Below are positions 1 through 64,000 of a DNA stretch of 64,000 nucleotides, piece by piece. Numbering within the stretch: position 1 is the first letter of the stretch; every line of letters starts with the position of its first letter. Made by a program: the position numbers and the translations under genes. The notes below the pieces were generated by a model, which did not search any database, had not been told where the DNA came from, and saw nothing but the letters and a program-made list of their open reading frames with translations. Location: contig CBDBGZ010000009.1 of the NCBI GenBank assembly GCA_965205425.1, positions 224,001-288,000 of the forward strand, given 5' to 3'. This stretch comes from Nitrosopumilus sp. GTDB lineage: Archaea; Thermoproteota; Nitrososphaeria; Nitrososphaerales; Nitrosopumilaceae.

Positions 1-763
1 AGTAAGGACATGCATTATTTTGTGAGAAGATTTTTTCTAACTTTTCAGTTGCAATCATTACATCACCTTTTGATGCTTTGATTGCAGTTTGTATAGCCTC
101 AAAAAGTCTGGATCTTTCAGATTTCTCAGTTGTAATTCTATCAACTACAATCTCAATATTATGCCATTTTTGCCTATCAAGAGGAGGGATTTCATCTTCC
201 AGGCTTAAAATCTCCCCATTTAGGCGTATTCTAGAGTATCCATCTTTCTTAATTTGTTCAAATAATTTTTCATATGTTCCCTTTTTTCTCTGAACAATTG
301 GAGCTAAAACTAGGGTTTTCTTTCCTGAAAAATATTTGAGTATAGAATCACATATTCGTTCAATAGATTGTGTCGACACTTTACGTCCACAATTTGTACA
401 ATAGGGAATACCAATTCTTGCAAACAACAACCGCATGTAATCATAAATTTCAGTAGTAGTACCAACAGTAGAACGTGGATTTTTACTGGTAGTTTTTTGC
501 TGTATTGAAATTGCAGGAGATAAACCTTCAATAGAATCAACATCAGGCTTGTCCATCATTTCTAAAAATTGACGAGCATATGCAGAAAGTGATTCCACAT
601 ATCGTCTTTGACCTTCAGCATATATTGTATCAAAAGCTAATGTAGATTTTCCAGAACCAGACAAACCACTAATTACAACTAGTTTATTTTTAGGAATATC
701 AATATCTAAATTCTTTAGATTATGATGTCGAGCCCCACGAATTTTTAATTTATTTTCTGTCAT
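1..763 (-). CDS. uvrA: Excinuclease ABC subunit A (N-terminal part, runs off window)
   Basis: Manual translation from ATG at 763: [60 protein letters not shown]; overlaps the uvrB stop. Confidence 0.97.
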
Positions 764-2711
764 TTTTGTATTCAATCTCCTTTTCTATTCTTTTTATTCT
801 ATCTCTACATTCAATTGCACGTTCAAAATCTAATTCTTCTGAATATTTTTTCATTTGTGCATCTAATTCAATTATTTCAGTTGCAAGATCATGTGTTGAT
901 TTTAATTTTGAATCATCTAAAGCAACTTCTTGTTCGGGAACAGATTTGATTATAGTTTTTGGAATAATGTTATGTTCTTTATTATACTGCATTTGTTTTT
1001 CTCTACGACGTTTAGTTTCATCCATTGCATTTTTCATATATTGAGTCGTATGGTCAGCATACATTATTACCGTTCCATGTTCATTTCTTGCAGCACGACC
1101 ACATGTCTGAATTAAACTTGTAAAATTTCTCAAAAACCCCTCTTTATCAGCATCTAAAATTGCAACCAAAGAAACTTCAGGAATATCCAATCCTTCTCTA
1201 AGAAGATTAATTCCAACAAGAACATCAAATTCGCCCAAGCGTAGTTGTCGAATAATCTCAGTTCGCTGCAATCCTTCAATTTCAGAGTGCATGTATCGTA
1301 CTCTGACTTGTTTTTTTGAAAGATATTCAGCCAAATCTTCAGCCATTCGTTTTGTCAAAGTTGTGACTAAAACTCGTTCAGAATTAGCAGATCTTTTGTT
1401 AATTTCTTTGATTAAATCATCCATCTGGTCTTTTGTGGGTCTAATCTCAACTTTAGGGTCAAGCAAACCAGTTGGCCTTACAAGTTGCTCAGCTATGTGA
1501 GATGAGATTTTTTTCTCATAGTCAGATGGAGTTGCTGAGACAAAAATGGTATTTTGAATGTATTTTTCAAATTCTTCAAATTTTAATGGTCTATTATCAA
1601 AAGCACTTGGCAATCTAAAACCATATGTAATTAATTCATTTTTTCTAGAGTGATCACCTTTGTACATGCCGTGAAGTTGAGGTAACGTGACATGAGATTC
1701 GTCAATTACCAAAAGATAGTCATCTCCAAAGAAATCCATTAAACAAAATGCTTTTTCTCCAGATTTTCGCCCATCAAAATGCCTAGAATAGTTTTCAATT
1801 CCAGAACAATAGCCCAATTCTTCAATCATTTCTAAATCATAGTTTGTTCTCATTTCAAGTCTTTGTTTTTCTAATTCATTTAATTCAGGTAAACGTAATT
1901 CCAATTCATTTCTTATTGATTTGACGGCTTTTTCTCGAACATCTTTTGCAATTAGATAGTGTTTTGCAGGATATATTTTCATTTGAGATATTTTCTTTTT
2001 TTCTTTTAATGAAACATGATCTAAAAGAGTAATTTTTTCAACTTCATCTCCAAACATAGAGATTCTTACTAAATCTTCAGAATATGCAGGAGTAATATCA
2101 ATAGTATCGCCCTTTACTCTAAAATTCCCAGGGGCTACTTCAGTGTCATTTCTTTCATATCTAGCATCAATGAACTGTCGAATAATTTCATTTCTTTTAA
2201 TTTCATCACCAGTGTTAATAGTGATAGCTAAATCTTCCCAATCTTTAGGATTTCCAAGAGAATAGATACAAGATACAGTAGATACAATGATTGTAGGTTC
2301 TCCAGATAAAAGCATCGCAGTTGCTTCTAATCTCAATTTTTCAATTTTTTCATTTACTTGAGTATCTTTTTCTATGTAAGTATCAGTTTGAGGAAGATAG
2401 CTTTCAGGTTGATAATAATCATAATACGATACAAAGTAACCCACATTATTTTTTGGAAAGAATTGTTTTAGCTCAGAATAAAGTTGTGCTGCCAAAGTTT
2501 TATTGTGAGAAATAACTAGCGTATTTTTTCCTGTTCGTTTAATTACATTTGCAACAGAAAATGTCTTACCACTTCCAGTTACTCCCAAAAGAGTTTGAAC
2601 TGAGCCTTTCTTGACACCATTAACCAATGCGTCGATAGCTTGAGGCTGATCTCCTGTAGGAGTATAATCAGATGCTAATTCAAATTTTGAGATTTGTTCC
2701 AACAAATACAA
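750..2711 (-). CDS. uvrB: Excinuclease ABC subunit B
   Basis: GVTGSGKT, YYDYYQPESY hairpin, DESH, GINLLREGLD, C-terminal UVR domain. Confidence 0.98.
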   Translation of the reverse strand: MYLLEQISKFELASDYTPTGDQPQAIDALVNGVKKGSVQTLLGVTGSGKTFSVANVIKRTGKNTLVISHNKTLAAQLYSELKQFFPKNNVGYFVSYYDYYQPESYLPQTDTYIEKDTQVNEKIEKLRLEATAMLLSGEPTIIVSTVSCIYSLGNPKDWEDLAITINTGDEIKRNEIIRQFIDARYERNDTEVAPGNFRVKGDTIDITPAYSEDLVRISMFGDEVEKITLLDHVSLKEKKKISQMKIYPAKHYLIAKDVREKAVKSIRNELELRLPELNELEKQRLEMRTNYDLEMIEELGYCSGIENYSRHFDGRKSGEKAFCLMDFFGDDYLLVIDESHVTLPQLHGMYKGDHSRKNELITYGFRLPSAFDNRPLKFEEFEKYIQNTIFVSATPSDYEKKISSHIAEQLVRPTGLLDPKVEIRPTKDQMDDLIKEINKRSANSERVLVTTLTKRMAEDLAEYLSKKQVRVRYMHSEIEGLQRTEIIRQLRLGEFDVLVGINLLREGLDIPEVSLVAILDADKEGFLRNFTSLIQTCGRAARNEHGTVIMYADHTTQYMKNAMDETKRRREKQMQYNKEHNIIPKTIIKSVPEQEVALDDSKLKSTHDLATEIIELDAQMKKYSEELDFERAIECRDRIKRIEKEIEYKNDRK

Positions 2712-2826
2712 TCCCTAAAAACTGAACTTATAGCTAACGTTTCTTAATTAAAAACAAACAGTCAGCTAATTTTCAAAAATGAAAATTTTGGGACATTTTT
2801 AAATTCAAAAATAATAAAATTCAGCA

Positions 2827-2994
2827 TTGTCATCAAAAAAGAAAAAAAGTGAAGAAAAGCCAGAAGACAATAAAAAAGAAAACAGAGAAGTGAAAGATAC
2901 CGAACAAGAAATTCTGTTTGAACTTAGATTAAAAACAGATGAGTCATTTAAAAAATTAAAAGAAGCAAACAAAAAAGATCATGTTGGATTTTGA
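2827..2994 (+). CDS. Small charged hypothetical protein (55 aa, TTG start)
   Basis: Manual translation LSSKKKKSEEKPEDNKK...KKDHVGF; fills an intergenic gap. Confidence 0.45.
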   Translation: MSSKKKKSEEKPEDNKKENREVKDTEQEILFELRLKTDESFKKLKEANKKDHVGF

Positions 2995-3020
2995 TATTTT
3001 ATTAAATTAATTACAAATAA

Positions 3021-3653
3021 CTACCATACAGGCTCATCTATCATTTTCAAACCATCATGAGTCACCTCAAAACCCATAATTTTCAAGGTTTTCAGAGCCG
3101 TTGGAGAATTTTTCTTGAAGATTTTTTGTGCAAGATTCATCCTATCACCAGGTCTCATATGTTGACCGATTTTGTATTTACCATGAAGTGTTTGTGGAGT
3201 AACTTTGATAACACTAACAGCATCTAAAACTCGCATATCAGATTGAATTGGATCATATTGTCCTTCAGGTTGGTATTTTTTCATCAAGCCATTTAGCGCA
3301 AGTGTTTTTTCTTCTCTATCAGAAACAAAGGAGGCAATTCCTTTGATTACAACACTGATGTACAACGTATCAGCAAGGGATGCATTATGAGGATCTTCAA
3401 AGTAAGATGGCAAAAATTCTAGTTCTCTGTCTGCTTCAAATCCAATCTTGTTGTTTCTAGAAATATTGTCTAATTTCTCACCCTTTACATGGGAATGCAT
3501 GTATACTGCATCATTAAGAAATACAAAATTCATTGGAATGATTTGGGGAAAACCATTCTCATCAATACTAGATATTCGTCCAACATGTTCTTCATTTAGA
3601 AATTCTTTTACTTTATCATAAGATCTAATCTGAAGAATACCAGTTAACTGCAT
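3021..3653 (-). CDS. Pyridoxamine 5'-phosphate oxidase family (NimA-like) flavin-binding protein
   Basis: GRISSID..GFPQIIPMNFV, H..GEKLDNI, YISVVIKG motifs; start taken at MQLTG. Confidence 0.85.
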   Translation of the reverse strand: MQLTGILQIRSYDKVKEFLNEEHVGRISSIDENGFPQIIPMNFVFLNDAVYMHSHVKGEKLDNISRNNKIGFEADRELEFLPSYFEDPHNASLADTLYISVVIKGIASFVSDREEKTLALNGLMKKYQPEGQYDPIQSDMRVLDAVSVIKVTPQTLHGKYKIGQHMRPGDRMNLAQKIFKKNSPTALKTLKIMGFEVTHDGLKMIDEPVW

Positions 3654-3696
3654 GCAATATTTCAAAAAAATAATATTATAAATCCTAAGTATAGAA

Positions 3697-3954
3697 ATGC
3701 CTAAAATACAAGACAAATCAAAAATCATTATGGATGATCCATATCTTAATGATCTAAGGGATGATTTTCAAGGATATTCAAATCAATTAAAAAAACTAAA
3801 AAAGAAATTACTCAAAACAAAATCTCCTGAATCTCAAGCAAAGATAATCAAACAGATTGATTCCATAGCAAACAAAATGGAGAATAATCAAAAACAGTCA
3901 GTAAAAGTAACAAAATCTAGGATCAAGGAACTAAAGTCAAAATCAAGAAAATAG
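3697..3954 (+). CDS. Basic coiled-coil hypothetical protein
   Basis: ORF track; start may be the ATG at 3729. Confidence 0.6.
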   Translation: MPKIQDKSKIIMDDPYLNDLRDDFQGYSNQLKKLKKKLLKTKSPESQAKIIKQIDSIANKMENNQKQSVKVTKSRIKELKSKSRK

Positions 3955-4131
3955 AATCAATCTTCTTCATCTAATTCTTTGGCCATTGCCTTAATTTCTA
4001 AAATCTTACATTCTAATTCATTACATTCGGTTTTGAATTCTGTGCTCATATGTCATAATTACAAAAATAATCAAAAGCAAATAACATTCTAAAACTTGAC
4101 TTTTTTCATCCAATTTCTTCATTAATGTAAA

Positions 4132-4581
4132 TTGCTAAATTTAGGATCAAATCAACTAAATGAAATGACTGAGATTGATGAAGAACGAGAAGAAGCTACC
4201 AAAATAACACTTGATCTTCTTGAAGAATGGGGGTCACAATCAAGATTCATCTGGTTCAGAGAACTACATAGAATTACAGACATTGACAAAGGATTACTCA
4301 GAAATGTTCTCAATGAATTAAAAAAATCAAAAGAAGTTAAAGAAATGCATGGGACAAATAACAGGATATTCTTTTGTCTCAAAAGATACTATATCAAATG
4401 CCGAGATGTTGAATTTCGATTTAAAGGTAAAGAGATAATGTTACGGGATGGGAGTAAAACAAAAATTATTCAGGGTGAAACAAAAGCAACTGAGCGTACA
4501 AGGAAAAGACTAGAGAAGCAGAAAAAGAAACGTAAAGCAAAATCACTTACAAAAACTAAAACAAAAACCAGTAGACATTAA
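4132..4581 (+). CDS. Hypothetical protein, possible winged-helix DNA-binding domain
   Basis: FRELHRITDIDKGLLRNVLNELKK HTH-like segment, basic tail. Confidence 0.6.
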   Translation: MLNLGSNQLNEMTEIDEEREEATKITLDLLEEWGSQSRFIWFRELHRITDIDKGLLRNVLNELKKSKEVKEMHGTNNRIFFCLKRYYIKCRDVEFRFKGKEIMLRDGSKTKIIQGETKATERTRKRLEKQKKKRKAKSLTKTKTKTSRH

Positions 4582-4582
4582 A

Positions 4583-4816
4583 TCATAAAGAGTCTTCGGC
4601 TTGGCGTCTTGCAAAATTTGATTCTGCACGTTTTAGTTTTGAAGACTCTGCAACATCTTCAGTCATATCATACAAATTGTGCAACTCCATATCAGGAGTC
4701 AATTCATCTTCCTTTTCATCATCTAAATCATATTCAAGATTTGCCAAAATTTCCACATTTTCCTCTAAAATGTCAAGGCATTTTTTTACTGATTCAGGAA
4801 GGTCTTCATCCATCAT
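4583..4816 (-). CDS. Acidic hypothetical protein
   Basis: ORF track, convergent with previous gene. Confidence 0.6.
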   Translation of the reverse strand: MMDEDLPESVKKCLDILEENVEILANLEYDLDDEKEDELTPDMELHNLYDMTEDVAESSKLKRAESNFARRQAEDSL

Positions 4817-4872
4817 AGTATCTAGTATACAGTAAACTAAATGATTTGCTGTATGTTATAGTAAAGAACGTC

Positions 4873-5985
4873 TTATTGTTTGGCTTTTGCTTTTTCACGT
4901 AATGCAGGCATTACATGACTTGCAAATTTATCAATAGAACCAAAGTAGTTCTTACCCCAGAATCTAATTACAAAGTGATTAACACCAGCATCCATGAATC
5001 TCTCAAATACAGGAATCATGTCTTCAGGAGTACCAACTGCAGTTGATGAACGAGCAACATCATTAGGAATTTTAGTTGCAGCCTCTCTCATCTTTACAAT
5101 CCAACTTTGATCAGACATTGAATATTCTGTAAAGTATTTTACGAAATCAAATCCTTCAATTTCTTTTAATCCGTGAACTCTCAAAATTTCAGGCTTGAAT
5201 AAACTAACTTTTACCGCCTCTTTCATCTTAGCCCAAGATGCTTCTGCATCTTCTGAAAAGTAGACATCAATATCCAAAGCCATTTGGAAGTTATCTTTTT
5301 CTTCTTGTGTTCTGTTATTTGCATCCATTGAAACCTCGATTTGTTTTCTATGATCTTCAAATAATTCAGGAGTATAACCGATTGGTAGCCATCCATCGCC
5401 TAGTTTTCCAGTTAATGCAAGTGTACGTTTACCACCTGATGCCATATAGGTAGGTGGACGTGGTTTTCTAATTGGCGGAGCTTGCAAGCATGCGCCTTCA
5501 AGTTGATAGTATTTTCCCTTATAATCGACAGTATTATCAGGAGTTGATGTGTATAATTTATGAATAGTTTCAATTTGTTCTTCCCATTTTGAAACTGGTT
5601 TTTCAAATGGAATGCAGAATTCTTTCAAGTTCTGTGCTTCACCAGCTCCAATTCCTAAAATTGCTCTACCTTTAGAAACTCTATCAAGAGTAATTGCAGC
5701 TAGTGCAATATTTGATGGATGTCTTCGGATTGCATCAGTAACACAAGTTCCTAGTTCAACATTATTTGTTACAGCTGCAATTGCAGATAACATAACCCAA
5801 GGGTCAAGAACAGTAGCATTTTTCCATTGCGGTACATTTGTGTGGTCCATATAGAAAATAGAATCATAACCAGTTTTGTCAGCAAGTATACATGCTGTCA
5901 ATATTTGGTCTTCAGTATAACCAGCTCTTGCTACATTTAGTCCATTTTGAATACCAAATTTGAGTTGTTTTGAAGCCAAGTACAT
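4873..5985 (-). CDS. LLM-class (luciferase-like) flavin/F420-dependent oxidoreductase
   Basis: GYDSIFYMDH, DPWVMLSAIAAVT, LDRVSKGRAILGIGAG, GDGWLP. Confidence 0.93.
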   Translation of the reverse strand: MYLASKQLKFGIQNGLNVARAGYTEDQILTACILADKTGYDSIFYMDHTNVPQWKNATVLDPWVMLSAIAAVTNNVELGTCVTDAIRRHPSNIALAAITLDRVSKGRAILGIGAGEAQNLKEFCIPFEKPVSKWEEQIETIHKLYTSTPDNTVDYKGKYYQLEGACLQAPPIRKPRPPTYMASGGKRTLALTGKLGDGWLPIGYTPELFEDHRKQIEVSMDANNRTQEEKDNFQMALDIDVYFSEDAEASWAKMKEAVKVSLFKPEILRVHGLKEIEGFDFVKYFTEYSMSDQSWIVKMREAATKIPNDVARSSTAVGTPEDMIPVFERFMDAGVNHFVIRFWGKNYFGSIDKFASHVMPALREKAKAKQ

Positions 5986-6078
5986 TTACGTTAGATTGTT
6001 AGAATAAAAAGTTTCATCAAGCTGCCAATTTCGTACTTTATCAAGAAAATAGAAAAAAAGTAAAAAATGTTGAATTTT

Positions 6079-7023
6079 TTACAAATTGCCTGCATTGATA
6101 TCTTCAAGACACTTTACGACATCATCTTTTGATATTGGAATTGGATTTGGATCCAAATGTCCTTTATCTGTCATTACAGTATCTGCAGCTTCTGAAATAT
6201 CAGCTTTGAGTTCTAGTTTATCAAAGCCAAGTTTTTCCATAGCCTCTTTGAATCTATCATAGAAGATTGATTTGTTATGCTTGTGTGCAACGGTAGTACA
6301 AGAGGACAATGAATATCCATGTGGTACACCCTCATTTGAGAACACATAGGACAATGCATGTCCTAAAGTGGTAGAACAATTACCAAAGCCCATTCCAGAT
6401 AACATTGATCCGTAAGGATAGTTTTCTGGTTTGTCATTCATAATTGCATCATACAGAATATCAAATGCTTGTTTGCATAGAGTTCTTGTCAAGTCATTAC
6501 CGAGTTTGCTATCATAGCCTTCGGTAGCTTGAGCACATGCATCACAGACAGAATTTTTCAAGACTTGTTCTGGAGTACCATCCATAAAGTATGAATCCAC
6601 TACAGCCATGTCAGCTAAAAATTTGTCTTCACGTAACAATTTCTTTTTACCATCAAATTTCAGAACACAATAAGTTGTCATTTCAGCTCCAGTTCCAAAT
6701 GTTGTTGGAATTAAGATTTTTTCTTTTTTCATCTCAGGTGCAACATATTTTACTACATCCATTGAACTTCCACCACCAAGTCCAATTAGACATGATGGGT
6801 TTTTGTCTCTGAATTGCGAAATAACAGTATTGACATCGTCAATTGATGGTTCAGGTTTTACTTGGTCATACAACATGTAATCCTGGATACCCATTCTTGC
6901 TAACCATTTGTCAGATAGTGCTGGCGGAACGGTTGTGACAACTAGGGCATTTTTTGGATACTCTGTTTCACCAAGTGCATTTTCTCCAAAGTTGATAACT
7001 TTTGGAATGCGTACTGTTTGCAT
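6079..7023 (-). CDS. Iron-containing alcohol dehydrogenase, probably thaumarchaeal malonic semialdehyde reductase (3HP/4HB cycle)
   Basis: GLGGGSSMD, IPTTFGTGAE, GHALSY..PHG metal-binding motifs; specific function from recalled similarity to the N. maritimus enzyme, unverified. Confidence 0.85.
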   Translation of the reverse strand: MQTVRIPKVINFGENALGETEYPKNALVVTTVPPALSDKWLARMGIQDYMLYDQVKPEPSIDDVNTVISQFRDKNPSCLIGLGGGSSMDVVKYVAPEMKKEKILIPTTFGTGAEMTTYCVLKFDGKKKLLREDKFLADMAVVDSYFMDGTPEQVLKNSVCDACAQATEGYDSKLGNDLTRTLCKQAFDILYDAIMNDKPENYPYGSMLSGMGFGNCSTTLGHALSYVFSNEGVPHGYSLSSCTTVAHKHNKSIFYDRFKEAMEKLGFDKLELKADISEAADTVMTDKGHLDPNPIPISKDDVVKCLEDINAGNL

Positions 7024-7060
7024 AAATCAGAAGCATCATTGATTATTATTATATCTTGCA

Positions 7061-8350
7061 TTGTTGAGTGACAGTATGATTATTAGGAATTTTGAGGATT
7101 TAGCAACCACAGATAAGAAAAAAGATTGTTTAGAAATTCTAGAATCAGGATTACAAGCAGCAAATCCAGAAAACATTATTCAAAAATTTGTCAGACCAAA
7201 TGAAATCAAAATAAATGGAAAAACATTCAATCTTGAGAAATATTCCAATATCTATTCAGTTGCTTTTGGAAAAGCAGGAGATTCTATGACTAGAGCACTA
7301 AATGCAGTAATTCCAATTAAAAGCGGAATCATAGTTATCCCAAAAGGCTCAAAATCCCTTATCAAAGGTAAAAAATTTCAAATTTTTAATTCAAGACATC
7401 CCAAACCAGACCAAACAAGCGTAAAAGCCGCAAAAGAAGTCATGAAATTTGTTCAAAACAAGCGAGGGGATGAATTGATAATTTTTCTAGTGTCTGGAGG
7501 AGGTTCGGCATTACTTGCAATGCCAGATGATATTACTTTAGAAGATAAAGTTCATGTAACAAATGTATTGCTCAAGTCAGGAGCCACAATTCAAGAGTTT
7601 AACTGCATACGAAAACATCTCTCAAAAATCAAAGGAGGGAAATTGGTAGAAAATATGAAGTGTGAGGGAATAAGCTTAGTAATGTCAGATGTAGAAGGAG
7701 ATGATCTTTCATCTATTGCTTCAGGAACTACATACATGGATGATACTACATATGCAGATGCATTAGATATTATCGACAAATACAAAATCCGTTGGAAAAT
7801 GCCACAAGAAGTTTTAGATCTTTTAGAGAAAGGAAAAAATAAAAAAATAGAAACTAGAAAAAAATCTAAAATCGAAAATTTTGTTGTTGCGAATAATGAT
7901 GATTGTTTGCAAGCAATGAAAGAAAAAGCTGAAAAAATAGGCTATACAGTATGTATGATACAACTTTTTGGAGATATCAAAGAAGCAGTAACAAAAATTC
8001 TTGAGAGAATTTCAGAAGATGAAAAAACGTGTATAATTTTTGGAGGAGAAACTACAGTTAAAGTTCTAGGAAAAGGAATGGGAGGAAGAAACCAAGAATT
8101 AGTTTTAAGATTATTAAAAAATACACAGAAATTAAAAAAGATGGCTATTGCATCAATTGGTACAGACGGAATTGATGGAAATTCTCTCTTTGCTGGAGCA
8201 ATTACAGAAAATATCAAAATAGATTTGGATACAATGAAGGAATTTCTAAAAAATAGTGATTCAGGGCGATTCTTCCAAAAGCAAAAAGGAAATGTCATTA
8301 CAAATGCCACGCATACAAATTTGATGGACATAGGCGTGATTTTACGATAA
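7061..8350 (+). CDS. Glycerate kinase type 2 (MOFRL family)
   Basis: LVSGGGSAL, RKHLSKIKGG, GGETTV, GGRNQE, GTDGIDGNS, TNLMD. Confidence 0.93.
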   Translation: MLSDSMIIRNFEDLATTDKKKDCLEILESGLQAANPENIIQKFVRPNEIKINGKTFNLEKYSNIYSVAFGKAGDSMTRALNAVIPIKSGIIVIPKGSKSLIKGKKFQIFNSRHPKPDQTSVKAAKEVMKFVQNKRGDELIIFLVSGGGSALLAMPDDITLEDKVHVTNVLLKSGATIQEFNCIRKHLSKIKGGKLVENMKCEGISLVMSDVEGDDLSSIASGTTYMDDTTYADALDIIDKYKIRWKMPQEVLDLLEKGKNKKIETRKKSKIENFVVANNDDCLQAMKEKAEKIGYTVCMIQLFGDIKEAVTKILERISEDEKTCIIFGGETTVKVLGKGMGGRNQELVLRLLKNTQKLKKMAIASIGTDGIDGNSLFAGAITENIKIDLDTMKEFLKNSDSGRFFQKQKGNVITNATHTNLMDIGVILR

Positions 8351-8449
8351 CTTTTGAAAAATAGCCTAAAAAATATTAAATTTTAAAATCCAAATTAAAC
8401 AAATGTCTATTTGAAAAGTAGAGTCCTTCAAATATCACAATTGTCTAAT

Positions 8450-8635
8450 TGAGACATGGGCATAATTATTTACAAAAATAATTTCCAATATCGCTCTAGC
8501 AACACAGCATTCTCTTCACAATTCTTGGATTCTCTGTTTTTGTTATGCAATTGTAATATACTGCAAGTTGATACACCAACACGCAAACCAATACAAATGA
8601 TTTCACGTTGTCAAATCCTTTCACATGTACAGTTC
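8450..8635 (-). mobile_element. Right-end fragment of IS type A (TIR TGAGACWTGGGCATAA)
   Basis: TIR at 8450 plus transposase tail ...RIVKRMLCC; cut by the IS5-like element at 8636. Confidence 0.9.
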
Positions 8636-9606
8636 GGCCTTGTAGAAACCATGATAAAATAACAAAATCTAATTTTCTAATCCTGTAAGCATTGTATGCA
8701 ATTAACCTGTACAACATCTCATTGTCCTGAGTTGTAACATTTCTTGATGTGACATCTCCTGACATTATCTGTTTGATCACAAAAAAGATTGTTTCAGATT
8801 TGTTTCTCTGATGGTACAATTGTACAGGAAAGTTCCTCTTCATCTCCTTTCTGTGAATTCCGCTGGTTCTGTAAATTGGAACTGTTCTATATCGAGTTGG
8901 AATTATTGCAGCTGTGTTGATCTGTTCTGCACCAACATGGTTATTCTCATCATCAAAACCCATGTCACCTAACACAATATCAACTGGAACAATATTGTTG
9001 GTTTTGTACAACAATGGCAGAAAATCAGGATTATCATGTTGCATGTTGTGGTGTGTCATGACACAGCAAACAAGCTGTGTATTCATGTCAGCACAAACAA
9101 CAACTTTTAGGAAATTCCTGCGTAACTGTACTCTTTTTGTATAATAGTATGATGCTGTACTGTAACTGAATCCGCTACCATCAATTCCAGCTAGAACCAG
9201 TCTGACTTTTTTGTACAAAATGAATTCCTGCAACATTTTATGTAACAGATTTCCTTCCAGTCTTGCAGCTGCCTTTTGTAGTGTGGTGTAATGTGGAATG
9301 GTAGACAAACCAAGATATTCCTGAATTCCTACACATTCTTCTAAAAATTCTGTAAATCTTCTATAACTCTTTGATTCGTACTGTCGTATTGCCAAGAGTA
9401 TGAGATGTGTCCAAACAGAATAGATATGATTTGATTTTGGATGTAAGAACCTAGGAATTCTGCATCTGGTGATTATATTGAGTAGTGTTTTGCACATTTT
9501 GACGTATGATGAGACCATACTGTAATCTGCAAATACAATCCTAATGGATCTAAATTAGCTAAAATGTATCACAATTGGGTTAAAATCAGATGGTTTCTAC
9601 AAGGCC
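8636..9606 (-). mobile_element. IS5-family element type B, copy 1 (971 bp); transposase starts at 9518
   Basis: Perfect 17-bp TIR GGCCTTGTAGAAACCAT; GIDGSGF / GDMGFDD / YHQRNKSET DDE motifs; no target duplication. Confidence 0.93.
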
Positions 9607-9892
9607 CACGTAAAGCACTCTCGTACAAGAGTGAGACATCCACAAACAAATGGTAAGCTAGAAAAGTTCTGGGATATCTTTGAGTGTAAAATAGAATACT
9701 TTGAGTCAGTGGAGCAGTTTATGCATTGGTACAATCACATTAGAGTTCATGGCGCACTAGACTTGGATAATATGGAGACACCATCTGATGCGTATCACTC
9801 CAAGATGATAACAAACGAAATACTCATAGACCCAAGTATTCTATGGAGGAATTACTCATGAAAGTGACACGAAATAATTTTTGGAAAGAACA
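9607..9892 (+). mobile_element. IS481-family 3' fragment
   Basis: Near-identical to the 3' end of the full copy at 48656-49697 (HPQTNGKLE), including the terminal IR. Confidence 0.92.
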
Positions 9893-10295
9893 GATTAAAT
9901 TCACATCTGTTCTTTTTTTATTTGGTTCTGCTGTTATCCTATTATCTATTGGTTTTATTGTATTGTATGAAATACCAACAGCACCTGATAATTTAATTGA
10001 AAAGCAATATGATAGTTTTGAAAAATTATTTATAAATCACTATTTGTTCAAAGACAAAGAAGGTATTGATGAAACTATTTCATATCGTGTGACTCATATT
10101 GAAGAGAGTTTATCACCATGGTATAATGGTGATGGTAGTTTTAAATCTAAATATGATTCTTACACATTTTATTTCAGAATACATGATAATAGATTAGTAT
10201 TATTTAGTATAGATGGTTATGATGATAATTGTATTCCTAGAGCCAGTCCTTATCATTCTGTATGTGCAAATCCATGGCCATTGGATGATTGGTAA
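9858..10295 (+). CDS. Membrane-anchored hypothetical protein; 5' end supplied by the IS481 terminus
   Basis: TM segment FTSVLFLFGSAVILLSIGFIVLY; first codons lie inside the IS end. Confidence 0.55.
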   Translation: MKVTRNNFWKEQIKFTSVLFLFGSAVILLSIGFIVLYEIPTAPDNLIEKQYDSFEKLFINHYLFKDKEGIDETISYRVTHIEESLSPWYNGDGSFKSKYDSYTFYFRIHDNRLVLFSIDGYDDNCIPRASPYHSVCANPWPLDDW

Positions 10296-10315
10296 TAGAT
10301 AGAAAAGTGATCATA

Positions 10316-10355
10316 TAGCGAAAAGATAAAGTTCGTGAACTAAATAATTCCAAAA
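10316..10355 (+). mobile_element. Solo end of the MITE seen at 59053
   Basis: TAGCGAAAAGATAAAGTTCGTGAACTAAATAATT preceded by TA; no partner end seen. Confidence 0.75.
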
Positions 10356-10748
10356 CAAAAAACTTTTTGATCAGTCTACACTGTTCAATCTTAGTGTCAT
10401 TTTGTAATTTCATAAGAATTGTTACTTTTTCCAATTGTAAGTAAAATCAAAATACCTGTGATTATTGTTGCATCAATTTGCAGAATTGCTTCAATAGATA
10501 ATTCAACCATAATTAATTCAAAATATTCCATACAATAACTAACATAACCTAATTCATTGTTATCATAGGAGTATAAAACAACAAAATCCAATTAACCAGT
10601 CATAGTTCTCGGAATCCAGAAAAATAATTCTAAATAACAAATTTTTGATTTGGATAAATTACTTCAGTAGACAACAGTTCACTTAAAAAAATACCTTTAA
10701 TGAGATTTTTAATGCATTTGTAGATGATAATTTATTGAATTATTTGAT

Positions 10749-11310
10749 TTATTGTGAAAATTTAACCGTACAATCATCTGCATAGATTAGTGTTTTTCTT
10801 GTTCTTCCACTAACATCTATGATTTTTCCATTTTTTTCCATATCTTTTAAAATTTCTTTGAGAAATCTAAAAGGTGTATCTGCAAGGACAAAATCCCTAA
10901 TTACTTCCAATGGAACTGTTTTGCCTTTAAAATTATTAAAAATAATTCTACTGGCATCATCAACCCATTGTGATTGGTCACTATAATCTACAAAATAGGT
11001 TTGATGAGTATCTGTTTTATCTGAAAATGTATACGTTCCATTCCCTACTACTTTCAACATTGCTTTTTTCATGGCATCCATGCCTTTGTGGTGTTTTGTG
11101 GCAAAGACCAAATCATAGATTGTTCTTCTACTTGAATCCATCATGGTAAATGGTCTTACAAAATGAACACCGTTTGAATGTAATTGTTCCACATACAGAT
11201 CAAGCAAAAAATTCAATCGTTCATCTGTTGATTTGATGTCTCTAGCTCCTCTCCATGTATCCGTTCCATATAACCCGTCAATTGCTGATTCATGTGTTTA
11301 AACATTTAAA
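10749..11310 (-). pseudogene. C-terminal part of a three-Cys-motif partner protein (TcmP / GMT-wHTH-like)
   Basis: IDGLYGTDTW...IYDLVFATKHHKGMDAMKKAMLKV; frame open upstream of 11216 but N-terminal domain absent; adjacent to DUF5131. Confidence 0.75.
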
Positions 11311-11333
11311 CTTCAACAAATTGTAGAAAAAAT

Positions 11334-12179
11334 ATGGCTGTTGGTTCAGATATTGAATGGACAGAAGCTACTTGGAATCCCACTAGTGGATGTAATAAAA
11401 TTTCTCTTGGATGTAAAAACTGCTATGCTGAAACATTAACTAAAAGACTCAAAGCTATGGGGCAACAAAAATACAAAAAAGGCTTTCAATATGTTGAACA
11501 CCCTTCTGATGTCAATCTACCATTAACCTGGAAAAAACCTCGTAAAATATTTGTAAATAGTATGTCGGACTTGTTCCATGAAAATTCTTCGTTTGAGTTT
11601 ACTGGAAAATGTTTTGCAACAATGATTCAAGCCGATCAACATGATTATCAAATTCTTACAAAACGACCTAAACGTATGGCTGAGTTTTCTAACTTATTTT
11701 TCAAATATTTTGGTCACAAAATTCCTAACTTTATGTGGATGGGTGTAAGTGTTGAAAACCATGATTACATATCCAGAATTAATGAATTAAAAAAAGTCAA
11801 ATGTAATACTCGCTTCATAAGCTTTGAACCTTTGATAGGTCCTGTGGGAAAAGTAAATCTCAAAGGAATCGATTGGGCCATTATTGGTGGCGAAAGTGGT
11901 CATCATTATCGTACTGTTGAAAAAGAATGGATATTGGATATCATTGAACAATGTAAAAATCAAAACGTTCCAGTATTTTTCAAACAATGGGGTGGCTTTA
12001 GGCCAAAATCGGGAGGCAGAATAATCAACCGTAGAAAATATAGTGAATACCCAAAGATATCTAAAAAGAATTCATTAAAGGACATTCATTTTGATGATGT
12101 TGCATTTGCAGAATTATGTTTGAAACATGAATCTGAAAAATTAAAACTACAGCAACAAAACAAAATACCTGCTAATTAA
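11334..12179 (+). CDS. DUF5131 (phage Gp37/Gp68-like) protein
   Basis: IEWTEATWNPTSGC..S.GC.NCYA, IFVNSMSDLFHE, FISFEPLIG, GGESG, FFKQWGG. Confidence 0.93.
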   Translation: MAVGSDIEWTEATWNPTSGCNKISLGCKNCYAETLTKRLKAMGQQKYKKGFQYVEHPSDVNLPLTWKKPRKIFVNSMSDLFHENSSFEFTGKCFATMIQADQHDYQILTKRPKRMAEFSNLFFKYFGHKIPNFMWMGVSVENHDYISRINELKKVKCNTRFISFEPLIGPVGKVNLKGIDWAIIGGESGHHYRTVEKEWILDIIEQCKNQNVPVFFKQWGGFRPKSGGRIINRRKYSEYPKISKKNSLKDIHFDDVAFAELCLKHESEKLKLQQQNKIPAN

Positions 12180-12180
12180 T

Positions 12181-12213
12181 TGAGACTTGGGCATAATGAT
12201 TTACAAAAATAAA
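12181..12213 (-). mobile_element. Solo TIR of IS type A
   Basis: TGAGACTTGGGCATAATGATTTACAAAAATAA. Confidence 0.8.
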
Positions 12214-12264
12214 AACTATTCAACAGCAAAGCAGGGATTGGAGATGATTTCGTATGGGAGAATT

Positions 12265-12492
12265 TTACGAATTTCTACGTTTTATAACAAAAACAATAAC
12301 TATGGATATAGATAACAATATGCTAAAAAATACAAAAGATACAGAATTATATCTTATATCACATCTTTGTAAATCAGAGTTCCAATACAAAAAATCAATA
12401 TCACGATTGCAATCATAAACAAATTCTAGTTCTGCAAAAGCAGATTGATTGCATAGCACCAACAAACTGATACAAATTAAAATTTTTAACAA
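12265..12492 (-). CDS. Small partner protein (signal peptide, Cys pair, C-terminal TM)
   Basis: Hydrophobic termini; directly downstream of 12508-13452 after a T-rich spacer. Confidence 0.65.
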   Translation of the reverse strand: MLKILICISLLVLCNQSAFAELEFVYDCNRDIDFLYWNSDLQRCDIRYNSVSFVFFSILLSISIVIVFVIKRRNS

Positions 12493-12507
12493 AATAAAAA
12501 AGAAGGG

Positions 12508-13452
12508 TTAACCACTAACCGTTATTAATGATTCTAGGTGTGTAGTAGTACTTGCGGAACTGCCAGCATTAATGCCAGTAATTTTAGAATCTTGTGCACA
12601 AAAACCTGCAGTACTACCAGATAAGGAAGTGTCATAAGATTTTGAATAAGACCATGTTTCTTGACCTAAAACATTTTCCTGCTCAAAATCTACATCAAAA
12701 GCAAAGTTGACAGTACTATGTGCAACACTTTCATTCAAACAAATCTTTCCCAAATGTTCAGATAGAAAAGACAAAGGTACGAATGTGACATTAGCATATG
12801 ATATAGTATCACCACCCCAGACTATACTTTTTTCAGAACAGTATAGAGGAATAGGGAGGAATATCAAATCCTGAATACATGGATAAAAAATCTCAGATTG
12901 ATTTTTTAAACTTACATCATCTGTATGTATTTTGTATGTGTTTGATAACTTGTCAAGATAAGAGACTTTGTTTGTTTCGTTATCTTCAAGTTGTCTAGTT
13001 GCCTCTGTTACTCTATCAGACCAATATTCTTTATTTTGATCTAATCTATCTTTAGACACAACTCCTAAGAGTTCGAGGTCAAAGATTGCAGAATGTAGAA
13101 ATTTAGTTTCTTCAACAGTATTTTCACCAAGTGCTTTTGCTTTATGTAAAGCAAGTATTGTATCGCTTAAAACTTCAAGTCCATCATTTACAGCTTGATC
13201 ATATGGTGAAAGATTATCTCTTGATTCGATAAACTTTATCACATATTGCTGTTGTTGAGTAGAATTAAAATTTTGGAAATCATCAGATTGTTTGAGAACT
13301 TCCAAATAAACAGAATCTACATTACCAACTGGTCCTATATCATTTGTAAAGTCTTCTTCACCGGGTTCACCTTGAGCAAAAGTATCGCTCATTGCTACAG
13401 GAACAAACAAAATTAGCATCAAAAACGGTAGCGTATATTTTATGTTATTCAT
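12508..13452 (-). CDS. Secreted protein of the G[PS]VG-leader family
   Basis: Signal peptide then FAQGEPGEEDFTNDIGPVGNV, helical middle, Cys-containing beta-rich C-terminus. Confidence 0.8.
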   Translation of the reverse strand: MNNIKYTLPFLMLILFVPVAMSDTFAQGEPGEEDFTNDIGPVGNVDSVYLEVLKQSDDFQNFNSTQQQQYVIKFIESRDNLSPYDQAVNDGLEVLSDTILALHKAKALGENTVEETKFLHSAIFDLELLGVVSKDRLDQNKEYWSDRVTEATRQLEDNETNKVSYLDKLSNTYKIHTDDVSLKNQSEIFYPCIQDLIFLPIPLYCSEKSIVWGGDTISYANVTFVPLSFLSEHLGKICLNESVAHSTVNFAFDVDFEQENVLGQETWSYSKSYDTSLSGSTAGFCAQDSKITGINAGSSASTTTHLESLITVSG

Positions 13453-14200
13453 ATTATTGTGTCACTATCGAAATTATCAATATTTATACGGTACTATCAT
13501 TTCATGGATACAAAACAAGGCTCTAAATACCTAAAATTAATGCATGTCTGGGAGAATCCTGGAATGAAATTAAATTTAATTCTACGAATTGATTCGTTAT
13601 GATGAAAAGTTAATTTCATTTGAATAAATTTGAAATATGAGGGGGGACCAGTCCTGGAATGAAAAAATTATTTTATTTGCCATTAAAATTAATTTTGACG
13701 TGCAAGGAAAATGCAGAGTGAGATAAGGATGTAAAATATCAATTAATTTTAATCGTGGAATAGGTTTAATTTTAATTCTGGGATGAATTTATCTTTAATT
13801 TTAATCTTTGAATTAAAAGTTTGCAGATCTAAAGTATAGTTTTAAAGTATAGTTTTAAACTGTTATTCTAAACTGTGAATCTAGATTGGGGATGTGTTAA
13901 ATTGATGTTAAATTATTGTTGTTCAACTGAAATATTTGACTTTGATTAAAATTTAAAATGAAACTGAAATTAATCAATAATCAAATTAATTACGGTAGCA
14001 GAAAATTAAGATTAGAGAAAAAAAAGTAAACGGTTAAAGTTAATTGGACGGGAGCAGAAAAAATGAGGAATTTGCGGACTGTGATGAATTTCGGGTATGA
14101 TATTTTTGCGATCAACGATTAATTGATGTGTATGGATTTGATAGTTTTGTCTTGATTTGCTGTCTTTGGATTTAATTCTGTTTGATTGATTCAACAGTTC

Positions 14201-14391
14201 TTCTCTGTACTCTCTCTGCATCCTCTGTACTCTCTCTGCATCCTCTGTACTCTCTCTGCATCCTCTGTACTCTCTCTGTATCCTCTGTACTCTCTCTGTA
14301 TCCTCTGTACTCTCTCTGTATCCTCTGTACTCTCTCTGTATCCTCTGTACTCTCTCTGTACTCTCTCTGTATCCTCTGTACTCTCTCTGTA
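14201..14391. repeat. Tandem repeat, 20-bp unit TCCTCTGTACTCTCTCTGYA, about 9.5 copies
   Basis: Eight consecutive units, an 11-bp partial unit, one more unit; no spacers. Confidence 0.97.
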
Positions 14392-14460
14392 TTGTTGTAC
14401 GGTTTAGTCTTCTCTGGATAGTTTTGGTATTTGTTGTGTGTAAATGGTTATGAGGTATTA

Positions 14461-15006
14461 CTATTCATAGTATATCACTGCAACATCGACTCTTGGCTGG
14501 TTGTATGCCCTATGATTAATTGTTACTCCAAATTCATCTACATGTAAATGGGACTCTGCAGAGTCTGGTGCTGTGATGAGTAGTGTCGTACCATCATGAG
14601 ATATTGCTACTGAACCGTAATACATGTGGCGTGGGATAGAGCTGTATGTTATTCCAGCATACTCTGAATTGCATTGCTCAAGTGAGAATTCTACTGTGGT
14701 GCCAAGCTGAACCTGTACACTGCACGAATCAGTTGTAATTGATTCTAGTGTAAATATTGAATCTTGTGGAACTGTTATTTCAAAGGATGTCTCAGCAGAG
14801 TTGCCCGAGTCATCAGTTGCAATACAATAGATGGTGGTTTGTCCTGTATTGTGTATGTTAGATGGATTGCAACTCATTGATACGTCCTCATCTACACTAT
14901 CAGTTGCAGTGGGTTTGAGATAATCTATTGGAAATACCAGATTATTTCCTGAAATGATATCCTCAGATACGCCTGCAAATACCGGAGGGGTTGTATCTAC
15001 AACAAT
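14461..15006 (-). pseudogene. HYR-domain protein C-terminal fragment, truncated by IS110
   Basis: IVVDTTPPVF...ATDSVDEDVSMSC...ATDDSGNSAETSFEITV; 5' part missing. Confidence 0.8.
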
Positions 15007-15008
15007 TA

Positions 15009-15236
15009 TCTATGTGAAATCTTTAAAAACATTTGCACTCTTTTGCAACACATGAGAATGGCTACCGCTAGAGATGATCCCATTCATTTTCAAAAGATGA
15101 AACCGGACACATATCTATTCGAGGATCTCCCTCAGTACCATTCTTCATCCATTTATCAGAACCATGCCGCAGTTACAAAACGAGGATCTCCCTCAATGTG
15201 TTTAACGAGGATTATAGTTCTGATCATAATGTTTCA
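15009..15236 (-). ncRNA. Putative bridge/seek RNA of IS110 variant C
   Basis: Two GAGG..CCTC hairpin units; TTGTAAC matches own left flank; ATAGATATGTG matches the end-to-end junction. Confidence 0.75.
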
Positions 15237-16347
15237 TTATGCATTTTTGATGCACTGGTAAAATGTCATGTTGTTTTTTAACATCCAGTAAATTATTCTC
15301 AACAGTTTGGATGCTGCTGCCACTGCAGCTTTTGATGTCCCCCTCTTTTTTGCAAGACGTTTGTAAAAATTTGTAATGGTGCTGTTTTTTGCATATCTTA
15401 CATGAGAATGTACTGCCTCCACCAGAACCCAGCGTAACATGCTACTTCCTCTTCTTGTTATGGACCCATGGCGTATGGTGTCAGCTGAGTTTCTCACCGA
15501 TGGTACAATTCCTGCATATGAACACAGTTTGTGAGAATCTGAAAATCTTTCGATATTGTCAATTTCAGAGGATATGGTTAATGCAGTAAATCTTCCAACA
15601 CCAGGTATTGATTCTAAGAGTTGTGCGTTAGAATCATGTTTTAGAGCATCCTTGATTCTCATGTCTGACTCTGCGATTCTATCATTGATTGATATTATCA
15701 TCTTGAGATATCCATCTATTCGATAGTCATCTAATCCCAACAGTTTGTGCACATATGAATCAGAAAATGCAGTTCCTGGTATCTTGATTGCATTTTGTAA
15801 GGTTATACTGTGAATCAAATTTTTCATCCTTGTCCTGTTGCGGACTAGTTTGGTTCTATATCTCACCAGTTGTCTTGTTTGCACGGTATCTTTTTCTGGT
15901 ACATGACAAGATGAGATGTATCCTCCTCTTAGCAAATCTGCCAAGATGTGAGCATCAATCTTGTCAGTTTTTTTCTTTGATGCTGCAATTGCTTTTGTGT
16001 GATATGGGTTTGATAGTATTACATCAAATCCTAGTTCGTCTCGCAGAAACCTAAACACGCCATACCAGACAGATGATGATTCCATTACACATTTTGAGTT
16101 TTTTGGGATTGCAGAAAATGCTTTTTTGATATCCCCTCTGGTGTTTGTAATTTTTTCATTGAATAATGTATGTCCTTTATCATCCATTGTTTCGACCTGT
16201 AAGAATTCTTTGTGCAAATCAATTCCGACATAGGTCATGGGTTTTGTCTTTCTAGTCCTAATGATTTTCTTTGGTTTTTTCTTGGAGGTGTATCTTTTAG
16301 AAACTATAGAATCAGCAGTACCATCTAAATTTCGTTGTTTATTCACA
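15009..16347 (-). mobile_element. IS110-family (IS1111-like) element variant C; recombinase 15237-16346
   Basis: VGIDLHK, VMESS, KKTDKIDA (DEDD), SIPGVG, AGIVPSVRNS; TA core at 15007-08 and 16348-49; ends TGTG...CACATAGA. Confidence 0.95.
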
Positions 16348-16352
16348 TATGG

Positions 16353-16568
16353 TTACAATTTGTATACTAGAACAAACAATCCGAATCCAGGTAACACTAC
16401 AAATGTCATAATCGTGATAGGTATATCCATCCAACAATTACTTCTATCTGCATTTGGACTCCATGTTGGATACAAACAAGCATCAGTTGGATATTGCGCG
16501 TACAGTATGATAGATACAAAGAAAGACAAAAGTAAAAAAATAGTAGATAATATTAGAAATTTGCTCAT
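16353..16568 (-). CDS. Small two-TM partner protein with Cys pair
   Basis: Two hydrophobic helices around a C..C loop; follows the protease gene. Confidence 0.65.
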   Translation of the reverse strand: MSKFLILSTIFLLLSFFVSIILYAQYPTDACLYPTWSPNADRSNCWMDIPITIMTFVVLPGFGLFVLVYKL

Positions 16569-16593
16569 TTTAGATACAAAAGAGTGATTGGCA

Positions 16594-19500
16594 TTATTGG
16601 ATTCTCAAACTTTTTGCGATGTTAGGCCATGGACTGAATATTTTGAAAACCTCTATACAGTTACCATATGGATCTCTAACCTCGTAATGTATAGTATTGA
16701 CATCTATGACACAAGAACCGCCTGCTACAATGCCAAGCATAGTGGATGTACCATTTCCATGATTTATAATACTTTGTTTCCCAACCCCAAATAACCATCA
16801 ACACTCTTTGATGCTTTGAAATCATTTCTGATTCTATTGCATTGCAATCATTTTATTGTACAGACAAACTTTCATTTTCAATTCATGAATCATGTTTTCT
16901 CTCTTGTGCGATGTCACATGCTCTCCAAATATTCTTTTGAATACAGAGAATACTCCCTCTACAATCCATCTATCCCCATAGCTTACGCTGAGCTTCCATA
17001 GATCCAAGTTATACAATTGTGCCAAAACGGACTTTCTCCGAGGATAACAATCAGTTACAACTGATGAGTTTTTTCTTGTTTTAATTGCAGGTAGAATATC
17101 ATTATCATAATACAGATATGAAAAATTATCCTTTGTATCATATGCACCATCAGCCAAAGTTTTAGTGACATTGCCAAACTGTTTTGATTGCTCAACTAGC
17201 GATATGAAATGTTTTGAATCATGTGACTTGTCATCTGTAATATCAATCCCTGTGATCTGTTTAGATTTCACATCTACTGCCACATGAATTTTAAGAAATC
17301 CTCTTCTCTTCTGCCATTTCTGTCTCATCCACTCACCTCTGTTTGCAACCTTGATTCCAGTTGAGTCTATTGCAATGACAATGTCTTTTCCTAGTTTTGG
17401 ATTCATCTTGATGTCAAGTTTGTTGACACGTTTCCAAATGGCAGAATATGTGGGAGTCTTTGTTTTGGATTGGAGGTGTGATTTTATCAGACCTTCTGTT
17501 TGTCTGAATGGAAGATGCAAATAGAGATGACAGTATCCTAGTGCCTCCATGAAGGATTCAGGATAGACAAATCGATGACCTTCCTTTTTGTGATTCATCT
17601 CTTTTAGTTCCATACTCCATGATTCCATTGCGTCAAAGGACAACATGATTTCTCCACGTCTAACTAGTGTTTTGTTGTAATTTTTCCAGTTTCTGTTCAT
17701 GGAATAATACAGAATATTCTGATCTAAAGCTTGGGTGATGAAATTAATTGGATCAACTAGTCATGTTGGGAAACACAGCAATTTATAAAAATAGGCCCCC
17801 CACTATCTCCTTTTTGAGAAGGATATGTAGCTGATACTTGTTCAGTTAAGACATGTGTTTCTAATGACACAGTTACGTTGGTGTAAGAAATGTGACCGAT
17901 ACCATCATTATGTCTTGCAGATATTTCTACTTCTGTACCCCGACTAAAATCATCTAATCCGCCAAAATCAATCACCTGAATAGTTCCATTATTGGTTTGC
18001 AATTCATTTATTTTTGGTGTTATGTTGTCATTAGATATTTCGATCAATACTGCATCAGAATTTGTAGAACTACCCATACTTACATTTGAATCTGACAATA
18101 TTGTCGAACCTATTTCTGGTAGGATTAGGGACAAAGTATCTGTATCAAGACTTACTACTCTGTACAAGCTAGTTAGATGTATGTTATGTGATGCAGTTAA
18201 TAGTGCAGGTGTTCCAGTATAATTTAGAATCAACCCTGCTGTTCCTTGTGAACCTGTAATATGTAAAGGGTTATTTCCAAATATTCTGATGGCATCCCCT
18301 CCACGTAATTCATGTGTCTGTTCATCTTCCGGACATCCATAGTTGCCATCACCTGCCTCATCAGGGCACTGGTCTATCCCGTCATGGAACCCGTCACCGT
18401 CTGCAGGCCTGCCATCAGTTACGGTAATGGTAAATGATTCACTTGCCCTGTTTCCAGCAGCATCAGCTGCATTGCAACTCACTGTTGTTACCCCGATTTG
18501 GAAATAACCAGTACTGTGTGAACATGTAACATTTACAGTGCCATCTATACTATCAGTTGCAGTTACATCAAACTCTGCATAATACCCAAGAGAACTACGA
18601 GGAACTCCAGTAATGTCTGCGGGTATCACAATTACTGGAGGTGCTGTGTCTGCAGGTGTTATATCTTGATCATCATTTTCAACCTTTAGTATTATATTGT
18701 CAATTCCAAACTTGTTATCCTCATCTGCAATTTGTGCAGTTATTCTCATCTTAAATGAGGCAGTATCATCAAGTCTCAGCGTATGCTGTTGCCACAGACT
18801 ATCCCCGCTGGTCCATTTGAACTTTTCAGTCCATGCGCTTCCATCATAAACTTCAACTTTGAGCCAGTCATCACTTTCAAAGTCATCATCAATTAGTTTC
18901 CAAAATGTCAAAGTTATATGGTCATATCCTGATATGTCGATACCCTCACGCATTGTAATGGTACAAGGCTCACATTCATCATCATTTGTTGCAACATCAT
19001 TTGTAATAGTATGTCATGGAATCACCCCGTAATTAGAACCCAGGTCATCATCCTCAATGTCATCCCCGCTTGTATTCCAGTTTCTCATGTTGCTAAATTC
19101 CTCTAGAAATATTGTGTATGCTCCAAGGTCTGCCGGATTGATGCCATTGCCAATTAGTATATTGGCATAGGCTTTGCATACATTGATGAATCCTGGCAAT
19201 ACGTCAGGTGTGCAGTTTGCCTCATAGTATGTTTGGGCAGGTGATGAGGTTTCTGCAATAAACTCTGCATATACTATCTTAATTGGCGCACCAGTTTCCA
19301 AGGCATGCTGTATCTCATTTACATTGTATTTGATACCTGCCACTGCAGCCATCGGATGCATGCCTACGACAAGTATTTTTTCTTCCTCATCAACATATGT
19401 TATGGTAAACGGATAGTCATGCTCATAGCTTCCTGCAGAATGTCCCTCCATGATTCCCGTCAAATCTGAATGCGCCTTGTATAACTCGCTGACTATACCT

Positions 19501-19682
19501 ACAGGACCTACCGTACCATCATCAAAGAGGAAATCATCAGGTGTGGTGGTTGTAGCACTGGTGGCATTAAGATTATCATTGGCACTCTGGGCAAAAGATA
19601 TCATATCATTTTCAGCAGTCGCGATAACAATCATTGAAAATATCAAAACCGCAAACATTACAGTCTTTATTTTATTATTCAC
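16594..19682 (-). pseudogene. Secreted multidomain trypsin-like serine protease (G[PS]VG leader, beta-sandwich, HYR, TSP3-like repeat, S1 domain), disrupted
   Basis: In-frame TGA at 19014-16; IS at 16770-17780; removing the IS restores GDSGGPIFINHGNGTSTMLGIVAGG; LTASH and GDSGGP catalytic motifs. Confidence 0.88.
16770..17780 (-). mobile_element. IS5-family IS903-like element; transposase 16834-17700
   Basis: NWKNYNKTLVRRG, AIDSTGIKV, ADGAYD; imperfect 16-bp IR; 8-bp target duplication ATTTATAA (16762-69, 17781-88). Confidence 0.93.
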
Positions 19683-19736
19683 AATCACTTTAATACTACA
19701 CAAATTGATTCTATTTATAATTTGTATCCATGTGGT

Positions 19737-20700
19737 GGCCTTGTAGAAACCATGATAAAATAACAAAATCTAATTTTCTAATCCTGTAGGAATTGTATGC
19801 AATTAACCTGTACAACATCTCATTGTCCTGAGTTGTAACATTTCTTGATGTGACATCTCCTGACATTATCTGTTTGATCACAAAAAAGATTGTTTCAGAT
19901 TTGTTTCTCTGATGGTACAATTGTACAGGAAAGTTCCTCTTCATCTCCTTTCTGTGAATTCCGCTGGTTCTGTAAATTGGAACTGTTCCATATCGAGTTG
20001 GAATTATTGCAGCTGTGTTGATCTGTTCTGCACCGACATGGTTATTCTCATCATCAAAACCCATGTCACCTAACACAATATCAACTGGAACAATATTGTT
20101 GGTTTTGTACAACAATGGCAGAAAATCAGGATTATCATGTTGTGGTGTGTCATGACACAGCAAACAAGCTGTGTATTCATGTCAGCACAAACAACAACTT
20201 TTAGGAAATTCCTGCGTAACTGTACTCTTTTTGTATAATAGTATGATGCTGTACTGTAACTGAATCCGCTACCATCAATTCCAGCTAGAACCAGTCTGAC
20301 TTTTTTGTACAAAATGAATTCCTGCAACATTTTATGTAACAGATTTCCTTCCAGTCTTGCAGCTGCCTTTTGTAGTGTGGTGTAATGTGGAATGGTATAC
20401 AAACCAAGATATTCCTGAATTCCTACACATTCTTCTAAAAATTCTGTAAATCTTCTATAACTCTTTGATTCGTACTGTCGTATTGTCAAGAGTATGAGAT
20501 GTGTCCAAACAGAATAGATATGATTTGATTTTGGATGTAAGAACCTGGGAATTCTGCATCTGGTGATTATATTGAGTAGTGTTTTGCACATTTTGACGTA
20601 TGATGAGACCATACTGTAATCTGCAAATACAATCCTAATGGATCTAAATTAGCTAAAATGTATCACAATTGGGTTAAAATCAGATGGTTTCTACAAGGCC
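19737..20700 (-). mobile_element. IS5-family type B, copy 2, frameshifted
   Basis: Same TIRs as copy 1; a 7-bp deletion near 20140 splits the ORF. Confidence 0.93.
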
Positions 20701-20744
20701 GATATAACAAGTGTTCCAAAACAGATGATGAGAATGATAGACAA

Positions 20745-21035
20745 TTAATCCATCAAACAAGGTAGATAGTAATGACCATTACTGGGCAGAGTCCAACATT
20801 GATCAAACATATCCTCATATATCACGTTTTCAGTTATGAGTATACCATGTTCGTCTTCAATTCTACAATTGGTTGGTGATTGTAAGAAGTGTTCGTCACA
20901 ACGTATGACATATTTTGCATCTTTTAGAAATTGTGGAGTATCTATGGAATCATAAAATGTAATTTGTATTAATGTAATAATTAATATAAAAAATAATACA
21001 ACTAAAACTATTACAAAGTTACGTTTTGATATCAT
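20745..21035 (-). CDS. Small membrane-anchored Cys-containing partner protein
   Basis: N-terminal TM, four Cys; 15 bp downstream of 21050. Confidence 0.7.
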   Translation of the reverse strand: MISKRNFVIVLVVLFFILIITLIQITFYDSIDTPQFLKDAKYVIRCDEHFLQSPTNCRIEDEHGILITENVIYEDMFDQCWTLPSNGHYYLPCLMD

Positions 21036-21049
21036 AAAAAAAATTGGTG

Positions 21050-21868
21050 TTAGTTAGTATAGTGCCACAAAGCTGTATATACATCCCACCAAAAAGTAGG
21101 AGAATCATATGTGTCTAGCTCAGGATTTGGCTCATTTAGCTGTTGTAAAGTATGCCATCCATTACTAATTACACTGCCATAGTGATGAGTTGTAGTATTC
21201 GAATAGATAAAATTCTCATCTCTAAATTCTCCTTCATTACAACCACCAACCCCAGTTAGGTTTTTCTTCCCATAATCATAACCTACACTATCACGATCTG
21301 CCCAAGGATGTTGGATTTGATGATATCCGCTAGCAACAAGTGAATTTTGAATACTTTGTAGATCATCAAAACCATCCTTGTTTACAGTTTTGGAAGGATT
21401 AAGATGTGATGTTTGTCCATATGTTATGCCACAAGCATTAAGTGACCAAAACCAGACACTTGTTTGACCTGAAGCACCACCTTGTGGAGTAGTTGTTGTA
21501 GCATTTGTTAGCAAACTAAACTTGCCAGATTGTGCTTTTGTCATTACATTATCTATGTCAGTTTGATCACCAGTTTTTATCACCTCGGTAATCTTATTGT
21601 TTAGTTTTGCCCATTGTTTCATGATTTTGATGTCATCACGTGATACGCTATCTTTACGCATCTGTTTTTTATCAACAACCATGTTACCTTCAGAATCATA
21701 TGTGACATAACCTTTGGAATTTGTAAATGCCTTATCTATTTCAGCTAGTGTGTATGGTTCTTTTGCAGCTTCTGCTGATTGTATTCCTGATTCACTATTA
21801 AATGGTAGAATCATCACAGCAATCAAAGTAGCAAACAATATAGTCTGTAATTTTGTTACGTTTTTCAT
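21050..21868 (-). CDS. Secreted protein (TILFATLIAVMILPF leader), Thr/Gly linker, distinct C-terminal domain
   Basis: Signal peptide resembles that of 57357-58283; start taken at MKNVTK. Confidence 0.8.
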   Translation of the reverse strand: MKNVTKLQTILFATLIAVMILPFNSESGIQSAEAAKEPYTLAEIDKAFTNSKGYVTYDSEGNMVVDKKQMRKDSVSRDDIKIMKQWAKLNNKITEVIKTGDQTDIDNVMTKAQSGKFSLLTNATTTTPQGGASGQTSVWFWSLNACGITYGQTSHLNPSKTVNKDGFDDLQSIQNSLVASGYHQIQHPWADRDSVGYDYGKKNLTGVGGCNEGEFRDENFIYSNTTTHHYGSVISNGWHTLQQLNEPNPELDTYDSPTFWWDVYTALWHYTN

Positions 21869-22002
21869 ATCCTTATCAATAACGATTTTTGATGGCAATA
21901 AAAACGGTTCTGTGTAATCTAGGTGACCTGTTTTCTTCTGTGTAGTGGGGTGACCTGAGATTTTTTATGAATTGTTAGATGGGGGTGATAACCATAACCA
22001 TA

Positions 22003-23329
22003 TGTGCCAAAATCAGCTAGGAAATTAGATGGTACTTGCATTCGTATCAAGAAAGTAAGAAATGCAAACAAACACACTACCCTTCCTGAAAAAAAATATT
22101 TGATGTTTGTAGGATTGGATGTTCACAAGAACTCTGTACAGGTGGCAGCAGTAGATGAGATTGGCAAATTATTATTTAACAAAAAGATTTCCAGTGATTT
22201 TTCTGCTATTAGCAAAATTACATCCAAAATTCCAAAGAACGCAAAATATGTTTTAGAGTCATCATCTGTCTGGTATGGCCTTTATAGACACATGACAGAC
22301 AAATTACATCTTGATGTTATACTATCTAATCCATACAACACAAAGATAATAGCATCATCACTCAAAAAGACTGATAAAATTGATGCGTACCATCTTGCAA
22401 ATTTGCTACGAGGAGGATACATTGCAGAATCATTTGTGCCAGATCACACAATTGTGCAATACAGACAGCTTGTAAGACATCGACACAAGATTGTGCGCAT
22501 CATTGTAAAGATGAAGAATTCCATACATGGTATTACACTACAGGAGGGAATCCATATCAAAGCAACACCATTTTCCTCAGAACACATACGTGCACTTGGA
22601 AAATTGGAGAGTTATAGAATAGATTCGTACCTACAAAGCATAAAATTTCACAAAAAGGAGGTTGCAAAAATAGATTCCATGATACGTCGCATGGTAAATG
22701 ATAATCCTGACGTGTGTATTTTGACATCAATACCTGGAGTTGGACCATACACTGCATTGAGCATATTCTCAGAAATTGCAGAGATTAGTAGATTTTCAAA
22801 TTCTCGCAAGTTATGTGCATATGCAGGGATTGTTCCATCGGTGAGAAATTCTGCAGATACAATACATCACGGAAGAATTACAAAGAGAGGAAGCACCATG
22901 CTAAGATGGTTGCTAGTGGAGGCAATTCATGCACATGTTAGATGCGCACCAGATAGCGACATTACAAAATTTTACAATCGCATTAAGAAAAAGAGAGGGA
23001 CCTCAAAGGCAGCAGTTGCTGCTGCATCAAAGTTATTGCGTGTCATATATTGGATGCTAAAAGAGAGGAGAGAATTTATTCAATGTCATCAATAATTTGT
23101 AAAACATTACAGTTAGGAGTTTGGCCGCGTTTTCACATTGAGGATGCATAATACCTCGAAACTATAACCGCGGTTTCACCTAATAAATGGATGAAGATGG
23201 TACTGAGGGAGATCCTCGAATAGATATGTGTCCGGTTTCATCTTTTGAAAATGAATGGGATCATCTCTAGCGGTAGCCATTCTCATGTGTTGCAAAAGAG
23301 TGCAAATGTTTTTAAAGATTTCACATAGA
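22003..23329 (+). mobile_element. IS110-family variant A, copy 1; recombinase 22004-23095
   Basis: VGLDVHK, LESS, KKTDKIDA, SIPGVG; TA cores at 22001-02 and 23330-31. Confidence 0.95.
23096..23329 (+). ncRNA. Putative bridge/seek RNA of IS110 variant A
   Basis: TTAGG/CCTAA and GGCCGCG/CGCGGTT stems enclosing guides TTTTCACA (23130-37) and AACTATAACC (23160-69); donor match 23220-30. Confidence 0.8.
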
Positions 23330-23331
23330 TA

Positions 23332-24655
23332 TGTGAATAAGAAGACAAGGAAATCAGATAGCATAAAAAATGAATCTAACAGTTCCAAAACTTGCAGTGT
23401 ACTCTCTCCAAAAAAGATTACAAACAAACAGATTAGGAAAAATCCAAAGAAAGGCATGTTTGTGGGCATTGATCTGCACAAAAAGTTTCTTCAAGTAGCA
23501 ATAATGGATGATACAGGCAAAGTATCACAAAACGACAAAGTGGATAACACTCATGAATCCATCAAAAAGTATTTTACAAAAATACCAATTTCTGCAAATA
23601 TTGTCATGGAATCCTCATCAGTCTGGTATGACACGTATCGATTTCTGACAGATACTTTGGGATACAAAAACGTCACACTCTCAAACCCATATTTGACAAA
23701 GGCAATTGCTGCATCAAAAAAGAAAACAGACAAGATTGATGCCAAGATATTGGCAGATCTTTTACGAGGAGGATACATTGCCAAATGCTATGTTCCAGAC
23801 AAAAAGATTGTACAACAAAGACAGCTTGTAAGATATAGGAAAAAACTAATCCAATGGAGAACATCTGTCAAGAATTCAGTTCATGGAATATTGTTACAAG
23901 AAGGAATCAAGATTCCAGGAGTTACATTCACTGAAACATACAACAGAAGACTCAAGGCACTAGGAGATTACAGAATAGACGGATTCTTGCAACAAATCAG
24001 CCACACCTTAATTTACAGATTGCAGAGATTAATTCCAAAGTGTATGCTGCTGTAAAAGTTAATCCTGATGCAATTTTAATAAACTCGATTCCAGGAATTG
24101 GGCATTATTCTTCGCTTGTCATTGCATCAGAGATTGCAGATATTGAAAGATTCAATGATTCTCACAAACTGTGTGCATATGCAGGAGTTGTACCATCAGT
24201 TAGAAACTCTGCAGATACAATACACCATGGCAGAATAACAAAACGAGGAAGCATGACATTGAGATGGGTTCTAACCGAGTGTATACACACTCATGCAATA
24301 CATGCCAAAGATAGTGACATTACAAAATTTTACAATCGCATTAAAAAGAAAAGAGGATCATCCAAAGCTGCAGTAGCTGGTGCATCAAAGATCCTGAGGG
24401 TGATTTATTGGATGTTAAAGGAGAGGAGAGAATTTGTACAAAATTATAGTTAGGACTGCAAGTCGCGTTGTAATTATTGAGGGACAAGGCCTCGTTTGAT
24501 AACTGCGAACAATCCTAACTAGGATGAAGATAGCATTGAGAGAATAGTCTCGTATGGATACATGTCTGCCATCTTTTGATTGAAACCATTCTCTAGCGAA
24601 AGCTATGCCCTGATGTATGGAAAGAGAGGAAATGTATAAAAACAATTCACATGGA
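23332..24655 (+). mobile_element. IS110-family variant B, frameshifted near 24000-24040
   Basis: VGIDLHK, MESS, KKTDKIDA then NSIPGIG in a second frame; ends TGTG...CACATGGA, TA core 24656-57. Confidence 0.93.
24445..24655 (+). ncRNA. Putative bridge/seek RNA of IS110 variant B
   Basis: AGTTAGGA/TCCTAACT stem; TTGTAATT (24468-75) complements the right flank AATTACAA; ATGGATA matches own end. Confidence 0.78.
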
Positions 24656-25019
24656 TAAATTACAAAAAGAGATTACAGAGCTAAAGAAGAAATTATCCTA
24701 CTATGAGAACCCAAACTCTCCACCATCATCTGATTCTCTCCACTGGAAAAAACAAAAGAAAGAACGAAAATCAACTCATCCAAACAAACCAGGACAAAAG
24801 CCAGGACATGATGGTAAAACTCACAGCTTCAAACCCACAAAAACAATTCATCATGATTCAAAGAAATGCTCAAACTGTGGCAGTAAAAAATAACTCAAAC
24901 TACACAACAAACTCGAATCATTGCAGAAATCCCAAAACCGCAACCAGTTACCATAACAAAACATGTTATTCCTTCTTACTTTTGCAACAATTGTGGAAAT
25001 ACAACAGTTACTGATTGCC

Positions 25020-26046
25020 GGGTGTGTCCTAAAAGTAGACAAATATAACAATTTTATTCAATTCTGTAACATATTGATCGCATGGAATCACAACAACTAT
25101 GCAAAACAAATCAAAAAGAGACTGGCAAGTATATGGCACATATCGCAAGGATGAGGAGATTCTATTCTTGGAAAAAGTAAAGAAGACAGTTTGGAGTATG
25201 GATACACCATGGGAACCAAAGACAGGCGGACGTCCTGCATTTCCAACAAAAGCAAAGATAATGTGTGCAATGCTAAAGGTAAAGTTTGGATTGGATTATC
25301 GTTCCATGGAGTCCCACTTGAGATCAAGGCCGGATCTGTTGGAAATAATGGAGCTCAAAAAAGCACCAAGCAAGACTGTCATTAATGACAGTCTAAAAAG
25401 AATTCCAATGCCTTATTTGAAAAAGGTAAACGCAAAACTCACAGAACCAATCAAAAAAAAGACATAGCTCCTGACAGTTCAGGATTTGGTACCAAAAGAT
25501 GTGAGGCTTGGTTTGACATCAAGACAAACACGCACAAATCCAAGAAATTATATCTAAAACTGCACATCCTAATTGCAATACAGTCCATGGCAATAGTATC
25601 TTTTGACATTACTAAAGGAACTCGTGGTGATGCACCAATTCTCAAAAAATTAATCAAAGACATTCCAAAGGGAATTGGTGATTTTTGTGCAGATCCTGCA
25701 TATTTGTCACGAGACATTTGCAATATGGTAGCTACTCTGCAAAAGATACCATACATCAAACCAAAGAAGAACACAGTTAGAAATCCCAAAGGCTCTGCAT
25801 CATGGAAAAAAAATGATAACATTATTCCAGGACAATCAAGATGAATTTGACAGACATTATCACAAGAGGTCACTTGTTGAATCAGTATTTGCAGTACTCA
25901 AAAGAATCTTTGGAAATAGCTTGTCATCAAAAAACAAGTTGGTTCAAAGAAAAGAGTTGGCGTTGCGTGTAATTTGTTACAACATACGAGTTGTTAATTT
26001 GATGGGGGTTACAAAACATGTTAGAGGATAGTTTTAGGACACACCC
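25020..26046 (+). mobile_element. IS5-like element type F, copy 1 (extra frameshift near 25810)
   Basis: TIR GGGTGTGTCCTAAAA; APDSSGF, ADPAY, YHKRSLVES; no target duplication. Confidence 0.92.
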
Positions 26047-26076
26047 TCTTTACGCAGAAGGGATATTAACGGTTCT

Positions 26077-26526
26077 TTGTTCGACATACCAATTAAAGAC
26101 CCTCACGTAGGACTTGTTGAAATTCTAAATAATCTACCAGTTAACGGAATGGAATATTTACCGAATCGAGTTATGGGATTCTTTGAAGTGTTGTTCCCCG
26201 ATTATGTTCCTGAAAATCTAAGAAATTTTTTGATAACTATAAAACAAGTAGAAAACAATCCATCATTATTACAATTCTCAAAACATGAAGCAGTAGATAC
26301 TAGTGCAAAATCCATAAAAATAGGACTGGAATCCAAAGGATCAAATGATGAATGGTTTGAAATTCTTAATTCAATAGGATGGATAAACACCGCTGGAAAA
26401 ACAACTCAAAACATCAATGAATTTACCAGTGGTCTAGTATTGCCAAAAGGACAATCACAACTAAGGGCAGTATTACAACTATTGGGGAATCTAAAAATAT
26501 CTGCTGATGTCGTATTGTCGAACTGA
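26077..26526 (+). CDS. Hypothetical protein, probably 5'-truncated by IS
   Basis: ORF track; begins right after the IS end. Confidence 0.5.
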   Translation: MFDIPIKDPHVGLVEILNNLPVNGMEYLPNRVMGFFEVLFPDYVPENLRNFLITIKQVENNPSLLQFSKHEAVDTSAKSIKIGLESKGSNDEWFEILNSIGWINTAGKTTQNINEFTSGLVLPKGQSQLRAVLQLLGNLKISADVVLSN

Positions 26527-26563
26527 TTTTATCCTCATATATCAGTTATAATCATACAATACT

Positions 26564-26701
26564 ATGACTATAGGATATTGTGTAAAGTGCAAATCAAAGA
26601 GAACTATGAAAGGTGCAACCAAAACAAAGATGAAGAACGGTAGACCTGCAACTAAAGGCAAGTGTACAAAATGCAATACTGGTATGTTTAGAATTGGTTA
26701 A
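26564..26701 (+). CDS. DUF5679-like basic zinc-ribbon protein (45 aa)
   Basis: Manual translation MTIGYCVKCKSKRTMKGATKTKMKNGRPATKGKCTKCNTGMFRIG. Confidence 0.8.
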   Translation: MTIGYCVKCKSKRTMKGATKTKMKNGRPATKGKCTKCNTGMFRIG

Positions 26702-26707
26702 GATAAA

Positions 26708-26986
26708 ATGAAAAAACTAAACAAAGAAAATATATCAAAAATAAAAAATGTTTCAGGATATTACAAAATTTTCAACAAAAATAGAAAATTGGAATATGTA
26801 GGGGTATCTAAAGTATTACGTCATAGGTTACAATCATACTATCAAAAAGACGATTTCACAGTAAATAAAACTAAAAGGTCTCTTAGACCACACGCAAAAA
26901 ATTTCACTGTAGCATATATGGGCATTAATCAGGCTAGAAGACTTGAAAAAGAAATGAAAAAAAACACGCCACATAATAAATTATGA
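26708..26986 (+). CDS. Stand-alone GIY-YIG nuclease domain protein
   Basis: SGYY..EYVGVSKVLRHRLQSY..LEKEM. Confidence 0.8.
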   Translation: MKKLNKENISKIKNVSGYYKIFNKNRKLEYVGVSKVLRHRLQSYYQKDDFTVNKTKRSLRPHAKNFTVAYMGINQARRLEKEMKKNTPHNKL

Positions 26987-26995
26987 GATGAAAAT

Positions 26996-27187
26996 TTGTC
27001 TGAATTCAAATCGTATCGAAAAAAACCAATAATCATAAGAGCAAAACAAATGAATGAACCATTTGAGGTCAAAACAATGGAAGGAACGATGAAAGGAAAA
27101 ACAGGTGATTATTTAGTAGTTGGAATCAAAAATGAAAAATATCCGATTGATAAAGATATTTTTGAAAAAACATATAATCCAATTTAA
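26996..27187 (+). CDS. Phage-like PGDYG-type small protein
   Basis: YRKKP...TMEG..GDYLV.GI.NEKYPI..DIFEKTY. Confidence 0.75.
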   Translation: MSEFKSYRKKPIIIRAKQMNEPFEVKTMEGTMKGKTGDYLVVGIKNEKYPIDKDIFEKTYNPI

Positions 27188-27523
27188 TTTTTCTAAAATT
27201 TAGGGATTAACTGAACAAATTAGGATGTTTTTATATCACATTAGTGGACTGGTAACAGATGGAAAATTCCACCAAGATCAGAATTAAAGATAATCCTTTG
27301 TTGAAATTGTTAAGTCGAATTGGTAAGTTGAGAATAGGTCGAGTTGGATTGACTGAAATTTTAATTATTCTTACTTTGATTTTCATTATAGGAAAACTAT
27401 TGTAAATTCTATATACCCAGCAAACGCATGGCGTTGTAATCCATTTTTCCAAGCCTCTTAGGATTTTCCCTTTTGAGCCTCTATATTTTGAAAATAATCT
27501 AAAAGTGTAAAGATAACCTACCT

Positions 27524-27811
27524 TTTACAAAAATAATTTCCAATATCGCTCTAGCAACACAGCATTCTCTTCACAATTCTTGGATTCTCTGTTTTTGTTA
27601 TGCAATTGTAATATACTGCAAGTTGATACACCAACACGCAAACCAATACAAATGATTTCACGTTGTCAAATCCTTTCACATGTACAGTTCTAATGTTGAA
27701 CGTATCTTTGAATATTTCAAATAAAGGTTCAATTGAAACTTTTCTTTGTGAGTACAACTCTTGACCAATTACAGAATTGTAAAACTCTACGAGTGTTATT
27801 CTCTCTGGTGG
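27524..27811 (-). mobile_element. Internal/3' fragment of IS type A
   Basis: Matches 8460-8635 and the type A transposase tail; TIR absent. Confidence 0.88.
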
Positions 27812-27923
27812 CAAAAAAATACGCAAAAAGTATAAGTGTTGATGGCCTTTTGTATTGGAATCTTTTTTATTAAAATCTATATTACTGTATAATGAATTCA
27901 AAATATTGCCAATCGAATCACTC

Positions 27924-28457
27924 ATGTTTTATTTTACTGGAGAAAATGCATTGACAAATCTAGCAGCAGTTGTAACTATTTTATCTCTTGGCATATCTTC
28001 AATTTTATATTTTGTTAAGAGATGGCATGACACTTCAACTGAAAAAAGAAGGGCTTCTAAAAATCTCTATACGGAACTCGATGATGCTTTGGACGGATTA
28101 GATGAAAAGATATACACCAATGATCTTAGAAAGATAAAACTTAACGATAAAGATTATGCGTATTTTATGAATCGCAGACTGAATCATGATTTTTATGATA
28201 GTTTAATTTTTTCAGGAAAAATAAACTTCCTAAAATCAGAACTACAACAGTCAGTACAGGATATATTTCAAATTATAAAGGATCATAATTTTTATCTTAA
28301 AAAAATCAGAGACATTGAAGATAATGCAAGAGTTGGAGATGATATATCTTCCATAACAAAACGATACTATGAACAGTTAGATAAAGATGAGAAATCTCTA
28401 CTAGAACGTATTCCAAAAATGAAAGAAAAACTCAAGAAAGAATTTAAGATAAAATAA
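27924..28457 (+). CDS. Hypothetical protein with N-terminal TM
   Basis: LAAVVTILSLGISSILYFV followed by a helical domain; start uncertain. Confidence 0.6.
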   Translation: MFYFTGENALTNLAAVVTILSLGISSILYFVKRWHDTSTEKRRASKNLYTELDDALDGLDEKIYTNDLRKIKLNDKDYAYFMNRRLNHDFYDSLIFSGKINFLKSELQQSVQDIFQIIKDHNFYLKKIRDIEDNARVGDDISSITKRYYEQLDKDEKSLLERIPKMKEKLKKEFKIK

Positions 28458-28631
28458 TTGATTATTTCTTCTTTGGTCTGGAATTTGCAGGCATTTCAGC
28501 ACTTGTAGTGCTAGATACTCCTTCTCTGCTACCTATGAACTCTTTACCATGTTCTTTGGTTCTAAGATGTTTTGGACTTTCATCAGTCATGATGTGATTA
28601 CTGTCTTGAATTATTTAAACTCTAACTAATA

Positions 28632-29775
28632 TGAGACATGGGCATAACTAATTCTAATTTTTGAGTCAATTCTCAAATTATTCAAATAGAAAAAGCTAAG
28701 GATCTTATCATGTTTTGTTCATTGTAATGTCAAAACAAATGAAAATCCCTAACAAGATTCTATCGGAATCATTTCTTATTGGTATGTTACATTTGGTGGG
28801 AATGTTGTCTTTGTATGAAGAGATACTGAAAACTTGGTAGACCGTACGTATACTCTACAATTCTAATGGTACAGCTGTCCATCATAAAATCTTGGATGAG
28901 AATTCCTAGTAACAATACATTACATTATTTCCTTTCAATCAAACCTTCCAATGACAAACTGCTCAAGGTTTGCAAATTAACTCAAATTCCAGACAGAAGA
29001 ACTATTGACAGACGATTTCAATTTCTACCCATTAGTGACATGATTAGTACCATGGGCAACAAATTCATCTCAGAGGGATTGGTGGAAAATGTTTCAGCAT
29101 CAGGGGATAGTTCAATGCTAAAAGCAGATGGTCCAGTATGGCACAAATCAGACATAAAGAACAATCGTCTACCAATCCCAGGAATTGATACTGATGCAAA
29201 ATGGGGTTTTTCAAAATCAAAGGGTTGGATATTTGGATACAAACTGCACATGAGTTGCAGTACTGGAAAACTGATAGTTCCATTGTCTGCTGATGTTTCA
29301 ACTGCAAATGTTTCTGATGGTAAAATGTATGAAACGTTAGTCAAACCACTTGCAGGACTAGTTGAAAATGTTCTATGTGATGTGCCATATGATGATAAAT
29401 CATTATATCAGTTTAGTGATGGGAGACATTTGAGATTGATTTGTCCTATCAAAATATATCCATCAACACCGCCAGAGCGAATCAAACTTGCAGATTTTTA
29501 TAATTCTGTACAAGGTCAAGAGTTGTACTCACAAAGAAAAGTCTCAATTGAACCTTTATTTGAAATATTCAAAGATACGTTCAACATTAGAACTGTACAT
29601 GTGAAAGGATTTGACAACGTGAAATCATTTGTATTGGTTTGTGTGTTGGTGTATCAACTTGTAGTATATTACAACTGTATAATTGGAGCAGAAAATCCAA
29701 GAACTGTAAAGAGAATGCTTTGCTGTTAGGAAATGACTGAGAGTTATTTTTGTAAATAATTATGCCCAAGTCTCA
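28632..29775 (+). mobile_element. IS type A (DDE_Tnp_1, IS4/IS5/IS982-like), full length
   Basis: TIR TGAGACWTGGGCATAA at both ends; DSSMLKA, FGYKLH, RKVSIE; frame broken near 28830-40. Confidence 0.88.
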
Positions 29776-30136
29776 GATATTTTGGTACAAGTTCCAAGTC
29801 ATTATGAGAATGAATATTTTTTTCAAAGTAATTCTCAGATGGACCCATTACAACATAGTGAGATAACACATTAAATGCCCCGTTTGATTTTATTGGTTCT
29901 GCCCTGAACCCTTGGCAGGTATCTGAACCCTTGAATTTGAAAACAAAATGGCTTGCATCTCCAGGGTACAATGAACCATCAGGATTGTTTCGGAATTGTC
30001 CTCCATATGAAATAGGAAATAGTTTTCCGTCAATACTAACACTGCATGGTTTTTCTAAACTCTGATGAGTTGCATATGCGGTAGTAACAACAATCGGAAT
30101 GAATAATAGTAAAAATAACAAGAGAATAATTTTCAC
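29776..30136 (-). pseudogene. Secreted protein N-terminus truncated by IS type A
   Basis: Signal peptide; ORF runs into the TIR (LRLGHNYLQK). Confidence 0.7.
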
Positions 30137-30187
30137 AGTTTCAAATGAAAATTAAGTGTAAAAAGGAAGAATTTAGAAAATAACCCA

Positions 30188-30349
30188 TCAAGATATTGAA
30201 ACTTTGCCTGATTTTTCTATGGTAAATGTTACAGTATCTGGAATGTTAAGGAATTGATCTAAAGGTTTTGGTAATGTCATCTTGACATCTTTTCCAACTC
30301 GGTTAACACTTACTGTAAATTTTGTTGCACCTTCTTTCCATTTTGGCAT
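30188..30349 (-). CDS. AbrB/SpoVT-like small DNA-binding protein (53 aa)
   Basis: Manual translation MPKWKEGATKFTVSVNRVGKDVKMTLPKPLDQFLNIPDTVTFTIEKSGKVSIS. Confidence 0.7.
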   Translation of the reverse strand: MPKWKEGATKFTVSVNRVGKDVKMTLPKPLDQFLNIPDTVTFTIEKSGKVSIS

Positions 30350-30375
30350 ACATAACAGTACAAATACTACTATTT

Positions 30376-30417
30376 ATATTCTACCTAATACATAACGTTA
30401 ACATATTCTACCTAATA
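30376..30417. promoter_or_regulatory. 15-bp direct repeat ATATTCTACCTAATA flanking palindrome TAACGTTA; candidate operator
   Basis: Copies at 30376-90 and 30403-17 between the divergent AbrB-like gene and tRNA. Confidence 0.5.
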
Positions 30418-30429
30418 ATTAATATTTGT

Positions 30430-30500
30430 GGGCCAGTAATTCGAAGGTCGAATCTCTAGTCGTCAACTAGAAGGCTCGGGTTCGATTCCCGACTGGTCCA
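30430..30500 (+). tRNA. Atypical tRNA-Asp(GTC)
   Basis: GGGCCAG/CTGGTCC acceptor, ATTC/GAAT D stem, TCTAG-TCGTCAA-CTAGA anticodon arm (C33), TCGGG-TTCGATT-CCCGA T arm. Confidence 0.8.
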
Positions 30501-30539
30501 CGTAATGTTTATTTAGAAATGATATGTAGAATAATTAGT

Positions 30540-30880
30540 TGACGACTAGATGTTAGTTCGCCTTTGAACTAGCCTTTTTTCTATTTTCTGAAAATTTTAG
30601 AGGGGTTTAACATCTAGGCATAATTTCAAAAAATCATTACACCATTGAGTTTTTGTGCGTAAGTAAATTTTGTGACAATATCGTATTGTGCCATCGGGCT
30701 GAAATGAGGTTTGATTGTTCCATTTACGAACAAAAGCTAAACCCGCCCTGAATTTTGGGAATTGTAAAAAATTCACATCATGCCTGATGTGAATACAATA
30801 ATTGAGGGGGTGAATATTTACGCATAAGTTTTTTCCAATTTTACATATTTGATAGGGGGTTTAGCTTTTAGGCACAAATT
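30540..30880 (+). ncRNA. Candidate structured non-coding RNA
   Basis: Several 7-14 bp helices, one crossing; G-U pairs favour the + strand; no ORF in the track. Confidence 0.5.
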
Positions 30881-30931
30881 TGGTCATTAACAAATTTTAT
30901 TAATTCATCATGTAATAATAAATTAGAAACA

Positions 30932-31019
30932 CGTCAGGAATGGGATTCGAACCCATGAAACCGATGTACTCAGCAAAGAGATTTTCAATCTCTCGGTATT
31001 ACCACTAACCGATCCTGAC
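30932..31019 (-). tRNA. Atypical type II tRNA: GAA anticodon, long variable arm, G73
   Basis: GTCAGGA/TCCTGAC acceptor, AGAGA-TTGAAAA-TCTCT, variable stem GCTGA/TCGGT, ATGGG-TTCGAAT-CCCAT; TTAAATA box ~25 nt upstream. Confidence 0.8.
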
Positions 31020-31267
31020 GAGTTTTCTTCTAAAAATTCCTATTTAAGAATTGGTTCTGATGTATTCAAGTGAATAAAATCTTAGAATATTCAACCTTTA
31101 AAAAATAGAAATTTGTATTATTATTACGGTTCCGTTGGTGTAATGCTGACTATGAGACTTGGAAACAAGAGCTCAGGGATCGACTTTATCTTTCAACATT
31201 TCAATATATGAAAAAATAACTAATATTGTAAAATTTCATAAAACCTCTATTTCTCATTATTCTCACA

Positions 31268-31434
31268 ATGGTCAGCCGTGACTTTGTAATTTTGGATTAT
31301 TCACACCAAAGAAAGTACAGAAATCATACATGTGCAAAATGCGGAGACTTATTTAGTATAGGTGATGCTGTCCATACTCAAAGAACAAAACGTTCTAAGA
31401 GAATATGTCACAAACAATGTTGGGAGTCAATGTA
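31268..31434 (+). pseudogene. Small zinc-finger protein cut by IS630 type D
   Basis: CAKCG...HKQC; last codons of the ORF come from the IS end. Confidence 0.55.
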
Positions 31435-32532
31435 TACCCCAGATCATAAGTCTTTTCAATTTATTGTTCTTGCAAAATACTGATACATATTCAAATTAAA
31501 TTTGTGGGTTCTAAAATATTCCATAACTGTATGTCTCATCTCATGAATAGATTCATAAAATTCTGATTCAACATTAACATGTTTGCACTGTCTCCAAATC
31601 TCTTCAATCATACTCAAATGTGGAGAACCTCTTGGAAGATATGCCAGTTTGACATCTTTGTTTTTACGCAGATATTCTTTTACATCATTAGCTTTGTGTT
31701 GCGGTGCTCTATCGACGATAACAAATATTTTCCCGAATTTTTTACGAGCTGCCTCCAAATAATCCATAAATGCAATTGAGTTAAATTTTTCATACGATCT
31801 AAAAAAACTTTGATTATCATCAGTCATCATTCCATAAACCAAAAATCTTTGGTGCGATCCTCTCCAACGTACAATCATTCGTTGGTGTACATCTGTCCAG
31901 TATTTTTTACCAAGACGTACATCGTCTACAAATACAGACTCGTCTTGGATGAATACTGTAAAACCTTTCTTTTTTGCCTTTTCTATGCGTGAAATGATGC
32001 GGTTTTTCCACTTGCGGCACACATCCTTGGATGCTGCTCGCACATGTAGTTTTTGTGGAACCTTTGGTTTTAGATTCCATTTGTGCATCAAACGACGCAC
32101 ATGAGTGATATGATATGTAATGCGTGTTCTGTAAAATATGAATTGTATCAGTTTTTTTTGGAGTCATGCCGTCTGAAATTTTCTTAAATGTACGCTCTAT
32201 TTTTTGTAATGCTTTATGTGAGATTAATGGCGGACGGCCAGAACGAGGGGGGGTCCTCCAGACCCTCCAATCCGTATTTTTCAAATGAATCAAGCCAATT
32301 CCTTACAGAATTGCATGTACAAAACATTTGGTTGGCAGTTTCAGCAATTGTGGATTCGTTGATTTTAATCTTACACATTGCATGCAGTCTTTCCTTTTTC
32401 TTACCGTACTTTTCTTTTTTGTAGGCCTGGAGTAACTCGTCATTTGTGATGTCCATGAAATTATTTCTAACTACTGATCAAAAAGTATTGCTATTTGTTT
32501 TGAAAAATTGCAAAGAATTATGCTCCGAGGTA
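31435..32532 (-). mobile_element. IS630-family type D, frameshifted
   Basis: Ends TACCTCGGAGCATAA / TTATGATCTGGGGTA flanked by TA; QDES, VDRAPQH, SMIEEIW. Confidence 0.93.
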
Positions 32533-32625
32533 TATGTCTGGATGAGTCAACAAACAAGATAGCTCCAAATATCAAAAAAGGCTGGTATCTAAAAGGAAAA
32601 AATACACAAACCAAAATCAACTATA
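32533..32625 (+). mobile_element. 93-bp internal remnant of IS630 type E
   Basis: Identical to 33278-33370; bounded by TA at both IS junctions. Confidence 0.9.
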
Positions 32626-33771
32626 TAGTTTAGGCATATAAATTCTGAATAAACTGTCAAGTATTTTAACCCAAAAGATCTAGATCGTAGAATCAATTCA
32701 TGAAACCATGTCAAAGAGTACAAGACAATCCAAGGTTTCCTCTGGGAATCAATTCATGAAAGGTACAAGCATTAATTTTTTAAGAAAAACATGCAAGAAT
32801 GAAAAAAATGCAAAAGCAAAGATAAGACTAAAGGCTGCAATTTTACGCAAACAAGACATGAGATATTCTCAAATATGCATCAGTCTTGATATCATACCAT
32901 CAACTCTTAGTAATTGGTTAAACCAAATGAACCGAGAAGGAATATCTGCATCACGCCGCAAGAAATATTCTGGTTCTAGATGTTTCTTAGATAAAAAACA
33001 GCTAGTGTCATTAAGGAATGATCTAATTTCAGGTCCAGAAAAGTTTGGATTTAACCAATTCATGTGGAGTACAAGAATGGTAATTACACATGTGAATAAA
33101 AAATACAACACCCTATACTCTGCAAGAGGAATGCGTGAATTACTACACCGTATCGGATTCTCATCTAAAAAACCAAGACAGACTCATCACAAATCAGCCT
33201 CAAAAGAGGAACAAACCCGTTTTAAAAAAACGCAAAAAGGAGTATCAAAAAATATTCCAAATTGGGATACACCACATTATGTCTGGATGAGTCAACAAAC
33301 AAGATAGCTCCAAATATCAAAAAAGGCTGGTATCTAAAAGGAAAAAATACACAAACCAAAATCAACTATACTCGAGAAAAGTTTCAATCATTTGGTGCAT
33401 TGGGGGATGACGGTGTATTTTTTTGTAGGTTCTATGATAAATCAAACACAGACTCATTTCTTGATTTCTTAAAATCCTTGCAGAAACAATTTGGTAAGAA
33501 ACTGTTATTGTTTGCAGATAATGCATCATACCACAAAAGTCTCAGAGTAAAAGAATTTCTCAAAGCACCAAAAAATAAAGTAATCATCAGATATTTTCCT
33601 GCATACACTCCAGAACTCAATCCAATTGAGGTACAGTGGAGAGAAGAGAAAAATGGTAATGCCAATACATTTTTTGCAAATGGAACTGAGATGAGAAAAC
33701 ACATGCAGAAGAGACTAGATAATGGTGATGTTAGAGTTGTTAAAGTGTTCGAATATTTAATGCCTTAACTA
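32626..33771 (+). mobile_element. IS630-family type E (1146 bp, two ORFs 32708-33307 and 33262-33768)
   Basis: Ends TAGTTTAGGCAT / ATGCCTTAACTA, TA flanks; LDES, ADNASYH, PELNPIE. Confidence 0.95.
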
Positions 33772-33848
33772 TAGACATATTATTTTTGATAAAATCTTCA
33801 TATTTTTTGCTCGAGTTAAGAGAAATTAGAAAATAAGACCAGGTTAAA

Positions 33849-34004
33849 ATGGGCCAAATTTACAAAATAATCATGAAAGCCAGATTTAATGGAAAATGTG
33901 TAGAATGCGGAGATGTAATCAAAACAGGTAAAGAAATTCTAAAAAATTCTAAAGATCAGTGGGTTCACAAAGCATGTTGTGATTTAGAAGAAGAATTGCC
34001 ATAA
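33849..34004 (+). CDS. Small zinc-finger protein
   Basis: Manual translation ..MKARFNGKCVECGDVIKTGKEILKNSKDQWVHKACCDLEEELP. Confidence 0.7.
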   Translation: MGQIYKIIMKARFNGKCVECGDVIKTGKEILKNSKDQWVHKACCDLEEELP

Positions 34005-34056
34005 ACTGATAAAGTAGTAATAAATTTTTAAATAACTTTGTATTTCAGAAGATGAA

Positions 34057-34479
34057 ATGAGGACAAAATCAAATATGTTGTTAATGGCATCAATTATGAC
34101 TGTATTTGGCATAATGATGATACCAGGAGACATTTCAGCAGCATCAAACCAAGTTACGGTAACTCCAATCAATGAAGAAGTTAGTTTAGAGAAAACCATT
34201 ACTACAATGAGTGTTCCACAAGACAACAAACTCCCATGGGGAACGGTTAGAGGAGAAGCATCAGATGTTGCAGAACGATATCCAATTATCATTCAAATGT
34301 ACAAAGAAGATGATCCAGTTCACTTTGCACAAGTGGATGCAAAGGGAGATGGCTCATACGAGTACAAATTTAGAGTTAGAAGCTTAGATTCAAACACAAA
34401 CGAATTTGTAAATATCTTCCAAGGAGATTATACTGTAAAAATTTACAAAGTAATTCCAAATACTAATGATTTAGTATAA
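34057..34479 (+). CDS. Secreted Ig-like hypothetical protein
   Basis: Signal peptide; DGSYEYKF..GDYTVKI beta pattern. Confidence 0.75.
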   Translation: MRTKSNMLLMASIMTVFGIMMIPGDISAASNQVTVTPINEEVSLEKTITTMSVPQDNKLPWGTVRGEASDVAERYPIIIQMYKEDDPVHFAQVDAKGDGSYEYKFRVRSLDSNTNEFVNIFQGDYTVKIYKVIPNTNDLV

Positions 34480-35049
34480 TCAGTAAGGAGTTCCAGATTC
34501 TCTTTGTTTTGCCAAAGCAGATACATACCATTCAAACTCTTCTAAAAATCTAGTAATTCTTCTATCGTAATTCTCATCAAGTAGTTTGCCACCATCATCA
34601 AAAACTTCATGAACCTTTGAAATAGGGAATTGTGAAGAAATTGCCAAAGTTCCCATCTCTGCTAAAATTTGACGAAGATGATTTCCTGCAGTAACACCTC
34701 CAAATGAACCAACAGAATATGAAATTATAGCAGAAGGTTTGAAAAAATACTCTTCTAAAAAATAATCCAATGTATTTTTCAATGCAGAAGATACACTGTG
34801 ATTGTATTCAGGAGTTATCGGAATATATCCATCTGCGTCTTTGAGAATTTTTTGCAATTTTTGTAGTTTTTCAGGAGGAGAATCCATTTCTTTGTACATT
34901 TTATCAAGTAAGGGTAATTCTAATTCCACAGGATCTACAATAGATACGTCATGTCCTTTCTCTTCAAGTTTTGAGACAATCCATTTTGCTACTTTGATTC
35001 CATTTCTCTCAGATCTTACAGAGCCAACAATAACTACAATTTTTGCCAT
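34480..35049 (-). CDS. NADPH-dependent FMN reductase
   Basis: GSVR, TPEYNHSVSSALKNTLD, YSVGSFGG. Confidence 0.93.
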   Translation of the reverse strand: MAKIVVIVGSVRSERNGIKVAKWIVSKLEEKGHDVSIVDPVELELPLLDKMYKEMDSPPEKLQKLQKILKDADGYIPITPEYNHSVSSALKNTLDYFLEEYFFKPSAIISYSVGSFGGVTAGNHLRQILAEMGTLAISSQFPISKVHEVFDDGGKLLDENYDRRITRFLEEFEWYVSALAKQRESGTPY

Positions 35050-35155
35050 GAGAAATTCACAGTAAAACAGGATAAAAGATTTTTACTAAATTCAAAAAAA
35101 AATCAAATAATTTCATAGAATTCATATACTGAATATCCAAACGAAGAGCTAGAAA

Positions 35156-35695
35156 ATGAGTAAGAATTTTTGGCACGATATAGAATCAGGTAATGATGTT
35201 CCTGAAATAATCAATGCAATTGTAGAGATTCCTAAAGGGTCTATGAACAAGTATGAATATGATAAAAAACACAATATGATAAAATTAGACAGAGTATTGT
35301 TTTCACCATTTCATTATCCAGGAGATTATGGCCTTATCCCACAGACATTATCAGATGATGGAGACCCTCTTGATGCACTAGTATTAGTTACAAATCCAAC
35401 TTATCCAGGAATTCTTATCGAAGCACGACCAATTGGATTACTTCAAATGAAAGATGATGGGAAATTAGATGACAAAATTATTTGTGTTGCCACAAATGAT
35501 CCAAGATATCTACATACTGCAGATATCACAGATATTGAAGACCACTATCGTTCTGAAATTGCCCACTTTTTCCAAGTTTACAAAGACTTGGAAGGAAAAA
35601 AAGTAGAAATCTTAGGATGGAAATCAGCTAAAGAAGCTAAAATAGTAATTATTGAATCAATTAAAAGATACAAAGACACTTTGAAAAAATACTAG
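35156..35695 (+). CDS. ppa: Inorganic pyrophosphatase (family I)
   Basis: KYEYD, LDRVL, YGLIPQT, DDGDPLDALV, DDKII. Confidence 0.97.
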   Translation: MSKNFWHDIESGNDVPEIINAIVEIPKGSMNKYEYDKKHNMIKLDRVLFSPFHYPGDYGLIPQTLSDDGDPLDALVLVTNPTYPGILIEARPIGLLQMKDDGKLDDKIICVATNDPRYLHTADITDIEDHYRSEIAHFFQVYKDLEGKKVEILGWKSAKEAKIVIIESIKRYKDTLKKY

Positions 35696-35696
35696 T

Positions 35697-35951
35697 ATGC
35701 CAAAAGAATGCGAGCATTTCACCGAAGAGAGAAAAGTTTCTCAAAATACAAAAAGTTGTGAAGAATGTGAAAAGGAGCACTTGCCAACAGTTGCACTTAG
35801 AATGTGTTTAACATGTGGACACGTTGGTTGTTGTGATTCATCTATTGGAAAACATGCAACAAAACATTTTGAAGAAACAGGTCATCCAACAATGCAAGCA
35901 GTTCCAGAAAAGATTTGGAAGTGGTGTTATATTCACAAAGAGTATTATTAA
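35697..35951 (+). CDS. UBP-type zinc finger protein
   Basis: CEEC..LRMCLTCGHVGCCDSS..KHATKHF..TGHP..WKWCY. Confidence 0.92.
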   Translation: MPKECEHFTEERKVSQNTKSCEECEKEHLPTVALRMCLTCGHVGCCDSSIGKHATKHFEETGHPTMQAVPEKIWKWCYIHKEYY

Positions 35952-36037
35952 TAAAGGTGATTGTAAATCTATTACCACCAACTATTTTTGAGTAATTATT
36001 GGAAAAAACAATCAACATAATTGAGTTATCTAAAATA

Positions 36038-36245
36038 CAGTACTTGGGAAAGTAACTACCTGACATCTTCCAAATAGTATTCTGATTTTATTCTCCTAAA
36101 GAAATCAACAATAATAATTTCAAAGATGCACTTGAGAATTTCAATTGTAATTATTGGATTTGTGTGATTGATGGAACAAATATTTCTCAACGTACAATTT
36201 GCAATAATCCATGCGTTAAACAAAATCAAAGGATAGAAAAAATTA
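36038..36245 (-). mobile_element. ISH3-like right-end remnant
   Basis: CAGTACTTGGGAAAGTA resembles the TIR at 40970; LILFNAWIIAN-like tail. Confidence 0.7.
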
Positions 36246-36720
36246 CACTGTTCAATCTCAGGAGCTTTTCAACAGGGTGTTAAATTAGAGACTTTTTGTG
36301 TTAAGTTAGGTACTTTTCATATTGAAAAAAATAACTGGGATTTTTAATTACTATTTTTGTAAATCTTGGAATCTTCCTTAAGCAAGTCCTCGAGCATGTC
36401 TATTAGTTGAGGTGTGTTCCAAACATCGCCTATTGATTCTACTTTGAGAAAGTCTATTGTTTCCTTTAGTCTTTTGACTATTTCCTTGATCTGATACTTC
36501 TATACCTAACATGACTGCTCATTGAATAAAATTATGGTAATGGTTCATGTCCTCTTTTGTATCCTGAAAACTTGCGATATTCGTAATCAGTTAACGGTGT
36601 TTGATAACCGCATTTACAAAATGTTTTCATGATTTTGATAAAATTTACACATACAAAAAGTTTAGGAAACTAGCTTGATCCAATAAATAAAATCAACATC
36701 TGATTTTTTGATTCTTCATA

Positions 36721-38339
36721 TCAAGACATTCCAACTGTAATCACACCACCGCCAAACTCTGTAGTTGTTTTAACGTATGACGAGTATGCCGCATCATTAC
36801 TTGATGGAACAGGTGCGCCTTTTGCATCAAGATTGACCCTGATTACATACTCTATCATGTCCCCTACTGTTACCGGAGTTGCAATGTTTCCAGTTACGCC
36901 ATCTAGTGGATAAATGATGTTGACTGCATTGGTTGCTCCACGTCTCGTTTCGCCAAATGATGATGTCTCATATGCATATGCAGAGCTAGAGGTGTAGATT
37001 GTGTGGGTTTCTACATATTCCGCGTTTACAATTACGTCCACATCAACTGTAATCTGTGATGCCTGTCCGCGACTCAAAGCTGTCAGCAGCTGATCTCTGT
37101 GTCCTTCTGTCAGCGATTGCAGGTTTGTGATGCTGCCGGGATTTGCAGGAGCTGAGTATGGTCAACATATTACGGCTGAACTGGTGCTTCTAATAGGGAC
37201 ACTACTGCATATTTTTTTTTTCTACAAACTCTCCGGCATAGTTTGATGACAGGCTAAACGCAGCACTGCCTCCAACCGTGAGGTCTACGTTTGCAATTGC
37301 AGTGCCAGTATGTGTCGCAGTAAGAAACGTTGACGTGCTGATGTTTGATGATGTTGCGACGGTTCCGCTGGTACTACTGTCTGATGATGAGGATGATTTT
37401 TTTAAAACCTGCTTTATCTGCGTATGCACTGAGACATCTCGCATCAGTACCTCAGTATCTGTGCCGTTAATTGTGGCATATATTGTATCTGCACTTGGAA
37501 TTACAGGAATTACCAGCGCGTCATTTTTTGAGTAATTGCCATTCAGATAATCTAACTGCAGATTGTCGACTCGCATATTTTCAACCTCTACTGGAACTGG
37601 GAACACCCATCTGACATAGTTTTGTGGAATGTATACAAGGTTCTCTCCAGCACTCAATGGAACTGACTCTTTGTGATACATGTCAATCAGTGCAGCTCCG
37701 AGCGGTCCAATATAGGAGCCAGATTCAGGATACATCTTTAGGATTCCTCCAGATGATGATGAATAGTCCACATCATCATCCCGCAGGAATATTTCACCTT
37801 TTGCGTTGGTCTTGCCTACCACTATAGGTATTTCGTTTTTAGATATCTTATATGCAGTGTCTGGTGGCAGTCCTGATGCTCTAAAAAATACATCAGATGA
37901 AACATCAAATGATTCGCCCTTGATATCTACTGTTCCTCCATTTGGTTTTACTATCAAATACAAATCACCTGACGGCATCGTATAGGTTGTTTTTAAGCTT
38001 GCCGTAGACAAGAATTCAGAGGTATATGGCTCTGCTTCTTTTATGTTAAATGAAGCTGTAATTTTTGCCCCTACAGAACCATGTGTACCTGAAACTGAAT
38101 GACTCTTTGAAATGCTGTTAATCTTTGTATATTCTCCAAATGCTGATGTGTTTATTGATTCTCCACTTGGTACTGATACACTATAAGTTCTAATGCTAGG
38201 GGTGTGGAATGGCCCTGTGCCTCTTGTAATTGTTCCACTAAACGAACCAGACACTGCATCATCCACATTCCCTTTGACATATACCCCTACTGGCGATACT
38301 GACACTCCTGGATAAGACAAACCATAATAACTATAACCA
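36721..38339 (-). pseudogene. Large Ser/Thr-rich, probably surface protein; truncated by IS110, frameshifted and nonsense-mutated
   Basis: ORFs 37202-38339 and 36721-37077 joined by a shift at the A10 run (37212-21) plus an in-frame TGA. Confidence 0.75.
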
Positions 38340-38341
38340 TA

Positions 38342-39668
38342 TGTGCCAAAATCAGCTAGGAAATTAGATGGTACTTGCATTCGTATCAAGAAAGTAAGAA
38401 ATGCAAACAAACACACTACCCTTCCTGAAAAAAAATATTTGATGTTTGTAGGATTGGATGTTCACAAGAACTCTGTACAGGTGGCAGCAGTAGATGAGAT
38501 TGGCAAATTGTTATTTAACAAAAAGATTTCCAGTGATTTTTCTGCTATTAGCAAAATTACATCCAAAATTCCAAAGAACGCAAAATATGTTTTAGAGTCA
38601 TCATCTGTCTGGTATGGATTGTACAGACACATGACAGACAAATTACATCTTGATGTTATACTATCTAATCCATACAACACAAAGATAATAGCATCATCAC
38701 TCAAAAAGACTGATAAAATTGATGCGTACCATCTTGCAAATTTGCTACGAGGAGGATACATTGCAGAATCATTTGTGCCAGATCACACAATTGTGCAATA
38801 CAGACAGCTTGTAAGACATCGACACAAGATTATACGCATTATTGTAAAGATGAAGAATTCCATACATGGCATTACACTACAGGAGGGAATCCATATCAAA
38901 GCAACACCATTTTCCTCAGAACACATACGTGCACTTGGAAAATTGGAGAGTTATAGAATAGATTCGTACCTACAAAGCATAAAATTTCACAAAAAGGAGG
39001 TTGCAAAAATAGATTCCATGATACGTCGCATGGTAAATGATAATCCTGATGTGTGTATTTTGACATCAATACCTGGAGTTGGACCATACACTGCATTGAG
39101 CATATTCTCAGAAATTGCAGAGATTAGTAGATTTTCAAATTCTCACAAGTTATGTGCATATGCAGGGATTGTTCCATCGGTGAGAAATTCTGCAGATACA
39201 ATACATCACGGAAGAATTACAAAGAGAGGAAGCACCATGCTAAGATGGTTGCTAGTGGAGGCAATTCATGCACATGTTAGATACGCACCAGATAGCGACA
39301 TTACAAAATTTTACAATCGCATTAAGAAAAAGAGAGGAACCTCAAAGGCAGCAGTTGCTGCTGCATCAAAGTTATTGCGTGTCATATATTGGATGCTAAA
39401 AGAGAGGAGAGAATTTATTCAATGTCATCAATAATTTGTAAAACATTACAGTTAGGAGTTTGGCCGCGTTTTCATATTGAGGATGCATAATACCTCGAAA
39501 CTATAACCGCGGTTTCACCTAATAAATGGATGAAGATGGTACTGAGGGAGATCCTCGAATAGATATGTGTCCGGTTTCATCTTTTGAAAATGAATGGGAT
39601 CATCTCTAGCGGTAGCCATTCTCATGTGTTGCAAAAGAGTGCAAATGTTTTTAAAGATTTCACATAGA
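38342..39668 (+). mobile_element. IS110-family variant A, copy 2; recombinase 38343-39434
   Basis: 1327 bp like copy 1, near-identical; TA cores 38340-41 and 39669-70. Confidence 0.95.
39435..39668 (+). ncRNA. Putative bridge/seek RNA of IS110 variant A, copy 2
   Basis: AACTATAACC at 39499-508 equals the left flank 38329-38. Confidence 0.8.
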
Positions 39669-39670
39669 TA

Positions 39671-40969
39671 TGTGAATAAGAAAGCAAGGAAATCAGATAG
39701 CATAAAAAATGAATCTATACCTCGGAGCATAATTCTTTGCAATTTTTCAAAACAAATAGCAATACTTTTTGATCAGTAGTTAGAAATGATTTCATGAACA
39801 TCACAAATGACGAGTTACTCCAGGCCTACAAAAAAGAAAAGTACGGTAAGAAAAAGGAAAGACTGCATGCAATGTGTAAGATTAAAATCAACGAATCCAC
39901 AATTGCTGAAACTGCCAACCAAATGTTTTGTACATACAATTCTGTAAGGAATTGGCTTGATTCATTTGAAAAATACGGACTAGAGGGCCTGGAGGATCTC
40001 CCCCCTCGTTCTGGCCGTCCGCCATTAATTTCACACAAAAAATTACAAAAAATAGAGCGTACATTTAAGAGAATTTCAAACGGCATGACTCCAAAGAAAC
40101 TGATACAATTCATATTTTACAGAACACGCATTACATATCATATCACTCACGTGCGTCCTTTGATGCACAAATGGAATCTAAAACCAAAGGTTCCCCAAAA
40201 GGTACATGTGCGAGCAGCATCCAAGGATGTGTGCCGCAAGTGGAAAAACCGCATCATTTCACGCATAGAAAAGGCAAAAAAGAAAGGTTTTACAGTATTC
40301 ATCCAAGACGAGTCTGTATTTGTAGACGATGTACGTCTTGGCAAAAAATACTGGACAGATGTACATCAACGAATGATTGTACGTTGGAGAGGATCGCACC
40401 AAAGATTTTTGGTTTATGGAATGATGACTGATGATAATCAAAGTTTTTTTAGATCGTATGAAAAATTTAATTCAATTGCATTTATGGATTATTTAGAGGC
40501 AGCTCGTAGAAAATTCGGGAAAATATTTGTTATCGTCGATAGAGCGCCACAACACAAAGCTAATGATGTAAAAAAATATCTGCGTAAAAACAAGGATGTC
40601 AAACTGGCATATCTTCCAAGAGGTTCTCCACATTTGAGTATGATTGAAGAGATTTGGAGACAGTGCAAACATGTTAATGTTGAATCAGAATTTTATGAAT
40701 CTATTCATGAAATGAGGTATACAGTTATGGAATATTTTAGAACCCACAAATTTAATTTGAATATGTATCAGTATTTTACAAGAACAGTAAATTGAAAAGA
40801 CTTATGATCTGGGGTATAGTTCCAAAACTTGCAGTGTACTCTCTCCAAAAAAGATTACAAACAAACAGATTAGGAAGAAACCAAAGAAAGGCATGTTTGT
40901 GGGCATTGATCTGCACAAGAAGTTTCTTCAAGTAGCAATAATGGATGATACAGGCAAAGTATCACAAAA
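39671..40969 (+). pseudogene. IS110 variant B 5' remnant, interrupted by IS630 and cut by ISH3-like element
   Basis: 39671-39717 and 40819-40969 match 23332-23532. Confidence 0.9.
39718..40816 (+). mobile_element. IS630-family type D, intact 333-aa transposase 39794-40795
   Basis: TA duplication 39716-17 / 40817-18; complete ORF. Confidence 0.95.
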
Positions 40970-42289
40970 CAGTAGATGGGAAAGTACATCAAATTACACA
41001 TTCTAGGAAATAATTATTTTTGTTATTTCTAAAGTAATGAATAATTATCTTTACAAAGAAATATTTGAGAATTTCAATTGATATTATTGGTTTGTAATTT
41101 TTTACATTGGTTTCTTCTGAGATAATCAAATTAGCAATTATCCATGCATTGTACAAAATCAATGAATAGTAAAAATACAACAATCTTATGGATTGGTTTG
41201 AACTGGTGGTTTTTGGTCTGAACCTTCCCACACATGCATATCCTGTTTCAATTCCCCAACGTTTCTTGTAATCAGTTGGAATGTTTTGTATGTTATATGA
41301 TATTTCTTTTGGTGAAACGTTTGTTGCAAACACAACATACTGATCAATAATATTTGATTTTTTTCTTGCATTTTTGTTTGGCAGAATAACTAGATTAAAT
41401 GATTCTACATGTCCTAATGATGATTTTATCGTGTATGGCGAGATTGACTTTCTATCTCCATTAACATATTGTAAAATGGCATCTTTGATTCGAGAATTCT
41501 TTTTTGCAGGCATTAGAAATTTTAAATTCTTTTGTTTTATTTCTGAAATTGTTCCAGCTGTGAAAAACTCCCTATCCACTAGCAATAGTTTAATCTTGAT
41601 TCCATTATTGATGCCATCAGAGAGTAATTTACGCACAAAATCGGCATTTGATTTGTTGTCATACAAAGGATAACGACCTAATTGAGCCCTGATTCTTTTT
41701 TCAACGCACTGCATGGTGCAGTAACTCTCAAAATGAGTAGTACTGTTTTTTGATTTTGATTTTATTAAAGAATGGTTTGGCAATTTGTCATATCTTGGGA
41801 TTAGATGTTTGTCAATTGCCACAGTAACTGGTTGCTCCAATACTCCCAATTCTTGTAATTTTGATATGGTACTATCCAGTGAACGATGTAATTGAATTTG
41901 CATTGTTTTTTGTGATATTTTTGATATGATTTTTCTCAACCATGAAACCAGTTGGAGAAGCATTATCTGATTCCATTGCCAGTCTCTTTAATCCAGATTC
42001 AGAATATGAATTTCCCAAACACAATGACATGATAGAATTATGTGCATCTGCATTGTGGAACCGTGAGTTATTTTTACTAGAGCATGGAAACAACAAGATA
42101 TTGTACATTATTTTAGTGATAATCTCAAATGCTTTAGATAGTATCACGCCTTGGTGTGTCATGGTATCAAATGAAGTACAATGCATATTTGATGGAGTGA
42201 CATACTTCCATCAAGCTTTTTCTATCTGAATAGATTGATTGAATAATTGATAGTTTTTGATCTAAATTGAGTTACTTTCCCATCTACTG
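40970..42289 (-). mobile_element. ISH3-like (IS4 superfamily) element, frameshifted transposase
   Basis: 17-bp TIR CAGTAGATGGGAAAGTA; VAIDKH, LLVDREF, YKKRWGIETGY; ORFs 41872-42186 and 40989-41963. Confidence 0.9.
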
Positions 42290-42307
42290 TTTTGTGACAA
42301 TTTTATT

Positions 42308-42526
42308 TTAGAAATTTTTCATTACTGGAACTTGCGGAAAGAATTGATCCCAAAATGAAAATGCAGGCGATGCAATTACCAAACAAGAAAATTTTTCTTG
42401 TGACGTAACGATTATTTTGTGAGCAATTCCTTTTGGAATGGATAGATAATCCCCAATCTTTACACTAGATATTGTTTTGTTATTTTTAGGATTGCGTGCA
42501 AAGAAAGGATTCTTGTAATGACTCAT
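42308..42526 (-). CDS. Cupin-domain protein or fragment
   Basis: GDYLSIPKGIAHKI..FSCLVIASP. Confidence 0.6.
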   Translation of the reverse strand: MSHYKNPFFARNPKNNKTISSVKIGDYLSIPKGIAHKIIVTSQEKFSCLVIASPAFSFWDQFFPQVPVMKNF

Positions 42527-42540
42527 TTGGATTTTATGAA

Positions 42541-42738
42541 TTATGATTCAGTCATTTCTTTAACTGGGTGGGCAACAATGTTGCAATGTTTGCAAAAAAG
42601 ATGAAATGCTACAGTATATGTGGTGATCCATTTGCCAAAGTACCAATACTGTTTGTGATGATATTGCTCTATTTTTGCAGGTTTTCTCTGAATCCATTTT
42701 TTATTGCATTTTGGACAGTTTGGTATAGTAAATTCCAT
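42541..42738 (-). CDS. Zinc-ribbon hypothetical protein
   Basis: CPKC...CKHC. Confidence 0.6.
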   Translation of the reverse strand: MEFTIPNCPKCNKKWIQRKPAKIEQYHHKQYWYFGKWITTYTVAFHLFCKHCNIVAHPVKEMTES

Positions 42739-42828
42739 ATCTCTAAATAAAGAATTTAAATGATTTGTAAGAGTTAGATGTTATGCAAACATTTCCTTTA
42801 AATTGAGATTGGATTTATTTTTTATCAA

Positions 42829-42903
42829 GCTCCTATAGTGTAGTCCGGTTAAGCATTTTGGCTTCTCAAGCCAAAGACTCGGGTTCAAATCCCGATGGGA
42901 GCA
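42829..42903 (+). tRNA. tRNA-Glu(CTC)
   Basis: GCTCCTA/TGGGAGC acceptor, TTGGC-TTCTCAA-GCCAA anticodon arm, TTCAAAT T loop. Confidence 0.95.
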
Positions 42904-42953
42904 TTTTAAATTCAATTTGTTTCTTTAAATAACAAAATTCTCAAAAGAGATTA

Positions 42954-43610
42954 TTGGGTCTTAGGGAAATTGAGCTAAAAGAAGAATATCGTTCAGATAA
43001 AGATGATATTGTCTCAGAGTTTTTCCTTCCCTGCCTAAGCAATTGTATTGAATATGATAGATGTGTAGATTTTTTATCGATTCAAACATTATCTACATTT
43101 TCAGTAGCATTTGAAAGATTTGTAGAAGGAAAAGCAAAGCTGAGAATAATTACAGGTCATAGATTTAGAACAGCAGATCTTAATTTATTCACAAAGCTCT
43201 TTTCCGAAAAATATACAAAATCATTTGAAGGAAAACTAATCAAAGATGCTAAAATTCAAAAGCTTAAGAGTATTGTAAATAATGGACAAGTTGAATTAAA
43301 AATTGCCATCCCAAATTCAGAAAGGATTGCAGATACATTTTCAGAAAGGATTGGAATTTTTAGAGACGATGAAGATCAGACAGTAGCTTTCACAGGAACA
43401 TCTAAAGAATCATTTTCAGCTCAAACCAGAGATTTTGAATCTGTGGACGTATTTACATCATGGAATGACAAATCCAGAGTAGAACGAAAAGTAAAAGATT
43501 TTGAAGAATTGTGGGAAAATAAAACAAAACATGTAGATGTTTATGATTTCATGTATGCAGAAGAAAATAATCTTTTGAAATATTCATCAGAATGGATAAT
43601 GAAAGATTAA
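42954..43610 (+). CDS. PLD-like domain protein resembling the N-terminus of DNA repair/restriction helicases
   Basis: EYRSD..DIV.EFF.PCL, IGIF.D...VAFTG, FESVDVF.SW; HKD motif degenerate (SERIGIF). Confidence 0.75.
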   Translation: MGLREIELKEEYRSDKDDIVSEFFLPCLSNCIEYDRCVDFLSIQTLSTFSVAFERFVEGKAKLRIITGHRFRTADLNLFTKLFSEKYTKSFEGKLIKDAKIQKLKSIVNNGQVELKIAIPNSERIADTFSERIGIFRDDEDQTVAFTGTSKESFSAQTRDFESVDVFTSWNDKSRVERKVKDFEELWENKTKHVDVYDFMYAEENNLLKYSSEWIMKD

Positions 43611-44170
43611 AACTGGAAAGATTCTTCTAATCTAGATTTGTTTTCATAAAAATTCATTTTGTTGATTTTATAATATATCACTTCACCACGACGATCTACA
43701 ACTGCAATGATAGGTTCTTTGCCCATCTGAGTAATTTCTTCAACTTTTTTTTGTAGATTTCCCATTTTTTCTTGCTGACCTTCATTAAGACCAAAGATAA
43801 GGAATTTTGCACCTTTTTCACCATATTGTCCCCTCTCATAAACTCTAAAATCAGAACCAAATCCAAAACCATCTTTTACAACATATCCTCTATTTCGTAA
43901 ATCACGATAAATGAGAAATTTTGTTAGAATTTCAGAATCAGTCTTTTGACAAATACTCATAAAAAAATCAAAATCAATCTGTTTTTTACTCTTTTTTAAA
44001 ATTAGTCTTTTTGTATACAACAAATAAAGAGTTTCAAATGATTTCAAAAATAATTTTTCTTTTTCAAGTTCTCCAAACCCCTTTAGATCAAGTTCATGAA
44101 TCATATTCTTATTTGAAATACAAGTTTGATCTGAAATTAATTCTCCATTAACTAAAGGGGCATCTTCCAT
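43607..44170 (-). CDS. endA: tRNA-intron endonuclease subunit
   Basis: IYRDLRNRGYVVKDGFGFGSDFRVY, IIAVVDRRGEVIYY. Confidence 0.9.
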   Translation of the reverse strand: MEDAPLVNGELISDQTCISNKNMIHELDLKGFGELEKEKLFLKSFETLYLLYTKRLILKKSKKQIDFDFFMSICQKTDSEILTKFLIYRDLRNRGYVVKDGFGFGSDFRVYERGQYGEKGAKFLIFGLNEGQQEKMGNLQKKVEEITQMGKEPIIAVVDRRGEVIYYKINKMNFYENKSRLEESFQF

Positions 44171-44268
44171 TATGAAGTGGAAATCAAAGGATTTCCATAT
44201 AAGCATTGGAAGATACGTATGATGTCTGACTAACCGTTAAAATATGGGCATTCTGGCTTGAGAATATC

Positions 44269-44778
44269 ATGCATGGTGCAAATTATAGAGATGGAACTGG
44301 TCAAATATTTACCAGAAAAGAATACATCAAAGGTAAGCCACAAATCAAAATTGCAAAATTTCAAGGTGGTAAAAGAGGCACATACGAACATTGTGTTCAA
44401 TTATTACTAAACGAGAGAATCCAAATTAGACATATGGCTATTGAATCAACTAGATTAGCAGCTAACAAAACATTAGAAAAAACAACTGGGGAAACAGGCT
44501 ATTATTCAAGACTCAGAATTTATCCACACAATCTTCTTAGAGAAAACAAACAGATTGCAACAGCAGGTGCAGACAGAGTTTCAGAAGGAATGAGAAGATC
44601 ATGGGGTAAGGCAGTTAGTTTAGGTGCCAGAGTCAAACAAGGCCAGTGTATCATGGAACTATATGTTAATGGTGATACTCATTTAGAAGCAGCTAAAAAA
44701 GCACTACACGGTGCATGTGTAAAATTACCAGGTACCCCAACTATCAAAGTGATAGAATGGAACAAGCTATCACCATAA
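44269..44778 (+). CDS. rpl10e: 50S ribosomal protein L10e (uL16)
   Basis: YPHNLLRENKQIATAGADRVSEGMRRSWGKA. Confidence 0.97.
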   Translation: MHGANYRDGTGQIFTRKEYIKGKPQIKIAKFQGGKRGTYEHCVQLLLNERIQIRHMAIESTRLAANKTLEKTTGETGYYSRLRIYPHNLLRENKQIATAGADRVSEGMRRSWGKAVSLGARVKQGQCIMELYVNGDTHLEAAKKALHGACVKLPGTPTIKVIEWNKLSP

Positions 44779-45033
44779 ACTATCTAAATCAGATTTCTTA
44801 TTTTTAACAAATTCTAAAAATTCTTGAAATTCTTCTTTTGTAGGTTCTCGATTTAGAATTCTTTTGGATTGATAATAAAATGTGTTATAGATTCTCCCCA
44901 CAACAATACCCAAAGCAAATGATTTAGAATTATCAATGTTTGAAAGCAATTGAATCAATTGTTTAATTTCGTCTTTGTTTGAAATAGAGTCTTGAATTTT
45001 TTGCTCTATTTTCTTTAGAAGAGTTTCATCCAC
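44770..45033 (-). CDS. Hypothetical protein
   Basis: ORF track; GIVVGRIYNTFYYQSKRILNREPT. Confidence 0.7.
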   Translation of the reverse strand: MDETLLKKIEQKIQDSISNKDEIKQLIQLLSNIDNSKSFALGIVVGRIYNTFYYQSKRILNREPTKEEFQEFLEFVKNKKSDLDSLW

Positions 45034-45203
45034 AATACATCTTGTTTGAAATAGTTAAAAAAACTTTAATCCCCGATATTGGATTGATTTGTTTATCATA
45101 ACAAATTTTTTTGTGCCTAGAATAATTACATCCTGAGACTTCTTCAACGCATCGCATCAGATATCCAGAATCATAGATCGTCAATGTTAAATCTCATTGG
45201 TGA

Positions 45204-45360
45204 TTAGGTAAATTCTACTCCTAACATGTATTTCAACAACAATTCAAATAGATCAGAATTCCTGTTGTTATATCTCCATTCCATCTCTTTGAGGTATAGT
45301 AAAAATTTACCTGGACTGACACCATGATGCTTTGCCATGTTCTCTTTTGCAAAACCAAGA
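45204..45360 (-). mobile_element. IS1595-family transposase C-terminal remnant
   Basis: Manual translation FAKENMAKHHGVSPGKFLLYLKEMEWRYNNR. Confidence 0.7.
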
Positions 45361-45517
45361 AAGGAATGATAAATTCTGTTGCACGTGGTCTGTTGTGTGT
45401 CTGTGATTGATAGTTACTCCAAACTTGCTGTTTGTCTGACTTGGAATAATTGATTTTGGTACCGTAATGAATAGTGTTTGCTACATCAAAGGATAAGCGA
45501 AAGATTTTGTATAACGA

Positions 45518-46165
45518 TTATTGCAGATTAAAGCCTCGCTCTAACAGAGCCTCATATGTCTGCTCTTTGATACATACTGGAGTGTTATTGTCACGAATAT
45601 ACAACTCTAGTTCCCCATTACAGTGTATCTCATTTAATGATATGTTAAATTCACTCATCTGAATTGCAGGTGGTGGGTGTCTTTGCATGATTGTTTTTAT
45701 GACATTGTATTGGTGTTCTTCAAACGTTTTGATGTCTTTAAGAATACGATCATTCCAAGGATACTTTGCAATAATCGTAGAATCTCCTGATTGACCTGAA
45801 TAATATGCATATTTTGTGGTATTTCCACACCTATCAAAAGTAACTATCAATTGTGGACCTGAGTAATTTTTTATTGTAGGTAGTGTCCATGCATCAGTAT
45901 AAACACGAGCATAATTTGTAAATACTCCGAGATTGTCAAAGGAAACATCCTGATGTCTGTGTAGAAATTGTTTGACGACATAATCATTTTTCAATATAAT
46001 TTCTTCAGCAGTCCATGATATCCAAAATTCTTCTTCTGCACAAAATACATCGGCAAAACAAATGCCATTACGCGAATAAGGAAATTCTGACAACTCCTCA
46101 AGATATATGGCGCACCTCTCTTCAGAGTATTCTGCAAAAACTATAGCAGGTACAAAGAACAACAA
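45518..46165 (-). CDS. Secreted Cys-containing partner protein
   Basis: Leader ..PAIVFAE; PP..Q......IHC..ELELYIR..NTPVCIK..T...L.ERG tail; directly downstream of the protease. Confidence 0.7.
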   Translation of the reverse strand: MLFFVPAIVFAEYSEERCAIYLEELSEFPYSRNGICFADVFCAEEEFWISWTAEEIILKNDYVVKQFLHRHQDVSFDNLGVFTNYARVYTDAWTLPTIKNYSGPQLIVTFDRCGNTTKYAYYSGQSGDSTIIAKYPWNDRILKDIKTFEEHQYNVIKTIMQRHPPPAIQMSEFNISLNEIHCNGELELYIRDNNTPVCIKEQTYEALLERGFNLQ

Positions 46166-46191
46166 AAAAATAAAAAAAGAATAAAGGAGGA

Positions 46192-48597
46192 TCAGCGTGT
46201 AATACCTACTATTCCTAGATCAGATGCTATCGTATCATATGGTAGGTATACTGAATATCCATCACCATGAGTGGCACATGAAGCAGTTTGAGAATCAGCA
46301 TCACCTGGAATATCTCTAGCCTTGCCAACATGCATTCCATATAATTTAAAGCTAGAACTATACTGCCCAACAGGTACACTACTATCTCCTTTACACTCAT
46401 TATATGATGCATAAGTTCCCCGAGCATTATCTGTAGATATTATGTGTCCGCTAGTATAACCAGTAGCTGCTCCTGTTTGGTACACATAACTCCCTATACT
46501 TTGAGAATCAGTTGACTCGTAACTTGTAATGGAGTATGTCCTGTCACGCCAAAGCTTTACTGTTGCATCTACTGTCTTTCCAGTTGCAAGTTTGACAAAT
46601 GCAGTATCCTTAGTGCTATTATCCTTGTATGTCCCATAGTTGAGAGTGCCAATAACTGTTGCCTGCCATGATAAATCTGAAAGGCTTTGTCCTACTGGAA
46701 CAGTCGCTGAACCAACAATATTACCTGAATCAGGACCGGGTTGATACACTTTAGATTGGTATGTTGGAGCACCTGCAGTTATTGACAATAAATTACCAAA
46801 CGCATGTCCTACGGTAACAAACCCGTTATCACTTCCCTTTGTTGCAGGAAATGCAATTGTTGCATGACCACATAATATATTTTGGCTATGTGACTTGCGC
46901 TCCATTTCTGAACACATTAGATCAGACGCGCCTACACTAAGGGTAACGTGCTTGACTTCAATGTCGATGTTACCTGCAACATCCTCAAAGTTCTCTGATG
47001 CAATGGATTCTGTCGCATCTAAAACATTATTCTTGTGCAATTCAAAATCATTTGAGTGTATGATAACTTGTATTGATTCGTCTAAATGATCAACAAATAC
47101 ATCATTTAGTAGAGATGTATTGTTGTACTGTACGAGTATCTCTTGTTTGATATCAAGTAATTTCTGATGTCTTTTTTCTGGAATCTCAAAATGCTCATAT
47201 GTTTTATCCTGTAATATATCTAGTTCCACATACAATGCATCAATGGTATCTTTTACATTCTCTGTTTCATCTTTTGATTTTAGATCAGATAATGTTGCAT
47301 CAAGTTCAAAGATTCTTTCATAAAGGACTTTCATTTGAATCTCTAGATTCGCTATCTCTTGCTTTTTTGTATCTATTCTCAATTTGTGGGATTCTGCAGT
47401 ATGTTCCTCAACAACTCCTACAGATCCTGGGTGTGTCCTAAAACTATCCTCTAACATGTTTTGTAACCCCCATCAAATTAACAACTCGTATGTTGTAACA
47501 AATTACACGCAACGCCAACTCTTTTCTTTGAACCAACTTGTTTTTTGATGACAAGCTATTTCCAAAGATTCTTTTGAGTACTGCAAATACTGATTCAACA
47601 AGTGACCTCTTGTGATAATGTCTGTCAAATTCATCTTGATTGTCCTGGAATAATGTTATCATTTTTTTCCATGATGCAGAGCCTTTGGGATTTCTAACTG
47701 TGTTCTTCTTTGGTTTGATGTATGGTATCTTTTGCAGAGTAGCTACCATATTGCAAATGTCTCGTGACAAATATGCAGGATCTGCACAAAAATCACCAAT
47801 TCCCTTTGGAATGTCTTTGATTAATTTTTTGAGAATTGGTGCATCACCACGAGTTCCTTTAGTAATGTCAAAAGATACTATTGCCATGGACTGTATTGCA
47901 ATTAGGATGTGCAGTTTTAGATATAATTTCTTGGATTTGTGCGTGTTTGTCTTGATGTCAAACCAAGCCTCACATCTTTTGGTACCAAATCCTGAACTGT
48001 CAGGAGCTATGTCTTTTTTTTGATTGGTTCTGTGAGTTTTGCGTTTACCTTTTTCAAATAAGGCATTGGAATTCTTTTTAGACTGTCATTAATGACAGTC
48101 TTGCTTGGTGCTTTTTTGAGCTCCATTATTTCCAACAGAACCGGCCTTGATCTCAAGTGGGACTCCATGGAACGATAATCCAATCCAAACTTTACCTTTA
48201 GCATTGCACACATTATCTTTGCTTTTGTTGGAAATGCAGGACGCCCGCCTGTCTTTGGTTCCCATGGTGTATCCATACTCCAAACTGTCTTCTTTACTTT
48301 CTCCAAGAATAGAATCTCCTCATCCTTGCGATATGTGCCATATACTTGCCAGTCTCTTTTTGATTTGTTTTGCATAGTTGTTGTGATTCCATGCGATCAA
48401 TATGTTACAGAATTGAATAAAATTGTTATATTTGTCTACTTTTAGGACACACCCACAGATCCTATACCTGCAAGGTCCTCCCCTCCTGGCTCACTCTGGG
48501 CAAAAACATCACTCATTGTACCAAATGATAACATCATCATACCAATTATTCCGGCAAACAAGAAAGTCATTTTTTGATTATTTTTTGTATAATTCAT
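46192..48597 (-). pseudogene. Secreted trypsin-like serine protease of the G[PS]VG-leader family, interrupted by IS type F
   Basis: Removing 47429-48463 gives MNYTKNNQKMTFLFAGIIGMMMLSFG..AQSEPGGEDLAGIGSVGVVEEH..; GFVTVGH, DTAFV, GDSSVP. Confidence 0.88.
47429..48454 (-). mobile_element. IS5-like element type F, copy 2
   Basis: TIR GGGTGTGTCCTAAAA; 9-bp target duplication ACAGATCCT (47420-28, 48455-63). Confidence 0.95.
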
Positions 48598-48655
48598 GTT
48601 CTTGAATCCACTGCAAAATTAGTAGTATTTACACTGTACTATCGTTCCAGTAATA

Positions 48656-49697
48656 TGTTCTTTCCAGAAATTATTTCGTGTCACTTTCATGAGTAATTCC
48701 TCCATAGAATGCTTGGGTCTATGAGTATTTCGTTTGTTATCATCTTGGAGTGATACGCATCAGATGGTGTCTCCATGTTATCCAAGTCTAGTGCGCCATG
48801 AACTCTAATGTGATTGTACCAATGCATAAACTGCTCCACTGACTCAAAGTATTCTATTTTACACTCAAAGATATCCCAGAACTTTTCTAGCTTACCATTT
48901 GTTTGTGGATGTCTCACTCTTGTACGAGAGTGCTTTACGTGATGTCTCATTAGTTGCTGCTCAAAGTCTACTGGCTTGTTATGATCAAGAGTATTGACAT
49001 TTGATGTGAACTGTTTTCCATTATCAGATAGTACGGATGCTGGTCTACCGTGATTCTTTATTGCATCAGATAGTACTGCAGAAGAATTCACAGATGTTGC
49101 CTCATCATACACTCCGAAACCCGTGATAAATCGTGAGGCATCATCTTCAAATGCAATTAGTTGTTTTCCTGCCCAGCGTGAATCATGTATTGTGTGCCAG
49201 TCAGTATGCCACAGTGAATTTGAATATTCACGTTCATACCTGATCCACTTTCTTCTCATCTTTTTCCGTGGTTGCTCAACTGATAATCCTTCATCTAGCA
49301 TAATCTTGTGGATGCGATTGTGGTTTATCTTGGTATTGTACAATTTTGATATGATTTTCTCAAGGTATAGTGCGTTTGTATGAAATTTTTCTTGAACTTG
49401 TTTGACTAGCTCTATCTCGTGTACAGTGACTGGCTTTTTTGGACGCCCTGGTCTTTTGAGTGTGGGAATCTTTTTGGTTTTTTTGTACTGAGAGTAGACT
49501 TGTTGTACTCTTCTAGGCGTTATCTTGAGGATTACTGAAATATCTAAATTCTTGACTTTTTCATTTTTAGATTGTATAATCCACCTGATCTTATTCTCAT
49601 CTAACTTTACCATAGGTATGCCACGATACCCACGCATACGATAGTATGGGAATGATGCTCTCCTAGTTAAGGGGTGAAATAATTTCCGGAAAAGATA
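48656..49697 (-). mobile_element. IS481-family element; transposase 48687-49613
   Basis: LWHTDW, DDASR, SDNGKQF, HPQTNGKLE; imperfect IR; 15-bp duplication ATCGTTCCAGTAATA (48641-55, 49698-712). Confidence 0.95.
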
Positions 49698-49757
49698 ATC
49701 GTTCCAGTAATACATAACAACTTGAAATGGAACAATCCTGGAACAATACATGAAATA

Positions 49758-50840
49758 TACCTCGGAGCATAATTCTTTGCAATTTTTCAAAACAAATAGC
49801 AATACTTTTTGATCAGTAGTTAGAAATAATTTCATGGACATCACAAATGACGAGTTACTCCAGGCCTACAAAAAAGAAAAGTACGGTAAGAAAAAGGAAA
49901 GACTGCATGCAATGTGTATAATTAAGATCAACAAATCCACAATTGCTGAAACTGCAAGCCAAATGTTTTGTACATGCAATTCTGTAAGGAACTGGCTTGA
50001 TTCATTTGAAAAATACGGATTGGAGGACCCCCCCCCTCGTTCTGGTCGTCCGCCATTAATTTCACATAAAACATTACAAAAGATAGAGCAGGAATTTAAG
50101 AGAATTTCAGACGGCATGACTCCAAAAAAACTGATACAATTCATATTTTACAGAACACGCATTACATATCATATCACTCATGTGCGTCGTTTGATGCATA
50201 AATGGAATCTAAAACCAAAGGTTCCACAAAAGGTACATGTGCGAGCAGCATCCAAGGATACATGCCGCAAGTGGAAAAACCGCATCATTTCACGCATAGA
50301 AAAGGCAAAAAAGAAAGGTTTTACAGTATTTATCCAAGACGAGTCTGTATTTGTAGACGATGTACGTTTTGGTAAAAAATACTGGACAGATGCACACCAA
50401 AGATTAATTGTACGTTGGAGAGGATCGCACCAAAGATTTTTGGTTTATGGAAATGATGATAATCAAAGTTTTTTTAGATCGTATGAAAAATTTAATTCAA
50501 TTGCATTTATAGATTATTTGGAAGCAGCTCGTAGAAAATTTGGAAAAATATTTGTTATCGTCGATAGAGCACCGCAACACAAAGCTAATGATGTAAAAAA
50601 TATCTGCGTAAAAACAAAGCTGTCAAACTGGCATATCTTCCAAGAGGGTCTCCACATTTGAGTATGATTGAAGAGATTTGGAGACAGTGCAAACATGTTA
50701 ATGTTGAATCAGAATTTTATGAATCTATTCATGAGATGAGACATACAGTTATGGAATATTTTAGAACGCACAAATTTAATTTGAATATGTATCAGTATTT
50801 TGCAAGAACAATAAATTGAAAAGACTTATGATCTGAGGCA
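49758..50840 (+). mobile_element. IS630-family type D, frameshifted
   Basis: TA flanks; ORF shifts near 50600. Confidence 0.93.
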
Positions 50841-51791
50841 TACTATAGTTTTTGGGGACGATTCATTAAATTTTTTGTCAGCATATAGTTTCTTTATTTT
50901 ATTTCTTAATCTTCCGAAATTATTTTTTTGTAACAAATATTCAAAATCAGATTGTACAAAAATTTCTTCAATTTTAACACGTTTAGTTTTTGATAATTGA
51001 ATAGGTATTTTCTGAAAGTTTCTAAAAATTTGCTGTAATGATTTTTCATCTTCAGCTAATACAAATTGCAATAATTATTTAATATCATCATCATACTCAG
51101 ATTTTCTTCTTATCGTAGAACTCATTTCAATTGGATCAATAACTGTAAAACTTTTTGTTATTTTTGTTTCAATTTCTTTTGGGACTTGAATTAAATGAAA
51201 TTTGTCTTGTCTGTCTGGCTCTACAACTAATGTTGAAAATAGAATTAATCTAAGAGGAGGAGGTAAAATTGAAAATATGTTTTGTAAAAACATTAATTCA
51301 TCAGTTTTTAAAATGGCAATTTTTTTCCTTCTTAAAATTCCATAAAGGATTTCTTCAAGTAATTGCAAATCTTGTTTTTTAAGGAATTTAAAATCTGGTG
51401 AGAACGAGGAGATGTTAATATTAACAGGTTTTAATTCTCCACGCAAAGAATCATTTTTTATGAAATATTTTTCAAATATCCTAGAATCAAAATCAACCTC
51501 TTCAAACTCTTTTTCATCTATTACAAACGTGTGGTTGTATAGAGTACCTCGTCGTCCATCATAACCTATGCCTATATTTTTGACAATACTGTATGCAATT
51601 TTGTGATTTGGTAAAAACAACAAGGATCTTGATTCCTCAAATCCACTTATTTTAACACCTAATGGATAAAGATATTTTTCAAGTTTTGATATTATTTCAT
51701 CTGTAATTCCTACACTTTTTGCAATTATTTGATAGCCTTCATTATTTCCTATTTTACCTGCAGTGTAAATGAAATGATCACATGTGGGCAT
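50841..51791 (-). pseudogene. GAP1-N2-like (GTPase-associated) protein with in-frame TAA and IS truncation
   Basis: FIYTAG....EGYQIIAKS.GI..DGRRGTLYNHTFV; TAA at 51075-77 is in frame with 50826-51071. Confidence 0.65.
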
Positions 51792-51796
51792 AGGGT

Positions 51797-52675
51797 TTAC
51801 CCTAGTAGATTTTCATGCAACCACCAAAGAAACTCTGTGTATACAGGATGGCTGTATGATAATGGTTTTGCAACTTTTAGTCCTTCTGTAGAATCAACTT
51901 CATTCTCTCGGTTTCTTTGTACATCAACATGAACCATAAAATATTCTCTCTCTCCGTCATGAATATCTTCAAGTGTATTGTAAAATCTTCGCATATACTG
52001 TTTAACTAAATCTTTAGCAGACACATTTCTATCTTCTAAACTGTCTGCTTTTGTAAGTACTATTGCTATCGGGGTATTGATTCTTTCATTTTTTGAAGTG
52101 TTAGTTGATTTTTTAAAATCTTGTATGGTTGTTAATACTTGACTGTATTGAGTTTGATCTTTTTCCCAATCAGTTTTCATTTTTGAACAATCAAGTAAAA
52201 ACACATATATTTTTGCATATACTGCATATATCATTTCACTATAAGGTTGACCTTTAACTATCCCCATCTGACAAACTTTTACAACTCGTTCATTTCCTCT
52301 TATTTCTTCACCTAAACACATGTTTTTGTAATCTTCACCAGAAATATCTGGAAGTTTAAATTCCATACTACTAGCAGTTGCACCAGTTCCTCTCATTTCA
52401 AAAACAATTTTGTCTCTTGACAATTGTTGGGTTCTTTCTGGAAATTCACCATCTCTTAAACTATTTTCACATGATTCAAGAAATGGTCTTCCATCTTTAG
52501 GATGTGCGCGTAGTTCTGGGCGGTCATCTAGAAAATGGTTATCAATAGCATGGCTTAGTAATGTAATGAATACTGTTTTTCCAGTTCCACTCGGACCCAA
52601 AACTGCCACATTATTTTCATTTTGAATAGCATCAGACGCCTTTAAAATAGGCGTCATCTTTTCTTGTATACTCAT
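51797..52675 (-). CDS. TRAFAC-class GTPase (double-GTPase-like)
   Basis: GPSGTGKT, FPERT, DISGE, LTKAD. Confidence 0.85.
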   Translation of the reverse strand: MSIQEKMTPILKASDAIQNENNVAVLGPSGTGKTVFITLLSHAIDNHFLDDRPELRAHPKDGRPFLESCENSLRDGEFPERTQQLSRDKIVFEMRGTGATASSMEFKLPDISGEDYKNMCLGEEIRGNERVVKVCQMGIVKGQPYSEMIYAVYAKIYVFLLDCSKMKTDWEKDQTQYSQVLTTIQDFKKSTNTSKNERINTPIAIVLTKADSLEDRNVSAKDLVKQYMRRFYNTLEDIHDGEREYFMVHVDVQRNRENEVDSTEGLKVAKPLSYSHPVYTEFLWWLHENLLG

Positions 52676-54822
52676 TATTCACTATTACCTTCCATGCTGT
52701 TTATCTCACTTTCGGTTTGGATAATTTTTTCATAATTTAATATGTAAAAGCTACAAGTGCCATTTTTGCCTAGTTTTGGATCAGATAGTCCTATACAAGC
52801 TCTGGCTGTACCCACTGTTTTATGATCTTCTTCGGGAAAACACTGTTGTTCATAATCTAAAAATTTGTCAATATGTTTCACAATTATATCATCCACATAT
52901 CCTATGGAATTGTAACCTAGAGCAATTACGTCATCTACAAATTTCTGAATTGTTAGATGAGTAGATTGTTCTCTTGTTGGGAATCTCCAACCAAAATAAG
53001 CCTCTAGTTTTTCTGAAGTTGTTTGCCAATCTTTGTAAGGAAAATGAGGCAGGTGAGCAATAGTTACAAAGACTTCTTTTTTGATAGTGTATTTTTTAAT
53101 AGTTTCATCTTTTACTAGAGCATCAACTCTATTTCTAATCATTTGTTCAGAAATATCACCCCCATTAAGTCTGAAAACTATTTCTTTCAATGGTTGTCTA
53201 CCTCCACGAACTAATCTTAAAATTAATTGCTCTATTACATGTCTTCTAAGTTTTTCAAGTATTGGTGCAACTATGCCAGTTTGTTCTGCAAGAAGAGACA
53301 TTTGATCAAAAATTGGTACTGTTAACTCACGCATAGGATTCATTTTTTCTTGATGTATAATTTCTCGCCATACTTCATCCCAATCAAATTTACCATGTTC
53401 AAATTCTCTAGGTTGATTTAACGATCCTTGAGATAATTTTGCCATGTCTTGAATATCTCCTTCTCTGCTAGCTACTGCCTTTAGCAAAAAGACATATTCA
53501 TTTCTCAATACACCAACTTTTAATTTTCCATATTCAGTATAATCTGCAGTTTCAATCATAACATCAGATAACGATAAATCTTTCATCACTCTTTTTGTAA
53601 ATAGATCAATTCTACTTCTATCTGGATGAATCAATATTTCATCTGGATATAGGCGTAAATCCTCTTGAGAATATTCCGTTTCAATTATTTTTTCATATCC
53701 TAAATGTTCAGTAAGGGCTTTACACAAGATTTTAAAATCTGATGATTTTTCAACGATTACATCACAGTCTTTAGTAACTGCCTTTAGATTTTTTAATCGC
53801 ATATTTTCTCCACCCATAAGAAATATGCTCATAGGATGATCTATGTTATTTCCAATATCTTCAAACAGTGAAGGGGTTGGTGTTGGAACAATATATTTTT
53901 CTGAATCTACCTCATATAGTTCTGCTTTTGAGATAAATTCACTCCATGGCAAAAACATGCTTTCATTTTTTAATTTTTGTTGTCTAATGTATGCTTCAAC
54001 ATCTAGCCATATGGATGATATATCAAATGATGTTGCAATTTCTCTTAACCGTTTAGTATCTATTTTGTTTTTATTATTAACATAAAACACTATGGATATG
54101 ATCAATCCCATTTTGTCCTTGTCTTTGTAAGATGTCAATATCGAATGAATGATAATATCATGAATATTTAGTGGGTTTTTTTGTTTTACATAATAATCAT
54201 ATGGGGATTCATACGGGATTCCATGATTTGGAAATACTGAAAAAGATGTTAACTCACCTTCAGTTATTTTTCCCTTGGGTACTTTCTTTAGGGTTTTTTC
54301 TGGATCTATGTAAATTACTTCTGCATCAGGTTCATACATTTTTTCTCTTTCAGTTTTTAGTATTTTTGCAAAATCTATCAAATCTGTTTTAGAAGGATCT
54401 ATGTGTATTCTCTCTGGAACTTTCCCCCAATGAAATCCTTGTGTGTCTATTTCTTTTTGTATGACCCCTATTGCTCCAAGATCAGATATTGCTCGATATA
54501 TTGTGGCAGTTGATAATCCAGTATTTGCTAGAATTTCGTTAACCGTTAGTGATTCAGTCAAATATGAAAATACAAGTTCATTAGAGTCTCGTAAAAGATT
54601 CTCTAAATTCCATGATTGAGATATTTTTTTTAGCAGTATTGTTTTTGCATTTTCTTGTAGTTCTATGATATTACCTTCTTTTTTGATAAAACCATCTCGA
54701 AGTAATTTTTTTGTCTGTTCATTGAACTGCCATTCTTTGACTCCACTGATCTCTCTTAATGTGGCAACATCATGGGTATCATTGATTATTGCCTTTACAA
54801 TTGATATGGATGTGTTATTCAT
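52675..54822 (-). CDS. Winged-HTH plus DUF6036-like nucleotidyltransferase fusion (715 aa)
   Basis: TVNEILANTGLSTATIYRAISDL HTH; LMGG.NM....K..TKDCDVIV, RIDLF, LLKAVASREGDIQD. Confidence 0.8.
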   Translation of the reverse strand: MNNTSISIVKAIINDTHDVATLREISGVKEWQFNEQTKKLLRDGFIKKEGNIIELQENAKTILLKKISQSWNLENLLRDSNELVFSYLTESLTVNEILANTGLSTATIYRAISDLGAIGVIQKEIDTQGFHWGKVPERIHIDPSKTDLIDFAKILKTEREKMYEPDAEVIYIDPEKTLKKVPKGKITEGELTSFSVFPNHGIPYESPYDYYVKQKNPLNIHDIIIHSILTSYKDKDKMGLIISIVFYVNNKNKIDTKRLREIATSFDISSIWLDVEAYIRQQKLKNESMFLPWSEFISKAELYEVDSEKYIVPTPTPSLFEDIGNNIDHPMSIFLMGGENMRLKNLKAVTKDCDVIVEKSSDFKILCKALTEHLGYEKIIETEYSQEDLRLYPDEILIHPDRSRIDLFTKRVMKDLSLSDVMIETADYTEYGKLKVGVLRNEYVFLLKAVASREGDIQDMAKLSQGSLNQPREFEHGKFDWDEVWREIIHQEKMNPMRELTVPIFDQMSLLAEQTGIVAPILEKLRRHVIEQLILRLVRGGRQPLKEIVFRLNGGDISEQMIRNRVDALVKDETIKKYTIKKEVFVTIAHLPHFPYKDWQTTSEKLEAYFGWRFPTREQSTHLTIQKFVDDVIALGYNSIGYVDDIIVKHIDKFLDYEQQCFPEEDHKTVGTARACIGLSDPKLGKNGTCSFYILNYEKIIQTESEINSMEGNSE

Positions 54823-55041
54823 TTAGTATCATTAAATCACATAACTATTTAAAGATTTGTGGTTCCATGATACTAAAGTATCATTATACCACTTAAAATC
54901 ACTATTTTTCTAGTTGATTCTAATCCCATTAACTTCCAACCATTTTACGGATTCTCGATATTTTGGCATATGGTTTGCAATTAAATTCCAACAGCGAGAA
55001 TAATATTCTTTGATTTTAAGATGACATAATTCATGAATAAT

Positions 55042-56188
55042 TGAGACTTGGGCATAACTATTTACAAAAATAACTCTCAGTCATTTCCTAACAGCAAAGC
55101 ATTCTCTTTACAGTTCTTGGATTCTCTGCTCCAATTGCACAGTTGTAGTAAACTGTCAACTGATACACAAGAACACAAACCAACACAAATGATTTGACAT
55201 TGTGCAATCCCTTTACAGGCAATACTCGGATGTCAAAAATATCTTTGAGATACTCAAATAGAGGTTCAATTGAGACTTTTCTATCTGCATACAGCTCTTG
55301 ACCAATTACAGAATTGTAAAACTCTACGAGTTTTATTCTCTCTGGCGGCGTATGCAGGTATTGTTTTATTGGAGTAACTAGTCTCAGATTTTTCTTGTTG
55401 CTAAATTGATGCAGTGAACCGTTGTCATATGCAGGATCACATAAGATATTCTCAACAAATCCTGCAAGAGATTCAGTTAGTATTTCATACATCTTGCCGT
55501 CATGAACATTTGCAGTTGAGACATCAGCAGATAAAAGAACAACCAGTTTGCCAGTACTACAACTCATATGCAGTTTGTACCCAAATATCCAACCCTTTGA
55601 TTTTGAAAAACCCCATTTTGTATCAGTATCAATTCCTGAGATTGGTAAACGATTATTCTTCATGTCAGATTTGTGCCATACTGGACCATCTGCTTTTAGC
55701 ATGGAACTATCCACTGATGCAGATATGTCATCGACTAGTTTCTCTGATACAAACAGACTTCCCATATTACTGATTATATCACCAATTGGCAGAACTTGGA
55801 ATCTCCTGTCAATAGTTCTTCTGTCTGGAATTTGAGTTAATTTACAAACCTTGAGCAATTTATCATTGATACTCTTAGTCAAAAGAAAATAATGTAATGT
55901 ATTGTTGCTTGGAATTCTCATCCATGACTTTATGATGAACAGATGCTGTACCATCAGAATTGTAGAGTATACGTACGGTTACCAGGTTTTCAGCATCTCC
56001 TCATACAAAGACAACATTCCCATCAAATGTAACACCCCAATAAGAAATGATTCCGATAGAATCTTGCCTAGGGATTTTCATTTGTTTTGACATTACAATG
56101 AACAAAACATGATAAGATCCTTAGCTTTTTCCATTTGAATAATTTGAGAATTGACTCAAAAATTAGAATTAATTATGCCCATGTCTCA
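55042..56188 (-). mobile_element. IS type A, full length, divergent copy
   Basis: Both TIRs; ORF 55088-55954; in-frame TAA near 55980. Confidence 0.88.
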
Positions 56189-56245
56189 CTTAAATGGGAT
56201 CTTGATTTACATTTCGAATCAAGGTTAATAATTTACAAAATCCAT

Positions 56246-56320
56246 GAACTGTAAAGAGAATGCTTTGCTGTTAGGAAATGACTGAGAGTTATTTTTGTAA
56301 ATAATTATGCCCAAGTCTTA
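56246..56320 (+). mobile_element. Right-end fragment of IS type A
   Basis: Matches 29701-29775. Confidence 0.88.
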
Positions 56321-57017
56321 GATATTTAGAGCCTGCAGTGAGAAAAACAGTTCCTATTCCTGCAAAACTATACTCTGATTCTAAAAAAATAAATGATGTA
56401 CAGCAACTCCAACTGTTCTTTCCAGAATTGATTGCAATGACTGATGGTACTGAACAACCAATCCCAAGACCCCAGAACAAAAAGAAAAGAAAGACTCACT
56501 ATTCAGGCAAAAAGAAAAAACACACAATAAAAAACCAAATCACCATAAACCAGAAAGGTGAGATAATCCACAAACCCCCACATTCTCCAGGTAAAAAACA
56601 TGATTATGCCATACTGAAAATAAAGTATCCTACACTACACGAAGATGTGATGATATTTTATGACCTTGGGTATTTGGGAGTGGAAAAAGATTTTCCAGAA
56701 CAGACAAGCATTCTACGATACAAGAAAAAGAAAGGAAAAGAGTTAACCATTTCTCAGAAAAAGTGGAACAAGACACAATCAAGAATCCGAATAAAAGTAG
56801 AACATATTATCTCTCAAATCAAAAAGTTTAGGATTAATTCTGAGACATTTAGGAATAGATTGTGCAGATATGATGCAATAAGTGACATCGTATGTGGAAT
56901 TGTGAATTTCAAGACAAGATGGAAGCAAGAGTTTGTTGTGATTCCATAAGATTAGAAATTATTTGAAATTAAATTCAAGGAAAGATAAGATTTTGATTGT
57001 AATTACGCAAGAGGTCT
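56321..57017 (+). mobile_element. IS5-family ISL2-like (DDE_Tnp_4) element, 5'-truncated; ORF 56338-56949
   Basis: DGTEQPIPRP, YSGKKKKHTIK, YDLGYLG, RIKVEH; right end approximate. Confidence 0.85.
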
Positions 57018-57033
57018 ATTGTTCCATAATAAT

Positions 57034-57291
57034 TTAGGGATGGAATTTACCTAATCGCCTTGATTTTTTAATTAATTTACCAATAAAATATACAATAGGC
57101 CACCAGAATAATATGTTGGAGATGACGATCAATCCAGAATAAATAAACCAACTATGTGGAAATGTCTGTTCATAGTAAAAAAATGGTGCAGATAATGTTG
57201 CCCATATTAAATTTGCGCCAAAATTTGAAAATAATATAATTTGAGATTCAATTCCTGTATGAAATAAAATACCTAGACTATAATTTACCAT
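57034..57291 (-). CDS. Small membrane partner protein
   Basis: Hydrophobic helices; downstream of 57357 after a T-rich spacer; start uncertain. Confidence 0.65.
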   Translation of the reverse strand: MVNYSLGILFHTGIESQIILFSNFGANLIWATLSAPFFYYEQTFPHSWFIYSGLIVISNILFWWPIVYFIGKLIKKSRRLGKFHP

Positions 57292-57356
57292 TCCATATGC
57301 AAGTGGTATTAGATATACTAATTTTGATTTTTTAATGTTAAAAAAAGAGAAAAAGT

Positions 57357-58283
57357 CTAAGATATTGACACCTTAGATAATCCAGGATTGGTATCAATTA
57401 TATCCATCATGTGATTCCAAGTATTACTTACATAGATTGTTTGACCAGGTGTGTATGTTTTAGTTATTGTTCCATGACAGCCAGGTGCATTAATGGAACC
57501 AATAAAACATCCATAATCATTAGATGCACTCCAAGTGTTGTCAAATTCTATTTGATTATTGTTCTTGATGGTAAATATTTCTATATCATATATTCTGTCA
57601 TATAATTCCATTCTAAGGCCATCATACAAATCATCAATTAATGGATGATCTTCATCTGTAAAATATAACACAAATGTTCGTTCACAAGTGCTAGAATTAT
57701 CATAGTATGTGTGACCATACATGTTATTATCACCTTCAAATGTGTATAACCAGAACGCACCGCCATCAATGTCTAGACGTAGTTGTTTGTATGTTGGATT
57801 TGTAGTACTTGAACATGCGGCACTTGCACTAGGAATTCCAAACCAATCTAGAAAACTAACATCTATCCTATCTGCATAATCTGACTCTTGTAATATTTTT
57901 AATCTCTCGTCTTTTATTGTTTCATCAAAGATATAATTTTTTACAGCTGCAACCTCTACATCAGTCAGGTTTCTAGTTTCTGAATCCACACGGGCTTGTT
58001 CAATTACTAGTCCAAAGAACTCGTCATATTCTGCCTTGATTTCATTAGATTTTGCTTGAAAATCTTTTGTATCTGCATCATCTATTAATTCTCGAATATC
58101 CTCTTTGAACTCTTGTTTTGTTAGTTCATCAACAACTCCAACTGGTCCTACCTCATCTGTAGAATCCTCACCTGGTCCATTTTGAGCATCTGCAAAATCC
58201 ATCATACTAAACGGCAGAATCATCATACCAATTATTCCAGCAAACAAGAAAGTCATTTTTTGATTATTTTTTGTATAATTCAT
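57357..58283 (-). CDS. Secreted protein of the G[PS]VG-leader family with NPP1-like C-terminal motif
   Basis: AQNGPGEDSTDEVGPVGVV; DEDHP..D.LYD..R...Y.RIYDIE..IYVSNTWNHMM; NPP1 resemblance is weak. Confidence 0.8.
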   Translation of the reverse strand: MNYTKNNQKMTFLFAGIIGMMILPFSMMDFADAQNGPGEDSTDEVGPVGVVDELTKQEFKEDIRELIDDADTKDFQAKSNEIKAEYDEFFGLVIEQARVDSETRNLTDVEVAAVKNYIFDETIKDERLKILQESDYADRIDVSFLDWFGIPSASAACSSTTNPTYKQLRLDIDGGAFWLYTFEGDNNMYGHTYYDNSSTCERTFVLYFTDEDHPLIDDLYDGLRMELYDRIYDIEIFTIKNNNQIEFDNTWSASNDYGCFIGSINAPGCHGTITKTYTPGQTIYVSNTWNHMMDIIDTNPGLSKVSIS

Positions 58284-58573
58284 GTTCTTGAATCCCATGC
58301 AAAATTAGTAGTATTTACACTGTACTATCGTTCCAGTAATACATAACAACTTGAAATGGAACAATCCTGGAACAATACATGAAATACACTAGAATAAAAT
58401 TAAATTTCATGGTATCCTTATGATGATTCTATACAGTACTGTATGAGGAGAAACTCAAATGTGCAATATGTGTTGCAAGTTCAAATGGAACAACATATGC
58501 AATTTCAGACAGTTATGCAGACCTGGGATTTTCAAATTAAAAATTAAAAGAAAATTAACTTTCAGCATGTGTA

Positions 58574-59787
58574 TACCTCGGAGCATAATTCTTTGCAATT
58601 TTTCAAAACAAATAGCAATACTTTTTGATCAGTAGTTAGAAATAATTTCATGGACATCACAAATGACGAGTTACTCCAGGCCTACAAAAAAGAAAAAAAT
58701 ATTCACAAAAAAACAAGATTACATGCAATGTGTATTATTAAAATCAATAAATCTACAATTGCTGAAACTGCCAACCAAATGTTTTGTACCTACAATTCTG
58801 TAAGGAACTGGCTTGATTCATTTGAAAAATATGGATTGGAGGACCCCCCCCCCTCGTTCTGGCCGTCCACCATTAATCTCACATAAAACATTACAAAAGA
58901 TAGAGCAGGAATTTAAGAGAATTTCAGACGGCATGACTCCAAAGAAACTGATACAATTCATATTTTACAGAACACGCATTACATAGCAAATCACTCATGT
59001 GCGTCGTTTGATGCACAAATGGAATCTAAAACCAAAGGTTCGACAAAAGGTATAGCGAAAAGATAAAGTTCATGAACTAAATAATTTCAAAAAACTAGAA
59101 ATCAATTGATCTTACCTATAGGTAAATACGAATAAACAAATTGAAACACCTAAAAAATAACTCACGAACTTATGCTTCTCGCTATACATGTGCGAGCAGC
59201 ATCCAAGGATACATGCCGCAAGTGGAATAGTCGCATCATTTCACGCATAGAAAAGGCAAAAAAGAATGGTTTTACAGTATTCATCCAAGACGAATCAGTA
59301 TTTGTAGACGATGTGCGTCTTGGCAAAAAATACTGGACAGATGCACACCAAAGAATGATTGTACGTTGGAGAGGATCGCACCAAAGATTTTTGGTTTATG
59401 GAAATGATGATAATCAAAGTTTTTTTAGATCGTATGAAAAATTTAATTCAATTGCATTTATAGATTATTTGGAAGCAGCTCGTAGAAAATTTGGAAAAAT
59501 ATTTGTTATCGTCGATAGAGCACCGCAACACAAAGCTAATGATGTAAAAAATATCTGCGTAAAAACAAAGCTGTCAAACTGGCATATCTTCCAAGAGGGT
59601 CTCCACATTTGAGTATGATTGAAGAGATTTGGAGACAGTGCAAACATGTTAATGTTGAATCAGAATTTTATGAATCTATTCATGAGATGAGGTATACAGT
59701 TATGGAATATTTTAGAACGCACAAATTTAATTTGAATATGTATCAGTATTTTGCAAGAACAATAAATTGAAAAGACTTATGATCTGG
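58574..59787 (+). mobile_element. IS630-family type D, degenerate, carrying a MITE
   Basis: Left end intact; frameshifts and a stop; right end cut by type B. Confidence 0.92.
59053..59184. mobile_element. 132-bp MITE (IS630-like, TA duplication)
   Basis: Imperfect 27-bp IR TAGCGAAAAGATAAAGTTCATGAACTA; interrupts AAGG-TA-CATG of type D. Confidence 0.9.
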
Positions 59788-61906
59788 GGCCTTGTAGAAA
59801 CCATCTGATTTTAACCCAATTGTGATACATTTTAGCTAATTTAGATCCATTAGGATTGTATTTGCAGATTACAGTATGGTCTCATCATACGTCAAAATGT
59901 GCAAAACACTACTCAATATAATCACCAGATGCAGAATTCCCAGGTTCTTACATCCAAAATCAAATCATATCTATTCTGTTTGGACACATCTCATACTCTT
60001 GACAATACGACAGTACGAATCAAAGAGTTATAGAAGATTTACAGAATTTTTAGAAGAATGTGTAGGAATTCAGGAATATCTTGGTTTGTATGCCATTCCA
60101 CATTACACCACACTACAAAAGGCAGCTGCAAGACTGGAAGGAAATCTGTTACATAAAATGTTGCAGGAATTCATTTTGTACAAAAAAGTCAGACTGGTTC
60201 TAGCTGGAATTGATGGTAGCGGATTCAGTTACAGTACAGCATCATACTATTATACAAAAAGAGTACAGTTACGCAGGAATTTCCTAAAAGTTGTTGTTTG
60301 TGCTGACATGAATACACAGCTTGTTTGCTGTGTCATGACACACCACAACATGCAACATGATAATCCTGATTTTCTGCCATTGTTGTATAGTTTAGGCATA
60401 TAAATTTTGAATAAACTGTCAAGTATTTTAACTCAAAAGATCTAGATCGTAGAATCAATTCATGAAACCATGTCAAAGAGTACAAGACAATCCAAGGTTT
60501 CCTCTGGAAATCAATTCATGAAAGGTACAAGCATTAATTTTTTAAGAAAAGTATGCAAGAATGAAAAAAATGCAAAAGCAAAGATAAGATTAAAGGCTGC
60601 AATACTAAGAAAACAAAATATTCCGTATTCTGTGATATGTGCAAGTCTGGATGTCATACCATCAACTCTGTCCTACTGGCTAAATCGAATGGATGAAGAG
60701 GGAATATCTGCATCACACCGCAAGAAATATTCTGGTTCTAGATGTTTTCTAAATGAAAAACAGCTAGTATCATTAAGAAATGATCTAATTTCAGGTCCAG
60801 AAAAGTTTGGATTTAACCAATTCATGTGGAGTACAAGAATGGTAATTACACATGTGAATAAAAAATACAACACCCTATACTCTGCAAGAGGAATGCGTGA
60901 ATTGCTGCACAGAATTGGATTCTCATCAAAAAAACCACGTCCCACACATCACAAATCAGCCTCAAAAGAGGAACAAACCCGTTTTAAAAAAACGCAAAAA
61001 GGAGTATCAAAAAATATTCCAAATTGGGATACACCACACTATGTCTGGATGAGTCAACAAACAAGATAGCACCTAACATAAAGCGCGGATGGTATCTTGC
61101 AGGCAATAACATTACCACACCAATTAATTACACTCGAGAAAAATTTCAATCATTTGGTGCATTGGGGGATGACGGCGTATTTTTTTGTAGGTTCTATGAT
61201 AAATCAAACACAGACTCATTTCTTGATTTTTTAGAATCACTGCAGAAACAATTTGGCAAGAAACTGTTATTATTTGCAGACAATGCATCATACCACAAAA
61301 GTGTCAGAGTAAAAGAATTTCTCAAGAAATCAAAAAGAAATGTAATCATAAGATATTTTCCTGCATACACCCCAGAACTCAATCCAATTGAGGTACAGTG
61401 GAGAGAAGAGAAAAATGGTAATGCCAATACATTCTTTGCAAATGGAACTGAGATGAGAAAACACATGCAGAAGAGACTAGATAATGGAGACGTTCGAGTT
61501 GTTAAAATATTCAAATATTTAATGCCTTAACTATACAAAACCAACAATATTGTTCCAGTTGATATTGTGTTAGGTGACATGGGTTTTGATGATGAGAATA
61601 ACCATGTTGGTGCAGAACAGATCAACACAGCTGCAATAATTCCAACTCGATATGGAACAGTTCCAATTTACAGAACCAGCGGAATTCACAGAAAGGAGAT
61701 GAAGAGGAACTTTCCTGTACAATTGTACCATCAGAGAAACAAATCTGAAACAATCTTTTTTGTGATCAAACAGATAATGTCAGGAGATGTCACATCAAGA
61801 AATGTTACAACTCAGGACAATGAGATGTTGTACAGGTTAATTGCATACAATGCTTACAGGATTAGAAAATTAGATTTTGTTATTTTATCATGGTTTCTAC
61901 AAGGCC
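59788..61906 (+). mobile_element. IS5-family type B, copy 3, interrupted by IS630 type E
   Basis: Both 17-bp TIRs; halves rejoin at TA 60386-87 / 61534-35. Confidence 0.93.
60388..61533 (+). mobile_element. IS630-family type E, copy 2 (1146 bp)
   Basis: Same ends and two-ORF layout as 32626-33771; TA duplication. Confidence 0.95.
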
Positions 61907-62166
61907 ATTGGAATAGTTCTTTTATGAGTGGTTTTAACCAATTCTTCTTTTTTTGCAATTGATAGTAGATTGACAAGAGTATTGTATGCAACCTCCTTTG
62001 TCTTATAACCTGAAAGTATACTGATATGGTATTTGTCTAAAATTTCAGAAACGGTAAATATGCTACCGACAAATTCTTTGGATAATATCAACTGAAGTTT
62101 TTCAGGAATTTTGGTATCTGATTTTGGAGTGACTGATATCACCTCATATGTTGTAGCCGTTCTCAT
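61907..62166 (-). pseudogene. Hypothetical wHTH-like protein truncated by IS
   Basis: ORF terminates inside the TIR. Confidence 0.5.
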
Positions 62167-62257
62167 AGAAATAGAATATTTGTTTTGTTAAATAAATATG
62201 ATGAAAAAGGATGATTAAAAAAACATTTAATATCCAAATTCAGCCTTGAGGATTGTT

Positions 62258-62334
62258 GCAGTTATAGTACAGTCTGGTTAGTACTCGTGCTTGCCAAGTA
62301 CGTGACCCGGGTTCAAATCCCGGTAACTGCACCA
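62258..62334 (+). tRNA. tRNA-Gly(GCC), CCA encoded
   Basis: GCAGTTA/TAACTGC acceptor, CGTGC-TTGCCAA-GTACG anticodon arm. Confidence 0.95.
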
Positions 62335-62341
62335 CTTTTCA

Positions 62342-62767
62342 TTAGTTTTTTGGGATTAATGCATTATGAATTATCTCAAGAGCATCTTGAGCTTTTTCTG
62401 GACGTGGTAATTGAATCATAAACACGTTATCTTTTCCATAATTTGATTTTGGGGAGGAAAGTGCAAGCATAGATGTTTTTGCAAGTGCTTCAAAAAATTC
62501 AAGATGAGTTTTTGCATTTATGAGATATTTTTCAACAATGTTTCCTTTTGAGAATGTTAAAGTTACTTCAACAAAAACATTGCCTAATCCATCTTGTAAA
62601 ATATTCAAATCAGTGTTAATAGACAAATATTGTCCAGCAACTTTTGACAACATCTCATCATATTTTTTCTCATCTAGTTCAATACAAGGAGTTTCCTTTC
62701 CATCAAAATCAAAAGTAGTGATACCAGGATGTACTTGATCTAAGAATCTCTTTAATTCATCAGACAT
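62342..62767 (-). CDS. Hypothetical protein
   Basis: ORF track; overlaps the antiporter stop. Confidence 0.75.
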   Translation of the reverse strand: MSDELKRFLDQVHPGITTFDFDGKETPCIELDEKKYDEMLSKVAGQYLSINTDLNILQDGLGNVFVEVTLTFSKGNIVEKYLINAKTHLEFFEALAKTSMLALSSPKSNYGKDNVFMIQLPRPEKAQDALEIIHNALIPKN

Positions 62768-64000
62768 CTTTTTCTTCTAAAGCCGGAATTATTTTGTCAC
62801 CTGCTTTCATTAAAAATGGAGAAAGAAATGCAGTGATTATAGAGATAATACCAACTAATGGGAATAAGAAAGCACTAACTGCACCAATATCTACACCAAC
62901 CTTGATAATGACAATAGAGAATTCTCCTCTTGGAGCACCCAGGGTAAATGCAGAACGAAGTGCCTTTCCACGTCTTTGTCTGAAAATTATATTGCCAAGC
63001 ATGTTTCCTCCAAATTTCATTCCAGTGGCAACTGCAATCAATGCGATAGCTAGAAAAATATAATTTTCAAGTTGGGAAACATCCATCAAAGCACCAACTG
63101 AGATAAAGAATATCGCCACAAACATATCCTTGATAGGACTAGCAAGTAATTTTGCAACTTCGGCAGATTTAGATTCAGCAACTAAAACTCCAGCTAAAAA
63201 GGCTCCAATTGCGACTGACAATCCAACAATATTTGCAAATAACGCATATCCAAAGCAAACACCCAATACACTAAGAAGTAAAATTTCACGATGTTCTGCT
63301 GCTGCAACTCTATCAATTAGTGGAGGAATTACACGAGTTCCTACAGTAAACGTACCAACAATTAGGCCAGTAGCAACCAATACAACTACAATAATAGATT
63401 CAATGGATACAGTACCAACCAGTGCAACAGATTGTAATGTAGAAATTAGAATAACTGCAATGACGTCCTCTACAATCAAAATACCAAGAACTAGAATCGA
63501 TGATTCTTTTTTGATCTTGCCCATCTCTTCTAAGAGTTTGACAATGATTGCAGTACTGGATATAGACAATGCTGCTGAAATAAACAACGCATCCATGAAT
63601 TCTAATCCAAGTGCACTTGCAGTGTAGAATAAAACACCTAGAGTTGAAAATAATCCTATAGTTCCAACTCCCACAGCTACACGGCCAATACTTTTGATTT
63701 TGGCATATGGAAATTCTATACCAATGACAAAAAGAAGTAAAATGACACCAATTTCTGCAAAAAGATTCAAAGCAGAAACATCAGATAAAATCCCAACACC
63801 ACCTATAGCGTCAATAGGGGGACCACCTTCAGGTAAGACCCAAGTCCAAATATCAGAAAAAGGCCCAATCAACATCCCTGCAAAAAGATAACCAATGATC
63901 AAAGGTTGTTTAATTTTAAAAAACGCTAAAGTAACAACTGCACCAATTATCATAATAAATGCTAAATCAGTAACAAAAGTTGTGTGAGGTAATTCAGGAG
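62760..64000 (-). CDS. Cation:proton antiporter (CPA2/Kef-like); 5' end outside window
   Basis: GYLFAGMLIGP, AEIGVILLLFVIGIE, SSTAII, GILIVED, PRGEFS. Confidence 0.93.
   Translation of the reverse strand, partial: PELPHTTFVTDLAFIMIIGAVVTLAFFKIKQPLIIGYLFAGMLIGPFSDIWTWVLPEGGPPIDAIGGVGILSDVSALNLFAEIGVILLLFVIGIEFPYAKIKSIGRVAVGVGTIGLFSTLGVLFYTASALGLEFMDALFISAALSISSTAIIVKLLEEMGKIKKESSILVLGILIVEDVIAVILISTLQSVALVGTVSIESIIVVVLVATGLIVGTFTVGTRVIPPLIDRVAAAEHREILLLSVLGVCFGYALFANIVGLSVAIGAFLAGVLVAESKSAEVAKLLASPIKDMFVAIFFISVGALMDVSQLENYIFLAIALIAVATGMKFGGNMLGNIIFRQRRGKALRSAFTLGAPRGEFSIVIIKVGVDIGAVSAFLFPLVGIISIITAFLSPFLMKAGDKIIPALEEKDV

Follow-up and report, generated by a model that had tools for sequence, protein, structure and literature searches.

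Export leaders shared by unrelated proteins, and small partner genes that adjoin them, in a Nitrosopumilus genome

Polymorphic toxin-immunity systems reportedly include CdiA-CT/CdiI, Rhs, LXG and similar types. Among secreted enzymes, S1 proteases of the alpha-lytic protease/streptogrisin type are pre-pro-enzymes in which the pro region plays a role, and the secreted protease staphopain shares an operon with its cognate inhibitor, staphostatin. The use of one leader for many bodies is known from prochlorosin precursors with Nif11-type leaders and from proteins with YSIRK or KxYKxGKxW signal peptides. In this report, we compare with these systems a window of 64,000 nucleotides from the ammonia-oxidising archaeon Nitrosopumilus, to which all positions refer and for which a polymorphic family of secreted effectors with cognate partners had been proposed.

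Four genes on the minus strand of the window (A, B, C and D) share an N-terminus in which a signal peptide is followed by AQ, an acidic spacer and G[PS]VGxV; this part of the original prediction was confirmed by a six-frame scan and by blastp. The scan found 12 matches to G[PSTA]VG, of which five lie 37-65 residues past the starts of A, B, C and D (C being matched on both sides of an insertion sequence, IS), each of them behind AQ and an acidic spacer that follow a hydrophobic leader. A fifth gene, E, was said to share the leader style, and it does have the stereotyped signal peptide, but alone, lacking GPVG. As claimed, all five genes are followed after 14-65 nt by a small gene whose product, judged from its sequence, is membrane-anchored or secreted, and four of the five partners contain Cys. 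The spacers had been called pyrimidine-rich; their pyrimidine fractions are 0.93 for A, 0.64 for B, 0.92 for C, 0.57 for D and 0.79 for E.

Pairs A, D and E are intact. Gene A (12508..13452, minus strand, start 13452) encodes 314 aa, with a signal peptide variant (..LPFLMLILFVPVAMSDTFAQ), an acidic spacer, GPVGNV (first G codon at 13335), a helical region and a Cys-containing C-terminus that matched no Pfam or NCBIfam family; its relatives P0055 and P0072 are 38% identical to it. Partner pA (12265..12492, minus strand, 75 aa) lies 15 nt past A across a T6-containing spacer and combines an N-terminal signal or anchor segment, 4 Cys, a hydrophobic C-terminal segment and a KRRNS tail. Gene E (21050..21868, minus strand, 272 aa) ends in a conserved EPNPE...WW..WH family domain, and pE (20745..21035, minus strand, 96 aa), 14 nt further on with a T8 run between, has an N-terminal membrane anchor and a 4-Cys domain. 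Gene D (57357..58283, minus strand, 308 aa) has GPVGVV at 58148; in its structural model residues 1-46 are disordered, the fold starts at residue 53, and a helical domain (53-147) precedes a beta domain (about 160-308) that bears DEDHP and NTWNHMMD. Partner pD (57034..57291, minus strand, 85 aa), 65 nt past D, is hydrophobic and is the one partner without Cys. No activity could be assigned by our searches to the C-terminal domains of D, A and E.

The C-terminal features first noticed, namely S1 motifs in B and C, Cys in A and DEDHP/NTWNH in D, are all present; what had been overlooked is that the reading frames of B and C are broken, making both pseudogenes. The 5' piece of gene B (17781..19682, minus strand, start 19682) holds a leader with a long spacer and then GPVGIV at 19517, an HYR domain and an S1 protease domain as far as GDSGGP, with an in-frame TGA at 19014-19016. 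An IS of ~1 kb follows (about 16770-17780, its limits read by eye from the junction sequences); its terminal inverted repeats are imperfect, the target duplication is 8 bp long and a transposase ORF occupies 16834-17700. The 3' piece (16594..16769, minus strand, stop codon 16594-16596) carries the last 58 codons, which correspond to the final strands of the protease domain when aligned with other S1 members. Because these codons lie beyond the IS, pB (16353..16568, minus strand, 71 aa), 25 nt past the true end of B and with a 2-Cys loop between two hydrophobic segments, adjoins B only when the IS is read out. In gene C, the 5' piece (48455..48597, minus strand, start 48597) runs from the leader into the opening bases of the codons for GSVG, within which an IS of 1026 bp is inserted (47429..48454; inverted ends, 9-bp target duplication) that is 99.6% identical to a copy at 25020-26046; the 3' piece (46192..47428, minus strand) continues with GSVGVV, a coiled-coil/helical region and the S1 protease domain. 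Partner pC (45518..46165, minus strand, 215 aa) begins 26 nt past C, with T7 runs between; its hydrophobic N-terminus is short, it contains 6 Cys, and a WING-49 domain (residues 166-212) lies at its C-terminal end. Its model (pLDDT 71.5) found no significant match among solved structures, a cystatin-like protein scoring E 0.45 with probability 0.15. IS copies are packed throughout the window. With two of the four GPVG genes dead, the set is not under strong selection in this genome.

Both B and C carry the His/Asp/Ser motifs of S1 proteases, and in the S1 alignment the columns for His, Ser and the Gly-Asp-Ser context do not vary. Matches of the family profile include glutamyl endopeptidase as well as, with E from 3.5e-4 to 6e-3, alpha-lytic protease, lytic endopeptidase and streptogrisin B; Pfam trypsin gave no match to the proteases even at E<=10. 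On these motifs and matches, B and C are alpha-lytic-type S1 proteases.

We then turn to the leader, in which the sharing resides. In blastp, A and D are 40% identical over 57 aa, C and D 63% over 46 aa and B and D 34% over 68 aa; similarity among A-D ends after about 55-70 N-terminal residues, and in profile comparisons of the effectors the leader alone aligns. Among 1.84 billion representative proteins, 120 match a profile of the leader at E<=1e-3; of these, 110 have the stereotyped h-region (KTILFASLIAAMILPFS..A.A) on otherwise unrelated bodies, 12 have a GPVG-type extension and three are internal and probably false. Proteins with GPVG fall into at least seven C-terminal types, and the D family includes members with either signal-peptide variant (P0024 versus P0001-5). 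A constant N-terminus, variable C-termini and an adjacent partner had been taken as the polymorphic toxin-immunity layout; constancy at one end and variability at the other are by themselves no such signature, as the constant part is, on the profile evidence, mostly a genus-typical stereotyped signal peptide that occurs on more than 100 unrelated protein clusters. The 60 nt upstream plus the n-region are 0.96, 0.72 and 0.73 identical between non-homologous genes within three genomes, versus 0.50-0.59 between orthologues of different genomes; in the window, this comparison pairs the region upstream of D (58284..58343, minus strand, with a TATA-like box) with that upstream of C (48598-48657), and the two, coding n-regions included, agree at 96% of positions. 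Within each genome, non-homologous genes thus have homogenised promoters, 5'UTRs and leaders.

The partners follow the effector families, as the original prediction had suggested should be checked. Homologs of pC (61% and 40% identity) stand behind C-type proteases in both other loci, L003 and L010, whose proteases are 70% and 49% identical to C; the L010 gene lacks GPVG yet keeps the partner. Proteins like pD follow D-type genes in all three other loci, and an HMM built from these three ranks pD first among 593 window ORFs (E 8e-5; next 0.13); its kinship with the ORFs behind D-type genes elsewhere is weak but specific. Partner and effector families agree in 3/3 loci for C, 4/4 for D and 2/3 for an L007-type protease, whose partner is common to two of its three loci. 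Spacers of 14-26 nt are probably too short for a separate partner promoter. Four of the five effector genes have a run of five or more T no further than 30 nt from the stop, versus 13 of the 74 ORFs that reach 100 aa (Fisher p=0.007); oligo-T tracts are archaeal terminators, and strong termination there would speak against co-expression of the partner.

Our data suggest a model, which we favour tentatively, whereby cassettes of an exported effector or enzyme and its cognate partner are carried on a recombining export module. Each of the five would encode a Sec-exported protein and then a family-specific small membrane-anchored or secreted partner, the B and C cassettes having probably been broken recently. 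The shared N-terminus would be a swappable 5' 'expression and export' module rather than a toxin-delivery domain, in which an archaeal promoter and a short 5'UTR precede the group-typical signal peptide. In one clade it would be lengthened by a disordered acidic segment (AQ..PGEED..GPVGxV) that opens the mature protein, and it would be copied among non-homologous genes of a genome through recombination or gene conversion. The signal peptide would direct export and be cut at its A-x-A site, and the acidic segment may serve as a short linker or propeptide at the N-terminus that is selected at the peptide level and perhaps clipped at GPVG; as GPVG is missing in 42 of 48 D-family matches (G[PS]VG in five, GPLG in one), the segment may also have no function of its own. 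The body would act outside the cell, B and C as serine proteases of the alpha-lytic type and A, D and E through domains of unassigned families, while the partner, made by transcript read-through of the oligo-T tract, may bind or restrain its own exoprotein at the membrane for self-protection or tethering.

An unlikely alternative, although the layout resembles it and part of the evidence supports it, is a true polymorphic effector-immunity system of bacteriocin-like archaeal weapons exported against neighbouring archaea or bacteria, with the partners as cognate immunity proteins and GPVGxV as a recombination or processing junction. The type-specific partner directly downstream and the position of the motif exactly on the constant/variable boundary would fit it, as would two paralogous D loci of one genome that form the mosaic expected from swapped cassettes: they are 100% identical from upstream as far as D residue ~175 and once more over the final ~22 codons of the partner and beyond, versus 37-67% nucleotide identity between (the D C-domain and the N-terminal two-thirds of the partner). 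Partners also evolve much faster than effectors (25-49% versus 57-86% identity), and Lysobacter enzymes that lyse bacteria are among the nearest relatives of the proteases with solved structures. However, the constant part is the generic signal peptide just described, profile comparison revealed no long trafficking or presentation domain, and Pfam/NCBIfam family searches found no known toxin, immunity or trafficking domain. The bodies are ordinary families conserved group-wide, and D-type orthologues keep the same partner without GPVG. Moreover, in six D-locus pairs partner identity is not in step with C-domain identity (L002 and L006 have C-domains 86% identical and partners 27%), and the stretches downstream in the nine loci listed showed no orphan C-terminal cassettes.

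Somewhat more doubtful still is the absence of any functional link, with unrelated exported proteins bearing a lineage-standard signal peptide, GPVG as a neutral passenger of gene conversion and the small genes as ordinary operon neighbors. The ubiquity of the signal peptide, the saturation of the window with IS copies and the two dead genes accord with this, as does the restriction of GPVG to a few closely related genomes and its lack in most orthologues; 5'-end homogenisation within a genome would spread any linked sequence. Against it, GPVGxV is invariant although the preceding spacer varies in sequence and in length (~12 to ~30 residues) and the codons vary synonymously, which is unexpected for a neutral passenger; the C-type adjacency is kept over 40-49% protein divergence, and a small membrane or secreted gene follows the effector in 5/5 cassettes. 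The same conservation of amino acids over synonymous codon changes is what speaks for the earlier suggestion that the motif may be a processing or sorting signal. Very unlikely is a dedicated sorting signal (the signal peptide, with or without GPVG) read by its own specialised peptidase or by an anchoring enzyme; the system would be a novel N-terminal counterpart of archaeosortase/PGF-CTERM, with the partners as surface docking or assembly factors. Signal peptides normally drift, so one nearly identical over so many clusters is unusual, and the peptide-level selection and the five exported or anchored partners would suit it, but no candidate enzyme was identified, a short h-region (~14 residues) followed by A-x-A fits ordinary signal peptidase I, and gene conversion alone could give the high DNA identity of the signal-peptide codons.

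The cassettes on an export module that we favour can be set beside the known systems. Like polymorphic toxin-immunity systems, they place a variable C-terminal part behind a common N-terminus, with a type-specific small gene directly downstream, a short conserved motif at the junction and one locus pair differing only in effector C-domain and partner; unlike them, the shared part spans only ~55 residues, it is joined by no trafficking or repeat domain and by no domain known from toxins or immunity proteins, the bodies belong to conserved orthologous families also found without the motif, and the nine listed loci showed no orphan cassettes. Genes B and C resemble the alpha-lytic/streptogrisin type in their catalytic motifs, their family-profile matches and a signal peptide plus long N-terminal extension before the catalytic domain. 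They differ in that the matches are weak (best E 3.5e-4), that the extension, set where the alpha-lytic type has its pro region, is coiled-coil-like and that the genes are archaeal with a conserved downstream partner. As with staphopain-staphostatin, a small cognate gene stands right behind that of a secreted protease and is conserved jointly with it; unlike staphostatin, the partners have signal or anchor segments, which would place them outside the cytoplasm, nor could an inhibitor fold be recognised, the pC model matching solved structures at E 0.1 at best. Finally, the Nif11-leader, YSIRK and KxYKxGKxW families likewise have one stereotyped N-terminal leader on many unrelated sequences per lineage. 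Unlike in those families, we know of no dedicated processing enzyme for the Nitrosopumilus leader; the bodies here are full-size proteins rather than peptides, and the promoter lies within the shared module, which is homogenised in each genome.

The pairing of an exported gene with a small gene directly downstream of it is real and extends past this window. The five exported genes found here, A to E, all lie on the minus strand, and, as had been proposed from the sequence, four of them open alike, with a basic n-region and a hydrophobic stretch leading into 'AQ', an acidic spacer and a G[PS]VGxV motif (hereafter GPVG): A (12508-13452), B (start 19682), C (start 48597) and D (57357-58283). E (21050-21868), to which the same leader style had been attributed, has the signal peptide but not the GPVG extension. 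Resemblance among A-E stops after ~55-70 residues in blastp and profile-profile comparison, and the D-family profile aligns only with the leaders of the A, C and E families (residues 1-73 against A, 2-34 against C and 3-34 against E). Each gene is followed 3', after a spacer of 14-65 nt, by a partner ORF with hydrophobic segments (pA to pE), and the description of these partners as usually Cys-containing holds for four of the five. C is broken within its GSVG codons by a 1026-bp insertion sequence (IS; 47429-48454) with a 9-bp target duplication; another copy of this element, at 25020-26046, shares 99.6% identity with it. The reading frame of B contains a TGA at 19014-19016, and the gene also holds a ~1-kb IS (about 16770-17780), because of which its protease domain halts just past GDSGGP; the lost strands restart at 16769 and end at 16594, and pB follows 25 nt further on. 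Thus, three pairs are intact and the B and C pairs are recent pseudogenes, and since B also bears an IS, a plain pseudogene is a simpler reading of its TGA than selenocysteine or readthrough.

The window itself is AT-rich (GC 0.30-0.39), and its IS load is very high. Self-comparison gave 28 repeats of at least 150 bp, many of them 94-100% identical, and of 29 window ORFs submitted to Pfam, five were named as DDE transposases. Several IS families are represented (DDE_3, DDE_Tnp_1, IS110-like), many copies again being 94-100% identical and some nested or truncated, with two breaking genes under study (B and C); examples of IS-rich stretches are 8450-9897, 19736-20700, 21988-23378, 25020-26046, 31432-32538, 38327-40818, 47429-50843 and 58572-61907. 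Housekeeping genes (pyrophosphatase, FMN reductase, glycerate kinase-like) are scattered among the IS copies. At 36721-38416 (minus), two Ser/Thr-rich ORFs, 404 and 118 aa long and without family match, abut an IS110-like copy (38343-39434), and the longer one starts with residues that repeat an ORF adjoining the other copy of that element (21919-22077). A 20-bp tandem repeat (14203-14391; 9.4 copies, 97% match) lies just upstream, in the minus-strand sense, of a 138-aa ORF (14461-14877) that has a partial HYR match and 67% identical relatives in two related loci, L003 and L008. Immediately upstream of cassette A, a DUF5131 protein (E 1.5e-86) adjoins one whose GMT-like wHTH match stays below threshold (E 2.6e-4), at 10749-12179. 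In a three-gene module at 51075-54822 (minus), a 715-aa protein whose wHTH and nucleotidyltransferase-like matches are weak stands together with a Double-GTPase (DO-GTPase1, E 5e-13) and a GAP1-N2 protein (E 2.5e-6); the module resembles the GTPase-centred conflict systems of Pfam annotations. The informative relatives all come from Nitrosopumilus-type archaeal assemblies. Locus L004 is a 22-kb contig (CBDBIW010000011.1) from a bacterial (Cyclobacteriaceae) bin that has the same archaeal genes, IS copies matching those of the window and a GPVG-leader gene near-identical to that of L005 up to diverging C-terminal ends; the contig looks mis-binned.

To see how widely the leader occurs, seven leaders of the window and of related loci were made into a profile and compared with 1.84 billion representative proteins. 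There were 120 matches at E<=1e-3, of which 110 open with a near-invariant signal peptide, K-T-I-L-F-A-S/G-L-I-A-A-M-I-L-P-F-S..A.A, and continue into unrelated sequences that vary widely in length. This peptide, KTILFASLIAAMILPFS..A.A, occurs in P0058-P0170 and in window genes E (21050-21868), C (48455-48597) and D (57357-58283); a second variant (..IPLLALILLIPVGMSDTFAQ), as on A, accounts for seven matches, and the remaining three, internal to long proteins, are probably false. Conservation this high is rare for signal peptides. A GPVG-type extension is present on only 12 of the 120, and thus the bulk of the 'constant N-terminus' is the standard export signal of the lineage. This weakens the main premise of the polymorphic toxin-immunity system that the layout had originally suggested. 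Sec signals cut by signal peptidase I have a basic n-region, an h-region of ~12-16 hydrophobic residues and a c-region with small residues at -3 and -1. By eye, the leaders show these features (a K-rich n-region, an h-region ILFA..MILPF, then ..A.A), and cleavage of such a signal is predicted for the leader genes. Archaeal class III signals have a [KR]-[GA] cleavage motif followed by a hydrophobic stretch of ~20 residues that is retained in the mature protein; the leaders do not fit such a class III (type IV pilin-like) signal, having K-T before a short h-region followed by A-x-A and a charged region. We found no description of the near-invariant signal peptide in the literature searched, which included PMC3387779.

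The GPVG extension has a narrower distribution. Among 48 D-family matches, G[PS]VG occurs in five and GPLG in one, all six belonging to the nearest relatives, and in the remaining 42 the signal peptide runs straight into the first helix. At least seven body types carry the extension: A, D, P0049/P0051 and P0052 types and three kinds of S1 protease. The model of D is disordered over residues 1-46 and folded from residue 53 onward, which would place GPVG in a flexible tail that opens the mature protein. The spacer ahead of it is between about 12 and about 30 residues long, and GPVGxV stays constant while its codons differ synonymously (GGA/GGT, CCA/CCT, GTT/GTA, and so on), a pattern indicating that selection acts at the level of the peptide. 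Divergent from the D gene in L001 and L002 (6845-7780 and 6033-6690, respectively, minus) is a P0052-like GPVG gene with a one-base frameshift in its signal-peptide codons, so that the ORF begins inside the leader; P0052, from another assembly, is annotated with the same within-leader start. This gene was excluded as an 'orphan cassette' because its upstream DNA holds the frameshifted full signal peptide.

The promoter region goes with the leader. Window genes C and D are near-identical across their first 20 codons and the ~55 nt ahead of them, where a TATA-like box lies. Measured across the upstream 60 nt plus the n-region, identity between non-homologous genes of one genome is 0.96 for window C and D, 0.72 for the C-type and D-type genes of OZ253567 and 0.73 for the D-type and S1-type genes of OZ242186, and for orthologues between genomes it is 0.50-0.59; both signal-peptide variants occur within the D family. 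Taken together, these observations show that, in the three genomes covered, a promoter-5'UTR-leader module evolves concertedly across unrelated genes.

As to the bodies, the prediction of two S1 proteases is supported. B, C and their relatives have TxGH, D(S/T)AFV and GDSxxP motifs, with the TxGH and GDSxxP columns invariant in seven aligned sequences and the Asp of D(S/T)AFV present in the C type and P0050; the catalytic residues follow in the S1 order His, Asp, Ser, and the window copies of B and C are disrupted. Against sequences of solved structures, the family profile matched 5mrr (E 3.5e-4) and alpha-lytic protease (7e-4 to 6e-3), the matches within E 3.5e-4 to 6e-3 also including Lysobacter lytic endopeptidase, streptogrisin B and glutamyl endopeptidase. 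C as a single sequence had no match in that set, and Pfam gave nothing on the S1 proteins even at E<=10. On profile and motifs, B and C are assigned as putative S1 peptidases of the alpha-lytic protease group. The C-domain of D has a sub-threshold match to Lsa23, a Leptospira adhesin (31.6 bits, cut-off 270). The D model (pLDDT 77.2) retrieved nothing at E<=0.001 from solved structures and viral models, its low-ranking NLP rows being non-significant; the D-family profile found nothing below E 0.12 among solved-structure sequences, and tblastn of D against phage genomes gave no match. In the Protein Atlas, the C-domain of D falls only with unnamed clusters (0.90) and one cluster with PF06101 on 20% of its members (0.84), and the best score for E is 0.84; neither result entered the assignments. 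A and E had no family match in Pfam or NCBIfam.

The partners were followed through a genome scan with patterns from the five closer leader sequences (LFAGIIGM signal variant only), which retained 11 loci out of 197 pattern matches, one of them (L011) a false positive. At two loci, L003 (61% identity, E 1e-88) and L010 (40%, E 7e-43), a pC homologue follows the C-type gene, the protease of L010 having this partner yet no GPVG. Hydrophobic ORFs of 98-105 aa come after the D-type genes of L001, L002 and L006, and an HMM of these ranked pD top of 593 window ORFs (E 8e-5; next 0.13). For a further S1 type, L007 and L010 have a downstream partner in common (E 9e-13) that is absent at L008. Window included, partner and effector families match at 3/3 C loci and 4/4 D loci, and outside it at 2/3 L007-type loci; together with the GPVG-less L010, these loci show that at the family level the partner tracks the effector regardless of GPVG. 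GPVG is not needed for the pairing, a further point against toxin-immunity.

Residues 166-212 of pC form a WING-49 domain (NCBIfam NF058652; E 7.7e-13, 48.4 bits, cut-off 22), and because no mention of this name was found in the literature, membership says nothing about function. Related genomes have the same motif (HCN.GLELY.R...PVC.K..TYE.L.ERGF) in several further exported proteins, the sites being 45530-45670 in the window (pC), about 1570-1710, 9968-10105 and 11409-11549 in L008, 13685-13801 in L007 and 15901-16017 in L002; P0175 has two copies. When the C-type protease (412 aa, 3-row alignment) was co-folded with pC (residues 12-215, 9-row alignment), ipSAE came to 0.00 and 0.01 (mark 0.32), in control-free runs that speak neither for nor against binding. 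The pC model (pLDDT 71.5) matched no solved structure at E<=0.001, and its low-ranking cystatin-like rows were non-significant. Archaeal transcription terminates at oligo-T tracts, and a run of T5 or longer lies within 30 nt past the stop of four of the five effector genes, compared with 13 among the 74 ORFs that reach 100 aa or more (p=0.007). Spacers of 14-26 nt would leave no space for a separate promoter, and we therefore infer that the partners are expressed from read-through transcripts, below the effector level.

Two D loci, L001 and L002, share a chromosome and differ in a hypervariable segment. Between a point ~140 nt ahead of the start and D residue ~175 the two are 100% identical; they fall to 47-67% identity over the D beta domain and 37-48% over the first two-thirds of the partner, and are again 100% identical from the last ~22 partner codons, with 99.7% across the following 2.4 kb. 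This mosaic reads as the footprint of a swapped-in effector-tip/partner cassette. Across six D-locus pairs, partner identity (25-49%) and C-domain identity (57-86%) show no correspondence, and L002 and L006, whose C-domains are the most alike (86%), have partners just 27% identical. The expectation that partner type tracks C-terminal type is thus upheld between families but not by identity within the D family.

Our best reading, held tentatively and at somewhat less than an even chance, is that these are cassettes of an exported effector or enzyme with its cognate partner, carried on a recombining export module. A polymorphic toxin-immunity system keeps some weight because of its type-specific partners and the replacement of the D C-domain and partner between identical flanks in L001/L002, and seems to us unlikely; Pfam and NCBIfam gave no domain of a toxin, immunity or trafficking kind. 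More doubtful still is a Sec-dependent archaeal analogue of such systems in Nitrosopumilus-type archaea, in which a dedicated, hitherto undescribed N-terminal export and sorting code (a near-invariant signal peptide on >100 families and a clade-specific acidic GPVGxV processing tag) would be mounted by a recombining promoter-leader module on interchangeable effector-partner cassettes, at least some of them (the D type, with its hypervariable C-domain/partner segment, and the alpha-lytic-type proteases) weapons with cognate immunity proteins. Marine ammonia-oxidising archaea are among the ocean's most abundant cells, and to our knowledge almost nothing is known of their exports and interactions with neighbours. 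If the reading of effector-partner cassettes on a recombining export module is true, the stereotyped signal peptide offers a simple sequence handle for listing the exported proteins of these archaea, the module is an example of a promoter plus leader held uniform over unrelated genes of one genome, and a small set of pairs, including archaeal alpha-lytic-type proteases and the hypervariable D/partner segment, becomes directly testable for antagonism, self-protection or surface tethering. If the pairs are ordinary exoenzymes with anchors, the annotation would still be useful and would describe no new kind of system.

The cassettes can be compared with polymorphic toxin systems feature by feature. 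Those systems have a long shared N-terminal trafficking or presentation region, whereas here the leader alone aligns between types; their C-terminal domains belong to recognised toxin families, of which Pfam and NCBIfam found none here. They may also carry orphan toxin-tip/immunity cassettes downstream, and none was seen among the ORFs listed, non-systematically, at nine loci. Their immunity gene is adjacent and tracks the toxin; here adjacency and family-level tracking are both seen, with no known immunity domain found in the partners by Pfam or NCBIfam and with partner identity not following effector identity within the D family. Finally, their tips are replaced by recombination, and here one mosaic, that of the D C-domain and its partner, stands between identical flanks.

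Follow-up and report, generated by a model that had tools for sequence, protein, structure and literature searches.

We identified four IS110-family elements in the window, the whole stretch of 64,000 nt that was analysed (positions 224,001-288,000 of contig CBDBGZ010000009.1 in the Nitrosopumilus sp. assembly GCA_965205425.1). Very probably, these are IS1111-type insertion sequences (ISs), each comprising a gene for a DEDD/Ser recombinase and, just 3' of it, a gene for a bridge (seek) RNA of ~120 nt. The assignment to the IS1111 type is based on the downstream non-coding region, the subterminal inverted repeats and the guide order, the recombinase itself being labelled IS110 family. Judged from the sequences, the elements represent a new archaeal case of the already known IS1111-type target choice by bridge RNA; this reading was put forward in an initial annotation of the window, and copies outside the window support it as well.

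Three of the elements (A1, A2 and C1) are intact and one (B1) is frameshifted. Element A1 (21997-23329, forward strand) was delineated by comparison of copies, by a split IS66 terminal repeat and by empty sites of a sister family; it begins with ACCATATGTGCC and ends with TTCACATAGA, between copies of the core dinucleotide TA at 21995-21996 and 23330-23331. The left end is separated by only 7 nt from the start codon of the intact recombinase open reading frame (ORF; 22004-23095, forward strand, 363 aa), which is followed by the predicted bridge/seek RNA core (helices P1-P5; 23112-23233, forward strand), located by consensus structure, single-sequence folding and a covariance model. The target loop of this RNA contains the right guide strand (23130-23138), a hairpin (23139-23158) and the left guide strand (23159-23168), and the donor loop consists of 23194-23203 (AAGAUGGUAC), a hairpin (23204-23218) and 23219-23228 (AAUAGAUAUG).

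A1 is inserted into the left end of B1, severing the first 4 nt of the latter (ACCA; 21991-21994, forward strand) from the remaining part (23332-24655, forward strand; TGTGAATAAG...CACATGGA). The left core TA of B1 itself lies at 21989-21990, the junction reads TA-ACCA-TA-ACCATATG, and the right core TA is at 24656-24657. The recombinase ORF of B1 is split by a frameshift into 23255-24055 and 24040-24453; the predicted RNA core (24449-24567, forward strand; covariance model and fold) includes the right guide strand at 24468-24477 (UUGUAAUUAU), the left guide strand at 24495-24503 (UUUGAUAAC) and the 3' strand of the donor loop at 24553-24562 (UAUGGAUACA). Element A2 (38336-39668, forward strand; core TA at 38334-38335 and 39669-39670) carries an intact ORF (38343-39434, 363 aa) and a predicted RNA core (39451-39572, forward strand), in which the right guide differs from that of A1 by a single C-to-U change (UUUUCAUAU). 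The host site of A2 is also a B-type left end, with the first 4 nt (ACTA) at 38330-38333 and a remnant of 47 nt (TGTGAATAAGAAAGC...; 39671-39717, forward strand) that is interrupted by an IS630-like element starting near 39716. Element C1 (15009-16353, reverse strand; core TA at 16354-16355 and 15007-15008) encodes an intact recombinase (ORF 15237-16346, 369 aa) and a predicted RNA core (15105-15225, reverse strand).

The ORFs that the initial annotation had named as intact, by their positions 22004, 38343 and 16346, are all intact, and each protein contains PF01548 (N-terminal, DEDD/RuvC-like) and PF02371 (C-terminal, Transposase_20), with E values of 1e-22 to 1e-27. The proteins score 246-250 bits (A1, 246.5) against the NCBIfam model NF033542, 'IS110 family RNA-guided transposase', for which the cut-off is 140. 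The C-terminal half of the A1 protein, the only half with detectable similarity, aligns to the ISCro4 and IS621 recombinases (E values of 4e-9 to 5e-8) and places Ser283 (GIVPSVRNSA) opposite the Ser of their SG motif, the next residue being A, not G. The resulting motif, G-x-x-P-x-x-x-x-S-A, differs from the SG or TG of IS1111 seekRNA elements, the IS110-family variants mentioned by Siddiquee et al. (2024; PMC11187229) being SG, TG and, occasionally, TA. In a tblastn search of a plasmid collection, the closest annotated relatives were IS110-family transposases of haloarchaeal plasmids, which are nevertheless distant (33-35% identity over 88-96% of the protein) and were compared by protein only; these matches are labelled 'IS110 family', with no IS1111 label.

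The boundaries given here differ from the first proposal, in which the elements started at ATATGTG: the true left boundary, together with the left copy of the core, lies 6 nt further to the left (ACCATATG...). A start at ATATGTG would require TAACCATA in every target, and both the IS66-family repeat and the empty sites of the sister (F) family lack it. The proposed TA core holds, with three lines of evidence in agreement: in the IS66-family terminal repeat GTATGTGTTTAGGTC, the split is G-TA/TGTG, the F family has 142 empty target sites of the form TTTGCT(T)GATTCATAC (0 matches in the reversed control), and UA occupies the same loop position in both RNA modules. A search of 31 genomes with the left flank of A1 (21500-21990) yielded short repeat matches only and no orthologous empty site. 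Contigs from four sequencing runs over 14500-24900 contained no joint across any IS110 element and no circle junction; the one joint present skips 1019 nt of an unrelated IS, and short, uninformative loose ends were present at element ends. Of seven sequencing runs listed for this DNA, five contain at least half of the sampled sequence words, and none is recorded as RNA.

Downstream of the recombinase gene, where the longer non-coding region of each element is situated, the 3' ends are 236 nt long in A, 204 nt in B and 230 nt in C and fold as two internal loops, much as anticipated from the letters alone (~200-230 nt with two hairpin-centred loops). A consensus of five helices built on 22 variants pairs 98.8% of 571 cells, with compensatory changes in 9 of the 26 pairs, compared with 32-46% in a control with slid partners. 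The single-sequence fold of A1 contains the same helices, and the A1 RNA core matches the covariance model with 126.9 bits. Invariant G-U pairs in P2-P5 occur in the sense strand only. The folding-energy z-scores are unremarkable (-0.76, -1.44 and -1.00, and -1.02 for the A1 antisense strand), so energy alone shows nothing. An Rfam scan of 14500-40500 (E<=1) returned two tRNAs only, that is, the RNA matches no Rfam family. Subterminal inverted repeats, for which we applied the IS1111 range of 7-17 bp and which we counted as present, span 8 bp in B (ATGTGAAT/ATTCACAT, inset by 5 nt at the left end and 3 nt at the right end) and 7 bp in C; in A they are imperfect (ATGTG plus AAATC).

All loop and flank strings on which the guide reading was originally based are found at their positions. 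The first loop of A, AACTATAACC (23160-23169), matches 38329-38338 in 10 of 10 positions and 21990-21999 in 9 of 10; the C loop reads TTGTAACT, with the flank TTGTAACC; and B has TGATAACT at the same left-guide position and, at 24468-24475, TTGTAATT, the reverse complement of its right flank AATTACAA (24658-24665). The 10/10 left match of A stands as letters; however, with the left end 6 nt further to the left, only five of the ten bases are target, and the others are the TA core and three bases (ACC) of the element.

Collecting all copies, as had been suggested, allowed covariation between guides and flanks to be assessed for 46 unique insertions in this genome and in Nitrosopumilaceae relatives, which fall into 20 right-guide and 13 left-guide classes. 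The longest Watson-Crick run with the right flank averages 7.09 for the own right guide vs 3.17 for non-cognate guides, the own guide is top-ranked in 30 of the 46 insertions, and the class-level mean is 7.55 vs 4.28 +/- 0.32 after permutation (0/5000 permutations). The left guide (5 nt, fixed register) matches at 3.22/5 vs 1.43, again with 0/5000 permutations, although the guide classes are interrelated, so the permutation figures for both sides overstate independence. The orientation is constant over all classes, with the right flank complemented by the 5' strand of the loop and the left flank repeated in its 3' strand. Where the right guide sits against the core varies by 1-2 nt from class to class: it spans the whole core in the B type and, in most other classes, only its A. 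Inspection by eye gave a 9/9 fit for locus L013 and, with one G-T pair, a fit for L012. These two and L011, in which helix P2 reads CUGCG as it does in L012 and L013, had escaped a simple regex pipeline, as had 7 of the 12 loci fetched with the covariance model, and 3 of the 5 loci that were parsed are copies already tabulated; these loci were excluded from the guide-flank statistics. Of the two new, out-of-sample loci that were parsed, L100 matches its left guide at 4/5 and its right guide only in part, and L097 has 5 contiguous right-guide matches and 3/5 on the left.

The claim that guides track flanks thus holds overall but not copy by copy: D2-D4, B2, C1, L025, L033 and L051 fit their present flanks poorly. 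The longest right-guide runs are 4 for C1, D3, L025 and L051, 5 for B2 and, without/with G-U pairs, 4/5 for D4, 2/7 for D2 and L033, and 2/6 for L036; left guides match at only 2/5 at L010, L021, L038 and L051 and at 1/5 at C3, L015, L017 and L018. The poor fit ascribed to the right guide of C applies to the window copy, the right flank of which (ATTGTTGTAG) mismatches its own guide, but not to C2 and C3 outside the window, where the fit is 9/9, so that only C1 is off-target or rearranged. An alternative is that the elements are relics with guides that record past insertions, the present positions resulting mostly from homologous recombination and gene conversion between copies, and that the system in this genome is no longer active and self-targeting. 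In line with this, B1 is frameshifted, the D-type copies are A/B hybrids that combine the gene of A with the guide RNA and right end of B, D3 shares its right flank, but not its right guide, with L008, the corresponding copy in a relative, and the guides of A4 and B1 each fit the flank of the other better than their own. However, A1, A2, A3 and C1-C3 have intact ORFs and are 98.8-100% identical within type, which makes this explanation quite unlikely, and it bears on present activity, not on the nature of the system.

Another concern is that the loop-flank matches could be a by-product of IS-derived flanks, through nested copies and subterminal repeats, with no guide function; for instance, the UUCACAU of A repeats TTCACAT of its own right end and would be complementary to any sibling left end. 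Indeed, the flanks of A-type copies are sibling IS ends in 13 of 13 cases, the right guide of A and its own right-end repeat have 7 nt in common, and half of the bases in the 10-nt left match are core or IS-internal. Nevertheless, we consider this very improbable because guides also match targets unrelated to IS110 ends, namely at L037 (ACAATCATAA, 10/10), L016 (TATACTGCG, 9), the F family with its empty sites (TGATTCATA, 9), L038 and L027, and because the 5-nt left guides track their flanks too, including ACGCA, GTTGA, TCTAA and TTGC. It is likewise highly unlikely that the structured end works as single-stranded DNA, like the guide sequences of IS200/IS605, rather than as RNA. Single-stranded DNA of the same strand would satisfy the strand-specific structure and the G-T pairs equally well, but the proteins are DEDD/Ser recombinases of the IS110 family, in which experiments have demonstrated RNA guides (PMC11187229 and PMC11208160), and the two-loop layout and the top-then-bottom order agree with those RNA systems.

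Bridge-RNA guidance thus remains the preferred reading, and the guides in this genome appear, from their matches, to be aimed mostly at the ends of other mobile elements. The flanks of A are matched by its guide, as proposed, but in all 13 A-type copies they belong to the left end of another IS (variant B) and not to host DNA: A is aimed at the left ends of B/C-type siblings, AC(C/T)A-TA-TGTGAATAA, and C at the terminal inverted repeat of an IS66-family element, G-TA-TGTGTTTAGG. The A-in-B nesting recurs at C8:46852 (A3/B2) and in relatives (L002-L006). Such IS-against-IS targeting explains the nested and hybrid copies. Possibly, and we suggest this only tentatively, variant A is a hyperparasitic IS with a target loop directed against the donor (left) ends of B/C siblings. 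As the first 6 nt of the B end survive the insertion, a nested pair could then collapse into D-type hybrids, which would transpose further under another guide module, and nesting followed by deletion would be a natural way of exchanging guide cassettes among recombinases. The C-type, A-type and F-family elements resemble known ISs that insert at a fixed site in the terminal repeats of other mobile elements, but hosts and targets differ, and the present set includes a variant aimed at the donor end of a sibling from its own family.

Mechanistically, transcription of the right end would yield a two-module RNA, with a GAGG..CCUC hairpin at the centre of the internal loop in each module, and the recombinase would bind to it. 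In the target loop (module 1), the 5' strand is complementary to the DNA on the right side of the insertion point, and the 3' strand carries 5 nt of the left DNA, the core UA and AC(N). In the donor loop (module 2), the 5' strand (AUGGU or AUAG) would be antisense to the left end (ACCAT or ACTAT), and the 3' strand, AU[A/G]GA-UA, would correspond to the right end of the element plus the core. If the system works like IS621 and ISEc11, its RNA would bridge the junction of a circular intermediate, ...CAT(A/G)GA-TA-AC(C/T)ATATG..., to the target N5-TA-N7-10, and the recombinase would then exchange strands at TA. In the second loop, A and C have ATAGATA and B has ATGGATA, exactly as first reported, with right ends CATAGA-TA and CATGGA-TA. 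AU(A/G)GA-UA follows the right ends CAT(A/G)GA-TA in all classes except L008, and AUGG or AUAG follows the left ends ACCAT or ACTAT; with two states and closely linked sites in each case, this donor-loop covariation could be co-inheritance.

The elements share with the IS1111 seekRNA elements ISEc11, ISKpn4, ISPa11 and ISPst6, as described in PMC11187229, the long non-coding region 3' of the recombinase gene, the subterminal inverted repeats, a guide order in which complementarity to the top strand comes 5' of complementarity to the bottom strand, and variant-specific targets. They differ in that their host is an archaeon, with relatives that bear the labels Nitrosopumilus, Cenarchaeum and Nitrosopumilaceae, and in that, for most classes, there is hardly any overlap between the top- and bottom-strand matches. 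With the bridge RNA of IS621/ISCro4, as presented by Durrant et al. (2024; PMC11208160) and Hiraizumi et al. (2024; PMC11208158), they have in common two internal loops, one for the target and a putative one for the donor, each with a dinucleotide core between a left guide for the bottom strand and a right guide for the top strand, and a DEDD plus Ser recombinase; in contrast, the RNA here is in the right end instead of the left, the order of guides within the loops is reversed, and the core is TA, not CT. Predictions in PMC11208160 place a bridge RNA at the right end of 93% of the IS1111 elements in ISfinder, and the concept is therefore unchanged by our findings. Among the 15 titles listed in a search of the literature on IS110 in thaumarchaea, none deals with such RNAs and only one contains 'IS110'. 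The elements would extend RNA-guided bridge recombination, experimentally shown only in bacterial elements, to a family of mesophilic, AT-rich, ammonia-oxidising archaea. They also provide a natural panel in which a nearly constant scaffold carries ~20 guide variants of known target, one of them with 142 empty sites, and hence a ready-made specificity data set for a TA-core IS1111-type system. Annotation of such genomes should allow for ISs that target other ISs within one genome, here at the left ends of siblings, at an IS66-family terminal repeat and at the end of a further repeat.

Finally, in the 3' strand of the donor loop, the 2 nt after the core tend to agree with the 2 nt that begin the right target (1.15/2 vs 0.66 permuted, 1/5000), and the target loop reads the AC of the element itself at the two corresponding positions. 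This tendency may point to a handshake on the side of the bottom strand, the mirror image of that in IS621, in which, as described in PMC11208158, the handshake guides sit in the right guides.

Four IS110-family elements lie between positions 15009 and 39668 of the window (G000:C9:224001-288000, on contig C9 of the 2.2 Mb, 33% G+C genome G000). A1 and A2 are 99% identical to each other and carry intact ORFs of 363 aa each; C1, on the minus strand, has an intact ORF of 369 aa, the protein being 57% identical to that of A; and B1, directly behind A1, has a frameshifted ORF. The A1, A2 and C1 proteins contain PF01548 and PF02371 and score 246-250 bits against NCBIfam NF033542 ("IS110 family RNA-guided transposase", cut-off 140), and the solved ISCro4 and IS621 recombinases align to the C-terminal half, with Ser283 facing the Ser of their catalytic motif. 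BLAST recovered 14 full-length copies, plus fragments, in the genome: three A, two B, three C and six hybrids (A4 and D1-D5), in which an A-type gene and left end are joined to a B-type non-coding right end. Every string quoted in the initial annotation was located at its position.

The element ends were fixed by C3, which splits the terminal repeat of a multi-copy IS66-family element ending in TGTGTTTAGGTC... (G000:C4:208443-209810, that is, 64-1431 of locus L093; ~1.37 kb; 426-aa ORF with PF03050 and zf-IS66; no copy in the window). This element has 15-nt terminal inverted repeats, GTATGTGTTTAGGTC, and at least six uninterrupted copies, six reading GTA-TGTG; a variant with GTG and ...GGTCGTGCC is also present. 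At C3, the repeat reads ...G-TA-[ACCATATGTGAAT...CACATAGA-TA]-TGTGTTTAGGTCACGCC; thus, the IS110 element starts at ACCATATG and the duplicated core is the TA preceding ACC, which moves the left boundary 6 nt further left than initially annotated. The boundary in the sister family F, found in one relative, agrees: empty sites, TTTGCT(T)GATTCATAC, are occupied as TTTGC-TA-ACTATATG... on the left and ...CACATAGA-T(T)GATTCATAC on the right, the base common to both junctions really being T only. The revised boundary also accounts for the odd ATAACC-ATAACC-ATA on the left side of A1, which parses as TA-ACCA, the core of B1 with its four initial bases, and then TA-ACCATATG (A1); therefore, A1 is inserted within the left end of B1.

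In each of the 13 A-type copies whose right junction can be read, AAC(T/C)A-TA precedes and TGTGAATAA follows the element; these flanks lie inside the left end of a B- or C-type element. Hence, the reported 10/10 match of the A guide to its left flank holds as a string, but as a target it comprises only five bases of the sibling's end, the rest being the core and the ACC of A itself. C-type elements are aimed at the IS66-family terminal repeat, and F at the final bases of a repeat in G031 (the genome of L023; e.g. L073-L092), ...ACGTTATAGGCATAAAACATGTTCTTTGCT(T)GATTCATAC. This repeat stops at a fixed point before unique DNA, is free of insertions at 142 sites (reversed control, 0), carries an F-type element at about 20 and probably represents the end of a different mobile element or MITE. 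The hybrids retain ACTA-TA ahead of the A left end; in L008, a locus of a relative, the left guide, UCUAA, is identical to the five bases ahead of this motif, TCTAA, and ACTAT is matched by AUAG, the B-type donor-loop strand. From these traces, we infer that the hybrids may have arisen by deletion from A-in-B nests.

The non-coding ends of 22 distinct variants, drawn from MAGs of Nitrosopumilus, Cenarchaeum and Nitrosopumilaceae as well as from this genome, were aligned and folded with RNAalifold into five helices, P1-P5. A first internal loop (the target loop, ~10+10 nt) is bounded by P1 and P2 around hairpin P3, and a second (the donor loop, ~10+10 nt) by P4 around hairpin P5. Pairing is found in 98.8% of 571 cells, with compensatory changes at 9 of 26 pairs, compared with 32-46% when partners are slid by 1-3 columns. 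Several G-U pairs are invariant, which ties the fold to the sense strand. Single sequences yield the same helices with ordinary energies (z -0.8 to -1.4), and the support for the predicted RNA thus comes from covariation, not energy. UA occupies the identical 3'-strand position in both loops, in agreement with the revised core. The predicted RNA has no match in Rfam.

Loop strands and junctions of 64 element instances were extracted by script; the regular expression skipped L011-L013, for which the fit by eye is good. For the right guide, the 5' strand of the target loop, instances without a recognisable right end were dropped and duplicates merged, leaving 46 unique insertions that fall into 20 guide classes. 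This guide's longest Watson-Crick run against its own right junction averages 7.09, versus 3.17 for guides of other classes (7.85 versus 4.09 with G-U allowed), and it ranks top, ties allowed, in 30 of 46 cases. For the left guide, the five nucleotides preceding UA were compared, in fixed register, with the five preceding the left core, giving 3.22/5 for own guides versus 1.43 (46 events, 13 classes), or 3.52 versus 1.49 once nested left-end remnants were stripped. The class-level right mean (7.55 versus 4.28 +/- 0.32 permuted) and the left score were each reached in 0/5000 permutations, figures that overstate independence because the guide classes are mutually related.

The fits are uneven. 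Right guides fit well in, among others, L037, L040 and L044 (10/10 each), L016 and L014 (9), L038 (8) and F (9, at 10 of 12 sites). Examples of a poor fit, counting Watson-Crick pairs alone, are C1, D3, D4, L051 and L025 (4), B2 (5) and D2, L033 and L036 (2); with G-U, D4 reaches 5, D2 and L033 reach 7 and L036 reaches 6. The poor fit initially noted for the C right guide, UUAAACACAU, is confirmed at C1, but at C2 and C3, outside the window, it is complementary to 9/9 bases of the flank (A)TGTGTTTA; these outside copies served as a first independent check of the guide reading. Left guides fit clearly in L036 (ACGCA, 5/5), L027 (GTTGA, 5/5), L040 and L008 (TCTAA, 5/5) and F (TTGC, 4/5), and miss in L010, L021, L038 and L051 (2/5) and in C3, L015, L017 and L018 (1/5).

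The B1 right guide (24468-24477) fits the A4 flank ATAATTACAA (A4, G000:C9:39378-40679) in 10/10 positions and the A4 guide fits the B1 flank ATAAATTACAA in 11/11, each better than its own flank; it looks as if guides or flanks had been exchanged with a one-base shift in register. D3 (G000:C9:86712-88011) and L008 (OZ242186.1) share the right flank ATTTCAGTGA[C/T]TAGTCACCTGC... and differ in left flanks and right guides; only the L008 guide, UUGAAAUUUA, fits, which points to replacement of the guide, or to recombination, once the element had inserted.

In the donor loop, the 3' strand AU(A/G)GA-UA tracks the right end CAT(A/G)GA-TA in all classes but L008, and the 5' strand reads AUGG(U) where the left end is ACCAT and AUAG where it is ACTAT. 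The changes are two-state and the sites linked, so that support from the donor loop is weak. The two nucleotides after UA tend to match the first two of the right target, at 1.15/2 versus 0.66 permuted (1/5000), with B, D and F types as exceptions; we regard this tendency as a lead.

Siddiquee et al. (PMC11187229) describe for IS1111-type elements a downstream non-coding region, with the top-strand match lying 5' to the bottom-strand one, both features seen here. Durrant et al. (PMC11208160) defined the core together with left and right guides for both target and donor, and for 93% of the IS1111 elements in ISfinder they predicted a right-end bridge RNA; handshake guides were described by Hiraizumi et al. 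(PMC11208158), and a preprint (10.1101/2024.06.21.599552) counted 662 archaeal IS110 recombinases. Thus, both this kind of system and archaeal recombinases are already known, and the sequences support an IS1111-type reading, with the boundaries and targets as corrected and the uneven fits as caveats, in which the predicted bridge RNA would be the guide. The addition is new archaeal elements with a predicted bridge RNA within a known kind; among the 15 titles listed for IS110 and thaumarchaea, none concerned such RNAs. A covariance model built from the guide RNA has 17 matches in this genome; across the family, 18 of the 151 genomes sampled and 8 of 27 genera contain matches, the kind of patchy distribution that a mobile element would show. 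The nearest annotated plasmid-borne proteins are haloarchaeal (33-35% identity).

Other features lie in the window. A DDE_Tnp_1 element (16762-17780; ORF 16834-17700, PF01609) is polymorphic among the sampled populations, since one contig of run X4 skips 1019 nt and connects 16761 directly to 17781. An IS630/Tc1-like element (DDE_3 and HTH; ORF 39794-40795) has three copies (39716-40818, 49756-50842 and 58572-59793), the first in a B-type left-end remnant behind A2. Repeats at 8469-9341 and 19737-20435 (99-100% identical; another IS-like element, ORFs 19014-20612) exceed everything else in contig depth by a wide margin in four of four runs compared. The 404-aa minus-strand ORF at 37202-38416, without a Pfam match, has its first ~27 codons inside the A2 left end and probably represents a host gene that the A2 insertion has either truncated or extended. 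Two tRNA genes are present, one uninterrupted (30430-30500, plus strand) and one of 88 nt (30932-31019, minus strand) in which 18 nt inserted behind the anticodon arm look like an archaeal tRNA intron.

Follow-up and report, generated by a model that had tools for sequence, protein, structure and literature searches.

Insertion sequences (ISs) of the IS110 family, with its IS1111 group, use short guide RNAs that are known as seekRNAs or bridge RNAs. As described for the IS1111 group, the longer non-coding region lies 3' of the transposase gene, and the subterminal inverted repeats are usually 11-13 bp long, with terminal extensions of approximately 6-7 bp (left) and 3 bp (right) (PMC11187229). 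In IS1111 seekRNAs, the match to the top strand of the target is placed 5' of the match to the bottom strand (PMC11187229). The group is further characterized by circular intermediates in which the ends are abutted and by an RNA that co-purifies with the transposase and is needed for movement. The bridge RNA of IS621 has been reported to make a "handshake," in which each loop has additional matches to the other DNA, the target loop to donor bases and the donor loop to target bases (PMC11208158). In the ISPpu9 / MITEPpu9 system, different combinations of ends are reported to give circles of either module or of both, which explains why solitary and linked copies are both found (PMC12288879). Bridge and seek RNAs attract study as tools for programmable recombination, yet little is known about the targets of natural guides and the origin of new guides. 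Among the articles listed in our literature searches, none was found to describe an IS110-family guide whose target is a fellow member of the family.

Here we describe two nested pairs of IS1111-type elements, A and B, in a 64,000-nucleotide stretch of a Nitrosopumilus sp. genome (the window; contig CBDBGZ010000009.1, positions 224,001 to 288,000). The guide of A is probably directed at the left ends of its sibling elements.

Results

Anatomy of the nested pairs

Element A, an IS1111-type IS, occupies 21997..23329 on the plus strand, as do all features of the pair given below. Its left end is ACCA+TATGTGCC and its right end is ...CACATAGA; these boundaries were set from the family-wide end architecture and from the comparison of occupied and unoccupied sites. 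The transposase gene (22097..23095) is intact and encodes 332 amino acids, with the N-terminal DEDD domain (Pfam: DEDD_Tnp_IS110, PF01548; 7e-22) and the C-terminal domain (Pfam: Transposase_20, PF02371; 1e-23) of the IS110 family, IS1111 group. Since approximately 234 nt of non-coding sequence lie downstream of this gene (23096-23329) and approximately 100 nt upstream (21997-22096), A fits the IS1111 trait of a long downstream non-coding region.

The sequence around A belongs to element B. The left copy of the TA core at which B (now the A+B composite) entered its target is at 21989..21990, and in a related genome solitary B is likewise flanked by TA on both sides. The severed tip of the B left end, the 4-nt extension ACCA, follows at 21991..21994. 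Next to it is the left copy of the TA core used by A (21995..21996), which recurs at 23330..23331 between the A right end (23329) and the resumption of B (23332); unoccupied solitary B has a single TA at this place. The remainder of B runs from 23332 to 24655, with right end ...CACATGGA. Its transposase gene is split in the window into two reading frames (23456-24055 and 24040-24453) with one Pfam domain on each half, and it is followed by the B guide RNA region (24450-24590; 5' loop 24468-24476, 3' loop 24495-24504). The right copy of B's TA core is at 24656..24657, and a 5'-truncated IS66-family copy extends from 24658 on.

A second tandem at 38328..40970 has the same order: TA, the B tip ACTA (38330-38333), TA, A copy 2 (38336-39668), TA (39669-39670) and B copy 2, which resumes at 39671. 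An IS630-type insertion at approximately 39717-40817, whose reading frame (39794-40795) has Pfam DDE_3 and HTH domains, interrupts B copy 2, which is truncated after 40970. As the initial annotation of this DNA had noted, A lies directly to the left of B at both loci with TA between them. Its description of the second locus as a surface-protein gene was not confirmed: the reading frame on the left (37202-38416, minus strand) has no Pfam match.

The subterminal repeats of these elements, TATGTG(AA) and (TT)CACATA, are 6-8 bp long, and the extensions are 4 nt on the left and 2 nt on the right (6 and 4 nt when one TA is included). At all 11 related loci the left end reads TA, a single 4-nt extension and TATGTG, with no extra hexamer. 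Similarly, the five solitary B copies in G151, a public Nitrosopumilus sp. metagenome-assembled genome (MAG), all read TA-ACTA-TATGTGAATAAG. Ten of the 12 A left ends in the present genome are preceded by an additional ACYA-TA; of the remaining two, one is interrupted by a different IS and the other is shortened. The A-B junctions are exact, with one TA per side, the B tip on the left and the B repeat on the right. They are identical in 12 junctions, and all 12 agree with the unoccupied sequence of solitary B. Judged from these sequences, A is located inside B's own left end, at the TA between the 4-nt extension and the subterminal repeat, with the TA duplicated. The ATAACCA to the left of A, first read as host DNA and as a target preference of B, is in fact the 4-nt extension of B, TA and the first bases of A. 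Cores of AT, AA or GT, with ATAACC as the host target, were also considered and dropped, since paralogous empty sites and the relatives set the core as TA.

At the insertion point of B, an intact IS66 paralog reads ..GCGA-TA-AATTAC.., and the IS66 family assignment is supported by Pfam matches on intact copies. One of these, at C4:48060, has 99% identity to the right flank of the tandem and starts with MGDFHDCKQCDKLQKEI. No homology to IS66 was found in the left flank (local alignment score 21; shuffle mean 17, maximum 29). The claim that removal of both elements restores the IS66 frame was therefore wrong. In paralogous empty sites, the left and right flanks of the copies T1, T3, C1 and D3 do not adjoin each other, for which recombination between copies might be the explanation.

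A third sibling, element D, has a copy at 15007..16355 (minus strand) with left end ACCA+TATGTGAATAAAC, an equally good and unoccupied A target. The donor loop and right end of this copy are identical to those of A. In two of the three complete D copies, the insertion site is the TA at bases 2-3 of an IS66-family terminal repeat; 13 unoccupied IS66 ends are present, six of one kind and seven of the other.

The guide RNA of A and its matches

The target-binding stem-loop of A, predicted from fold and alignment, is at 23110..23185 (plus strand), with a 5' loop guide at 23130-23137 and a 3' loop guide at 23159-23169. The complement of the 5' guide matches the first eight bases of B at seven positions, in line with the initial observation that a guide of A complements the B left end; in copy 2 of A the same guide has a C>T change that preserves a G-U pair. 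The 3' guide equals the B tip, TA and A's own first 3 nt, and the target loop as a whole reads AACTA-TA-TGTGAAAA. The initial annotation took A to be aimed at the left junction of B. The aim at the B left end stands, while the target consists of the B tip, TA and the subterminal repeat and not of a junction between host and B. Likewise, the left guide does match the bases to the left of the TA, which are the terminal extension of B rather than its target preference.

The predicted donor-binding stem-loop (23189..23245, plus strand) has a 3' guide at 23219-23233 that equals the right-end bases of A followed by TA and TGTG. Its 5' strand (23196-23204) contains AUGGU, complementary to the start of the left end, ACCAT, and this complementarity is accompanied by corresponding changes in B and in the relative L011. 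In all 15 elements compared, an A/G position in the donor 3' guide agrees with the right end. Compensatory pairs are seen at 8 of the 16 consensus pairs in the stems, whereas the fold energy of the A RNA alone is no better than that of shuffles (z = -0.84). Support for the two-loop structure thus comes from covariation and guide-flank matches and not from the fold energy of A.

We examined the same guide code on 10 relatives as well as on B and D. In these elements, as in A, the 5' loop complements the right flank and the left flank recurs in the 3' loop; the order of the guides is therefore that of IS1111 seekRNAs, with the top-strand match 5' of the bottom-strand match. In a test of the best 9-nt window, the A guide scores 8/9 against the B left end, while none of 275 non-cognate guide/flank pairs reaches 8; own sites score at least 8/9 in 9 of 25 cases (0/275 for non-own pairs). 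The complement of the B 5' loop scores 9/9 and 8/9 against the right flanks of B-ended copies, that of D scores 9/9 against IS66 terminal repeats, and the relatives L004 and L006 score 9 and 8. Best-window scoring of the left guides was tried as a control and does not discriminate, because these guides are too short. The 3' side of the target loop ends in ACC or ACT, the start of the left end. The donor loops of A and D continue into TGTG, the first bases of their targets, and the B donor loop mismatches its target. An internal motif of the left end matches the donor loop of B in B and that of A in A, so each of the two elements is internally cognate. The 5' loop of A also resembles the right-end repeat of the family.

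Location of A-type copies in three genomes

Tabulation of the right flanks, as the initial annotation had proposed, gave a uniform picture. All 14 A-type copies in three genomes (4 + 9 + 1) adjoin the left end of a sibling: B in 12 cases, D in one and a D-like element in one. A has the same fixed position in every copy, at the TA after the 4-nt tip of the sibling, and none of the 14 is solitary. In the present genome, a third full tandem lies on another contig, at C8:46867-49518, and part of a fourth junction is found at C8:37756-37929; all four B left ends are preceded by an A right end, and all four A right ends are followed by B. G151 has five solitary B copies, two of them with a full 331-amino-acid transposase reading frame, and eight A-type copies at exactly the TA of B. 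One of its tandems (L100) and one solitary B (L111) have paralogous flanks, the left flanks matching at 243 of 250 positions. In the same genome (L106), a copy of A near-identical to the tandem copies (2-3 differences) adjoins a D left end. In G152, a diverged A adjoins a D-like left end, and here the guide complement is perfect (8/8). The location of all 14 copies and the perfect guide of the diverged A suggest that A is programmed against sibling left ends.

None of six D-type left ends and none of three one-mismatch host sites in the present genome carries A, although these unoccupied D ends and host sites match the predicted 15-nt target of A as well as occupied B ends do. A-only transposition thus seems to be rare or currently inactive in this genome. 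All full A copies examined in G151 have an additional G in the transposase gene, which may be real or may stem from an error of assembly; in the former case, A moves in trans in G151. As the initial annotation envisaged, A may piggyback on B as a safe harbour and build tandem arrays; no array of more than two elements was seen.

Among 151 genomes, a family-wide search returned only relatives at 64-73%, and G092 had one 25-nt match. An Rfam scan of 21800-24900 gave two chance-level matches only and no bridge-RNA family. A metagenome scan with the B left-end pattern gave 0 matches, and one with the right-end/left-end junction pattern gave 50 loci, approximately the chance number for an 18-mer, none A-, B- or D-like by BLAST. 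In public sequencing runs, contigs bridge the A/B junction in two runs. Circle or empty-site joints are not listed among the assembled contigs of these runs, a form of data in which rare forms cannot show.

Spread of the pair and chimeric elements

Six sites are fixed between the five tandem and the five solitary B copies in G151, and three of the six are common to both tandem B copies of the present genome. The seven tandem B copies thus have common alleles that are absent from the five solitary copies, which argues that A and B also spread together, by way of the B ends. The A copies of the tandems T1 and T3 have 4 differences over 1331 positions. In B, the differences between the two tandems form one clustered patch, with 37 in B 47-597 and 0 in B 598-1324, a part that covers the split region of the transposase gene. 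Because these differences are clustered and do not reflect a uniform age, the notion that A is younger than B was ruled out. The alternative offered in the initial annotation, that A and B move as one, is supported for most of the spread by the tandem alleles, the identity of T1 and T3 across that split region and the absence of A from the six D ends. Within G151 the branching order of the B copies is not resolved, and the tree would allow, not prove, a single origin of tandem B.

We also found six chimeras that combine an A transposase with a B guide. The switch from A to B occurs at no fewer than three points (885-895, 956-986 and 1061-1072), and chimeras with the same outer ends are present at five or more different loci, which indicates that the outer ends are mobile. 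The A guide region of the present genome agrees fully with A of G151 in the target loop (95/95) and with D in the donor loop and right end (139/139). A connection between the tip allele (ACCA or ACTA) and the phylogeny of the A parts was looked for and gave no signal; these parts are mosaic, with 0-12 differences in 880 nt.

A model of insertion into sibling ends

We consider it quite probable that the target loop of A is programmed against sibling left ends and that the nested pairs move via the B ends and recombine into chimeras. The observations behind this model are the anatomy, the guide-flank matches, the occupied and unoccupied sites and the chimeras. In this model, A, B and D are related IS1111-type (IS110-family) elements, each with a DEDD transposase and a 3' two-loop guide (bridge/seek) RNA that is presumably expressed, and recombination would take place at the TA core. 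The 5' side of the target loop is predicted to pair with the top strand to the right of the TA, and its 3' side to repeat the bases to the left of the TA, the TA and the element's own first 3 left-end nt; the 3' side of the donor loop would repeat the right-end bases of the element and TA. Because the target loop reads the sibling tip (extension, TA, repeat), we infer a putative circle of A that integrates inside the sibling left end and duplicates the TA. Such insertions would represent at least three events, into B, D and the D-like element. The nested pair keeps the outermost 4 nt of B and the B right end, so it could be mobilised as one unit by the B guide RNA with either transposase acting, and most A+B copies seem to be products of whole-pair movement. 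In the presumed order of events, tandems would then collapse into chimeras through homologous recombination, either at the 3' ends of the two transposase genes or within the two guide regions. An A transposase joined to a B guide RNA, and an A target loop joined to a D donor loop, point to such reassortment of guide modules.

Another account, which we regard as improbable, is that A entered B a single time by any means, that all later copies arose by transposition of the whole pair, and that the guide match is a relic. The tandem B alleles absent from solitary B (six fixed sites in G151, three of them in the present genome), the near-identity of T1 and T3 outside one patch, the occupation of four of four B ends against none of six equivalent D ends and the mobile outer ends of the chimeras are all what this account would predict. 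However, a near-identical A-type element (2-3 differences) is found at a D left end in G151, and a diverged A with an 8/8 guide at a D-like left end in G152. A purely composite model is therefore insufficient, and separate A-only insertions and selection on the guide are needed as well.

It is far less probable still that the tandem formed without RNA guidance, for instance when a circular sibling and a resident copy crossed over by homology or when the same hot spot received two independent insertions, and that the complementarity is a by-product of common TGTG-type repeats. The resemblance of the A 5' loop to the family right-end repeat and the frequent recombination between copies in this genome would agree with this, but the 12 exact A-B junctions that match unoccupied solitary B, the match of both loop sides with the B tip included in the left guide, the perfect guide of the diverged A and the failure of all 275 non-cognate pairs to reach the observed score speak against it. 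The crossover origin was at first favored and was dropped because solitary B copies show simple insertion at TA. The hexamer plus A could also be read as A's native longer left end, with B 5'-truncated and the pair as one ancestral two-gene element, and in this genome alone the B left end indeed never occurs without A. This reading is hardly credible: it is contradicted by the five solitary B copies of G151 with their own ACTA tip (two with an intact 331-amino-acid reading frame), the extra hexamer is absent in 11 of 11 relatives, and the left-end motifs of A and B are each cognate with their own donor loop.

Discussion

Programmed insertion of A into sibling ends, which we prefer, provides a natural case of a guide aimed at a sibling end, seen in three genomes, for which there are both filled and empty targets, a variant with a perfect match and clear assignments for both loops. 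It also offers a testable substrate, the 15-nt site made up of sibling tip, TA and repeat. Nested pairs could move through the ends of the outer element, and the chimeras suggest that recombination inside nested pairs may shuffle target and donor loops between transposase lineages. Recombination in nested tandems might thus reassort three modules (transposase, target loop, and donor loop with right end), and hyperparasitism among sibling ISs might act as a reprogramming engine and a general route to new IS110-family targets; this broader idea we put forward tentatively. The elements would represent an active and diverse IS1111-type population in ammonia-oxidising archaea, including a sibling aimed at IS66 terminal repeats, which bears on genome plasticity.

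Compared with the IS1111/IS110 seekRNA and bridge RNA elements, as far as these are covered in the accounts available to us (PMC11187229, Siddiquee et al. 2024; PMC11208160, Durrant et al. 2024), A is similar in its DEDD transposase with PF02371, long downstream non-coding region, subterminal inverted repeats, short asymmetric extensions, top-strand match 5' of the bottom-strand match, second loop matching its own ends and natural retargeting via loop changes. It differs in that its target is the left tip of a sibling and not host DNA, a REP or an attC site, in its short repeats (6-8 bp) and in its archaeal host lineage. As in the IS621 bridge RNA, a separate donor-binding loop matches the element's own ends around the core. 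Like the ISs that target the ends of mobile elements (IS4321/IS5075 type), A is found at one fixed position and orientation in the end of another element, and sibling D likewise hits IS66-family terminal repeats. Unlike in that type, the victim of A belongs to the same IS family and has homologous ends, the A+B pair is predicted to keep functional outer ends, and through their homology A and B can collapse into chimeras with exchanged guides.

ISPpu9 / MITEPpu9 of Pseudomonas putida also consists of two adjacent modules with related ends (Pares-Guillen et al. 2025, PMC12288879). There, however, a MITE that encodes a small RNA forms the second module, downstream of the transposase, and in the available part of that account the adjacency is not ascribed to a partner-programmed guide (PMC12288879), whereas A and B are both full ISs and the guide of the left one matches the tip of the right one. 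The targeted conservative movement of IS26 is another parallel, in that an IS prefers to land at resident kin and gives adjacent arrangements, an incoming IS26 unit being placed beside an IS26 already present (Harmer, Moran and Hall 2014, PMC4196232). IS26 has a DDE transposase and recognizes identical ends by protein without a guide RNA, and its movement leads to cointegrate-like arrays, not to nesting at a dinucleotide within an end. A belongs to the known IS1111/IS110 type of element, here with a guide that is probably aimed at sibling ends.

Results

Element A (window 21997-23329, + strand) is an IS110-family element with a 234-nt non-coding 3′ region and an intact DEDD transposase of 332 amino acids (22097-23095, +; PF01548 and PF02371). 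Immediately to its right lie TA (23330-23331, +) and the left end of the related element B (23332-24655, +), whose transposase is split in two (23456-24055 and 24040-24453, +). The A and B proteins share 55% identity over the N-terminal half, a value that rises to 76% over the C-terminal part. A second A/TA/B arrangement (window 38336-39670, +) repeats the TA spacer, which the initial annotation had correctly placed between the two elements. Here B is broken by an IS630-type insertion (39717-40817; DDE_3 and HTH domains, ORF 39794-40795) and then truncated, and an IS4/IS5-type transposase gene (PF01609; 40989-41963, −) adjoins the truncated end. Contig C8 of this genome holds a third arrangement (46867-49518) and an A/B junction fragment (37756-37929). 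In all, the right end of A precedes four of four B left ends, and B follows four of four A right ends. The sibling element D (window 15007-16355, −) is one of three complete identical copies, the others being at C2:53260-54606 and C5:1392-2738; its left end is B-like, and the sequence of its distal 3′ region and right end is exactly that of A.

The commonest form in the genome is a chimera that combines the left end and transposase of A with the 3′ region and right end of B; it is present six times (C9:1144900-1146195, C9:483636-484931, C9:86715-88011, C9:39379-40676, C5:207255-208551 and C5:226925-229369). Two A copies on contig C4 (23022-23653, −, and 98344-98975, +) share a truncation point at position 632 and the same unrelated sequence beyond it, with different left flanks; they may be another composite, or one secondary insertion that occurred twice. 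A B variant on a contig of run X19 lacks 2 nt at window ~24002, which would bring both transposase halves into one frame.

Empty sites were taken from uninterrupted paralogous copies of the flanking repeats. They read ..CAATAA-TA-ATTTCAAAG for two chimeras, C1 and C5 (3 paralogues), ..GCGA-TA-AATTAC.. for the IS66 site right of tandem 1 (the A+B pair at window 21989-24657), and ..GGGAA-TA-ATCACAG.. for the multi-copy element right of tandem 3, the pair on contig C8 (17 paralogues). TA is common to all empty sites and element junctions. In 11 loci from relatives in other genera (64-73% identity), the left end is always flank-TA-4 nt (ACCA; ATCA once)-TATGTG... and the right end ...CACAT(A/G)GA-TA-flank. 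These empty sites and relatives' ends establish TA as the core and show that the left end consists of a 4-nt extension and a short subterminal repeat.

The left end of A is preceded by an extra ACYA-TA hexamer in ten of the 12 copies in the genome (of the other two, one is interrupted by a different IS and one is shortened), and this hexamer is absent from the left ends of all 11 relatives. A is flanked by (T)AACYA-TA on the left and TA-TGTGAATA on the right. Joined together, the two flanks form a left end of the family type, with 4-nt tip, TA and subterminal repeat; A is therefore nested inside the left end of B at its internal TA, with TA duplicated. The target loop of A reads AACTA-TA-TGTGAAAA, and the reported match of its right guide to B's left end is upheld. 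The ATAAC motif, read initially as a target preference of B, is instead B's severed tip plus A's own start and not host DNA. Nor does removing both elements restore an IS66 frame, as had been proposed: the intact IS66-family copy (PF03050) begins MGDFHDCKQCDKLQKEI, and the left flank of tandem 1 is unrelated to IS66. Insertion of another IS (C5:229370-230344; ends GGCCTTGTAGAAACC...) into the hexamer left of chimera C5 produced an 8-bp duplication, CTATAACC; this IS has ~25 copies in the genome.

When the 3′ regions of ten relatives are aligned with those of A, B and D, all fit one predicted architecture of two stem-loops. In the first, the target loop, an outer stem surrounds an inner stem, a large internal loop and a hairpin; the second is the donor loop. 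Of the 16 consensus pairs given by RNAalifold, 8 have compensatory changes; the fold energy of the A RNA alone is unexceptional (z = −0.84). In the first loop, the 5′ side complements the DNA right of TA, and the 3′ side equals the bases left of TA, TA itself and ACC/ACT, the element's own left-end start. IS1111 seekRNAs are described with the same order of top-strand and bottom-strand guides (PMC11187229). The complement of the B loop matches the right flanks of its copies at 9/9 positions in one case and 8/9 in another, that of D at 9/9 on two flanks, and those of two relatives at 9/9 (L004) and 8/9 (L006) on their own flanks. Scores of at least 8 of 9 are reached by nine of 25 own sites and by none of 275 non-own pairs (maximum 7). 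Left guides, which are short, do not separate own from non-own sites when scored likewise. In the second loop, the 3′ side equals the right-end bases plus TA, its A/G position agreeing with the right end in 15 of 15 elements. The 5′ side, AUGGU, is complementary to the left-end start ACCAT and changes in step with the left end in B (ACTAT) and the relative L011 (ATCAT). The two loops and their candidate handshake positions resemble those of IS621 (PMC11208158); the handshake analogy fits A and D and is less clear in B.

A same-sense copy of the 5′ strand of the element's own donor loop lies ~25-30 nt inside each left end (A 22024-22034 and B 23359-23367, for donor loops at 23194-23203 and 24529-24537). 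The motif covaries with the donor loop across the family (GGTAC, GGTTG, GGTAG, and AGCAT in B) and forms an inverted repeat with the left-end start. Chimeras pair it with a non-cognate donor loop, yet are present at several loci.

Searching species-representative genomes for the nested-tip signature yielded 33 loci. Eighteen lie in two Nitrosopumilus sp. MAG records, 17 in OZ242186.1 (G151) and one in OZ250170.1 (G152); the other 15 are unrelated, about the number given by chance. G151 has five complete solitary B copies, flank-TA-ACTA-TATGTGAATAAG...CACATGGA-TA-ATTA.., whose right flanks match the B guide; two of them (L107 and L108) encode an intact 331-aa transposase. Nine A-type copies in G151 share A's target loop. 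Eight sit exactly at the internal TA of a B left end, and the ninth at the corresponding TA in a D left end, whose severed tip, ACCA, is that of solitary D. An occupied/unoccupied pair is provided by tandem L100 and solitary B L111, which have paralogous flanks (left, 243/250 identical). The right end of G151 A is CACATGGA, with the donor loop changed in step. G152 contains an A relative (88-89% identity) next to a D-like element (78% to D) that is present in a single copy; the 5′ loop complement of this relative matches the D-like left end at 8/8 positions. The initial annotation would have been refuted by solitary A copies with unrelated right flanks, and none was found: all 14 A-type copies adjoin the left end of a sibling, which is of one of three kinds.

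Among the G151 A-type copies, the five full ones whose ORFs were read (L098-L101 and L106) have an extra G in a short G run at element position 414 (window 22414), as the alignment of L098 shows. It splits the transposase into 171 + 237 aa and may be a real frameshift, with A then mobilised in trans, or an assembly consensus error.

Discussion

Does A reach each B independently, or do the two travel together? The latter, which the initial annotation had offered as its alternative, is probably true of most copies. The nested pair retains B's 4-nt tip and right end, the parts read by B's donor loop, and at least five different loci hold chimeras bounded by precisely these outer ends. Tandem B copies also share alleles: six sites are fixed between five tandem and five solitary B copies of G151, and three of the six are common to both tandem B copies of the window's genome. 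The maximum-likelihood tree of B copies, itself unresolved, is compatible with one origin of tandem B without proving it. Tandems 1 and 3 differ at 4/1331 positions in A and at none in B 598-1324, which holds the transposase split; 37 differences cluster in B 47-597, which looks like a conversion patch. The predicted 15-nt target of A has 38 sites with at most two mismatches in the genome. Among them are six D left ends that match it as well as the occupied B ends do, but A is on none of the six, so A-only hits, of which there are at least three across genomes, are rare events. After such a hit, the composite would spread through B's ends.

Recombination appears to have reshaped these pairs. 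The A-like to B-like switch points of the six chimeras fall at 885-895 (three), 956-986 (two) and 1061-1072 (one), which implies A/B recombination at least three times; mosaic patches are present besides. The A of this genome is, on sequence comparison, itself a chimera: its proximal 95 nt (target loop) are 95/95 identical to G151 A and 62/95 to D, while over the distal 139 nt, with the donor loop and right end, it matches D at 139/139 positions and G151 A at 103/139. Collapse of an A-in-D tandem would be expected to give this product. Two chimera copies here and one copy in G151 have two ACYA-TA hexamers stacked at their left. Successive nesting and collapse would account for these, but slippage of the 6-nt repeat may do so too. 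Left and right flanks are non-contiguous in paralogous empty sites for tandem 1 (window 21700-21988 vs 24658-25060), tandem 3 (C8:46467-46866 vs 49519-49918), chimera C1 and one D copy (D3). Recombination between dispersed copies, through flank exchange, deletion or inversion, is the suggested cause in this very IS-rich genome, where at least 17 copies of one neighbouring IS are present. In G151 L098, the left and right flanks come from two different known sites, which may reflect recombinational exchange between copies.

By transposase domains, position of the non-coding region and guide order, A, B and D belong to the IS1111 group; their subterminal repeats are shorter than is typical. Within this group, IS4321/IS5075 target the end of another mobile element. 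D likewise targets an element's end: its target loop matches the terminal inverted repeat of an IS66-family element, and two of its three complete copies sit at the TA formed by bases 2-3 of that repeat, of which 13 unoccupied ends of the same two kinds exist in the genome. The D copy in the window has a different right flank, a poor match to its guide. Among the articles listed by our literature searches, we found none that describes an IS110-family element with a guide against the left tip of elements related to it, combined with nesting, movement of the pair as a unit and exchange of guide modules. Related behaviour is known from other systems: modular circles of adjacent modules are reported for ISPpu9/MITEPpu9 (PMC12288879), and IS26 inserts beside a resident IS26 by a protein-only route (PMC4196232).

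Follow-up and report, generated by a model that had tools for sequence, protein, structure and literature searches.

The window, by which we mean the whole analysed stretch of 64,000 nucleotides (G000:C9:224001-288000), belongs to a Nitrosopumilus-type genome of 2.2 Mb, named G000 here. It is cellular DNA in an island rich in insertion sequences, with abundant transposase pieces around the segment 30540-30880, and not a phage tRNA cluster. DNA of the stretch was also present in contigs of four public runs from three studies, one of which is possibly the run of the source sample; no RNA run was listed as containing it. The segment is flanked by two tRNA genes recognized by ARAGORN and Rfam; both are real and atypical, in agreement with an earlier note on this DNA.

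Two tRNA genes and a small RNA gene

The first tRNA (30430-30501, plus strand) carries the Asp anticodon GUC on a body with G1:C72, G2:C71, G3:U70 and A73, and has C at position 33. G3:U70 together with A73 is the alanine identity set, and the gene is called an Ala-type tRNA here; it is the proposed toxin of the locus. No TATA-like word was found upstream of it. A 53-aa ORF (30188-30349, minus strand), divergent from this tRNA and without a Pfam match, has homologues beside four tRNA modules including that of the window and is a possible regulator; a 20-bp direct repeat (30376-30395 and 30403-30422) lies between the ORF and the tRNA. Besides its ordinary tRNA set, G000 has seven Ala-type tRNAs with GUC, GAA or AAG anticodons. 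An ordinary tRNA-Asp is kept at C9:482364, and an intact archaeal AlaRS is encoded.

The main feature of the locus, absent from the note and found by a repeat scan, is the stretch 30536-30550, which matches the anticodon arm of this tRNA (30455-30469) in inverse orientation without a mismatch over 15 nt. It is the seed of a predicted small RNA gene on the plus strand, whose parts follow the tRNA 3' end in the order TATA-like box (30508-30515), seed (30536-30550), 8-bp hairpin (30552-30573) and U-tract (30575-30580). The predicted RNA of about 45 nt (30533-30580, with an inferred start at 30533-30536) is complementary to nt 1-41 of the tRNA and is the proposed antitoxin. Its duplex with these nucleotides has an energy of -44.5 kcal/mol, and the mean over 43 modules is -43.7. 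The best partner of the seed among all tRNAs of G000 was the adjacent tRNA (-24.8), with only -10.7 for the host tRNA-Asp. The hairpin with its U-tract is an imperfect antisense of the D arm and of the acceptor 5' strand, and is probably also a terminator; 42 of 45 modules have such a tract after their hairpin. The small RNA gene is located either downstream of its tRNA on the same strand (tandem, 19 cases) or upstream on the opposite strand (divergent, 29 cases; the counts include three viral modules), and a T-rich box occupies -30 to -24 from the seed in both layouts alike, which points to a promoter. In contigs of two runs (X2 and X5) the 5' half of the window tRNA is swapped for other DNA at window position 30468 with no damage to the small RNA gene, which may be one more orphan in related strains.

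The second tRNA (about 30931-31020, minus strand) has a serine-type body (G73 and a long variable arm, as in the host tRNA-Ser) and the Phe anticodon GAA. It is a second candidate miscoding tRNA. A pattern search revealed 13 copies of this Ser-type GAA tRNA in 8 of 89 genomes, and no separate seed gene was found for it. A TATA-like box at 30896-30903 (plus strand) is directed toward its 3' end as a candidate cis-antisense promoter. Such a word lies 27-32 nt off the 3' end in 7 of the 13 copies, where its position is kept, against 2 of 41 ordinary tRNAs (Fisher p 3e-4, with copies that are not independent), which suggests a cis-antisense RNA to the Ser-type tRNA. The evidence is weaker than for the Ala type.

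Other unusual genes were observed in this genome. Two further long-arm tRNAs have odd anticodons, C9:1042184-1042268 and C9:356124-356210, one with ACC and A73 (Leu-like) and one with CCU and G73 (Ser-like). Ordinary tRNA genes (Glu, Thr, Ser) are duplicated on different contigs (window 42829-42903 and C4:283174; C4:294183 and C8:54641; C5:45703 and C9:1173301); this may be true duplication, or may come from contamination, which amounts to 5% in the assembly. The island also contains a 92-aa stand-alone GIY-YIG domain gene (window 26708-26986).

The segment between the tRNAs and element B

The earlier note had drawn 30540-30880 as one pseudoknotted RNA. Its five helices do pair (10/10, 7/7, 13/13, 10/10 and 14/14, the last with 3 G-U), and the segment folds better than shuffled sequence, with z -3.55 on the plus and -2.81 on the minus strand. 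Homologue searches separated the segment into two parts, A and B, with different distributions, and it joins two unrelated things, the anti-tRNA gene (A) and a DNA element with repeated boxes (B). The strongest inner helix, 30732-44/30857-69, pairs one copy of a repeated 24-bp box with a second, inverted copy. In L022, the nearest homologue at 79% identity, 4 of 14 pairs of the pseudoknot helix, 3 of 7 of helix 30686/30871 and 2 of 10 of helix 30771/30785 are broken, and none of the four helices tested there has a two-sided change. The compensatory changes expected in conserved helices of a large structured RNA were thus absent from L022, and likewise from 22 canonical copies of element B, in which the 14 consensus pairs are the inverted boxes only and none has changed on both sides. 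The part 30582-30880 alone shows no strand preference (z -2.2 and -2.6).

Rfam gave no match in the segment at gathering score, the best E-value inside being 0.15, and only the tRNAs were matched. The models of GOLLD, ROOL, RNase P, group I intron and tmRNA were all unmatched there, and YrlA and permuted-tmRNA gave weak matches far under threshold. The note likewise saw no RNase P or group I intron consensus; its likening to large RNAs of the GOLLD or ROOL kind is not supported, and the RNA predicted at the 5' edge has only about 45 nt. We regard one large RNA over 30540-30880, possibly read through from the small RNA promoter, as very improbable. The helices and the folding score speak for it, and by eye a helix of the 30546/30608 type can be traced in L002 and L024 but not in L017; against it stand the uncompensated breaks, the nearly gap-free alignment of element B, the occurrence of the small RNA and of element B each without the other, and the U-tract at 30575. 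A novel RNA, as the note had it, is probably present, as a short gene at the 5' edge and not in a 340-nt pseudoknotted form. The note's alternative, a DNA element, comes closer for the remaining 280 bp or so, which show no sign of a single-stranded origin and are not a cdc6-linked origin.

Element B (30599-30876) has four 24-bp boxes, at 30599 (+), 30725 (-), 30803 (+) and 30853 (+), with the consensus core GGGGTTTARC-NNN-TAGGCAY, and is a displaced paralogue of a single-copy element of the terminus region. The canonical element of the genus (25 loci) has three boxes in the order +, -, +; the spacings are 88 and 78 bp in 21 of the 22 complete loci, and the window retains the second of them (30725 to 30803). 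The 22 canonical copies align with a single 1-nt gap, and their folding is weak on both strands (mean z -1.1 and -1.4). A strict pattern found at most one canonical site per genome, in 30 of 89 genomes. The canonical copy lies 0.43-0.59 of the genome away from cdc6 in 15 of 15 near-complete genomes, which are syntenic and whose sizes are partly rounded. G000 has its canonical copy at C4:117558-117747 (canonical loci also in L006-L044), and island copies in the window, at C9:711143 and at C7:4616; a related copy in L024 adjoins a ParE-family gene. GC skew of G000 was uninformative. A role as cdc6 origin was rejected, as the cdc6 locus has ORB-like boxes of its own (ORB boxes as in the available part of PMC4010727) and no element-B box.

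We consider it likely that element B works as DNA rather than as RNA; it is unrelated DNA of the same island as the tRNA module. From its sequence we read it as a putative protein-bound site of the terminus region, for dimer resolution, termination or segregation, and we read its variants as riding in mobile islands with toxin-antitoxin cargo. Element B resembles Xer/dif, the cer/psi accessory sites and pdif modules in its single copy opposite the origin, its rigid spacing and its extra copies in mobile islands beside toxin-antitoxin genes. The single copy in the terminus region, as in dif, is found for the canonical element and not for the window copy. No 11-6-11 core (inverted recombinase arms around a 6-bp spacer, as bound by XerA) was seen by eye in alignment A3. 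No description of element B was found in the literature searched, which comprised main texts and few subscription papers; the canonical element is apparently an undescribed candidate terminus or dif-type site across Nitrosopumilus.

Partner specificity and distribution of the modules

In total, 47 archaeal Ala-type tRNAs were collected, with the anticodons GAA (17), GUC (13), AAG (11), AUC (2), CAG (2), GAU (1) and GAG (1). For the GAA copies, charging by PheRS is also possible. Their G3:U70 pair (47/47) is partly built into the search patterns. The stems of the cloverleaf are paired in 42-47 of 47 at each position, with many pair types, except 31:39, which is formed in 18 and open in 29. Several of the tRNAs have C33, and together with the open 31:39 this may mean weakened or crippled decoding. 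Only these seven triplets, of Asp, Phe, Leu and Ile, were seen, always followed by A37 (positions 35 and 37 were preset in the pattern, to A or U and to A), and the other arm positions vary; when G or C was allowed at 35, five module-rich genomes gave no new swapped tRNA. A table of anticodon conservation, grouped by the anticodon itself, is circular and carries no weight here. A TATA-like word is located upstream of the tRNA in 35 of 46.

A partner small RNA is present for 45 of the 47, and four further modules have one by eye. Part of the set came from a model that contained the partner, so the fair test is a pattern of the tRNA only. This gave 28 matches, in 12 of 301 Nitrosopumilaceae genomes (6 of 27 genera), and 27 of the 28 tRNAs have a cognate partner. 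The modules are spread patchily among insertion sequences, and a genome can have up to seven Ala-type modules, each with a private seed.

Each seed follows its own tRNA. For the 43 modules (the 47 less two partnerless and two near-identical), the own anticodon arm was the best target of the seed in 40 and within the top three in all 43, with a mean seed energy of -22.3 against -6.2 kcal/mol, which 0 of 20000 permutations reached. With windows defined by position, 26 of 29 tRNAs matched their own flank best (a result reached by 0 of 100000 permutations, also when these were confined to a single anticodon), as did 13 of 16 in a hold-out of five other genera, one of the misses being the partnerless L366. 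The modules are related, so that these permutation counts and the G-U test below overstate the case. The 3' part of the small RNA also follows its own tRNA, more weakly (-19.6 vs -14.0; best in 10 of 43). At nt 29-38, tRNA and partner agree with an identity of 0.94-1.0, which falls to 0.1-0.3 beyond nt 26-41. Among the transition mismatches, 20 are compatible with a G-U pair and 6 are not, beside 14 transversions (p 0.005, with rows that are not independent). L049, with a damaged acceptor strand, was left out of the anticodon, partner, layout, position-window, hold-out, identity and G-U counts. Some tRNA bodies are 96-98% identical and have different anticodon arms, each matched by its seed (L370/L378/L380; L025/L349). 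In all seven G000 cases the seed binds its own module tRNA over any host tRNA, narrowly in L017. Among background tRNA calls, 160 of 189 had at most 8 nt matching across the anticodon (among the matches listed, with a loose pattern).

Nine orphan small RNA genes were found whose cognate tRNA is truncated, damaged or absent (L315, L332, L339, L320, L029, L346, L046, L049 and upstream in L058), against two partnerless tRNAs, L345 and L366. The upstream DNA of these two is the least AT-rich of 46 (0.41 and 0.32), and all others have at least 0.50. The modules share no protein beyond transposases, the 129 neighbouring ORFs falling into 108 clusters.

Modules and orphan anti-tRNA genes are in places stacked in short arrays resembling immunity cassettes (L349:1547-1827, L046, L058). 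At L024/L320:1420-1520 a CRISPR-like repeat remnant stands directly 5' of an orphan anti-tRNA gene, which is followed by an element-B variant and then by a ParE-family toxin-antitoxin pair.

Outside the archaea we identified four modules, three distinct viral ones (L351/L399; L352/L355/L402; L386, beside integrase and terminase genes) and, among the matches listed with the loose pattern, one on a bacterial contig from a Pseudomonadales bin (L176, anticodon GCG). They have the same design, with promoter words of sigma-70 type by eye. Partners were present for 3 of 25 and 0 of 15 distinct viral Ala-type pattern matches. Hairpin-only patterns mostly caught bacterial terminators: none of 4 viral loci and only 1 of 17 from metagenomes was a true module; in 401 genomes the hairpin pattern found no modules in other genera. 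No modules were seen among 31 genomes from seven other families of the class, and the bacterial-type modules had no match in plasmids or cultured phages. Many phage 'AAG' matches were rejected as one odd tRNA family misframed by the pattern, whose relatives are called Ala-UGC, and are not modules. Apart from the modules, a large odd family of phage tRNAs (L389-L421, L452-L476) has G3:U70, poorly paired anticodon stems and UGC/GCA-type loops, and stands inside tRNA clusters without an antisense partner. Two viral tRNAs (L388, L390) combine G3:U70 with an amber (CUA) anticodon, and no partner was seen.

Proposed function and relation to known systems

Judged from sequence, the co-evolving pair of a putatively miscoding tRNA and its anti-tRNA is well supported. 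The Ala-type tRNA and the small RNA would rather probably form a toxin-antitoxin pair made only of RNA, in which a mistranslating tRNA is disarmed by the small RNA. We infer transcription, charging, miscoding, toxicity, neutralisation and a benefit by addiction or abortive defence. AlaRS, like LeuRS and SerRS, ignores the anticodon (PMC11028032, available part). The host AlaRS would read G3:U70 and charge the tRNA with alanine, which would then be placed at Asp codons, or at Phe, Leu or Ile codons by other copies, and damage the proteome. The separately transcribed RNA of about 45 nt would begin to pair at the anticodon loop by means of its 5' seed and then spread over nt 1-41, so that the tRNA or its precursor would unfold and could no longer be processed, charged or used. 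When the module is lost, or host transcription halts as in viral infection, the small RNA would decay and the stable tRNA would be set free. The excess of orphan small RNAs (nine) over orphan tRNAs (two) would be the decay pattern expected of toxin-antitoxin pairs.

The same anatomy could instead belong to a switch for tolerated and regulated low-level mistranslation, diversifying the proteome or blunting viral proteins under stress without addiction, in which the small RNA sets the level of miscoding. C33 and the open 31:39 could attenuate decoding accordingly, and the 53-aa ORF beside four modules is a candidate regulator. We think this unlikely, as up to seven modules with private seeds in one genome, the fast diversification of the arms and the orphan small RNAs fit conflict better than housekeeping, and only 12 of 301 genomes are involved. 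Also improbable is a tRNA that does not decode and serves as a charged decoy or address, for a nuclease, a sensor or a ribosome stall, with the small RNA as guide or mask. Irregular tRNAs that are charged and not used in translation are known among allo-tRNAs (PMC5389517, available part), which counts against miscoding, and 31:39 is unpaired in 29 of 47; but the anticodons keep to seven triplets, those of Asp, Phe, Leu and Ile codons, each followed by A37 in an otherwise variable arm, and a conserved partner protein is absent.

We give hardly any credence to reversed roles, with the small RNA as a toxin sequestering a host tRNA and the tRNA-like gene as its sponge: sequestering or antisense pairing of tRNAs has precedents in CreT (PMC8501985) and in tRNA-tRNA pairing (10.64898/2026.09.02.748885; both in their available parts), but all seven G000 seeds favour their own module tRNA over the host tRNA of the same anticodon, and the small RNA genes persist alone in nine cases. 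Scarcely credible, too, is a functionless partial duplication of the tRNA by integration, kept alike by gene conversion, for although the partner resembles the whole tRNA 5' half and the concerted change of arm and seed requires some copying process, the partner has its own TATA box and U-tract, fixed spacing, antisense orientation and two layouts, its perfect match is confined to nt 29-38 with a G-U bias, and the bacterial versions have sigma-70 type promoter words by eye. Four other candidates were rejected: a T-box (the pairing is far longer than a specifier), a box C/D guide (C and D boxes were not seen), tRNA-primed reverse transcription (no reverse transcriptase among 81 neighbouring proteins) and an OMEGA or bridge RNA (no fixed transposase partner).

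In type I systems of the hok/Sok type, the toxin transcript is bound by a small antisense RNA that has a promoter and a terminator of its own. The module resembles them in its cognate antisense RNA, predicted to be separate and specific to its own toxin transcript, in its patchy spread with mobile DNA and in its orphan antitoxins. It differs in that the target is a tRNA and not an mRNA, and that no toxic protein is encoded; no ORF is shared among modules that could be a small-protein toxin. In type VIII systems, of which SdsR-RyeA is an RNA-RNA example, both genes are non-coding RNAs, as here. CreTA, an archaeal example, is likewise made of two RNAs and targets translation. There, the mini-ORF CreT ties up a rare tRNA of the host, and the CreT promoter is repressed by CreA via Cascade (PMC8501985, available part). 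Unlike CreTA, the effector of the module is itself a tRNA and the antidote pairs directly with it. The partner derives from a tRNA 5' half and is not crRNA-like, no type I cas genes are linked, and none of the 81 neighbouring proteins scanned belonged to a Cas family.

Allo-tRNAs, with Ser or Ala identity and non-cognate anticodons, occur near toxin-antitoxin genes and transposons, and two amber variants killed E. coli; no antisense partner is reported in the available main texts (PMC5389517; PMC7609411). The module tRNAs share the non-cognate anticodons and, as judged by identity elements, the Ser or Ala identity. Allo-tRNAs are bacterial with 8/4 or 9/3 stems, whereas the 47 Ala-type tRNAs have 7-bp acceptor and 5-bp T stems (7/5); in the Ser-type copies a C(-1):G73 pair could add to the acceptor, by eye. 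Natural tRNAs that miscode on purpose are the Streptomyces tRNA-ProA, with ProRSx, and the Candida tRNA-Ser(CAG), in which an altered position 33 lowers decoding. We know of no dedicated antisense partner for either, and in contrast to them the module tRNAs would rely on the housekeeping AlaRS. The pairing described between two ordinary E. coli tRNAs does not involve a dedicated gene (10.64898/2026.09.02.748885, available part). The searched literature, with few subscription papers and without supplements, held no report of a tRNA/anti-tRNA module, and the pair appears to be undescribed.

If the reading as a toxin-antitoxin pair is true, the module would be such a system with a tRNA as toxin, and a natural gene that silences one tRNA by base pairing; neither was found in the literature searched. 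If toxicity is confirmed, it would formally be of type VIII, which is defined only by both parts being RNA, with a mechanism unlike that of its members. The pair is less than 200 bp long and orthogonal between copies, and might serve as a compact switch for controlled mistranslation. Annotation files the Ala-type genes as ordinary tRNA-Asp, -Phe or -Leu. It is an evenly balanced possibility that the modules represent a widespread protein-free class, selfish or antiviral, in which a code-rewriting tRNA poison is held by a co-evolving anti-tRNA antidote and the anticodon arm is a hypervariable lock, occurring in archaea as well as, under bacterial promoters, in bacteria and phages, with tandem, divergent and cis-antisense layouts. 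The modules would offer an explanation, open to test, for the persistence in genomes of 'extra' tRNAs whose identity and anticodon disagree, which the work on allo-tRNAs had left unanswered. Separately, element B would add an undescribed candidate terminus site for the dominant marine ammonia oxidisers.
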